DNA of 35,868 nucleotides from an uncultured Erysipelotrichaceae bacterium (GTDB taxonomy: Bacteria > Bacillota_I > Bacilli_A > RF39 > UBA660), in assembly GCA_902795725.1 (NCBI GenBank), contig CADBLY010000021.1, forward strand, positions 1 to 35,868, in the 5' to 3' direction. A program made the translations under genes and the position numbers. Below are positions 1 to 35,868 of this stretch, piece by piece; positions within the stretch are counted from its first letter, which is position 1, and every line of letters starts with the position of its first letter. The notes beneath the pieces were generated by a model, which did no database searches, was not told the DNA's origin, and saw only the letters and a program-made list of their open reading frames with translations.

Positions 1-62
1 ACTAAATCTTTGATAACATCATATTTATTTTTTTCATTCATTCTTAATTCAACCTTTCTCAT
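1..62 (-). CDS. 5' end (about 20 codons) of a gene running off the left edge; N-terminus faintly resembles HTH-type (ISNCY-like) transposases
   Basis: The reverse strand reads GAGGTGA, 5 nt, ATG, then MRKVELRMNEKNKYDVIKDLV with no stop before the edge. The function guess rests only on remembered similarity of N-termini. Confidence 0.3.
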   Translation of the reverse strand, partial: MRKVELRMNEKNKYDVIKDL

Positions 63-204
63 AAGTCACCTCAAGTGACATATTATATAATACATTAGGA
101 CATTTTCAAACGATAACACTTAAGACATTATCATAAATTAATCATATTAGTTTTTAAAAATATAAAATTTATTAAAATAACTTGTTTTAAATTAGCTCAA
201 TGTG

Positions 205-213
205 TGATATAAT
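205..213 (+). promoter_or_regulatory. Extended -10 promoter (TGaTATAAT) upstream of tRNA-Leu
   Basis: TG at 205-206 and TATAAT at 208-213, about 13 nt before the tRNA 5' end. No good -35 at 17 nt spacing. Confidence 0.45.
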
Positions 214-225
214 TAACTTGTATTT

Positions 226-314
226 GCCTGTATGGCGAAATTGGTAGACGCGATAGACTCAAAATCTATTTTTCAGTGATGAAAGTTTCGGTTCAAGTCC
301 GAATACAGGCACCA
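226..314 (+). tRNA. tRNA-Leu (anticodon CAA), class II with long variable arm, CCA encoded
   Basis: Acceptor stem GCCTGTA/TACAGGC and 3-bp D stem GCG/CGC. Anticodon stem ATAGA/TCTAT with loop CTCAAAA. Long variable arm. T arm TTCGG-TTCAAGT-CCGAA, then discriminator A and CCA. Confidence 0.9.
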
Positions 315-328
315 ATAATTGATAGCTT

Positions 329-366
329 AAAAGATAGTTATGATAGAATAACTATCTTTTTATATT
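329..366. terminator. Hairpin terminator between tRNA-Leu (+) and scpB (-), possibly bidirectional
   Basis: Stem AAAAGATAGTTA / TAACTATCTTTT with an 8-nt loop, followed by a T-rich run on the + strand. The A-run on the left gives a T-run for the - strand. Confidence 0.6.
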
Positions 367-378
367 TAATAATATATA

Positions 379-942
379 TTATCCTTGATTACTAGTATCT
401 TCCTTATATTTTGTATCAAAAATAATTTCATTATCTTGGATTTGTACAGCCTTAAGTTCCGGTAAATCCTTTGTAGAACCAAGCCCAAAATAATCTAAAA
501 ATCGAGCTGTCACACCATATAACATAGGTCTACCTGGACTTTCAGATCTACCCTTATCTTCAATCAAACCATTAAGTAGTAACTTACGTATTACGTAACT
601 GCTATTTACGCCTCTAATTTCATCAACTTTGCTTCTTGATATTGGCTCATTATAAGCTATTATCGACAATACTTCTAAAGCAGAATTACTTAATGTTTTA
701 TCATTATCATTGTGAACTAATTTTTCATAATATTTTTTATGTTCTTTTTTTGTAGTTAATTTAAAATGATTTCCTAAATATTCTAAAGAAATACCTCTAT
801 CTTTACTCTGATATTCATCATATAAATCCTTAATTAAACTTTTAACCTGTTCTTTATCAGTTTCCAAAACATTACTAATTTCATCAAGCGTTAGCCCATC
901 ATCACCACTAATAAATAATAATCCTTCCAGTATTGCCTTCAT
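379..942 (-). CDS. scpB: Segregation and condensation protein B (ScpB)
   Basis: Typical ScpB N-terminus MKAILEGLLFISGDDGLTLDEI, winged-helix pattern, and ~187 aa size. Lies directly downstream of scpA. Confidence 0.9.
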   Translation of the reverse strand: MKAILEGLLFISGDDGLTLDEISNVLETDKEQVKSLIKDLYDEYQSKDRGISLEYLGNHFKLTTKKEHKKYYEKLVHNDNDKTLSNSALEVLSIIAYNEPISRSKVDEIRGVNSSYVIRKLLLNGLIEDKGRSESPGRPMLYGVTARFLDYFGLGSTKDLPELKAVQIQDNEIIFDTKYKEDTSNQG

Positions 943-944
943 AA

Positions 945-1676
945 CTACTCCTTACCACTAATCATAATTTGATTAAAATTACTATCTTGAATAATATCTA
1001 TTTCTTGTCTTTTAGCCATAGCAAGTATTGCTAAAAAAGTAACTACTACATACTCTTTGCTTTTTATATCAAATAAGTCATTAAAAGATATTATCTTATT
1101 ATCTTTTAATCTATCTTTTATTTCTCTGCACCTTTTACCTACAGAATACTCTTTTTTTTCTATCTTTGTATTTAAAGGTTTATCAAGTTCTAATTTATCT
1201 AAAAAGTTTTGAAAAGCATTTATTAGATCATCTAAATCCACACCATAATCAATATCTTCATCTACACAATATCCAAGAATTTCATCACTTTCTCTTGTGT
1301 AAACACTCTTTCTAATACCTTCTAACTCTTGAAAAGTACCTGTAACGTTTTTATACTTCTCATACTCAAGTAATCTATTAATTAACTGTTCCCTTGGATC
1401 TTCTTCAAAATTATCATCATCTAAAGTATTCTTACTAGGAAGTAAACTATTAGACTTCATTTCAATTAGCTCTGAAGCCATAACTAGATACTCTGATGCA
1501 ATATCTAAATTTAATCTTTCCATCATGTTTAAATAATTTAAATATTGCTTTGTAATCCTATCGATACTAATATCAAAAATATCAATATCATCCTGTTTTA
1601 TTAAATGAAGTAGTAAATCCAAAGGGCCTTCAAATTCAGGTATATTAACTTCTAAATTCATTCTATCACTTTCCAT
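945..1676 (-). CDS. scpA: Segregation and condensation protein A (ScpA kleisin)
   Basis: Conserved N-terminal motif FEGPLDLLLHLIKQDDIDIFDISI..ITKQYL. About 243 aa, in the scpA-scpB operon arrangement. Confidence 0.9.
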   Translation of the reverse strand: MESDRMNLEVNIPEFEGPLDLLLHLIKQDDIDIFDISIDRITKQYLNYLNMMERLNLDIASEYLVMASELIEMKSNSLLPSKNTLDDDNFEEDPREQLINRLLEYEKYKNVTGTFQELEGIRKSVYTRESDEILGYCVDEDIDYGVDLDDLINAFQNFLDKLELDKPLNTKIEKKEYSVGKRCREIKDRLKDNKIISFNDLFDIKSKEYVVVTFLAILAMAKRQEIDIIQDSNFNQIMISGKE

Positions 1677-1719
1677 TACATAAATTATAGAATATTTTTA
1701 ATTTTTTTTCAATAAAAGC

Positions 1720-1748
1720 TTTATAAAAAAAGCAATTTATGGTACAAT
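1720..1748 (+). promoter_or_regulatory. Putative sigmaA promoter for the first gene of the Tad/T4SS block
   Basis: TTTATA (1720-1725), 17 nt spacer, TACAAT (1743-1748), preceded by an extended-10 TG (1740-1741). An AAAGGGA RBS lies before the ATG at 1795. Confidence 0.4.
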
Positions 1749-1794
1749 TAAACAAAATGTAGGAATATAAAAAATAGCGAAAGGGAATAACTAT

Positions 1795-4587
1795 ATGAAA
1801 AAGTACTTATCATTTGCTTTGTTGATTGTTTTATCACTACTTTTATTATTTTATCAATGTGAAAAAGTCAAAGCAAATAAAACTAAGTTTAAAGATTTTA
1901 AAACCGATATAAAAAAAGCCAATGATATAAGTATATCGGACAATCAATTATTTAGTAATAGAACAAGTCAACAATTGTTTTTCACACTGCAAACAGTAGA
2001 ATATGATGGATCAACAGTAGCGGCTTTTTGTAGCCATTGGTTGTCTGTGACACCTATAAAAGACAGTAAGCTATGCTTGTATACTTGGAATTCTGAAAAT
2101 ATAAGTGCTGGAGTAGGAGCAATTATAAATGAATTTCGTAAATGTAAGGGAAATTCTTCTGTAAATTCTAATTTATATAAACAATGCTATTTTCTAGCAT
2201 CAGTTGGTATTCATAGTTTTTTAGAAAAACATGGAAATGATAAAACACCATCAAATGCTACAGGACTACTTATTGAATCAGGTGATATTAAAGGTCATGG
2301 CTATAAACACTTCTATAATGTAGGAGAAGCTGCATATCAAAGTCACTCAAAAAGTTTTAATTTAAGTGTTGAAAGGACACAATATAAAAAAACAGATGAT
2401 AATGGCTCTACTAAATACTCTACTAAATTAACTACTGATGCAAATGATTTAGTAAGCGTTCAATATAAGATTTCTAAGACAAAAAATGTAAGAAATGCCG
2501 AATGTAATGGCGATATTTGTTATGGAACACTAATTGATCCAACACAAGATGGAGAAATTAAAGTTAAAGTAGAAGCAAAAAGAAAAAGATACTATTATGC
2601 AGCTAAATATTATGTTACTCAAAACCAAAGTTGTAGTGATATTGTTATATCAGGTGTTCAACCATTAATTCCAAATAAAATAACATCTGACCAGGAAACT
2701 AAAACAAAGAATATAACGCTTACCCTACCAGCTACTAAAGTTAGTAGTACACTTACAGTTAAAGTTAAAGGAACTAAATGCTGTTTAAGCGAAGGAGCTG
2801 AAAAATTATCTAAAGCTGAAGTGACCATATCTAAAGATAATAAGAAAAAGACAACAAACAGTGATGGGCATGCAACTTTTACTGATTTATATTTTGGTGA
2901 TAATTATACAATAACTGTTACTAAAAAAGATTATAAAACAAAACAAAAGAATATAACGATTAATAAAAGGAGTCAAACAGTAACTATAATTCTCAATAAA
3001 ACCGAACAAGCTTGTGCTTTAGATACACAAACTTGTTCAGATAAGAAAACATGTAATAGTGCCTTAAAAGAATATGAAAATAATTATCAATCACTATATG
3101 ATAAAATATCATCAGGCGAAATAGAGAATGATTGTACAGATAATGATTGTAGTGCTTTATTAGATGAAAATAAAAATGCTATAAACTATGGTAGCTGTGA
3201 AAAAGCAAATTATCTAGATTCTTGTGAAACAGAATTAGAAAACATTCAAAAGAACAATACAAATACTAATGATTTAGAATATCAATATAATTTACAACAG
3301 CTATATAAAAAATATAATAAATCAGAATTGTTAAATTATTCTAATCCATCTTGTAGTACTTTTAAAAAAGAAGTTGATGCAAGTTGCCAATATACGGAAA
3401 TAATAAGTCCATATAAAGAAGCACATAATATAACTTATCAAGGTGATTCTAATATAAAACCTATATGCAAGTATATATATCGATTAAAAACTCCAAATCT
3501 AGAAAAAGAAAATACCTTAAAAAATGGAATGTTATTATGGTCTAATCAAAATAGTAATGATGTTGGAAATCTAACTGTTGTTGAAGATTGTACTTATATT
3601 TCCAAAAATACAGATTCTATTCAAACATCCAATTTTGTATTAAATGAAGGATACAATTTAAATTGGATTCCATCAATAAATTTAAATTATATATATGAAA
3701 ATGGAAAACAATTGGATAAATCAAAAGATATAACTGTTTCATTAAATGGTATATTAAAGTCTGGGCAACCTTCGATAATATATGGTACAAACACTAAAGA
3801 CAATGGGACATATACTAAACACCATATAATTGCAGCCACTGAATTAGAATACAAATACCCTAAAGAAATATATGCATATATTAACTCTGGAACTATAACC
3901 TATAAAAAAGATTGTAAAAACTGTATTAAATTAGGCTATGGTATTCCAATACCACTGAACATCCAATCAGGAAACTATCAAAAAAGTGGTTTTAATATCG
4001 ATATTGGAGATAAAGAATCAGTTAGTCAAACTTGTGACTATAATATAATAAACGAAGGCTACAATACTCGGATTATTGATCCACAACACCCTTTTGGAAA
4101 AAGGGAACATACAGGAAATAATTGGTGCTATTTTTGGGATGATAATACAAATAATTCAACTAATGATAATACTTTTGAAACTGTAGAAAATAGTGAAGAT
4201 GTTGTAAGTGATAATGCTTTAGAATCATCAACAGATATTATAACAGAACATATAAATAAGGATTTAAGTATTGATAATAGATGTACTACTAAAAGTGAAA
4301 TAAATAAAAACATCAAAAACAATATTGTTGATAAACCTAATTCTTCAACAACTAATAACAATGATATAATGTATAGTTTTACTCTCACACCAACTATTAT
4401 AAAAGAAATAAGATCTTATAATACAACAAAAACATATGAAGATTATTCTAGTATAAATTGTAATAAAGAAGGACAAAACTGTATAAGCTCTTTTATCACT
4501 CAACAATTTAGTAAGTTAAAAAGCAGTGGTTATTGTAAAAATAATCGTGATATTTTATGCAATTACAATAATAGAAATAAAAACTAG
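1795..4587 (+). CDS. Large secreted Cys-rich protein with a CarboxypepD_reg/Cna-B-like beta-sandwich segment; candidate adhesin or pilus-associated protein
   Basis: Signal peptide MKKYLSFALLIVLSLLLLFYQC. The segment AEVTISKDNKKKTTNSDGHATFTDLYFGDNYTITVTKKDYK matches the DG..F..L..G.Y.(I/V) pattern of the beta-sandwich. Many Cys residues, no LPXTG motif and no C-terminal TM. Confidence 0.4.
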   Translation: MKKYLSFALLIVLSLLLLFYQCEKVKANKTKFKDFKTDIKKANDISISDNQLFSNRTSQQLFFTLQTVEYDGSTVAAFCSHWLSVTPIKDSKLCLYTWNSENISAGVGAIINEFRKCKGNSSVNSNLYKQCYFLASVGIHSFLEKHGNDKTPSNATGLLIESGDIKGHGYKHFYNVGEAAYQSHSKSFNLSVERTQYKKTDDNGSTKYSTKLTTDANDLVSVQYKISKTKNVRNAECNGDICYGTLIDPTQDGEIKVKVEAKRKRYYYAAKYYVTQNQSCSDIVISGVQPLIPNKITSDQETKTKNITLTLPATKVSSTLTVKVKGTKCCLSEGAEKLSKAEVTISKDNKKKTTNSDGHATFTDLYFGDNYTITVTKKDYKTKQKNITINKRSQTVTIILNKTEQACALDTQTCSDKKTCNSALKEYENNYQSLYDKISSGEIENDCTDNDCSALLDENKNAINYGSCEKANYLDSCETELENIQKNNTNTNDLEYQYNLQQLYKKYNKSELLNYSNPSCSTFKKEVDASCQYTEIISPYKEAHNITYQGDSNIKPICKYIYRLKTPNLEKENTLKNGMLLWSNQNSNDVGNLTVVEDCTYISKNTDSIQTSNFVLNEGYNLNWIPSINLNYIYENGKQLDKSKDITVSLNGILKSGQPSIIYGTNTKDNGTYTKHHIIAATELEYKYPKEIYAYINSGTITYKKDCKNCIKLGYGIPIPLNIQSGNYQKSGFNIDIGDKESVSQTCDYNIINEGYNTRIIDPQHPFGKREHTGNNWCYFWDDNTNNSTNDNTFETVENSEDVVSDNALESSTDIITEHINKDLSIDNRCTTKSEINKNIKNNIVDKPNSSTTNNNDIMYSFTLTPTIIKEIRSYNTTKTYEDYSSINCNKEGQNCISSFITQQFSKLKSSGYCKNNRDILCNYNNRNKN

Positions 4588-4599
4588 GAGGTAGATAAC

Positions 4600-4992
4600 T
4601 TGAAAGAATCAATCTGGGGATATATGGTTATTTTAATGGGAGTACTTGCCATTATAGTTATTTACTTCTTTCAAAATGTAACAAATACAGAAGAAAATAA
4701 CTATACTTTGATAAAAGAAGCAACAGAAGCAGCAATGTATGATTCAATAGATATGGCAACTTATCGTAAATCAGGAGAAATAAGAATAGTTCAAGAAAAA
4801 TTTGTTGAAAACTTCTTAAGAAGATTTGCTGATAATGCATCTCTTGCTCATACTTATAAAATCGACATAGTAGATGTTAATGAAACTCCACCGAAAGTTA
4901 GTTTAAAAATATCAACATCAGATGATACAGTAGAAGGAGTAACCTTTACCATTGCCGATAAAATAGATGCTATTATAGAAAGTAAAAATTGA
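4600..4992 (+). CDS. Small pseudopilin-like membrane protein (short polar leader ending in Gly, then a hydrophobic helix)
   Basis: TTG start 8 nt after AGGAGG. N-terminus MKESIWG-YMVILMGVLAIIVIYFF followed by a ~100 aa soluble domain. Sits at the head of the Tad gene set. Confidence 0.35.
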   Translation: MKESIWGYMVILMGVLAIIVIYFFQNVTNTEENNYTLIKEATEAAMYDSIDMATYRKSGEIRIVQEKFVENFLRRFADNASLAHTYKIDIVDVNETPPKVSLKISTSDDTVEGVTFTIADKIDAIIESKN

Positions 4993-5005
4993 AAGGAGAA
5001 TAAAA

Positions 5006-5809
5006 ATGAATAATATTTTGGTTAGTTTAAGAAAAATAATAAGAAATAAAAATACCGTAACAATAATCGGTATAATATTGATACTAGTACTATTGTACTT
5101 TGGTTATACTAAAACTGTAAATAGTACAATAAATCCAATAAGTGTACCTGTTGCCAAACAGTCAATTGGTGAAAGACATGAAATTGGTGCTGATGACATT
5201 ACTTATAAAAGTGTTGCTGCAATAACAGTAGGAGATAACGTTATAAGAAATTCATCTGAATTAATTGGTAAATATACCAATTTAAATGTAACTATACCAG
5301 AAGGTAGTATGTTCTACACAGATTGGATAGTTGAAAAAGATAAAATCCCAGGAAATTGGATTGAAGAGATAGATACAAAAAATGGTTATGAAGCCTATTA
5401 TTTAAGTACTGATGTTACCAAAACATTAGGAAATAGTATTATCCCGGGATCAACAATTGATTTATATATGATGACAACAATAAATGGTCAATTAGTATAT
5501 GGCCGATTATTAGAAAATATTGAGGTGTTGGTTGTACATGATGGAAGTGGTAATGATGTGTTTGCTAATGCATCAAATCCAAGTTCTCCAAGTAAAATAG
5601 GTTTTGCAGTAAGTCATGAATACTATGTCTTACTAACAAAAGCCGAAAACTTAAGTGGAATTACTTTAGTAATTGCGCCACAAGGTTCCAACGTTGAACT
5701 ATCTGGTCAAGTAAATGTTAGTAGTGCCACTTTAAGAGACTATATCGATGCTAATACTGTAAACCTAACTGATGAAGTATCTGCATCTACTACAGAAGAG
5801 AATCAATAA
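5006..5809 (+). CDS. cpaB: CpaB/RcpC-like Flp pilus assembly protein (N-terminal TM plus SAF-like domain)
   Basis: N-terminal TM TVTIIGIILILVLLYFGY. Then VPVAKQSIGERHEIGADDITYKSV....SELIGKYTNLNVTIPEGSMF, which follows the SAF/CpaB pattern. Lies immediately upstream of the TadA-like ATPase. Confidence 0.55.
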   Translation: MNNILVSLRKIIRNKNTVTIIGIILILVLLYFGYTKTVNSTINPISVPVAKQSIGERHEIGADDITYKSVAAITVGDNVIRNSSELIGKYTNLNVTIPEGSMFYTDWIVEKDKIPGNWIEEIDTKNGYEAYYLSTDVTKTLGNSIIPGSTIDLYMMTTINGQLVYGRLLENIEVLVVHDGSGNDVFANASNPSSPSKIGFAVSHEYYVLLTKAENLSGITLVIAPQGSNVELSGQVNVSSATLRDYIDANTVNLTDEVSASTTEENQ

Positions 5810-5810
5810 T

Positions 5811-6902
5811 ATGGATAATATTTTTGATGAATTGGACTTTGGTCCATTAAAGCAGTATTTAGACAACGATGATGTAACCGATATCTCATATGACAATGGG
5901 GGTCAACTTTGGTTAAAAACTTTATCTCATGGAATATTTAGAGTAAATAATCCACGAGTAAACAATGCATTAATAGAAAAATTAGCTTTTCAGTGTTCTA
6001 ATATTGTTGGAAAGAGTTTCAATGCCGCACATCCTTTTCTAGATAGTGAAAGTTCTGAACTACGTATGAACTTTGTTCATGATTCAATTGCCCGTAATGG
6101 TATAGCATGCGTAATTAGAAAAACACCAGCAAAGATTAGATTAAAAAAAGATAAAATTATCGCTGAAAAATATATTACTGAAGATATCCATGATTTTTTA
6201 ATTAAATGTGTACATGGACATTGTAATATTATGGTTAGTGGTGAAACCGGGTCAGGAAAAACAGAATTTATCAAATATCTTGCCTCAAACACAAATGCTG
6301 ATGAAAAAATAATCACTATTGAAGATACCTTAGAACTACACCTAGATAAAATCTTTCCAGAACGTGATATAGTAACAATGAAAACAAATAATATTGCATC
6401 ATACTCTGATGTCTTAGTAACTTGTATGAGACAGAATCCTAAATGGATATTACTATCTGAAGTACGTTCAGCAGAAGCCGTTCTAGCAGTTAGAAATTCT
6501 ATTTCATCAGGCCACTATATATTATCAACAATTCATGCTGACAAAGCATCATCCATTCCTAATCGTATGTATAGTTTATTAGAAACTAACCAAGATATTG
6601 AACAATTTCTAACAAGTATTTATAGATACATTCAATTAGGTGTACATATTAGAGGATACCAAGATAAACAAACAAAAAGGTTTATAAGAGAAATAGCTGA
6701 AGTAACAGAATTTTATGTTACTGAAGATAATGAACCAAAAAACAATACAATTTACAAAAAAACACCAGATGGTAAAGTAACCAAGAATCCGCCTTCCAAG
6801 TATTTATATGAATATCTAGAAGGCCAAGGCATTATCTTAAATAGTGAACCAAGAATAAAGACAAATCAAACTAATCCTACACAAGGAATAGTATTTGAAT
6901 AG
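5811..6902 (+). CDS. tadA: TadA/CpaF-family secretion ATPase (a VirB11-like alternative cannot be excluded)
   Basis: Walker A VSGETGSGKTEF, ITIEDTLEL, Walker B-like ILLSEVRSAEA, and His box STIHAD. I prefer the ATG at 5811 (just after the upstream stop) over the track start at 5772, which overlaps the previous gene by 38 nt. Followed by two TadB/C-like genes. Confidence 0.75.
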   Translation: MDNIFDELDFGPLKQYLDNDDVTDISYDNGGQLWLKTLSHGIFRVNNPRVNNALIEKLAFQCSNIVGKSFNAAHPFLDSESSELRMNFVHDSIARNGIACVIRKTPAKIRLKKDKIIAEKYITEDIHDFLIKCVHGHCNIMVSGETGSGKTEFIKYLASNTNADEKIITIEDTLELHLDKIFPERDIVTMKTNNIASYSDVLVTCMRQNPKWILLSEVRSAEAVLAVRNSISSGHYILSTIHADKASSIPNRMYSLLETNQDIEQFLTSIYRYIQLGVHIRGYQDKQTKRFIREIAEVTEFYVTEDNEPKNNTIYKKTPDGKVTKNPPSKYLYEYLEGQGIILNSEPRIKTNQTNPTQGIVFE

Positions 6903-6913
6903 GGGCTGGTAAA

Positions 6914-7816
6914 ATGATACAACTATTATTTGTACTAATCGCTTTAATTTTAATCTTCATACTCGTATATCGTAATGCCGGGGATAAAAATATTTATCAA
7001 TATTTAAAAAATAACTATGAAGTAGTGTTTGATAAAATTGCCCCATATTCCTATAAACAAATAAGAAATAAAGTTAAATCATTAGGACAAGATTACTCAA
7101 CCAAAAAGTATATTGTACAAATTATTCTTTTTGGTGGAGTAGCATCAATCGGTGGATACCTTTACTTTCGAAGTATAATCGTTGCCATCCTATATGGAGT
7201 AATTGCCATTGCTTTTATACCATATTTATCTTATTTAAGATATAAAAGAATATACAGTGAATTTATTTTTGAACAAATTCAAACATATACAACAAATGTC
7301 ATAATGGAATTTGGTACAACTCAATCATTCGTAAAATCTCTAGAAGGAGTTATAGAATCAGGTGTCTTAGAAGACCCTGTAAAAAGAGATGTTGAAGAAA
7401 TGATTAGACTTTCATACGAAAATGGGACCATAGATGCTTCCTTAGAATACTTTGAAGAAAAATATGATTTTTACATTGTTAAGAATATGCATCAATTATT
7501 CTTACAAATAACTAATGAAGGAGCTAGAGATGCATCTGAATCATTAGAAAACATGTCACTAGATATAGATATGCTAGTAGAAAGTGTATATAGGGATAGG
7601 GAAGATAGAGCAGTCTTTCAAAAAAAATTCATTCGATTTGGTCTTATGTTATATGGAATGATTATGTTGGTTCAATTAATACTAGGTCAAGATACATATA
7701 AACAGTTTTTAAACCTTTGGTATGGCAAAGCTTTAATTCACTTTGTAGTCATATTAAATAGTTACTTCTTAATAAAAGGAGAAAAATATTATAATGAGAA
7801 TGTAGGTGCAGAATAA
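6914..7816 (+). CDS. tadB: TadB-like (T2SS F-family) pilus platform membrane protein
   Basis: 300 aa with an N-terminal TM, a central TM pair, a cytoplasmic helical domain and C-terminal TMs. Position directly after the ATPase matches tadA-tadB-tadC order. Confidence 0.55.
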   Translation: MIQLLFVLIALILIFILVYRNAGDKNIYQYLKNNYEVVFDKIAPYSYKQIRNKVKSLGQDYSTKKYIVQIILFGGVASIGGYLYFRSIIVAILYGVIAIAFIPYLSYLRYKRIYSEFIFEQIQTYTTNVIMEFGTTQSFVKSLEGVIESGVLEDPVKRDVEEMIRLSYENGTIDASLEYFEEKYDFYIVKNMHQLFLQITNEGARDASESLENMSLDIDMLVESVYRDREDRAVFQKKFIRFGLMLYGMIMLVQLILGQDTYKQFLNLWYGKALIHFVVILNSYFLIKGEKYYNENVGAE

Positions 7817-8619
7817 TGGTTAACTATATATTTATAGCTGTAGGCATAATAATTATATTTATCTTTATATACAATAAAGTATTTGATACCAAAAGATTTA
7901 TAAATGATTTATCACCATTCTTCTCAAAACTAGTAGAAGAAGATTACTATTTTCTATTAAAAATAAGATATGGTGAATCTGATTATGATATTAATCAACT
8001 ATTTCAATTACGAGTAAGAAATGCTATTGTAACTTTATTAATAGGCTTATTCTCCTTGTTAATACTAGGACAATTAAAAATAATATATATATTAGTTCTA
8101 ATAGCATTAGCCTTTGTAATGTATAAAATGCCATACTTTAATCTAAAAAAATACTATAAAGCAAGATTACATACAATAGATTTATTATTACCATACTATT
8201 TAAAATCACTAGAAATTTTAGTAGAACACTATACCGTACCAATTGCTCTAAGTAAAAGTATTAATACCGCACCAGATGTATTTAAAGAAGGATTAAGAAA
8301 TCTTGTCGATAAAATCGACGCAGGAGATTCAACAATTCAACCGTATATTGACTTCGCCAATGAATACCCTGTAAGAGATTCAATGCGTATGATGCGTTTA
8401 TTATACCGTTTAAGTCTTGGAAAACAAGATGAAAAACATGAACAAATCATGCAGTTTTCTAAAACTGTCTCATCTTTGCAAAATAAAGCTAGAGATATAA
8501 AATATGCTGAACGTCTAGAACATATTGAAAGACAAACCATGGTAATGCTATTTGGAACCGGTGGAGTAGTCATGGCAATACTATTCATTTCCATGACTAT
8601 ATTGATGAGTAGTTATTGA
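7816..8619 (+). CDS. tadC: TadC-like (T2SS F-family) pilus platform membrane protein
   Basis: 267 aa with similar topology to the preceding gene. A TAATG stop/start overlap at 7814-7818 suggests translational coupling. Confidence 0.55.
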   Translation: MVNYIFIAVGIIIIFIFIYNKVFDTKRFINDLSPFFSKLVEEDYYFLLKIRYGESDYDINQLFQLRVRNAIVTLLIGLFSLLILGQLKIIYILVLIALAFVMYKMPYFNLKKYYKARLHTIDLLLPYYLKSLEILVEHYTVPIALSKSINTAPDVFKEGLRNLVDKIDAGDSTIQPYIDFANEYPVRDSMRMMRLLYRLSLGKQDEKHEQIMQFSKTVSSLQNKARDIKYAERLEHIERQTMVMLFGTGGVVMAILFISMTILMSSY

Positions 8620-8644
8620 CATAATAAAAAAATAATACTATAAT
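8616..8644 (+). promoter_or_regulatory. Consensus sigmaA promoter driving the two Flp-like pilin genes
   Basis: TTGACA (8616-8621, overlapping the tadC-like TGA stop), exactly 17 nt spacer, TATAAT (8639-8644). AAAGGAGGA RBS before the ATG at 8674. Confidence 0.7.
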
Positions 8645-8673
8645 AAATCATGAAAATAAAAGGAGGAATATAA

Positions 8674-8859
8674 ATGAAAGAAGCAGCAGGAGAAGCAAAC
8701 ATGACAGTAATAACTATAGTATTAATAGCTATAGTATTAGGAGTAGGGACAATTATAGTAACAACAATGATGAGAAATGCAGAAACAAAAACAGATAATG
8801 CCGATCAATCTCAAAATTGCAAATATAATACAGAGACAAACAGGTATGAATGTAATTAA
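8674..8859 (+). CDS. flp: Flp-like small pilin 1 (61 aa prepilin)
   Basis: MKEAAG-EANMTVITIVLIAIVLGVGTIIV has a short polar leader ending in Gly, then a ~20 aa hydrophobic helix. Short polar C-terminus with 2 Cys (NCKYNTETNRYECN). Flp-like size and position, but the G-xxxxEY motif is not conserved. Confidence 0.55.
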   Translation: MKEAAGEANMTVITIVLIAIVLGVGTIIVTTMMRNAETKTDNADQSQNCKYNTETNRYECN

Positions 8860-8876
8860 TAAGGAGATGAAAAAGA

Positions 8877-9107
8877 ATGAAAGAAGCAGCAGGAGAAGCA
8901 AACATGACAGTAATAACGATTGTGTTAATTGCAATAGTATTAGGGGCTGGGACCATCATTGTTAACAATTTAATGACAAACGCAGCAAAGAAGAATGTGT
9001 GTGTAGCACAAGGTGGAACTAAAATTGCTGGAACTGATTGTAAAGATGATAATGATAATAAGATATGTTCATTGACTTCGGATACAAACGGTTGGCATTG
9101 CAACTAG
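8877..9107 (+). CDS. flp: Flp-like small pilin 2 (76 aa prepilin), tandem paralog
   Basis: The first 23 aa are identical to pilin 1, and the first 41 nt are identical at DNA level, followed by synonymous changes. Divergent C-terminus with 4 Cys, also ending in CN. Confidence 0.55.
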   Translation: MKEAAGEANMTVITIVLIAIVLGAGTIIVNNLMTNAAKKNVCVAQGGTKIAGTDCKDDNDNKICSLTSDTNGWHCN

Positions 9108-16498: not shown

Positions 16499-17015
16499 GT
16501 ATACGGATATACCAGTAAAAGATATTCGAAATGGTATGATTGTTTTAGACAACAAAGAGATGGTAACAGGAGTTAAAATAGTTCCAAGAAATTTATTTAT
16601 TCTTGATCCTGCAACGCAAAATGCTGTTATAAATAACTTAAAAGTTGTTTATAATGTTATTGATTATGAATTTTGGATAATTGCTGCTGATAGACCTGTT
16701 GATATTAATGTGTATTTATCAGAACTTCAAGTTCTTTATAATTCCACTACCGATACAATAAGAAGAAAAATGATATTAGAAGATATAGATAAAGCTAATA
16801 TGTTTATGAACAATAATGTTGTTGATACAGAATATTATTTATTATTTAAAGATAAAGATTTAGATAGAATTCAAAAACGCATTAGAAATTTAGTAAGTAA
16901 TTTAGCTTCTGCTGGATTAACATCATATCAGACATCAAATGAAGATTTAAGAATGATTTTAGATAATTTCTTAAATGGTGGACAAACTACTACTTTTGGG
17001 ACGGTGATGGCATGA
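16476..17015 (+). CDS. Stand-alone VirB4 N-terminal-domain-like protein (first piece of a split VirB4)
   Basis: DIPVKDIRNGMIVLDNKEMVTGVKIVPRNLFILDPATQNAVINNL resembles the extreme N-terminus of Firmicute VirB4 proteins (PrgJ/TcpF/ConE type). Its stop overlaps the next start as ATGA. Confidence 0.45.
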   Translation: MAKQVKSKYTDIPVKDIRNGMIVLDNKEMVTGVKIVPRNLFILDPATQNAVINNLKVVYNVIDYEFWIIAADRPVDINVYLSELQVLYNSTTDTIRRKMILEDIDKANMFMNNNVVDTEYYLLFKDKDLDRIQKRIRNLVSNLASAGLTSYQTSNEDLRMILDNFLNGGQTTTFGTVMA

Positions 17016-18799
17016 CAAATATAAAAACAGAAATTGCTCCAAAAGGGCTGGAGTTTAAAAGTAATGAATTTATAATTAGTGATAAATACGCTACAATTCT
17101 AAGCGTAATAAGCTATCCGCAATTTGTATATCCTGGATTTCTATCATCACTAACTAGTATGTCTGGAATTAAAATGGTAATTAAACATATTCCACTTCCG
17201 GCATCTAGTATGAGTAAAATGTTAAATAAAGAATTAGCAGATTTAAAACAGAGATATCAAGATGAAAGAGACAGAACTATTCAAGAAAGATTACGCCAAG
17301 ACTATGAATCTCTTGAACAATTTATTAGTGAACTAGCTGCAACTCAATCAAAAGTATATGATTTTCAGCTTCATATTATGATTACAGCCGATAGTAAAGA
17401 AGAACTTGATTTAAAAAAATTACAAGTTAGAAATTATCTAGAAGCTATGCAACTAAGGGCTATTCCACTTCGTTTTGAACAAGATAAAGTTTTAAAATCT
17501 ATCTTACCAATTTATGATAAGCAAGATATTGAAGATAGAATTGGAACACCAATGCCTTCTCCAACAATGGCAGCTATGTATCCATTTATCTTTGATAGTA
17601 TCAAAGATCCTGGGTTAGGAACTTTGTTGGGTGTTGACTTCTCAGGTGGTGTTATTTTATTTAATCAATTCTTATATCAAATAAAAAAAGAGAATAATCG
17701 AAATAATGCCAATATGATTATTTTAGGTACAAGTGGTAGTGGTAAAAGTACCGCTGCAAAAATCCTTCTTAGAAGCCATTTGCGTAATAACTATCAAGTA
17801 GTAGTTATTGACCCAGAAGGCGAATTAGAAGATATGGCTCGTATGTATAAAGGAGATTTTATTGACTTAGGTAAAGGTGGAGAATATGGTATGATAAATC
17901 CACTTGAAGTAGTTCTAGACGCTGACGAAGAAGAAATAAGACAAGGATTAGGATATACCGTATTAACACGTACTATTCAAACCATTAAAGCCTTCTTGAA
18001 ATACTATGATCCAACAATAACTGAAGATATTGTAAATATGTTTAGTGAAATAGTTCAAGAAACATATAAACGTTTTGGAATTGATTTTAACAGTGATTTT
18101 ACAAAATTTAGTTCAAAAGATTATCCAACATTTAAGGATGTATATGCAACCATTAGAGGTAAAATTCTAGCCATGCCAGAACAAACCAAAGAAAAAGATG
18201 TTTTAGAAGCCTTAGAACTAAAAATAAGACCACTTATTAAAGAATTAAGATTTTATTTTGATGGACATACAACTATTGATCCACAAAGTAATTTTGTAGT
18301 ATTTAATATAAGAGAAATAATGAATGCTGATAACAATATCAAAAACGCCCTATTCTTTAATATCTTAAAATTTGCTTGGGGTTTAACACTTAATTCAAGT
18401 ATAAATACCATTATGATGGTTGATGAAGCACACGTATTATTAAGTGGTGGAAATACTCTTGGAGCTGACTTTTTAGCACAAATTCAAAGACGTGCTAGAA
18501 AGTATAATACAGGAACAATTATGATAACTCAACAGCCTACTGATTTTAGTGATCCAACTGTAATTACACAAGGTAAAGCTATTTTTGACAATGCATCATA
18601 TTACTTAGTGATGGGATTAAAAAAACAAGCAGTTACTGACCTAGCTCGTTTAATAGATCTAAATGATAGTGAAATGGAAAGTATTAAACAGTATAGTCAA
18701 GGAGAAGCTTTATTTGTATGTGGAAGTAGAAGAATGCGTATCAATGTGATTGCTTCTGATGAAGAATTAGATTCCTTTGGATCAGGCGGTGGATTGTAA
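17012..18799 (+). CDS. virB4: VirB4-family T4SS ATPase (lacking the usual first ~170 aa)
   Basis: IAPKGLEF..FIISDKYATILSVISYPQFV is a VirB4 N-domain pattern. Walker A ILGTSGSGKSTAAK and Walker B IMMVDEAHVLL, plus ITQQPTDF. Confidence 0.85.
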   Translation: MTNIKTEIAPKGLEFKSNEFIISDKYATILSVISYPQFVYPGFLSSLTSMSGIKMVIKHIPLPASSMSKMLNKELADLKQRYQDERDRTIQERLRQDYESLEQFISELAATQSKVYDFQLHIMITADSKEELDLKKLQVRNYLEAMQLRAIPLRFEQDKVLKSILPIYDKQDIEDRIGTPMPSPTMAAMYPFIFDSIKDPGLGTLLGVDFSGGVILFNQFLYQIKKENNRNNANMIILGTSGSGKSTAAKILLRSHLRNNYQVVVIDPEGELEDMARMYKGDFIDLGKGGEYGMINPLEVVLDADEEEIRQGLGYTVLTRTIQTIKAFLKYYDPTITEDIVNMFSEIVQETYKRFGIDFNSDFTKFSSKDYPTFKDVYATIRGKILAMPEQTKEKDVLEALELKIRPLIKELRFYFDGHTTIDPQSNFVVFNIREIMNADNNIKNALFFNILKFAWGLTLNSSINTIMMVDEAHVLLSGGNTLGADFLAQIQRRARKYNTGTIMITQQPTDFSDPTVITQGKAIFDNASYYLVMGLKKQAVTDLARLIDLNDSEMESIKQYSQGEALFVCGSRRMRINVIASDEELDSFGSGGGL

Positions 18800-18818
18800 T
18801 ACTAAGGTGGTGATTTAG

Positions 18819-20771
18819 GTGAACAATAATAATTTAAATAATAGAAATAGTCAGGCAGATAGCATGCCACATAACAATATGTTGGAAAATGCACAGAATA
18901 ATACTAAAATGCGTAATGATGCCGATGTTAACAATAAAAATATTAATACCAAACCAAGAACACAAGCTTCACCTAAATCATCAAATAGTAATACAAACTA
19001 TCAAACAAAAAATAACATTAGAACACCAAATCAAATTATTAATCAAAACAAATCACATTCATCCCTAAATAATATTGGTGGTCCAGCAGGAAAAAAAATA
19101 ACAAATGGTAGTGTTATAAACAATCTTAAGAAAAATAAACTAGCTCAAGCTATCCCTGGAGTAGGACTTGCTCAACGATTATCTAGTATTAATAATAAAA
19201 GGAAAAAGTTTCTTAAACCTTTTTCTTTAAATATGACTAAAGATGAAGAAGTAAACGAAGATAATAAAGAAGAAATAGATGATAATACTGATAATGAGTC
19301 TCAAAACAAACTACCAGAAGTTATAAGTGGTAGTGTTGATTTATTCGCTAAAATAAAGAAATATAAGTGGTTTTTAATTGGCGGGTTAAGTATGTTTGGC
19401 GTAATACTTATTCTAGCACTTATAGGTTTTATTATAGGTGGATCAGCAGCTGGTGCCGGAGGGTTTTCTAGTGATGCATCAAGTACAGATTTTGGTGAGC
19501 AAGTTGAATCCCAATTTGAAAAAGGCGATGAAATTGATTTAAGTGATGAAATAAATGATACAGGTTTTATTGATGATAATTTAGAAATTGACGTTCAATT
19601 TGTAAAGAATAAATTAGATTTAAATATTGAAGATATAGCTGATTACTATGGAGTAAATGCTGCCTGTAATGGAAAAAAGAGTAAAAAATGTACAGATGGT
19701 AATGAATATCGTTTTTTTCTTAAAATGTATGATATCTATTTTCTTTATAAAAATCAATATAATGTAAAATTAGATTTACCGCTCATCATGGCTACTTTAA
19801 ACTATAAAAATACCCAAATGCCTGTTGTATTTAAAAACAACTTAAATGATTATAATAGAGAAGACTTAAATAATCAAGATTATCAAGGTAATCTTTCTTG
19901 GGAATTTGACTATAAGAACTATGAAGGATACAAATACTTAAACTCCAAAGATGATCGCTTTGATATGCAAATATTAGCTAAAAACATGGTTACTAAAAAA
20001 ATAACATATAAATGTGGAAGTGATACCAAAGAAACAAATGATATTGAAAAAAGCAATTATTCATCAAAACTAGAATGTTCAAATCCAACAGATATTTCTG
20101 AAACCTACGAATTGGATAAAAAAAAATATAATGAATTCCTACTCGAATACATTGAGCATAAATACTTTATTAAAGGTGAAGAAGTAGAAAATGTTGAAAA
20201 CAATAATACAGAAGATTCAACTACATATGAAGGATCTAGCTCTTTGGCTGATTCATTTGTTAAAGTGGCAGAAGATGAGTATAAAAAATTTAATAATGGA
20301 ATAACATCAGCTTGGACTTATCAAAGTGAAGCAAATATTGGGAATAATTTTTGGTGTGCAGCTTTTGTCAATTACGTAGCAAAAAGAAGCACATATAAAG
20401 GAAAAAGTGTTCATGATATAGTTAATCCAATCTGTGATGGTTCTGTTAGTTGTTCCATGGTACAATTTAAGGATAAATCTCATTTAAAATTTTATTTTAA
20501 CGATTCTTGTTCTCGCTTTAAAGGAAAAAATGGTAATATAACTTATAAACCCAAAAAGGGAGATTATATTTTCTTTGATTGGAATAATAGATTTTCAGGG
20601 TTAAATAGTATATATTTAGGAACCGATGATGTATCTCATATTGGAATTGTTAAATCAGTTTCCGATAATGTAGTAATGGTTATTGAAGGAAACTGTAATA
20701 ATAAAATTTGTAATGATAGTCCATATTATCTTACCGATTGTGATGTAGTTGGTTATGGGTCATGGTATTAG
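18819..20771 (+). CDS. Membrane-anchored cell-wall hydrolase with C-terminal CHAP/NlpC-P60-like domain and Asn-rich cytoplasmic N-terminus
   Basis: GTG start 8 nt after AAGGTGG. ~170 aa N/Q/S/K-rich low-complexity region, then the TM WFLIGGLSMFGVILILALIGFIIGG. C-terminal NNFWCAAFVNYV ... SHIGIV ... IEGN matches the Cys-His-polar triad pattern of CHAP/NlpC-P60. Confidence 0.55.
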   Translation: MNNNNLNNRNSQADSMPHNNMLENAQNNTKMRNDADVNNKNINTKPRTQASPKSSNSNTNYQTKNNIRTPNQIINQNKSHSSLNNIGGPAGKKITNGSVINNLKKNKLAQAIPGVGLAQRLSSINNKRKKFLKPFSLNMTKDEEVNEDNKEEIDDNTDNESQNKLPEVISGSVDLFAKIKKYKWFLIGGLSMFGVILILALIGFIIGGSAAGAGGFSSDASSTDFGEQVESQFEKGDEIDLSDEINDTGFIDDNLEIDVQFVKNKLDLNIEDIADYYGVNAACNGKKSKKCTDGNEYRFFLKMYDIYFLYKNQYNVKLDLPLIMATLNYKNTQMPVVFKNNLNDYNREDLNNQDYQGNLSWEFDYKNYEGYKYLNSKDDRFDMQILAKNMVTKKITYKCGSDTKETNDIEKSNYSSKLECSNPTDISETYELDKKKYNEFLLEYIEHKYFIKGEEVENVENNNTEDSTTYEGSSSLADSFVKVAEDEYKKFNNGITSAWTYQSEANIGNNFWCAAFVNYVAKRSTYKGKSVHDIVNPICDGSVSCSMVQFKDKSHLKFYFNDSCSRFKGKNGNITYKPKKGDYIFFDWNNRFSGLNSIYLGTDDVSHIGIVKSVSDNVVMVIEGNCNNKICNDSPYYLTDCDVVGYGSWY

Positions 20772-20779
20772 GAGAAAAT

Positions 20780-21460
20780 ATGAAAAAGATTAAATATTTA
20801 TTAATTGTTTTATTATTTATAATCAGCGGTTGCAGTGCTGAATATAATTTAACTATTTATGATGATGAAATAAAAGAGAAATTTACTTCTGTTATAAATA
20901 AAAATGAAATACCAACTTATGTTAAATCTTCTGATCCATATGCCCCTGAATTTGATGATCAATTAACACCTTTTATAGAAAATGAGCAACACCCTTTTTT
21001 AGATAATAATGATATTATTTATGATAAAGAAGTTGTTGAAGAAGATACTTATCGTCAAGTAACATATAAATATAAATATAAAAAAGAAGAATTTATTAAT
21101 TCGTATGTTATGAAATATTGTTTTGAAAATGTTCAATATGATTATCAAAATAATTATAATATAAATCTATCAGGTGCATTCTATTGCCTACGAAGTGATA
21201 GTTTAGATATAAATATTATAACAAAAAGCAAAGTTATATCTAATAATGCTGATTTTAAAAAAGGAAATACTTATACCTGGCACATTGAAAAAAAAGATGT
21301 GGATAATGTTAACATAAACATGGAAATAGAAAGAAATCATACTGTAAGAAATCTATCTAAAAATACAGGACCTATTGCTATAGTATTTATTATTCTAATT
21401 CTCATAGTATTATCTATATTATTAGTCTTAAAAAAAAGATTAAATAATAACAAAATATAA
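20780..21460 (+). CDS. Lipoprotein with additional C-terminal TM anchor (paralog A)
   Basis: I prefer the ATG at 20780 (after AGGAGA). Lipobox LFIISGC, and a C-terminal TM GPIAIVFIILILIVLSILLVL followed by KKRLNNNKI. Paralogous to 22861-23532. Confidence 0.5.
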   Translation: MKKIKYLLIVLLFIISGCSAEYNLTIYDDEIKEKFTSVINKNEIPTYVKSSDPYAPEFDDQLTPFIENEQHPFLDNNDIIYDKEVVEEDTYRQVTYKYKYKKEEFINSYVMKYCFENVQYDYQNNYNINLSGAFYCLRSDSLDINIITKSKVISNNADFKKGNTYTWHIEKKDVDNVNINMEIERNHTVRNLSKNTGPIAIVFIILILIVLSILLVLKKRLNNNKI

Positions 21461-21478
21461 AGAAAGTATGGTGGTAAA

Positions 21479-22852
21479 ATGAAGTATTATAAATATATAT
21501 TAGTTGTATTGATATCAATACTTTTTTTACCATTAACTGGACAAGCCTACGAATATATTAATTCAAAAAACAAATCAAATGTAGAACGTTATAGAACTGA
21601 TATATACCACTTAAGAGAAATGTATGAAGACTTTATTGTTGAAGAAGGAGAAACAGAAGAAAGTAATTCTTGCACAACAGTTGGAACAATTTATAAAGAA
21701 TGTAGTGGGATAACTGTAGAAGGATATGGAACCTATTCACTAGAAGAATATGTAGCCGGGGTTTTAGCAGGGGATGAAGGCTGGTCACAATACTTAGATA
21801 ATCCTACACTTCGTTATTTTATCCCAGCAATGGTAAGAACGGTGGGACTAACATCATCAAATAATTGTACTACTAGCATATCAGGTACAACTTCTGTACA
21901 AATATTTCAAGGGGATACAAAAAGCTATATTGATGTTGCAAATGAGTCGGCAGGTGTAGTTTTAGTAGACAATACTAAAAATCCATTTACACCAGGATAT
22001 TCAGTAACAGGACTAGCAGATTGTGAATCAATAAGTGACGGAATGTGTCATATAACTCGATATCATAAATGGGATTATAAAGAAACATATGAGTCAATAT
22101 ATCCAACAAGTTCCATATTAACAAGTGGTAGTATATCAGTACATCATGTGGGAGCTAATCCAAATGATATTGAATATAAAGCAAAAGAATTAAATTATAG
22201 TGCCGAACAGCTAGCTAAATATGTTTTTGGTGAAGATACTGAATATGCACAACTTGAATCTGATGGCTATTCATCAGACAATGAGAATACCAAAAAATCC
22301 AAATCATTCACTTGTGAAGGAACAGATGATGGATTATCAGTAGCATCTGCTAGTGGGTTTAAAAAAAGAACATCCCAACCAAAATCTGATAATAAGCATT
22401 ATTTTTCAAATGAAAATGCTTCATATGCAGGAGGCTTTGTTGGACAATGTACATGGTATGCATTTGGTCGAGCTAACGAAATATTAACAAATGCAAAAAG
22501 CAAATTAAAATGGACAATAGCTTCCGATGCAGGGCAATGGTATTCTGCAAATAAATCGCAGGGTACAAAAGGTTTCAAATCAACAACAGATGTTAATAAA
22601 CCAAAAGTAGGTGCAATTATTGTTTGGCAAGATGTTAATGGAGTAAGCTCTGATTGTAAAGGTTGTGGACACGTAGCCGTTGTAGAAACTGTTAATTCTA
22701 ATAAAACAATTGATATAACTGAAGCTAACATTGGATCTGTTAAGTCATCATCAAATCCATATGGTTGGCAGTATGTTTCTAATTTGAGCTTTGCTGAAGT
22801 TTCCAATAGGTGGGGATATTCATTTGCAGGATATATTTATACAGTTGAATAG
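21479..22852 (+). CDS. Secreted peptidoglycan hydrolase: SpoIID/LytB-like N-domain (tentative) plus C-terminal CHAP domain
   Basis: Signal peptide ..LPLTGQAYE. LEEYVAGVLAGDEG...IPAMVRTVGL loosely resembles the SpoIID motif. The C-terminus GQCTWYAFGRANE ... GHVAVVETV ... ITEAN is a clear CHAP pattern. Confidence 0.65.
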   Translation: MKYYKYILVVLISILFLPLTGQAYEYINSKNKSNVERYRTDIYHLREMYEDFIVEEGETEESNSCTTVGTIYKECSGITVEGYGTYSLEEYVAGVLAGDEGWSQYLDNPTLRYFIPAMVRTVGLTSSNNCTTSISGTTSVQIFQGDTKSYIDVANESAGVVLVDNTKNPFTPGYSVTGLADCESISDGMCHITRYHKWDYKETYESIYPTSSILTSGSISVHHVGANPNDIEYKAKELNYSAEQLAKYVFGEDTEYAQLESDGYSSDNENTKKSKSFTCEGTDDGLSVASASGFKKRTSQPKSDNKHYFSNENASYAGGFVGQCTWYAFGRANEILTNAKSKLKWTIASDAGQWYSANKSQGTKGFKSTTDVNKPKVGAIIVWQDVNGVSSDCKGCGHVAVVETVNSNKTIDITEANIGSVKSSSNPYGWQYVSNLSFAEVSNRWGYSFAGYIYTVE

Positions 22853-22860
22853 GTGATAAA

Positions 22861-23532
22861 ATGAAAAAAACAATTATAATATTACTATTATTAATAATAG
22901 TATCAGGTTGTAGTGCTAAATACGAAATAGAAATCAAAGATAAAAAAATAAATGAAAAATCATCATTTATTATTAATAAAAAAGAAGTTGAAAGTGATGG
23001 TATATATTATACTGTAAGCAGAATAGCAGGTAAATATTTTCTAAATGTAGATTTTTTAATAGGAGATACTAAAGAATACTATGAAAATGAAAATGCTATA
23101 TATCAAAAAAGAAATACTACTAGTATTGATGAATATAATTCATCAGATATGTTAAAATATTGCTATAGCGCACATAATGTTTTAAATGAAAAAAAATATT
23201 ACATTATATCTACTAGTAATACCTTTGAATGTTTTGAAAAGTATCAAGAATTAGATAATGTTCAAATTGTATTAAAAACTAACCATCAAGTAAAAGAAAA
23301 CAATGCAGATAAAGTTGATGGATATACCTATACTTGGAACATTAATAAAAATAATTATAATGATAAAAGAATATATATTAAACTATATAAAGATAAATAT
23401 GTTTTTAATTATGAAAATGAATTTTATAAAAAAATAGCTTTATATATAGGTGTTGGATGTGCTATAATAGGAAGCGGTTTATTTATCTATTTCAGATTAA
23501 TGAGTAAAAGAAAAAAATCTAACAAAATCTAG
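22861..23532 (+). CDS. Lipoprotein with additional C-terminal TM anchor (paralog B)
   Basis: Lipobox IIVSGC and a C-terminal TM then KRKKSNKI. Shares SGCSA(E/K)Y..(T/E)I, KYC(F/Y), and YTW.I.K motifs with 20780-21460. Confidence 0.5.
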   Translation: MKKTIIILLLLIIVSGCSAKYEIEIKDKKINEKSSFIINKKEVESDGIYYTVSRIAGKYFLNVDFLIGDTKEYYENENAIYQKRNTTSIDEYNSSDMLKYCYSAHNVLNEKKYYIISTSNTFECFEKYQELDNVQIVLKTNHQVKENNADKVDGYTYTWNINKNNYNDKRIYIKLYKDKYVFNYENEFYKKIALYIGVGCAIIGSGLFIYFRLMSKRKKSNKI

Positions 23533-23541
23533 GAGGCTAAA

Positions 23542-25668
23542 ATGAAATTACGATTTAGAGCAGAACCAAAGGATTGGACAATATTTATATCCTTTTGTAT
23601 AGCATGGTTTATTGTTGTCGCACTTGCTGTAGTAAATATACATGCCTTTATAATTGAAGAAAATTTTACCATAAATATTTTCTTAATATTTACTAGTTTT
23701 AATATGTTTGGGGTAACACTTTTAGGATTCATTGCAGGAATTGTTTTTGGACTTGTAAGTGTTAAGTCTTACTTTTTTGAAAGAGAAGCAGGTATGGGAG
23801 TAATATCAGCGGAAAAGAAAACAAAAAATTATTCTCGTTGGAGCAAAGAAAAAGAAATACAAAATGATATTGGAATGGCAAAGGTTGATCCCAAAGCACC
23901 TTCATCTGATGCTGCTGGGATACCAATTATTATGAAGCAAGATGAAGTATGGGTAGATAATGGAGAATATCATAACTTAGTAATTGGTTCTACTGGTGCT
24001 GGAAAAACGCAAACGACAGTACTTCCTATGGTTAACTTACTTGCAAAACATGATGAATCAATGATTATAACAGATCCCAAAGGCGAGATATATGAAAATT
24101 GCTCTGAATATCTAAAAAGTTTGGGATATAATATTGTATTATTAAACTTCCGTGATCCACAACAAGGTAATAGTTGGAATCCACTATACTTGCCATATTC
24201 CCTTTATAAATCAGGGAATATAGACAAGGCTGTCGAATTATTGGAAGATTTAGGAGCTAATATTATTAAAGACCCGACAGCTAAAGGTCAAGATCCTTTC
24301 TGGGAAAATACATCAGCAGATTACTTTACAGGTCTAGCATTTGCTTTATTTGAAGATGCTAAAGAAGAAGAAATCAATTTAAATAGTATTAGTTTAATGA
24401 CTACCATTGGTGAAGAAAAATTAGCCAATACTACTTATATTAAAGATTTCTTTAGTTACAAAGATCCATCAAGTACATCTTACACAAAAGCATCATCTAC
24501 ACTAATGGCTCCATCTGATACTAAAGGTTCAATCCTATCAGTTTTTAAACAAAAAATACAATTATTCGCTTCACGAGCTAATTTATCTGAAATGTTAGCA
24601 AATAATGATTTTGATATGCGTGATATCGGTAAAAAGAAAACAGCTGTTTTTATTGTTATTCAAGATGAAAAAACAACATATCATTCATTAGTAACTATAT
24701 TCTTGAAACAGTGCTACGAAACACTAATATCCGTTGCTCAAGAGCAAGGTGGAAAACTACCACATCGTACCAATTTTATTCTTGATGAATTTGCTAATAT
24801 GCCACCATTAAAAGACGTTACTACCATGGTAACTGCCGCTCGTTCAAGAAACATGCGTTTTACCTTTATTATTCAAAACTTTGCCCAATTATATGAAGTT
24901 TATGGAAAAGAAAATGGTGAAACAATTAAAGGTAACTGTGGAAATATTGTTTACTTAATTAGTACAGAATTAACTGCTTTAGAAGAGATAAGTAAAATGT
25001 GTGGAGAAGTTAAATCTAAAGAAAAAGAAAAAACATCATCTACACCATTAGTAACTGTAAGTGATTTACGTAGTATGGACCAATGGGAAACCATTATAAT
25101 TAGGCTTAGAAAAATGCCGTTTAAAACAAAGCTTACACCAAATTTTGAAATGGACTGGGGTCATAAATTTCCAAAGGCTAAGTATCCACATCGCCAAAGA
25201 AAAGAAATTGGAATATTTGATTTAAAATCATTTGTTGATAAAAAAAGAGAAGAAAAAATAAATAATATGCTAAATGGAAATGAAGGACCAAATCTACCAT
25301 TTGGTGGACGACCAGGGGCAAATCCTTTTGGTGGAAATCCATTTGGTAATAATAATCTCTTTGGTGGACCAAACCCTTTTGGACCTACCAAACCATCAAG
25401 TGATAATTTTAATGTTGATGATCTAGTAAAAAGAATAGATGCTAAAATTGCTGAATTAGAAGAAGAAGAAAAAAGGGAACAAGAAGAACAATCTAAATCA
25501 ATAAATAAACAAGAAAAAAATTCAGAAGAAAAACAAGAAGAAAAAGCCATTCAACCAACTGAATTAAACACTGATTTAAATGGCAATAATGATTCAAATC
25601 AATCAATAGACTTTAAACACAATGTTACTGATGATCAATTCTTTGATGACTTTTTTGGAGATGACTAA
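23542..25668 (+). CDS. virD4: VirD4/TraG-family type IV coupling protein
   Basis: Two N-terminal TMs. Walker A VIGSTGAGKTQT and Walker B NFILDEFANMP, plus RSRNMRFTFIIQNFAQL. C-terminal PFGG-type low-complexity repeats and an acidic/aromatic tail. Confidence 0.85.
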   Translation: MKLRFRAEPKDWTIFISFCIAWFIVVALAVVNIHAFIIEENFTINIFLIFTSFNMFGVTLLGFIAGIVFGLVSVKSYFFEREAGMGVISAEKKTKNYSRWSKEKEIQNDIGMAKVDPKAPSSDAAGIPIIMKQDEVWVDNGEYHNLVIGSTGAGKTQTTVLPMVNLLAKHDESMIITDPKGEIYENCSEYLKSLGYNIVLLNFRDPQQGNSWNPLYLPYSLYKSGNIDKAVELLEDLGANIIKDPTAKGQDPFWENTSADYFTGLAFALFEDAKEEEINLNSISLMTTIGEEKLANTTYIKDFFSYKDPSSTSYTKASSTLMAPSDTKGSILSVFKQKIQLFASRANLSEMLANNDFDMRDIGKKKTAVFIVIQDEKTTYHSLVTIFLKQCYETLISVAQEQGGKLPHRTNFILDEFANMPPLKDVTTMVTAARSRNMRFTFIIQNFAQLYEVYGKENGETIKGNCGNIVYLISTELTALEEISKMCGEVKSKEKEKTSSTPLVTVSDLRSMDQWETIIIRLRKMPFKTKLTPNFEMDWGHKFPKAKYPHRQRKEIGIFDLKSFVDKKREEKINNMLNGNEGPNLPFGGRPGANPFGGNPFGNNNLFGGPNPFGPTKPSSDNFNVDDLVKRIDAKIAELEEEEKREQEEQSKSINKQEKNSEEKQEEKAIQPTELNTDLNGNNDSNQSIDFKHNVTDDQFFDDFFGDD

Positions 25669-25729
25669 ATTTATTAAACTTTCTAACTATATTTAAACAC
25701 AAAAAAACATATAATATATTGGTGATTAT

Positions 25730-26017
25730 ATGTTAGAAAGTATTACAGTAAATGAATTAAAAAAACTATCCAATATAGAAATAATTGATTTAAGAAGTCC
25801 AGAAAAGTATAACGATAATCATATTTTAAATGCACATAATATTTCATTTGATAGTTTATTATTGAGCCCAGAAAAATATTTAAATAAAAATATAAAGTAC
25901 TATATATATTGTCAAAAAGGTTTGAAAAGCAAACAATTATGTCGTACATTAAACTTAAAAGGGTATAAAGCAGTTCATATCGTGGGTGGATATGAATCTT
26001 GGATATTAAACGAATAA
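25730..26017 (+). CDS. Single-domain rhodanese-like sulfurtransferase
   Basis: 95 aa with IIDLRSPEKYNDNHILNAHNI and the active-site loop YCQKGLKS. Confidence 0.75.
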   Translation: MLESITVNELKKLSNIEIIDLRSPEKYNDNHILNAHNISFDSLLLSPEKYLNKNIKYYIYCQKGLKSKQLCRTLNLKGYKAVHIVGGYESWILNE

Positions 26018-26043
26018 CTATACATTTTGTATAGTTTTTTTGT
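26016..26043 (+). terminator. Rho-independent terminator after the rhodanese gene
   Basis: Stem AACTATACA / TGTATAGTT (9 bp), 3-nt loop, then TTTTTTGTTT. Confidence 0.8.
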
Positions 26044-26056
26044 TTAAAAAATATTA

Positions 26057-26085
26057 TTGACACATATATTCTTATAATATATAAT
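26057..26085 (+). promoter_or_regulatory. Consensus sigmaA promoter for gmk
   Basis: TTGACA (26057-26062), 17 nt spacer, TATAAT (26080-26085), then a GAGGTGA RBS before the ATG at 26103. Confidence 0.65.
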
Positions 26086-26102
26086 TTTATTGAGGTGAGT
26101 CT

Positions 26103-26753
26103 ATGATAAAACAAAAAGCAACAGGCAATTTAGTAGTAATATCAGGCCCAAGTGGATGTGGGAAAGGCACCATATGTAAAGAATTAATAAAAAGAAATAA
26201 AAATATTAAATTATCAATATCAATGACAACTAGAAAACCCCGAGCACAAGAAATAGATGGACGTGATTATTATTTTATAACCAAAGAAGAATTTGAAAAG
26301 CGTATTAAAGAAAACAAATTTTTAGAATACGCTAAAGTTCATCATGATAATTATTACGGGACTCCTAAAGATAAAATAGATGAGTATACAAAAAAAGGAA
26401 TAGATGTTATAGCAGAAATAGATATTAATGGAGCTTTACAAATAAATAACGAAATTAAAGAAGCAATTTTTATTTTTATAATGCCACCTAGCATGAAAGA
26501 ATTAAAATCAAGATTAATAAAAAGAAATACTGAATGTAAAGAACAAATTGTTGAACGATTTACTAAAGCCTATCAAGAAATAAATTATGTATCTAAATAT
26601 AATTATGTCGTTATCAATGATAAAATAGAAAAAGCAGTACAGAAAATTGAAGCAATTTTATTAAGTGAAAAATGTCGTGTGGATCGAATTGAAGATATAG
26701 ATTTAAATAATAAAGAAGAAATGATTCACGAACTATTAATGGAGGATAAATGA
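26103..26753 (+). CDS. gmk: Guanylate kinase
   Basis: P-loop VISGPSGCGKGTI, TTRKPR..E.DGRDYYF, and EYAKVHHDNYYGTP. Confidence 0.9.
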   Translation: MIKQKATGNLVVISGPSGCGKGTICKELIKRNKNIKLSISMTTRKPRAQEIDGRDYYFITKEEFEKRIKENKFLEYAKVHHDNYYGTPKDKIDEYTKKGIDVIAEIDINGALQINNEIKEAIFIFIMPPSMKELKSRLIKRNTECKEQIVERFTKAYQEINYVSKYNYVVINDKIEKAVQKIEAILLSEKCRVDRIEDIDLNNKEEMIHELLMEDK

Positions 26754-27190
26754 AAAAGTATGTAATAGTGCTAATTATATTATTAACCGGATGTTCAAAA
26801 ACAACTACAATATGTGAATCACATATAAATAATTCTGAACAAAACTATAAAGAGAATGCAAAATATACAATATACTCAAAAAACAATTTTGTAAAAAAAG
26901 TATCAATTAATGAGCAATATAAATCTGAAGATAGTAATGTTATTGATTATTTTGACTCATATTTAAAACTAACCTTTTTAACACTCAACGAACAATATGG
27001 AAATATTGAATATAAATCAAAGCAAATAAAAAATGGAATACAATATTTTGTCGATATTGACTTTGAAAATACTAATATAAAAGAGATGGTAAAAAATGGT
27101 TATTTAGACAAAGACTATGTTGTAAACAATCAAATAACAACTTTAGGTATAAAAAAAATGTATGAATCACAAGGCGCAAAGTGTAATTAA
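26750..27190 (+). CDS. Small lipoprotein, unknown function
   Basis: Lipobox ILLTGCSK. ATGA overlap with gmk. Confidence 0.5.
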   Translation: MKKYVIVLIILLTGCSKTTTICESHINNSEQNYKENAKYTIYSKNNFVKKVSINEQYKSEDSNVIDYFDSYLKLTFLTLNEQYGNIEYKSKQIKNGIQYFVDIDFENTNIKEMVKNGYLDKDYVVNNQITTLGIKKMYESQGAKCN

Positions 27191-27208
27191 AAAGAAAAAA
27201 TTACACTA

Positions 27209-27355
27209 TTTTTTCTTATTAATAACAAATAATAAACTTATTCCTATACATACAATTCCTAATCCTAAAAAATTAAAACTAACATCATTAAAAATAATTA
27301 ATGATATTATACCTAAACATATTCCAAAAGCAATTCCATTATATACTATTTTTTT
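27209..27355 (-). other. Open -1 frame continuing past the LicD stop and encoding a two-helix hydrophobic tail; no canonical start codon
   Basis: Reverse strand reads TC-AAAAAAA-TAG. The -1 frame reads KKIVYNGIAFGICLGIISLIIFNDVSFNFLGLGIVCIGISLLFVINKKK then stop at 27206-27208. One extra A in the A7 tract would fuse it to LicD. Confidence 0.35.
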
Positions 27356-28233
27356 GATACTGCTTCATCTCCATTAAGATTCAATAATACGGTATGTTTA
27401 GGCTTTTGCATAGTAATAGGCAAAGTTTCTTTCCATATCTTTTCCTTATCATCCCACTTTTTTAGACAATTGTCTCCGTATCTTTGCTTTAAGACCTTTT
27501 CGATGTTATTATACGAATAGAATTTTCTTCCTTCAAAATCATATTCCTTAAAAGGGAAAATATCATCTTTTAAAAAAATAGGCTCCTTCATAAATCTTTG
27601 CCAAGGAATTGCAATAGTTTGTGCGCATAGCTTACTGTTAATATTTTTATTACTATATTTTTCTGCAACCCTATTTATAAGTTTTTTTAACATAACATGT
27701 GGAATATGTAAATTATCACAGAAGACAACTAAAGGCATAAGAATTTTTATAAAACTTCTATACAATTCATCAATAAACTTATTCTCCGACATATTATCAA
27801 TAATAACAACATCAACAAAAATACCATTTCCATCACATTTATTACTTAACAATACATTTTTTTCTTTTATAAAAGTATTTCTTTTTCTTAGTTTCATATT
27901 TGGAATTAAAGCATTGTATCTTTTGTCTTTTTCAAAACAGTGATAATAAAAATCACTATTCAAATCCTTATCCAATGCTGATAGAAATTTTTTCCAATAC
28001 TTTCTTTCAATACATACATCGATATCGTCATCCCAAGGAATAAAACCTTTATAGTTTACCATTCCAAGAGCAGATCCGGCCATCATACAATAAGGAATTC
28101 CATTCTTTCTACATACACGGTCTAATTCATCCATAATAGTCAATATCTCAAGTTGCAAATCTCTTACTGTAATTTCTTTGCCATCCTGGATATCTATTAC
28201 ATATTTTTTTCTTTCTTTGATATAATCATTCAT
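27346..28233 (-). CDS. licD: LicD-family phosphotransferase (phosphocholine/phosphoalcohol transfer to cell-wall glycopolymers)
   Basis: LicD signature GSALGMVNYKGFIPWDDDIDVCI. About 295 aa. Confidence 0.8.
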   Translation of the reverse strand: MNDYIKERKKYVIDIQDGKEITVRDLQLEILTIMDELDRVCRKNGIPYCMMAGSALGMVNYKGFIPWDDDIDVCIERKYWKKFLSALDKDLNSDFYYHCFEKDKRYNALIPNMKLRKRNTFIKEKNVLLSNKCDGNGIFVDVVIIDNMSENKFIDELYRSFIKILMPLVVFCDNLHIPHVMLKKLINRVAEKYSNKNINSKLCAQTIAIPWQRFMKEPIFLKDDIFPFKEYDFEGRKFYSYNNIEKVLKQRYGDNCLKKWDDKEKIWKETLPITMQKPKHTVLLNLNGDEAVSKK

Positions 28234-28359
28234 ATCATCACATCCAAATATATTCTATCATGTATAGTAATTTTTTTCAATTGCTTGGGTAATTGTTTCA
28301 CACTTCTTTTGGGATTTTGAATATGCTATATTAGAAATTTTAAAGGAGGAGTGAATAAT

Positions 28360-28797
28360 ATGAATTGTCAAAATAATGATAATAAGTGCTGTTTAGCTGA
28401 AGTATTAACTGTAATTAATGTCCTACAACAAAATGCAGAATGCAGTGATGCTTGCCTAGAAACTTGTGATCGTGGTTTTTTAGGTTGTGGAACAACAACA
28501 TTTACATGTAATACAAGACCAGTAGTTTTATATACATGTGCAGGTAATGGAACACCTTTTTCAATGCCTATAACTCGAGAAAATGTTGTGTGCGGAGATG
28601 AAGGAGTTACATGTTCTAATGTATTTAGGGTAGAAAAAGTAGATGGATGTTGTGCAACATTCAGAGTTCTTGCAGAAAATACTGATGATACAACTGGAAC
28701 AATACCTTATGTAACTACTAATTCATTTTTCACAATGAATTTAGATTGTTTATGTGCTTTAAGATGTTTACCAGATACATTTGTTGACTGTGTATAA
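28360..28797 (+). CDS. CotY/CotZ/ExsY-family Cys-rich spore coat/crust protein
   Basis: I prefer the ATG at 28360 (after AAAGGAGGA) over the track GTG at 28351. VFRVEKVDGCCATFRVL resembles the conserved CotZ/CotY block FFRVE.V.G.CA.L.LL. Cys-rich throughout. Confidence 0.6.
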   Translation: MNCQNNDNKCCLAEVLTVINVLQQNAECSDACLETCDRGFLGCGTTTFTCNTRPVVLYTCAGNGTPFSMPITRENVVCGDEGVTCSNVFRVEKVDGCCATFRVLAENTDDTTGTIPYVTTNSFFTMNLDCLCALRCLPDTFVDCV

Positions 28798-28815
28798 GAC
28801 CAATTGGTCTTTTTC
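28796..28815 (+). terminator. Rho-independent terminator after the coat-protein gene
   Basis: Palindrome AAGACC-AATT-GGTCTT followed by TTTC. Confidence 0.6.
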
Positions 28816-28869
28816 TATTGTAAAAATTTAATTTATATGATAATATTATAATAGAAAGGACGGTTGGAT

Positions 28870-29163
28870 ATGAAATACTATAACTTAAGTAAAAAAGATT
28901 ATAAACGTAAAGAAGCTGAATTTAGAGAAACTTATGTAGGAGGTCAAAGATATTTAGGATATGTTATAAGCATGTTAGTGTTTTTAACCTTTGGGATAAT
29001 AAATATAATTATCTTTTGCAATTCAAATGCTGATATTACAACTAAAGAATTAGCTAATTGCATGTTTTTTTCTATATTACTACTACTAAGTGGTATTATG
29101 GCTACTATATTTGGTATAGAATATATTAAACATTTTAAAGAATTTGTTAATAATAAAAAATAG
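28870..29163 (+). CDS. Small two-TM membrane protein, unknown function
   Basis: I prefer the ATG at 28870. Two hydrophobic helices (YVISMLVFLTFGIINIIIF; FFSILLLLSGIMATIFGI). Confidence 0.35.
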   Translation: MKYYNLSKKDYKRKEAEFRETYVGGQRYLGYVISMLVFLTFGIINIIIFCNSNADITTKELANCMFFSILLLLSGIMATIFGIEYIKHFKEFVNNKK

Positions 29164-29169
29164 CTCGTG

Positions 29170-29472
29170 CTATTTTCTTTTTATATCTATAATATCATCT
29201 ATGGGTATAGTTTCATTATCCATAGTTATAAGATAATTCTTATTTCTTCCAATAATACGCTTTTCTATTTCTTTATTTTTTAATTTAATAATAACATTAG
29301 CCTTATAAATATAATTAGGTGATGAAAAGATTTCAGTTATTGTTTTCCTTATATTTTTATTAGGTGTACTTATTTCATCTTTTTTTATTTCACTAGAGTA
29401 ATAGTATTCACTGTTGTTGTTTAGTTTTTTTTCTATTTTATTATGAAACACATTAGGTAATTTTTTATCCAT
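29170..29472 (-). CDS. Hypothetical protein; the C-terminal pattern is reminiscent of CotO-like coat proteins (weak)
   Basis: 100 aa, Lys/Asn-rich N-terminus. The C-terminal ANVIIKLKNKEIEKRIIGRNKNYLITMDNETIPIDDIIDI looks like a small beta-barrel. Sits among coat-like genes. Confidence 0.3.
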   Translation of the reverse strand: MDKKLPNVFHNKIEKKLNNNSEYYYSSEIKKDEISTPNKNIRKTITEIFSSPNYIYKANVIIKLKNKEIEKRIIGRNKNYLITMDNETIPIDDIIDIKRK

Positions 29473-29517
29473 AGTATCTTCCTTTCAACATAGTATATTC
29501 AAACATTCATTATTTAG

Positions 29518-29545
29518 AACACATATAAACTTTCGTCATATATTA
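29518..29545 (+). promoter_or_regulatory. Possible sigmaK-type (late mother-cell) promoter upstream of the LysM gene
   Basis: AC (29518-29519), 17 nt spacer, CATAtatTA (29537-29545) matches the AC-N16/17-CATAnnnTA consensus. Such a match can also arise by chance in AT-rich DNA. Confidence 0.3.
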
Positions 29546-29560
29546 TAACGAGGTGATACT

Positions 29561-30010
29561 ATGTATGAAATATATATGATAGAAGTAGGAGATACATTAG
29601 ATTCTATTGCCCGTAAGGTAGGGACTAGTGTCGATAATTTAAGAGATATTAACAAAAGGATAAATATAAAGCCTGGAGAATATATTATTGTACCAGCTTC
29701 GGATAATGAGTATTTTGAAATGTACACAGTTGAACAAGGAGATAATCTTTACAAAGTAGCTAAGAAGTTTGGCATAGATGCTGATACATTAATACTTTTA
29801 AATGGATTAAAAAAAGATGATTATATTTATCCTAACCAACAATTGATAGTACCTAGAGATATGGTTGATATTTATATTACTAAACAAGGAGATACTTTTG
29901 ATACCTTAACAAATGGATTGAATACCGATTATGAAACAATCATTAATCAAAATAGAAAATTACTATTAATTCCTGATCAATTGGTAGTTATTAGAAAAAT
30001 GAGTATATAG
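29561..30010 (+). CDS. Triple-LysM-domain protein without signal peptide (coat-associated candidate)
   Basis: Three LysM repeats: IEVGDTLDSIARKVG..., YTVEQGDNLYKVAKKFG..., and YITKQGDTFDTLTNGL.... Confidence 0.8.
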   Translation: MYEIYMIEVGDTLDSIARKVGTSVDNLRDINKRINIKPGEYIIVPASDNEYFEMYTVEQGDNLYKVAKKFGIDADTLILLNGLKKDDYIYPNQQLIVPRDMVDIYITKQGDTFDTLTNGLNTDYETIINQNRKLLLIPDQLVVIRKMSI

Positions 30011-30038
30011 AAAGATCAAAATAGTCTTTCTTTTTTTC
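30009..30038 (+). terminator. Rho-independent terminator after the LysM gene
   Basis: Stem AGAAAGA / TCTTTCT with a 9-nt loop, then TTTTTTCTT. Confidence 0.6.
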
Positions 30039-30080
30039 TTAATTTATTATATAATTAATTTAGGATGAAAGGACGATAAA

Positions 30081-31040
30081 ATGAATACAGATTATAATGG
30101 CATTAGTATCTTAAAAAATTATGGTGAAGATTTAACACAAAAATATTATATTACTGATCCTTCAATTGCTAGAGAAGATGAATTAAAAAAACTAATGATT
30201 GTATTACTAACTCCAGAAAAATCTGGTTTATTAGTTGGTAAAGCTGGTATTGGTAAAACTGCAATCGTAGAGGGATTAGCCTATCGTATTCAAAAACAAA
30301 CAGTACCAAATGCTTTAATGGGATATAGAGTAGTTAAAATCAATTCTTCCGCATTAGTTGGTAAAATGACATACAACGGCAAAGAAGAACTAGTTATATC
30401 TATTCTTGTAGAAGAATTAAAAAAATGTGATAAACTAATATTATTCATTGATGAAGTTCATACATTAATTGGAAGTAATGCCGATGGACCAATGGACTTA
30501 GCTAATATCCTAAAGCCAGTTATTGATAGAGGTTTAGTAAAAGTAATTGGAGCCACTACTGATATTGAATATAATACCTATATTGTAAGAGATAGAGCAT
30601 TCTTACGTAGATTTGATCGTATTGATGTATTGGAACCGACTGAAAAAGTTGCTGCTGATATTGTAATGGGATCATTACCAAAAATAGAAAAACAAACAGG
30701 TATTAAATTTCGATATAATGATTATATTCAAAGAATGTTAGTAGAATCAATCGTATCTGCTACCAATCCATATAAACGAGTATATGGTTTAGGTGCAATG
30801 TATCCAGATATTTGTTTTTCCGTTATAACTGCAGCATTTTCAAATGCCTTGTACCAAAATCATACCAGTGTGGGTGTAGAAGATGTATATTTTGCTATAA
30901 AAAACAGTAAGAGAATTTATCCTGATTCAATCATAAAAGAGCTTAATTTGTTTAGAGAAAAATTTAGTCAATTATGTATGAAAGAAGGAATAACACTACC
31001 AGTTGTAACCATTGATGAAATTCAAACAATTGAGGAATAG
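30081..31040 (+). CDS. Stand-alone Clp/Hsp100-type AAA+ D1 module
   Basis: REDELKKLMIVLL...LLVGKAGIGKTAIVEGLAYRI matches the ClpA/B/C D1 Walker A context. Walker B is LFIDEVHTLIG, followed by IGATT..EY......D.AFLRRFDRIDVLEP. No Clp N-domain and no D2. Confidence 0.8.
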   Translation: MNTDYNGISILKNYGEDLTQKYYITDPSIAREDELKKLMIVLLTPEKSGLLVGKAGIGKTAIVEGLAYRIQKQTVPNALMGYRVVKINSSALVGKMTYNGKEELVISILVEELKKCDKLILFIDEVHTLIGSNADGPMDLANILKPVIDRGLVKVIGATTDIEYNTYIVRDRAFLRRFDRIDVLEPTEKVAADIVMGSLPKIEKQTGIKFRYNDYIQRMLVESIVSATNPYKRVYGLGAMYPDICFSVITAAFSNALYQNHTSVGVEDVYFAIKNSKRIYPDSIIKELNLFREKFSQLCMKEGITLPVVTIDEIQTIEE

Positions 31041-31049
31041 GGTGATTAA

Positions 31050-31505
31050 ATGAGAAAGATACCTACAAAAAACTATTTTATTTTATTGGGATTAATTATT
31101 GCAACAGTTATTGTAACAATTGCACTTGGTAATTTCTACACCAATCGCAATAGAAAAACATCTAATTTTTATAAATTTCTACCTAAAGTTACCTTAAATG
31201 ACTTAGATACATATTTACAAGAAAGTGATGTTACAGCTATTTATATCAATGATAAATATGAATTAGAAGATGAAAAGAAAGAAACAAAATTACAAAATAA
31301 AATAATTGAACTTAATTTAACTAATAAATTTGTTTACTTAGACAGTAATAATATAAATGATAAATTTAAAGAAGATTTTTACAATAAATATCATTATCAA
31401 TTAACAGACGATTATCCAACAATTATTGTAATGAATAATAAAAATGTAGTTAACTCATATAAAGAAATTGATGTAGATAAAATTAATTTTGAGGAATTAA
31501 AATGA
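31050..31505 (+). CDS. Membrane-anchored protein, unknown function
   Basis: N-terminal TM YFILLGLIIATVIVTIALG. ATGA overlap with trmL. Confidence 0.35.
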   Translation: MRKIPTKNYFILLGLIIATVIVTIALGNFYTNRNRKTSNFYKFLPKVTLNDLDTYLQESDVTAIYINDKYELEDEKKETKLQNKIIELNLTNKFVYLDSNNINDKFKEDFYNKYHYQLTDDYPTIIVMNNKNVVNSYKEIDVDKINFEELK

Positions 31506-32008
31506 TTAATGTTGTTTTATATGAACCAGAAATACCACAAAATACTGGTAATATAATGAGAACGTGTGCAGGAACGAACACCAAACTTCACTTAATTAAA
31601 CCTTTTGGTTTTGTTTTAAGTGATAGATATTTGAAACGTAGTGGTGTAAATTATGTAGAAAATTGTGATTATTATGTGTATGATAATTGGGATGATTTCA
31701 TTAGTAAAAACAAAGGCGAATACTACTTTCTAACACGCTATGGAACTAAACCCCATACATCATTTGATTATAGTGATAAAAACAAAAACACATATTTAAT
31801 TTTTGGTAAAGAAAGTACAGGAATACCAAAAGAAATTCTTTCGAAGAATTTAGATAGATGTATGCGTATACCAATAAATGAAAAAATACGAGCTTTAAAT
31901 GTATCGAATTCCGTAGCTATTATGTTATTTGAAGTATTAAGACAGCAGGATTACCCTGATTTATTAAAAACAGATCCTTTTAAAGGAGAAAAATATTTAG
32001 AAGAATAA
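31502..32008 (+). CDS. trmL: tRNA (cytidine/uridine-34 2'-O)-methyltransferase TrmL (SpoU/TrmH family)
   Basis: VVLYEPEIPQNTGNIMRTCAGTNTKLHLIKPFGF, LIFGKESTGIP, and IPI......LNVSNSVAI. Confidence 0.88.
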   Translation: MINVVLYEPEIPQNTGNIMRTCAGTNTKLHLIKPFGFVLSDRYLKRSGVNYVENCDYYVYDNWDDFISKNKGEYYFLTRYGTKPHTSFDYSDKNKNTYLIFGKESTGIPKEILSKNLDRCMRIPINEKIRALNVSNSVAIMLFEVLRQQDYPDLLKTDPFKGEKYLEE

Positions 32009-32020
32009 GAAGGAGTAAGT

Positions 32021-32518
32021 ATGAATACAATAACTATATTTATAGTAAAATATTGGATATTAATAATATTGGCTTTAATTCTAATTTTAATGGGTATAAT
32101 AGGTTATATAGCTGATAGTAATGGATTTATACCTAAAAGGCAGAAAAAGAGCAAAAAGCCAGTGAAAATAGATAATAGTGATATATCCAAACCTAATATG
32201 GATGAATTTAATAATGTATCAATAGAAAATGAAATATTTAATCTAGAAAATAATAATATTCAAGATAATAAAGATACCTATAAAAAAGATTTAGTATTGG
32301 AAAATAAAGACTTAAATTTTGAAGAATTTGAAACAGAATTTGATAGAATTGTTCCAGAAAAACCAGTTATTAGTGATGAATTAAAAAAATATATGGATGA
32401 ATTTCAAATAAGTCCAGTCAATATTGATACAAAAGTTAATGATAATGAAATATTTAGTGATATTAAATTACCAGAAATCAAAAGAGAAGATGAAGATACC
32501 GATATATGGAGCTTTTAG
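32021..32518 (+). CDS. Membrane-anchored acidic protein, unknown function
   Basis: N-terminal TM, then a Lys-rich linker and an acidic Asn/Asp/Glu-rich tail. Confidence 0.35.
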   Translation: MNTITIFIVKYWILIILALILILMGIIGYIADSNGFIPKRQKKSKKPVKIDNSDISKPNMDEFNNVSIENEIFNLENNNIQDNKDTYKKDLVLENKDLNFEEFETEFDRIVPEKPVISDELKKYMDEFQISPVNIDTKVNDNEIFSDIKLPEIKREDEDTDIWSF

Positions 32519-32545
32519 ACACCAAAATAATTTGGTGTCTTTATA
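32517..32545 (+). terminator. Rho-independent terminator
   Basis: 10-bp stem AGACACCAAA / TTTGGTGTCT, 4-nt loop, then TTATATT. Confidence 0.65.
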
Positions 32546-32619
32546 TTAAAAATTTTATTACTAGGTAAAATAACCAATTATAAGTTAATACATATATTAA
32601 TTTAGGAGTTGGTTTTTTC

Positions 32620-33591
32620 ATGATTAATTTAACTATTATTTTTGGTGGAAAAAGTAATGAGCACAATATTTCTATATTATCAGCAAGAAGTATCATGAAA
32701 TATATAAACAAGGATAAGTATAATATTAGTCTTATTTATATAGATAAAGATGGTATTTGGTATAAATGTCATGATATAGATAATCTTGATAATTTAGAAT
32801 TAATAAAAAATTTTAATATGCTTACTCAAACAGATATTGTTTTCCCAGTATTACATGGAAAATATGGAGAAGATGGAAGACTTCAAGGATTGTTTGAAAT
32901 ATTAGGAATCAAGTATGTCGGTTGCAGATTAGATAGTAGTCTAATATCTATGGATAAAGAATTAACAAAGATTATTTTAAATAATATAAATATTCCACAA
33001 GCTAAATACTTATGTGTACATAAAAACAATTATAATATTAATAGTATATTAAAAGCAATAAATACACAGATAAAATATCCTGTATTTATCAAACCAGCTA
33101 GGTCAGGAAGTAGTATTGGTATTAATAAAGCATATGATAGTAATAGTGTAGATAAATACATAAAAGAAGCATTTAAATATGATGATAAAGTAATAATAGA
33201 AGAATATATTAAAGGAAGAGAAATAGAAGTAGGAATACTAGGTAATAATGAATTAATAATAAGTGATATAGGCGAAATAAAAACAAATGATGATTTCTAT
33301 AGTTATGATTCAAAGTATAAAAATAATAAATCTAAAACAATAATACCAGCTTTAATAGATGATGCATTAGTGTATAAAATAAAAGGATGTGCAATAGAAA
33401 TCTATAAAGTGTTGGAATGCAGAGGGTTATCTAGATTAGATTTCTTTGTTGATAATGATAGAATAATATTTAATGAAATAAATACCATGCCAGGATTTAC
33501 TAATATAAGTATGTATCCGATGCTATTTGAAAGCATAGGTATTAATTATAGTGATTTGATAGATAGATTGATAGAGTTGGGGATGGAGTAA
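32620..33591 (+). CDS. ddl: D-alanine--D-alanine ligase
   Basis: IIFGGKSNEHNISILSA, HGKYGEDGRLQGLFEILGIKYVGC, the ATP-grasp segment, and FNEINTMPGFT. Confidence 0.92.
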   Translation: MINLTIIFGGKSNEHNISILSARSIMKYINKDKYNISLIYIDKDGIWYKCHDIDNLDNLELIKNFNMLTQTDIVFPVLHGKYGEDGRLQGLFEILGIKYVGCRLDSSLISMDKELTKIILNNINIPQAKYLCVHKNNYNINSILKAINTQIKYPVFIKPARSGSSIGINKAYDSNSVDKYIKEAFKYDDKVIIEEYIKGREIEVGILGNNELIISDIGEIKTNDDFYSYDSKYKNNKSKTIIPALIDDALVYKIKGCAIEIYKVLECRGLSRLDFFVDNDRIIFNEINTMPGFTNISMYPMLFESIGINYSDLIDRLIELGME

Positions 33592-33744
33592 TGTAATGAT
33601 ATTATAGTGTTTTTATACAAAAAATGCTTGACCCACTAGTTTGTGATTATTTATCAATATTAGAGAGTAATAATCGACAATGCCTATTTGCTAAAAATAG
33701 GAAACATGTTTCTATAATCGAGACATAGGAGAATTCTTATATAG

Positions 33745-33770
33745 AAAAAAACAATAACGTTCAGTTATTG
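33745..33770 (-). terminator. Rho-independent terminator of the RNHCP gene (overlaps its stop codon)
   Basis: The reverse strand reads CAATAAC-TGAAC-GTTATTG followed by TTTTTTT. Confidence 0.7.
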
Positions 33771-34070
33771 CTTATTAGATGATATTTTCAATATTTCATC
33801 ATAGCTATCATCATTAGCTATGATATTTTTATGCGTTTCATTACACATTTCACATCGATATATTATTTTATAAGTATCCTTAAATTTCTCTATATCTATG
33901 GGCTTTAAAAGTCCTCTACATTCATTTAATCTATCCCCAGGATTAATATCAACATGTTTAGAATATAGACAGTATGGGCAATGGTCTCTCGCACTATATT
34001 TTAAAGGTTTAACTTCCTTGTGGCACTTTTCACAGATGAAAGGTTCATCAATCATATTAAATTTTTTCAT
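33765..34070 (-). CDS. RNHCP-domain zinc-ribbon protein
   Basis: FICEKCHKEV...ARDHCPYCLYSKHVD...CRGLL...YRCEMCNE matches the RNHCP signature (R-N/D-H-C-P) with paired CxxC motifs. Confidence 0.75.
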   Translation of the reverse strand: MKKFNMIDEPFICEKCHKEVKPLKYSARDHCPYCLYSKHVDINPGDRLNECRGLLKPIDIEKFKDTYKIIYRCEMCNETHKNIIANDDSYDEILKISSNKQ

Positions 34071-34140
34071 AGCATCACCACTTATATAGTATCATATTTT
34101 TCTAAAATGTGGTACTATTATATAAGTTGGAGGTATAAAT

Positions 34141-35373
34141 ATGGATGATAAAAAGAAAGATAAGAAGACATTTAGAAAAAGAGAGGTTGTTGTTTTATTA
34201 ATAATTACTTGTCTATGTAGCATAGTGCTTGGAGTAGTTATTGGGGGTATTACAGGACTAGCAGCTAAGTTCAATGTCAATTTACGAGATAGTTATCACG
34301 TAGCTACGGATAAAAACTTAAAGAGCTTTGTGCGTAATTATAAATATATTGTTAATAATTATTATGAAGATATTAATAAAGAAAAGTTAATTGATAACGC
34401 CATATCAGGTATGATGAAATCATTAGATGATCCATACTCAGTATATATGGATGAAAATGAATCTAATAGTTTTAATATAAGTTTAGATGGCGAATATAAA
34501 GGTATTGGTATTCAAATAGCAAAAGATGAAGAAAAACAAGCTATGCTTGTTATGTATGTCTTTAAAGATTCACCAGCCGACAAAGCAGGTTTAAAAGCAG
34601 GAGATTATATTATTAAATTAAACAATAAAGAAATAAAGGATAAATCAGTTACAGAATTTAGTAATAGTATCTTAAAAAGTGATAAAAAAGAATTTACCCT
34701 TACCATAATAAGAGATGAAGAACAAAAAGATATTAAAGTCTCTAAAAATAATGTAGTGATTGATTCAGTAATTAGTGAAATATATGAACGTAATGATAAA
34801 AAAATAGGTTATTTATATATTTCTATATTTGCCAACAACACACCTATTCAATTTCAAAAAAAATTAAAAGAATTAGAAAATAAAAAAATTGATGGTTTAA
34901 TAATTGATGTTAGAGATAATACAGGTGGTCATCTAACAAGTGTGGAAGCAATGCTTGAATCAATGTTAACTAAAAACCAAATTACATATCAATTAAAAAT
35001 AGGTAAAAGACAAATTAAATTCTATGGTAAAGCTAAAAAAAATAAAGATTACAAGATTGTATTGCTAGGTAATAATAACAGTGCTTCAGCATCAGAAATT
35101 TTAATTTCTAGTTTAATGGATAATTTAAATTGTAAATTTGTAGGTGAGAAAACATATGGAAAGGGAACTGTTCAAGAATTAGTCACACTTTCAAATAATG
35201 AACAATATAAGATAACAACGAAAAAGTGGTTAACTCCAAAAGGAAAATGGATCAATGATACTAAAGGTATAAAACCTACAGATGAGATTAAACTAGATAA
35301 GAAATATATTGAAACTCACAAGGATGAAGATGATAATCAACTCAATAAGGCTTTAGATATCATTTCAAAATAG
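34141..35373 (+). CDS. S41-family carboxy-terminal processing peptidase (CtpA/CtpB-like) with PDZ domain
   Basis: N-terminal TM; PDZ segment YKGIGIQI...SPADKAGLKAGDYIIKLN; then IIDVRDNTGGHL, NNNSASASEILISSL and GEKTYGKGTVQ. Confidence 0.9.
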   Translation: MDDKKKDKKTFRKREVVVLLIITCLCSIVLGVVIGGITGLAAKFNVNLRDSYHVATDKNLKSFVRNYKYIVNNYYEDINKEKLIDNAISGMMKSLDDPYSVYMDENESNSFNISLDGEYKGIGIQIAKDEEKQAMLVMYVFKDSPADKAGLKAGDYIIKLNNKEIKDKSVTEFSNSILKSDKKEFTLTIIRDEEQKDIKVSKNNVVIDSVISEIYERNDKKIGYLYISIFANNTPIQFQKKLKELENKKIDGLIIDVRDNTGGHLTSVEAMLESMLTKNQITYQLKIGKRQIKFYGKAKKNKDYKIVLLGNNNSASASEILISSLMDNLNCKFVGEKTYGKGTVQELVTLSNNEQYKITTKKWLTPKGKWINDTKGIKPTDEIKLDKKYIETHKDEDDNQLNKALDIISK

Positions 35374-35391
35374 ACTTAGGTCTATTTTTTT
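35370..35391 (+). terminator. Rho-independent terminator after the S41 peptidase gene
   Basis: Stem ATAGAC / GTCTAT, loop TTAG, then TTTTTT. Confidence 0.6.
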
Positions 35392-35399
35392 GATATAAT
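35391..35399 (+). promoter_or_regulatory. Extended -10 promoter (TGaTATAAT) for the DUF402 gene
   Basis: TGATATAAT lies directly after the terminator T-run, 24 nt before the ATG at 35423. Confidence 0.45.
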
Positions 35400-35422
35400 C
35401 TTTTTAGAAATGAGTGATCTAT

Positions 35423-35868
35423 ATGAAAAAATTGTTTTTGGGAGATAAATACAAAATTCATTGTTATAAACATGATGGAAAGATATATCGTTCTTGGGAT
35501 GAAGCTGTTTTATTAGATATACATAAAGACTATTTAGTATTTGGAAATAATAAAACATTAGTAACAGAACAAGAAGGACAAATGTGGAGAACAAAAGAAC
35601 CTGCTGTCATTTATTTTTTTAGGAATAAATGGTTTAATATCATTGCACAAATGAAAACAGATGGTGTATATTATTATTGTAATATTGCTACACCTTTTAT
35701 AATAGAAGAAGGAACAATTAAATATATTGATTATGATCTAGATTTAAGAGTGTTTCCAGATGGTGAATATAAGGTGCTGGATGAACTTGAGTACGAATAT
35801 CATAAAAAACAGATGGGATATTCAAACGATCTAGATAAAGTTATCAGAAATGGTCTAAAAGAACTACT
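35423..35868 (+). CDS. DUF402/UPF0374 nucleoside tri-/diphosphate phosphatase (YgaC/Ntdp-like), 3' end outside the window
   Basis: Not in the ORF track because it has no stop. My own translation is MKKLFLGDKYKIHCYKHDGKIYRSWDEAVLL...WRTKEPAVIYFFRNKWFNIIAQMKTDGVYYYCNIATPF...IKYIDYDLDLRVFPDGEYKVLDELEYEYHKK, which closely follows the conserved Firmicute YgaC/Ntdp pattern. Confidence 0.85.
   Translation, partial: MKKLFLGDKYKIHCYKHDGKIYRSWDEAVLLDIHKDYLVFGNNKTLVTEQEGQMWRTKEPAVIYFFRNKWFNIIAQMKTDGVYYYCNIATPFIIEEGTIKYIDYDLDLRVFPDGEYKVLDELEYEYHKKQMGYSNDLDKVIRNGLKEL

Follow-up and report, generated by a model that had tools for sequence, protein, structure and literature searches.

At positions 1795-25668, the 35,868-nt stretch analysed here (the window) encodes a Tad-like type IV filament module followed, head-to-tail, by a Gram-positive T4SS. 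The locus is syntenic in more than 100 species, its VirB4 co-diverges with the flanking rhodanese and its genes show a distinctive pattern of conservation; the cluster is therefore best read as a domesticated, relaxase-less, conjugation-derived apparatus, a reading that the original prediction had offered as one option. Its description as a domesticated, vertically inherited T4SS with a Tad-like module is considered highly probable. A non-conjugative role resembling that of the Patescibacteria T4SS is suggested by analogy and proposed tentatively, and the explanation as a whole, in which description and role are blended, is given a probability of roughly 0.55.

The cluster is located on the chromosome. 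On the left it is flanked by a tRNA-Leu gene (226-314) and the chromosomal scpB and scpA genes (379..1676, - strand), on the right by the chromosomal rhodanese and guanylate kinase (gmk) genes (25730..26753, + strand), and the flanks also include ddl and ctpA. Its GC content (25-32%) resembles that outside (23-30%), as had been proposed. All genes listed in the original prediction were recovered at their coordinates, and the whole 24-kb cluster is encoded on the + strand, with overlaps of 1-4 nt or short gaps between genes; the ATPase, VirB4 and VirD4 motifs quoted there were all found in the translations. The claim that filament module and T4SS form one co-directional block also holds, since the TadZ-like gene and the first VirB2-like gene are separated by only 8 nt (11113-11122), without a predicted terminator. 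Promoter-like sites, as consensus matches only, are placed 5' of the pilin genes (8616..8644, +; TTGACA-17-TATAAT, a 12/12 match to the sigma-70-type consensus) and 5' of the T4SS core with its leading gene, the fourth VirB2-like one (13544..13573, +; 11/12 match); the overall number of such sites does not exceed that in shuffled sequences.

The filament module begins with a secreted, Cys-rich surface protein (1795..4587, +; 930 aa, 30 Cys, signal peptide in the translation), the putative adhesin of the apparatus. Its family matches are limited to weak CarboxypepD_reg Ig-like ones; relatives encode in its place a fast-evolving protein of 600-1400 aa that aligns at the C-terminus only, and a large surface protein likewise lies beside the Tad-like module of plasmids pBMB67 and CP074574. 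The next gene encodes a DUF5411 protein (4600..4992, +; PF17424, 5e-49) with a prepilin-like N-terminus (MKESIWG/Y...), a minor-pilin candidate whose leader is kept as MKESFWG in at least 60 relatives; a 134-aa ORF at the equivalent position of pBMB67 also matches DUF5411 (9e-6). It is followed by a CpaB/RcpC-like SAF-domain protein (5006..5809, +; RcpC 1.6e-3, weak; TIGR03177 4.8e-5), which shares 29.5% identity with the SAF/RcpC protein of pBMB67 (E 3e-17), and by a hexameric secretion ATPase of the CpaF/TadA-FlaI-VirB11 branch (5772..6902, +; T2SSE, 2e-27; GETGSGKT, STIHA). The true start of the ATPase is likely the ATG at 5811 (363 aa), and its counterpart in the near-identical contig L165 is called as 363 aa. 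Its best PDB match is CpaF (7e-19), followed by FlaI (4e-14) and VirB11 (3e-12), and the NCBIfam models for VirB11 (9.7e-32) and the TadA conjugal-transfer-associated ATPase (5.4e-28) score about equally, both under their own cutoffs.

Downstream of the ATPase, two polytopic membrane proteins, homologous to each other (hhalign 93%, E 3.4e-7), are candidates for the TadB-like (paralogue 1; 6914..7816, +) and TadC-like (paralogue 2; 7816..8619, +) platform. The former was assigned by position and AF2 topology (pLDDT 68) and matches the pBMB67 ORF 3' of the ATPase (E 1e-7), which itself matches T2SSF weakly; direct T2SSF, PDB and Foldseek support was looked for and none was found. The latter, assigned through hhalign to the TadB1 family, is kept in 84 relatives and had no match in family searches. 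Every direct test of the two candidates for the T2SSF family failed. Among the Tad assignments of the original prediction, that of the ATPase is supported by its T2SSE match, that of RcpC/CpaB weakly so, and the TadB/C-like proteins are not tied statistically to T2SSF.

Two Flp-sized pilins had also been proposed. A tandem pair of small pilin genes is present (8674-8859 and 8877-9107, +; 61 and 76 aa), with a leader nearly invariant among relatives (MKEAAG/EANMTVITIV...) and Cys-containing C-termini, and their products are paralogues (54% identical; 79% nucleotide repeat D2). Pfam/NCBIfam profiles and inspection of the leaders gave neither a Flp_Fap match nor EY at +5/+6, and by sequence they are not canonical Flp pilins, the G/XXXXEY motif being missing. 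The adjacent pair of pseudopilin-like proteins (9195..10196, +; 173 and 157 aa; leaders MKQSIG/Y... and NESVG/G...) belongs to no Pfam or NCBIfam family and is fast-evolving (median identity 30-35%), but about 100 relatives keep the M[KR]E[SA]xG leader with a hydrophobic helix after it. A leader of the form M[KR]E[SA]x(W)G is common to four protein families of the module. The last gene encodes a TadZ/CpaE-like protein (10193..11113, +) with a receiver/flavodoxin-like N-domain and a ParA/MinD-fold C-domain, whose degenerate Walker A (NVTRHAGSTTLA) is missing the lysine. Sequence-level family searches gave no match, and it was the fold that bore out this assignment (AF2 pLDDT 90.6), with ParA, FleN, MinD, ParF and HypB as Foldseek matches (E 3e-4 to 1e-3, probability 1.0).

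The T4SS module comprises four VirB2-like genes, VirB6/TrbL, a VirB3/PrgI-like gene and a VirB4 split in two, together with CHAP hydrolases and a VirD4 of the CD1115 family. Profiles corroborated the predicted identities of VirB6, VirB4, VirD4 and, twice, CHAP, with family-level support for the VirB2-like and VirB3-like proteins. Three VirB2-like (T4SS_pilin) paralogues (11122-11619, 11534-12031 and 12045-12452, +) match PF18895 at 9e-4 to 6e-3, below threshold, and the fourth (13592..13972, +) at 1.6e-4, also below threshold; in the family, 36 of 67 members match PF18895 and two match CagC. The first three paralogues share a 195-nt repeat family (D1, 73-80%) and 44-56% amino acid identity, relatives have 1-6 copies, and the gene at 11534-12031 probably starts further downstream. 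An accessory bitopic exported protein of 361 aa without a family match (12454..13539, +) is found in about one-third of relatives, sometimes placed 3' of VirD4.

The VirB6/TrbL-like polytopic channel protein (13991..16162, +; TrbL_4 1.9e-8, 34.4 bits vs a gathering score of 27) has a hydrophilic C-terminal extension of about 280 aa. It is followed by a VirB3/PrgI/TcpE-like small membrane protein (16181..16498, +; family matches TcpE 9/29, PrgI 9/29), related to the PrgI-family protein of pBMB67 (hhalign E 6e-5), and by a stand-alone VirB4 N-terminal domain (p179; 16476..17015, +; NF045975 positions 107-276, 3.6e-13), which matches the pBMB67 ORF 5' of VirB4 (E 4e-15) and is a separate ORF in every related locus examined. 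The C-terminal motor domain of the VirB4 ATPase (17012..18799, +; AAA_10, P-loop_TraG; GTSGSGKST, MMVDEAH) matches PDB 4AG5 (3.2e-55) and the mycoplasma ICE VirB4 family NF045975 (4.7e-102).

A cell-wall hydrolase block (18819..22852, +; CHAP 5.6e-6 and 4.8e-17), whose sequence suggests a VirB1-like function, consists of a 650-aa CHAP protein (18819-20771), a 232-aa lipoprotein with a C-terminal TM (20762-21460) and a 457-aa CHAP protein (21479-22852); relatives have M23, SpoIID, Peptidase_C39_2, NlpC/P60 or CHAP multidomain hydrolases at this position. The second lipoprotein (22861..23532, +; LPAM_1; lipobox and C-terminal TM) is a paralogue of the first (29% identical) and lies 5' of VirD4 in about 30 relatives. 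The module ends with the VirD4-type coupling protein (23542..25668, +; T4SS-DNA_transf 1.6e-58; GSTGAGKTQT, FILDEFANM), which has N-terminal TMs and a low-complexity acidic/Gly-rich tail, belongs to the CD1115 family (NF045973, 297 bits vs a cutoff of 250) and shares 27.6% identity with VirD4 of pBMB67 (E 1.5e-57). The family is named for conjugative transfer, which was counted against a non-conjugative role. A VirB8-like component was not identified in the cluster.

The original prediction held that the two machines are normally separate and knew of no characterised Gram-positive T4SS coupled to a Tad pilus; for the T4SS lineage of the window the first statement fails, and Gram-positive examples with Tad genes had been described before. 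The nearest plasmid relatives with both modules are Bacillus thuringiensis pBMB67, which encodes a MOBP3 relaxase, and the Mycoplasmatota plasmid CP074574, and six window proteins, drawn from both modules, match pBMB67 (E 1e-7 to 1e-81). The T4SS order in pBMB67 is MOBP3 relaxase-VirD4(CD1115)-small TM protein-TrbL-PrgI-ORF-VirB4, and that of its second module is DUF5411-like-SAF/RcpC-ParA-like ATPase-T2SS/T4P ATPase-2 membrane ORFs-small ORFs-DUF4320; CP074574 has VirB4 ... SAF-AAA-CpaF-ORF-T2SSF-Flp-type pilins, the last with G/XXXXEY. Such pairings have been published for pAW63/pXO2, where the Tad-type part appears as 'VirB11' (PMC1196294), and for LGI1/pXO1, with cpa/tad genes (PMC2834635). 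The likeness to pAW63, pXO2, pBT9727 and pBMB67 covers, in the T4SS part, VirD4, a small two-helix membrane protein, TrbL/VirB6, PrgI/VirB3, a separate VirB4 N-domain ORF, VirB4 and wall hydrolases (PMC1196294, gene table). In the second module, reported only as 'VirB11' and hypothetical proteins with its Tad-like nature unstated, it covers a large surface protein, DUF5411-like and SAF/RcpC proteins, a ParA-like ATPase, a 'VirB11'/CpaF-like ATPase, two membrane ORFs and small pilin-like ORFs. Unlike the window cluster, these B. cereus-group plasmids (MOBP3) are self-transmissible and carry relaxase and replication/partition genes; they have one VirB2-like gene instead of an array and the inverted module order (T4SS first), and identities are only 21-30%. 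The Listeria genomic island LGI1 and its relatives, found in C. kluyveri, C. bolteae and D. hafniense as well as on pXO1, contain virB4, virD4, virB11 and virB5/6 (PMC2834635). Compared by description, LGI1 shares with the window locus cpa/tad pilus genes, a P60-type hydrolase, an adhesin and a Gram-positive chromosomal location (PMC2834635), but it is horizontally acquired, has serine recombinases, inverted repeats and skewed GC, and is strain-specific, whereas the window locus is lineage-wide core. In gene content the module combination is therefore no novelty; the novelty is a locus that is fixed, chromosomal and lineage-wide. To our knowledge, none of the Tad and T4SS pairings of LGI1/pXO1 and pAW63/pXO2 has been functionally characterised.

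The species in which the locus is syntenic are represented by MAGs of uncultured gut Bacilli, and VirB4 is 70-93% identical in 176 species-level genomes. Relatives keep the genes between DUF5411 and VirD4-rhodanese in the same order: TadZ is found in line, 5' of VirB4, in 44 of 56 species loci, VirD4 downstream of VirB4 in 48 of 52, with rhodanese next in 43 of these 48, and scpAB is found 5-8 kb upstream of the module in eight relatives. Identities of VirB4 and of the flanking rhodanese rise and fall together (Spearman 0.92, n=46). Conservation is higher for the motor ATPases than for ScpA/B (median identity across relatives of 78% for TadA and 73% for VirB4 vs 56-57% for ScpA/ScpB and 44% for rhodanese), and exposed parts diverge fast (28-47% for pseudopilins, VirB2-like proteins, lipoproteins and hydrolases, with the surface protein barely alignable). 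Accessory ORFs within the cluster of relatives encode mostly wall hydrolases. Judged from these comparisons, the locus appears to be fixed, vertically inherited and chromosomal, and kept under strong purifying selection. In agreement with the original prediction, profile searches of the window ORFs detected no relaxase, recombinase or partition families, no integrase or A24 prepilin peptidase was found near the cluster, and no flanking direct or att-like repeats were found at its borders; a MOBP3 homologue was likewise absent from 2.3 Mb of related loci. A relaxase, oriT or prepilin peptidase may be encoded elsewhere in the genome.

The closest analogue of the locus would be the chromosomal T4SS of the ultrasmall Patescibacteria with its VirB2-like arrays. 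These systems are MPF_FATA-derived, chromosomal and mostly relaxase-less, have arrays of 2-11 VirB2-like genes (PMC12102498; PMC12857230) and, with T4P, are indispensable to growth as an epibiont (PMC12102498; PMC12857230, section 22). Shared features (e.g., with Southlakia epibionticum) are a monoderm envelope, VirB1/3/4/6 and T4CP, a chromosomal and lineage-wide locus with no relaxase nearby, reduced-genome hosts, type IV pili alongside, and tandem divergent VirB2-like arrays (1-6 genes in the window lineage). Patescibacteria differ in belonging to another phylum and in their T4P genes, which are not Tad-like and not reported fused to the T4SS locus, and in the demonstrated essentiality of their T4SS. 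The view of a 2025 review that VirB2-like pilins make the Patescibacteria systems unique among monoderms (PMC12857230) is contradicted by the window locus and its plasmid relatives.

Gene content, plasmid-module homology, synteny, co-divergence with the flanks and the conservation pattern are directly supported; assembly, partner capture, the direction and nature of transport, substrate and function we infer. The locus would descend from the transfer region of a conjugative Firmicute element similar to pXO2, pAW63 or pBMB67, in which both modules already travelled together, and an uncultured, low-GC, small-genome lineage of gut Bacilli, probably GTDB RF39, would have lost relaxase and mobility functions and retained the machine. 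The CpaF/VirB11-branch ATPase, the two platform-like proteins, CpaB and the catalytically degenerate TadZ-like organiser would assemble, and possibly retract, a thin pilus of small MKEAAG-leader pilins and three minor pilins, on which the large Cys-rich protein would act as the adhesin. This pilus would capture a partner cell, CHAP/M23-type hydrolases would then open the peptidoglycan, and VirB6, VirB3, the split VirB4 and the VirB2-like array would form a translocation channel, perhaps with a short T4SS pilus, to which VirD4 would feed a cytoplasmic substrate (protein or DNA). Such a contact-dependent cell-to-cell organelle, akin to the Patescibacteria T4SS/T4P, would serve a reduced-genome lifestyle and not mobile-element propagation.

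It is less probable, though worth serious consideration, that the locus is a chromosomal DNA conjugation apparatus, serving relaxases/oriTs of mobilisable elements elsewhere or moving chromosomal fragments between conspecifics, with the Tad-like pilus as a mating-pair stabiliser as in R64 or PAPI-1. This would agree with a VirD4 above the cutoff of a conjugal-transfer family, with an ancestry in conjugative plasmids and with the translocation of DNA by nearly all studied Gram-positive T4SSs (PMC12857230, sections 21-22), and recombination might benefit reduced-genome lineages. Precedents are R64/PAPI-1 T4P mating, DNA import by Ups and Ced, and mycoplasma chromosomal transfer (PMC12857230). 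The IncI1 R64 thin pilus and the PAPI-1 ICE, the analogy drawn in the original prediction, encode a type IV filament with a T4SS for mating-pair formation, but they are diderm, of the T4bP rather than the Tad branch, mobile with relaxases and not homologous in arrangement. The Sulfolobales Ups and Ced, used between conspecific cells, form a chromosomal, lineage-wide pair of a type IV pilus and a relaxase-less VirB4/VirB6/VirB2-like machine, but are archaeal and UV-induced, import DNA, occupy separate loci and have no VirD4 (T4CP). The mycoplasma ICE T4SS (CDS5 VirD4, CDS17 VirB4) is a minimal monoderm set and provides the best-scoring named VirB4 family, NF045975. Window genes 16181-17015 are the counterparts of the VirB3-like part and the N-domain at the N-terminus of this family, against which the window VirB4 scores 342 bits (cutoff 590, not reached); mycoplasma ICEs, however, are mobile and patchy, without wall hydrolases, VirB2-like genes or a pilus module. 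Two further points argue against DNA conjugation: about 160 related loci have no relaxase within 10 kb, and conjugation genes are not usually better conserved than their housekeeping neighbours, as these are in more than 100 species.

That two independent machines lie side by side, a Tad-like pilus for adhesion/twitching (perhaps DNA uptake) and an unrelated T4SS remnant, seems improbable. The original prediction had asked whether relatives keep the modules together: the junction is kept in about 80% of species, but the modules are non-adjacent in about 20% of species loci (12 of 56 without a Tad set upstream of the T4SS), in 7 of 31 TadA loci no T4SS genes follow downstream, and in one lineage the Tad-like set stands by itself, with divIVA/recA/rny after it. 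The modules are therefore separable and their coupling is not obligatory. Tad pili elsewhere also act alone, in adhesion or DNA uptake, the latter in Micrococcus. Those of Liberibacter likewise mediate DNA uptake (PMC8513845). Against independence stand the recurrence of the pairing in distant plasmids and islands (PMC2834635), the terminator-free 8-nt junction, its retention in most species and the equally strong conservation of both motors.

A recent, ordinary ICE or integrated plasmid with an accessory pilus, its relaxase and integrase just outside the window, is largely refuted: the tRNA-Leu, the serine recombinases used by LGI1 with its T4SS and tad genes (PMC2834635) and a large serine recombinase gene about 6 kb past the window start on L165 would fit it, but the L165 gene belongs to a separate 7-kb insertion absent in relatives, the same flanks are syntenic in many species and co-diverge with the cluster, and there is no compositional shift, att repeat or relaxase. 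This insertion splits an Amidase_3/LysM gene (halves at 11212-11508 and 18581-19504 of L165) and is set apart from the cluster by tRNA-Leu, scpB and scpA.

The block at positions 1795-25668 of the plus strand lies between scpA (945-1676, minus strand) and a gene for a single-domain rhodanese (25730-26017), in a window of approximately 27% GC whose composition shows no step at the block borders. This interval holds about 24 co-directional genes, which overlap or are separated by short gaps. Family searches distinguished an upstream half, encoding a 930-aa Cys-rich secreted protein, a DUF5411 protein (5e-49), an SAF protein, a T2SSE ATPase, two polytopic membrane proteins, two small pilin-like and two pseudopilin-like proteins and a 306-aa TadZ-like protein (10193-11113), and a downstream half, encoding four VirB2-like paralogues, a TrbL_4/VirB6 protein, a 105-aa membrane protein, a 179-aa protein, VirB4, two CHAP hydrolases alternating with two lipoproteins, and a VirD4 coupling protein. 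Most of the gene list of the original prediction was recovered in this way; no family match was obtained for the putative TadB/C-like pair (6914-7816 and 7816-8619) or for the 306-aa protein. A perfect promoter consensus was found upstream of the pilin genes and an 11/12 match upstream of the fourth VirB2-like gene, and no plus-strand terminator was predicted inside the block. The stop codon of the TadZ-like gene is separated by 8 nt from the start of the first VirB2-like gene, which is consistent with, and no proof of, co-transcription of the pilus and T4SS genes. Two start codons are probably over-extended: that of the second VirB2-like ORF (11534-12031; GTG), which overlaps the first by 86 nt, and that of the ATPase ORF (5772-6902), for which 363 aa (start 5811) are called on identical contigs. 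The exported parts are unusually rich in cysteine (30 residues in the surface protein, 1795-4587; 2-4 in the 61-76 aa pilins, 8674-9107; 4-6 in each VirB2-like protein, 11122-13972, with a conserved C-terminal CxxCF), while the cytoplasmic motors contain only 0.2-0.8% Cys; this richness suggests extracellular disulfides in an anaerobe.

The T4SS core is supported by the HMM checks, as are the ATPase and, below curated cutoffs, the SAF protein; the TadZ-like protein is supported by its predicted fold. VirB4 is a split protein, composed of a motor ORF and an N-domain ORF, the latter being the 179-aa protein (NF045975 positions 107-276, 3.6e-13). The VirD4 protein matches NF045973 (CD1115 family) with 297 bits, above the cutoff of 250, and Pfam with 1.6e-58; the VirB6 protein exceeds the gathering score of TrbL_4, family-level matches mark the 105-aa protein as VirB3/PrgI/TcpE-like, and VirB1-like wall hydrolases are represented by the two CHAP proteins. 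Each of the four VirB2-like paralogues gave a sub-threshold T4SS_pilin match; across the VirB2-like family, PF18895 was matched by 36 of 67 members and CagC by 2. No VirB8-like (NTF2-fold) subunit that would span the cell wall was identified; the candidates for this role, the two lipoproteins and a 361-aa protein, had no family match.

In the Tad-like module, the secretion ATPase (T2SSE, 2e-27) has CpaF as its closest solved structure (7e-19), followed by archaeal FlaI and then VirB11. Because the NCBIfam models for VirB11/TrbB (9.7e-32) and, slightly behind, the "TadA family conjugal transfer-associated ATPase" (5.4e-28) score alike and all below their cutoffs, we assign the protein, judging from its sequence, only to the CpaF/FlaI/VirB11 branch, the score alone giving no finer placement. 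It is unlikely to be a plain VirB11 of the T4SS, since CpaB, the TadZ-like protein, the paired membrane proteins and the leader-bearing pilins are conserved together with it. Besides this TadA/CpaF-type ATPase, the module encodes a CpaB/RcpC-type SAF protein (RcpC 18.8 bits, TIGR03177 22.7 bits, both below curated cutoffs), homologous to the SAF/RcpC protein of the Bacillus thuringiensis plasmid pBMB67 (E 3e-17). The 306-aa protein gave no match in sequence-level searches and was recognized by structure prediction alone (AF2 pLDDT 90.6). Its modelled N-domain has a receiver/flavodoxin-like, five-strand alpha/beta fold, and its C-domain was matched by Foldseek to ParA, FleN, MinD and ParF (E 3e-4, probability 1.0), the Walker-A lysine being missing; at the level of the predicted fold only, this is the TadZ/CpaE architecture.

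TadB and TadC are paralogues of each other, and so are the two adjacent polytopic proteins (267-300 aa; hhalign 93%) that are the candidates for these roles. Neither matched T2SSF directly in Pfam or NCBIfam, two family alignments found no PDB profile match, and the model of the TadB-like candidate (AF2 pLDDT 68) found none in the PDB with Foldseek. A profile search of 1.84 billion representatives yielded 324 matches, mostly fragments, and none of the 18 full-length remote homologues that were kept was T2SSF according to Pfam; hhalign of the family against the sole T2SSF-annotated plasmid protein was not significant. The only tie to T2SSF is a chain, running with E 1e-7 to a pBMB67 ORF that itself matches T2SSF with E 0.14.

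The pilins of the window begin MKEAAG/EANMTVITIV, with T and V at the positions expected for E and Y; they lack the Flp-type G/XXXXEY motif and have no Flp_Fap match in Pfam or NCBIfam. Since the pilins of a related Mycoplasmatota plasmid (CP074574) keep the canonical form (G/SPSLEY and G/GVIFEY), the motif of the window looks like a derived variant. A short conserved leader, M-[KR]-E-[SA]-x-(W)-G, with a hydrophobic helix after it, is common to four families of the module (the pilins, both pseudopilin groups and DUF5411) and looks like a class III (prepilin-type) signal, though not that of Flp. No match to a prepilin peptidase (TadV/CpaA, A24) was obtained in the window, and a GxGDxK-type motif is absent from every ORF in 2.3 Mb of related loci.

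The two machines were originally described as normally separate. For this T4SS lineage the premise falls, because plasmid and island relatives already pair the T4SS with Tad genes. The nearest plasmid homologues of VirB4 (<30% identity) are found on pBMB67-type plasmids of B. thuringiensis and on the Mycoplasmatota plasmid. On its T4SS side, pBMB67 encodes a MOBP3 relaxase, VirD4 (CD1115), a small two-helix protein, TrbL, PrgI, VirB4 and an ORF homologous to the VirB4 N-domain of the window; its second module comprises a large surface protein, a DUF5411-like ORF (a link that arose from Pfam on this ORF, tblastn of DUF5411 against plasmids having given no match), a SAF/RcpC protein, a ParA-like ATPase, a T2SS/T4P-family ATPase, two membrane ORFs and small ORFs including DUF4320. 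The Mycoplasmatota plasmid carries VirB4, SAF, AAA, CpaF and T2SSF proteins together with its canonical pilins. In pAW63 and pXO2, "VirB11" followed by conserved hypothetical proteins lies within the tra region (PMC1196294), and in the Listeria island LGI1 virB4, virD4, virB11 and virB6 were reported together with cpa/tad genes, similar islands being noted in clostridia and on pXO1 (PMC2834635). The combination of a T4SS and a Tad system is therefore not new, and the block is best described, on sequence grounds, as a domesticated version of a pBMB67/pXO2-like transfer region.

More than 7000 relatives of VirB4 are present in the databases; the top 120 all share 82-100% identity and stem from gut metagenomes. 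When one genome per species was scanned, 176 species-level genomes proved to encode a VirB4 with 70-93% identity. All are uncultured MAGs (one a 1.19-Mb contig) from the guts of humans, ruminants, rabbits, chickens and mice, and they carry the labels Bacilli, Tenericutes, Mollicutes or Erysipelotrichaceae. From these labels, the 27% GC, the small genome size and a spore-coat gene we infer that this lineage is the GTDB order RF39 or a neighbouring order. These orders are described as reduced, auxotrophic and partly spore-forming (PMC6784871, PMC10868615); our literature search found no paper linking RF39 to a T4SS or Tad system.

Synteny was analyzed by tblastn and family HMMs in two sets of 80 loci, one surrounding VirB4 in genomes and the other surrounding the ATPase in metagenomes. 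The conserved order is DUF5411, CpaB, ATPase, two membrane proteins, pilins, pseudopilins, TadZ, the VirB2-like array (1 to 6 copies per locus in the relatives), VirB6, VirB3, VirB4 N-domain, VirB4, hydrolases/lipoproteins, VirD4 and rhodanese. Of the 56 species loci with enough sequence, 44 have TadZ upstream of VirB4 and in line with it; the modules are non-adjacent in about one fifth of species. VirD4 follows VirB4 in 48 of 52 species loci. VirB4 identity to the window tracks that of the flanking rhodanese (Spearman 0.92, n = 46), and median identity is higher for the motors (78 and 73%) than for the housekeeping neighbours ScpA/ScpB (56-57%), with 28-47% for the exposed parts. Conserved order, co-divergence and motor conservation are, as far as sequence comparison goes, marks of vertical inheritance under purifying selection and not of a mobile element.

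An integrative and conjugative element is the weakest alternative: integrase, att repeats, compositional shift and patchy distribution are all lacking. The original observation of no relaxase, recombinase or att repeats and of flank-like composition was confirmed within the window, where family searches assigned no ORF to a relaxase or recombinase family, the machine is not accompanied by a relaxase/oriT system and no direct repeats flank the block. Additional ORFs inside the clusters of relatives encode mostly wall hydrolases, with sporadic IS605, ToxN and YfhO insertions. A serine recombinase encoded about 6 kb beyond the window start was considered as an ICE border and rejected, as it belongs to a separate insertion. 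This 7-kb insertion, present on a near-identical 50-kb contig (L165:11212-19504), lies just beyond position 1, the window's contig stopping at its edge, and splits an Amidase_3/LysM cell-wall amidase gene in two. Its cargo comprises a 554-aa large serine recombinase, small HTH genes and a 550-aa protein with LQELNLPxLxxCG leucine-rich repeats, which has no phage, plasmid or PDB match; we take the insertion to resemble the gene-intervening elements of spore-formers.

The closest functional analogue of the block is the T4SS of Patescibacteria, which is chromosomal, derived from the monoderm MPF_FATA class, mostly relaxase-less and equipped with 2-11 divergent VirB2-like genes in arrays; both this T4SS and type IV pili are essential to the epibiotic growth of Southlakia (PMC12102498; PMC12857230). 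The block likewise is a lineage-wide chromosomal locus with a tandem VirB2-like array and no adjacent relaxase. By this analogy, it is most likely a lifestyle organelle of the Patescibacteria kind. The main rival is that the block transfers DNA, the relaxase being encoded in trans or absent; VirD4 is retained, and the MOBP3 relaxase of pBMB67 has no homologue in 162 related loci (2.3 Mb). For a lifestyle organelle, we infer the whole of the machine's operation as follows: the Tad-like filament would catch a partner cell, the hydrolases would next open the peptidoglycan, the conduit would consist of the VirB4/VirB6/VirB3/VirB2-like set, and VirD4 would hand it a substrate from the cytoplasm. 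A bolder joint reading, improbable as a whole, is that these abundant, uncultured and auxotrophic gut Bacilli (RF39-like) live in obligate association with other cells, as epibionts or parasites like CPR bacteria, and depend for this on the domesticated T4SS-plus-Tad organelle, and that the present Firmicute T4SS lineage, whose plasmids already carry VirB2-like genes, is the monoderm origin, long sought, of the T4SS of Patescibacteria and of its pilin arrays.

If the block is indeed a lifestyle organelle of the Patescibacteria kind, a second major group outside Patescibacteria, common in human and animal guts, never cultured and with strongly reduced genomes, would keep, as a core organelle encoded on the chromosome, a T4SS that derives from conjugation and lacks a relaxase. 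The failure of cultivation would gain a concrete hypothesis, namely that a partner cell may be needed, and the locus would serve as a marker for metatranscriptomes and imaging. VirB2-like proteins and a VirB11/CpaF-branch ATPase would then occur in Gram-positive T4SS loci, against the current review literature, and the long-annotated "VirB11" of pXO2/pAW63-type plasmids would belong to a complete Tad-like filament module, so that a role of type IV filaments in Gram-positive conjugation becomes directly testable in culturable Bacillus.

Several variants were observed among the relatives. In one lineage (metagenome contigs L149, L150, L152, L157 and L159, up to 217 kb) the Tad-like set stands alone, ending at the TadZ-like gene and followed by divIVA-like, rodZ-like, pgsA, recA and rny genes. 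Some genomes have, in addition, an incomplete second T4SS locus (L050, L053, L066, L069, and L059 and L064 of the same MAG), which contains 4-7 VirB2-like genes, VirB6, VirB3, the VirB4 N-domain and VirB4, with neither VirD4 nor nearby Tad-like genes. Most relatives carry two extra conserved genes between scpA and the big surface protein gene (L098:2707-5042, with equivalents in L085, L091, L106 and L113-L138), which the window lacks; they encode proteins of ~530 aa (N-terminal TMs) and ~220 aa (signal peptide and C-terminal TM), both without a Pfam match. An insertion hotspot in relatives is the interval that separates the second platform-like gene from the pilin genes and directly precedes the strong promoter-like site; the insertions there (L137:11287-12438, L091:10986-14218 and L095:10915-13359) include IS605 TnpB, YfhO-like membrane proteins and an amine-oxidase-like gene. 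The single-domain rhodanese gene trails VirD4 in 43 of the 48 species loci, also in loci whose remaining flanks vary, and may be co-transcribed with the T4SS. Several MAGs with the locus (within L010-L082) were deposited as "uncultured Muribaculaceae" or "Candidatus Scybalousia" (a Bacteroidales genus) and are probably mislabelled or chimeric bins. Outside the block, the window encodes a CotZ-like spore coat protein (28351-28797; 2.1e-15) in an otherwise "Tenericutes-like" genome; judging from this gene, the source organism is probably a spore-former.
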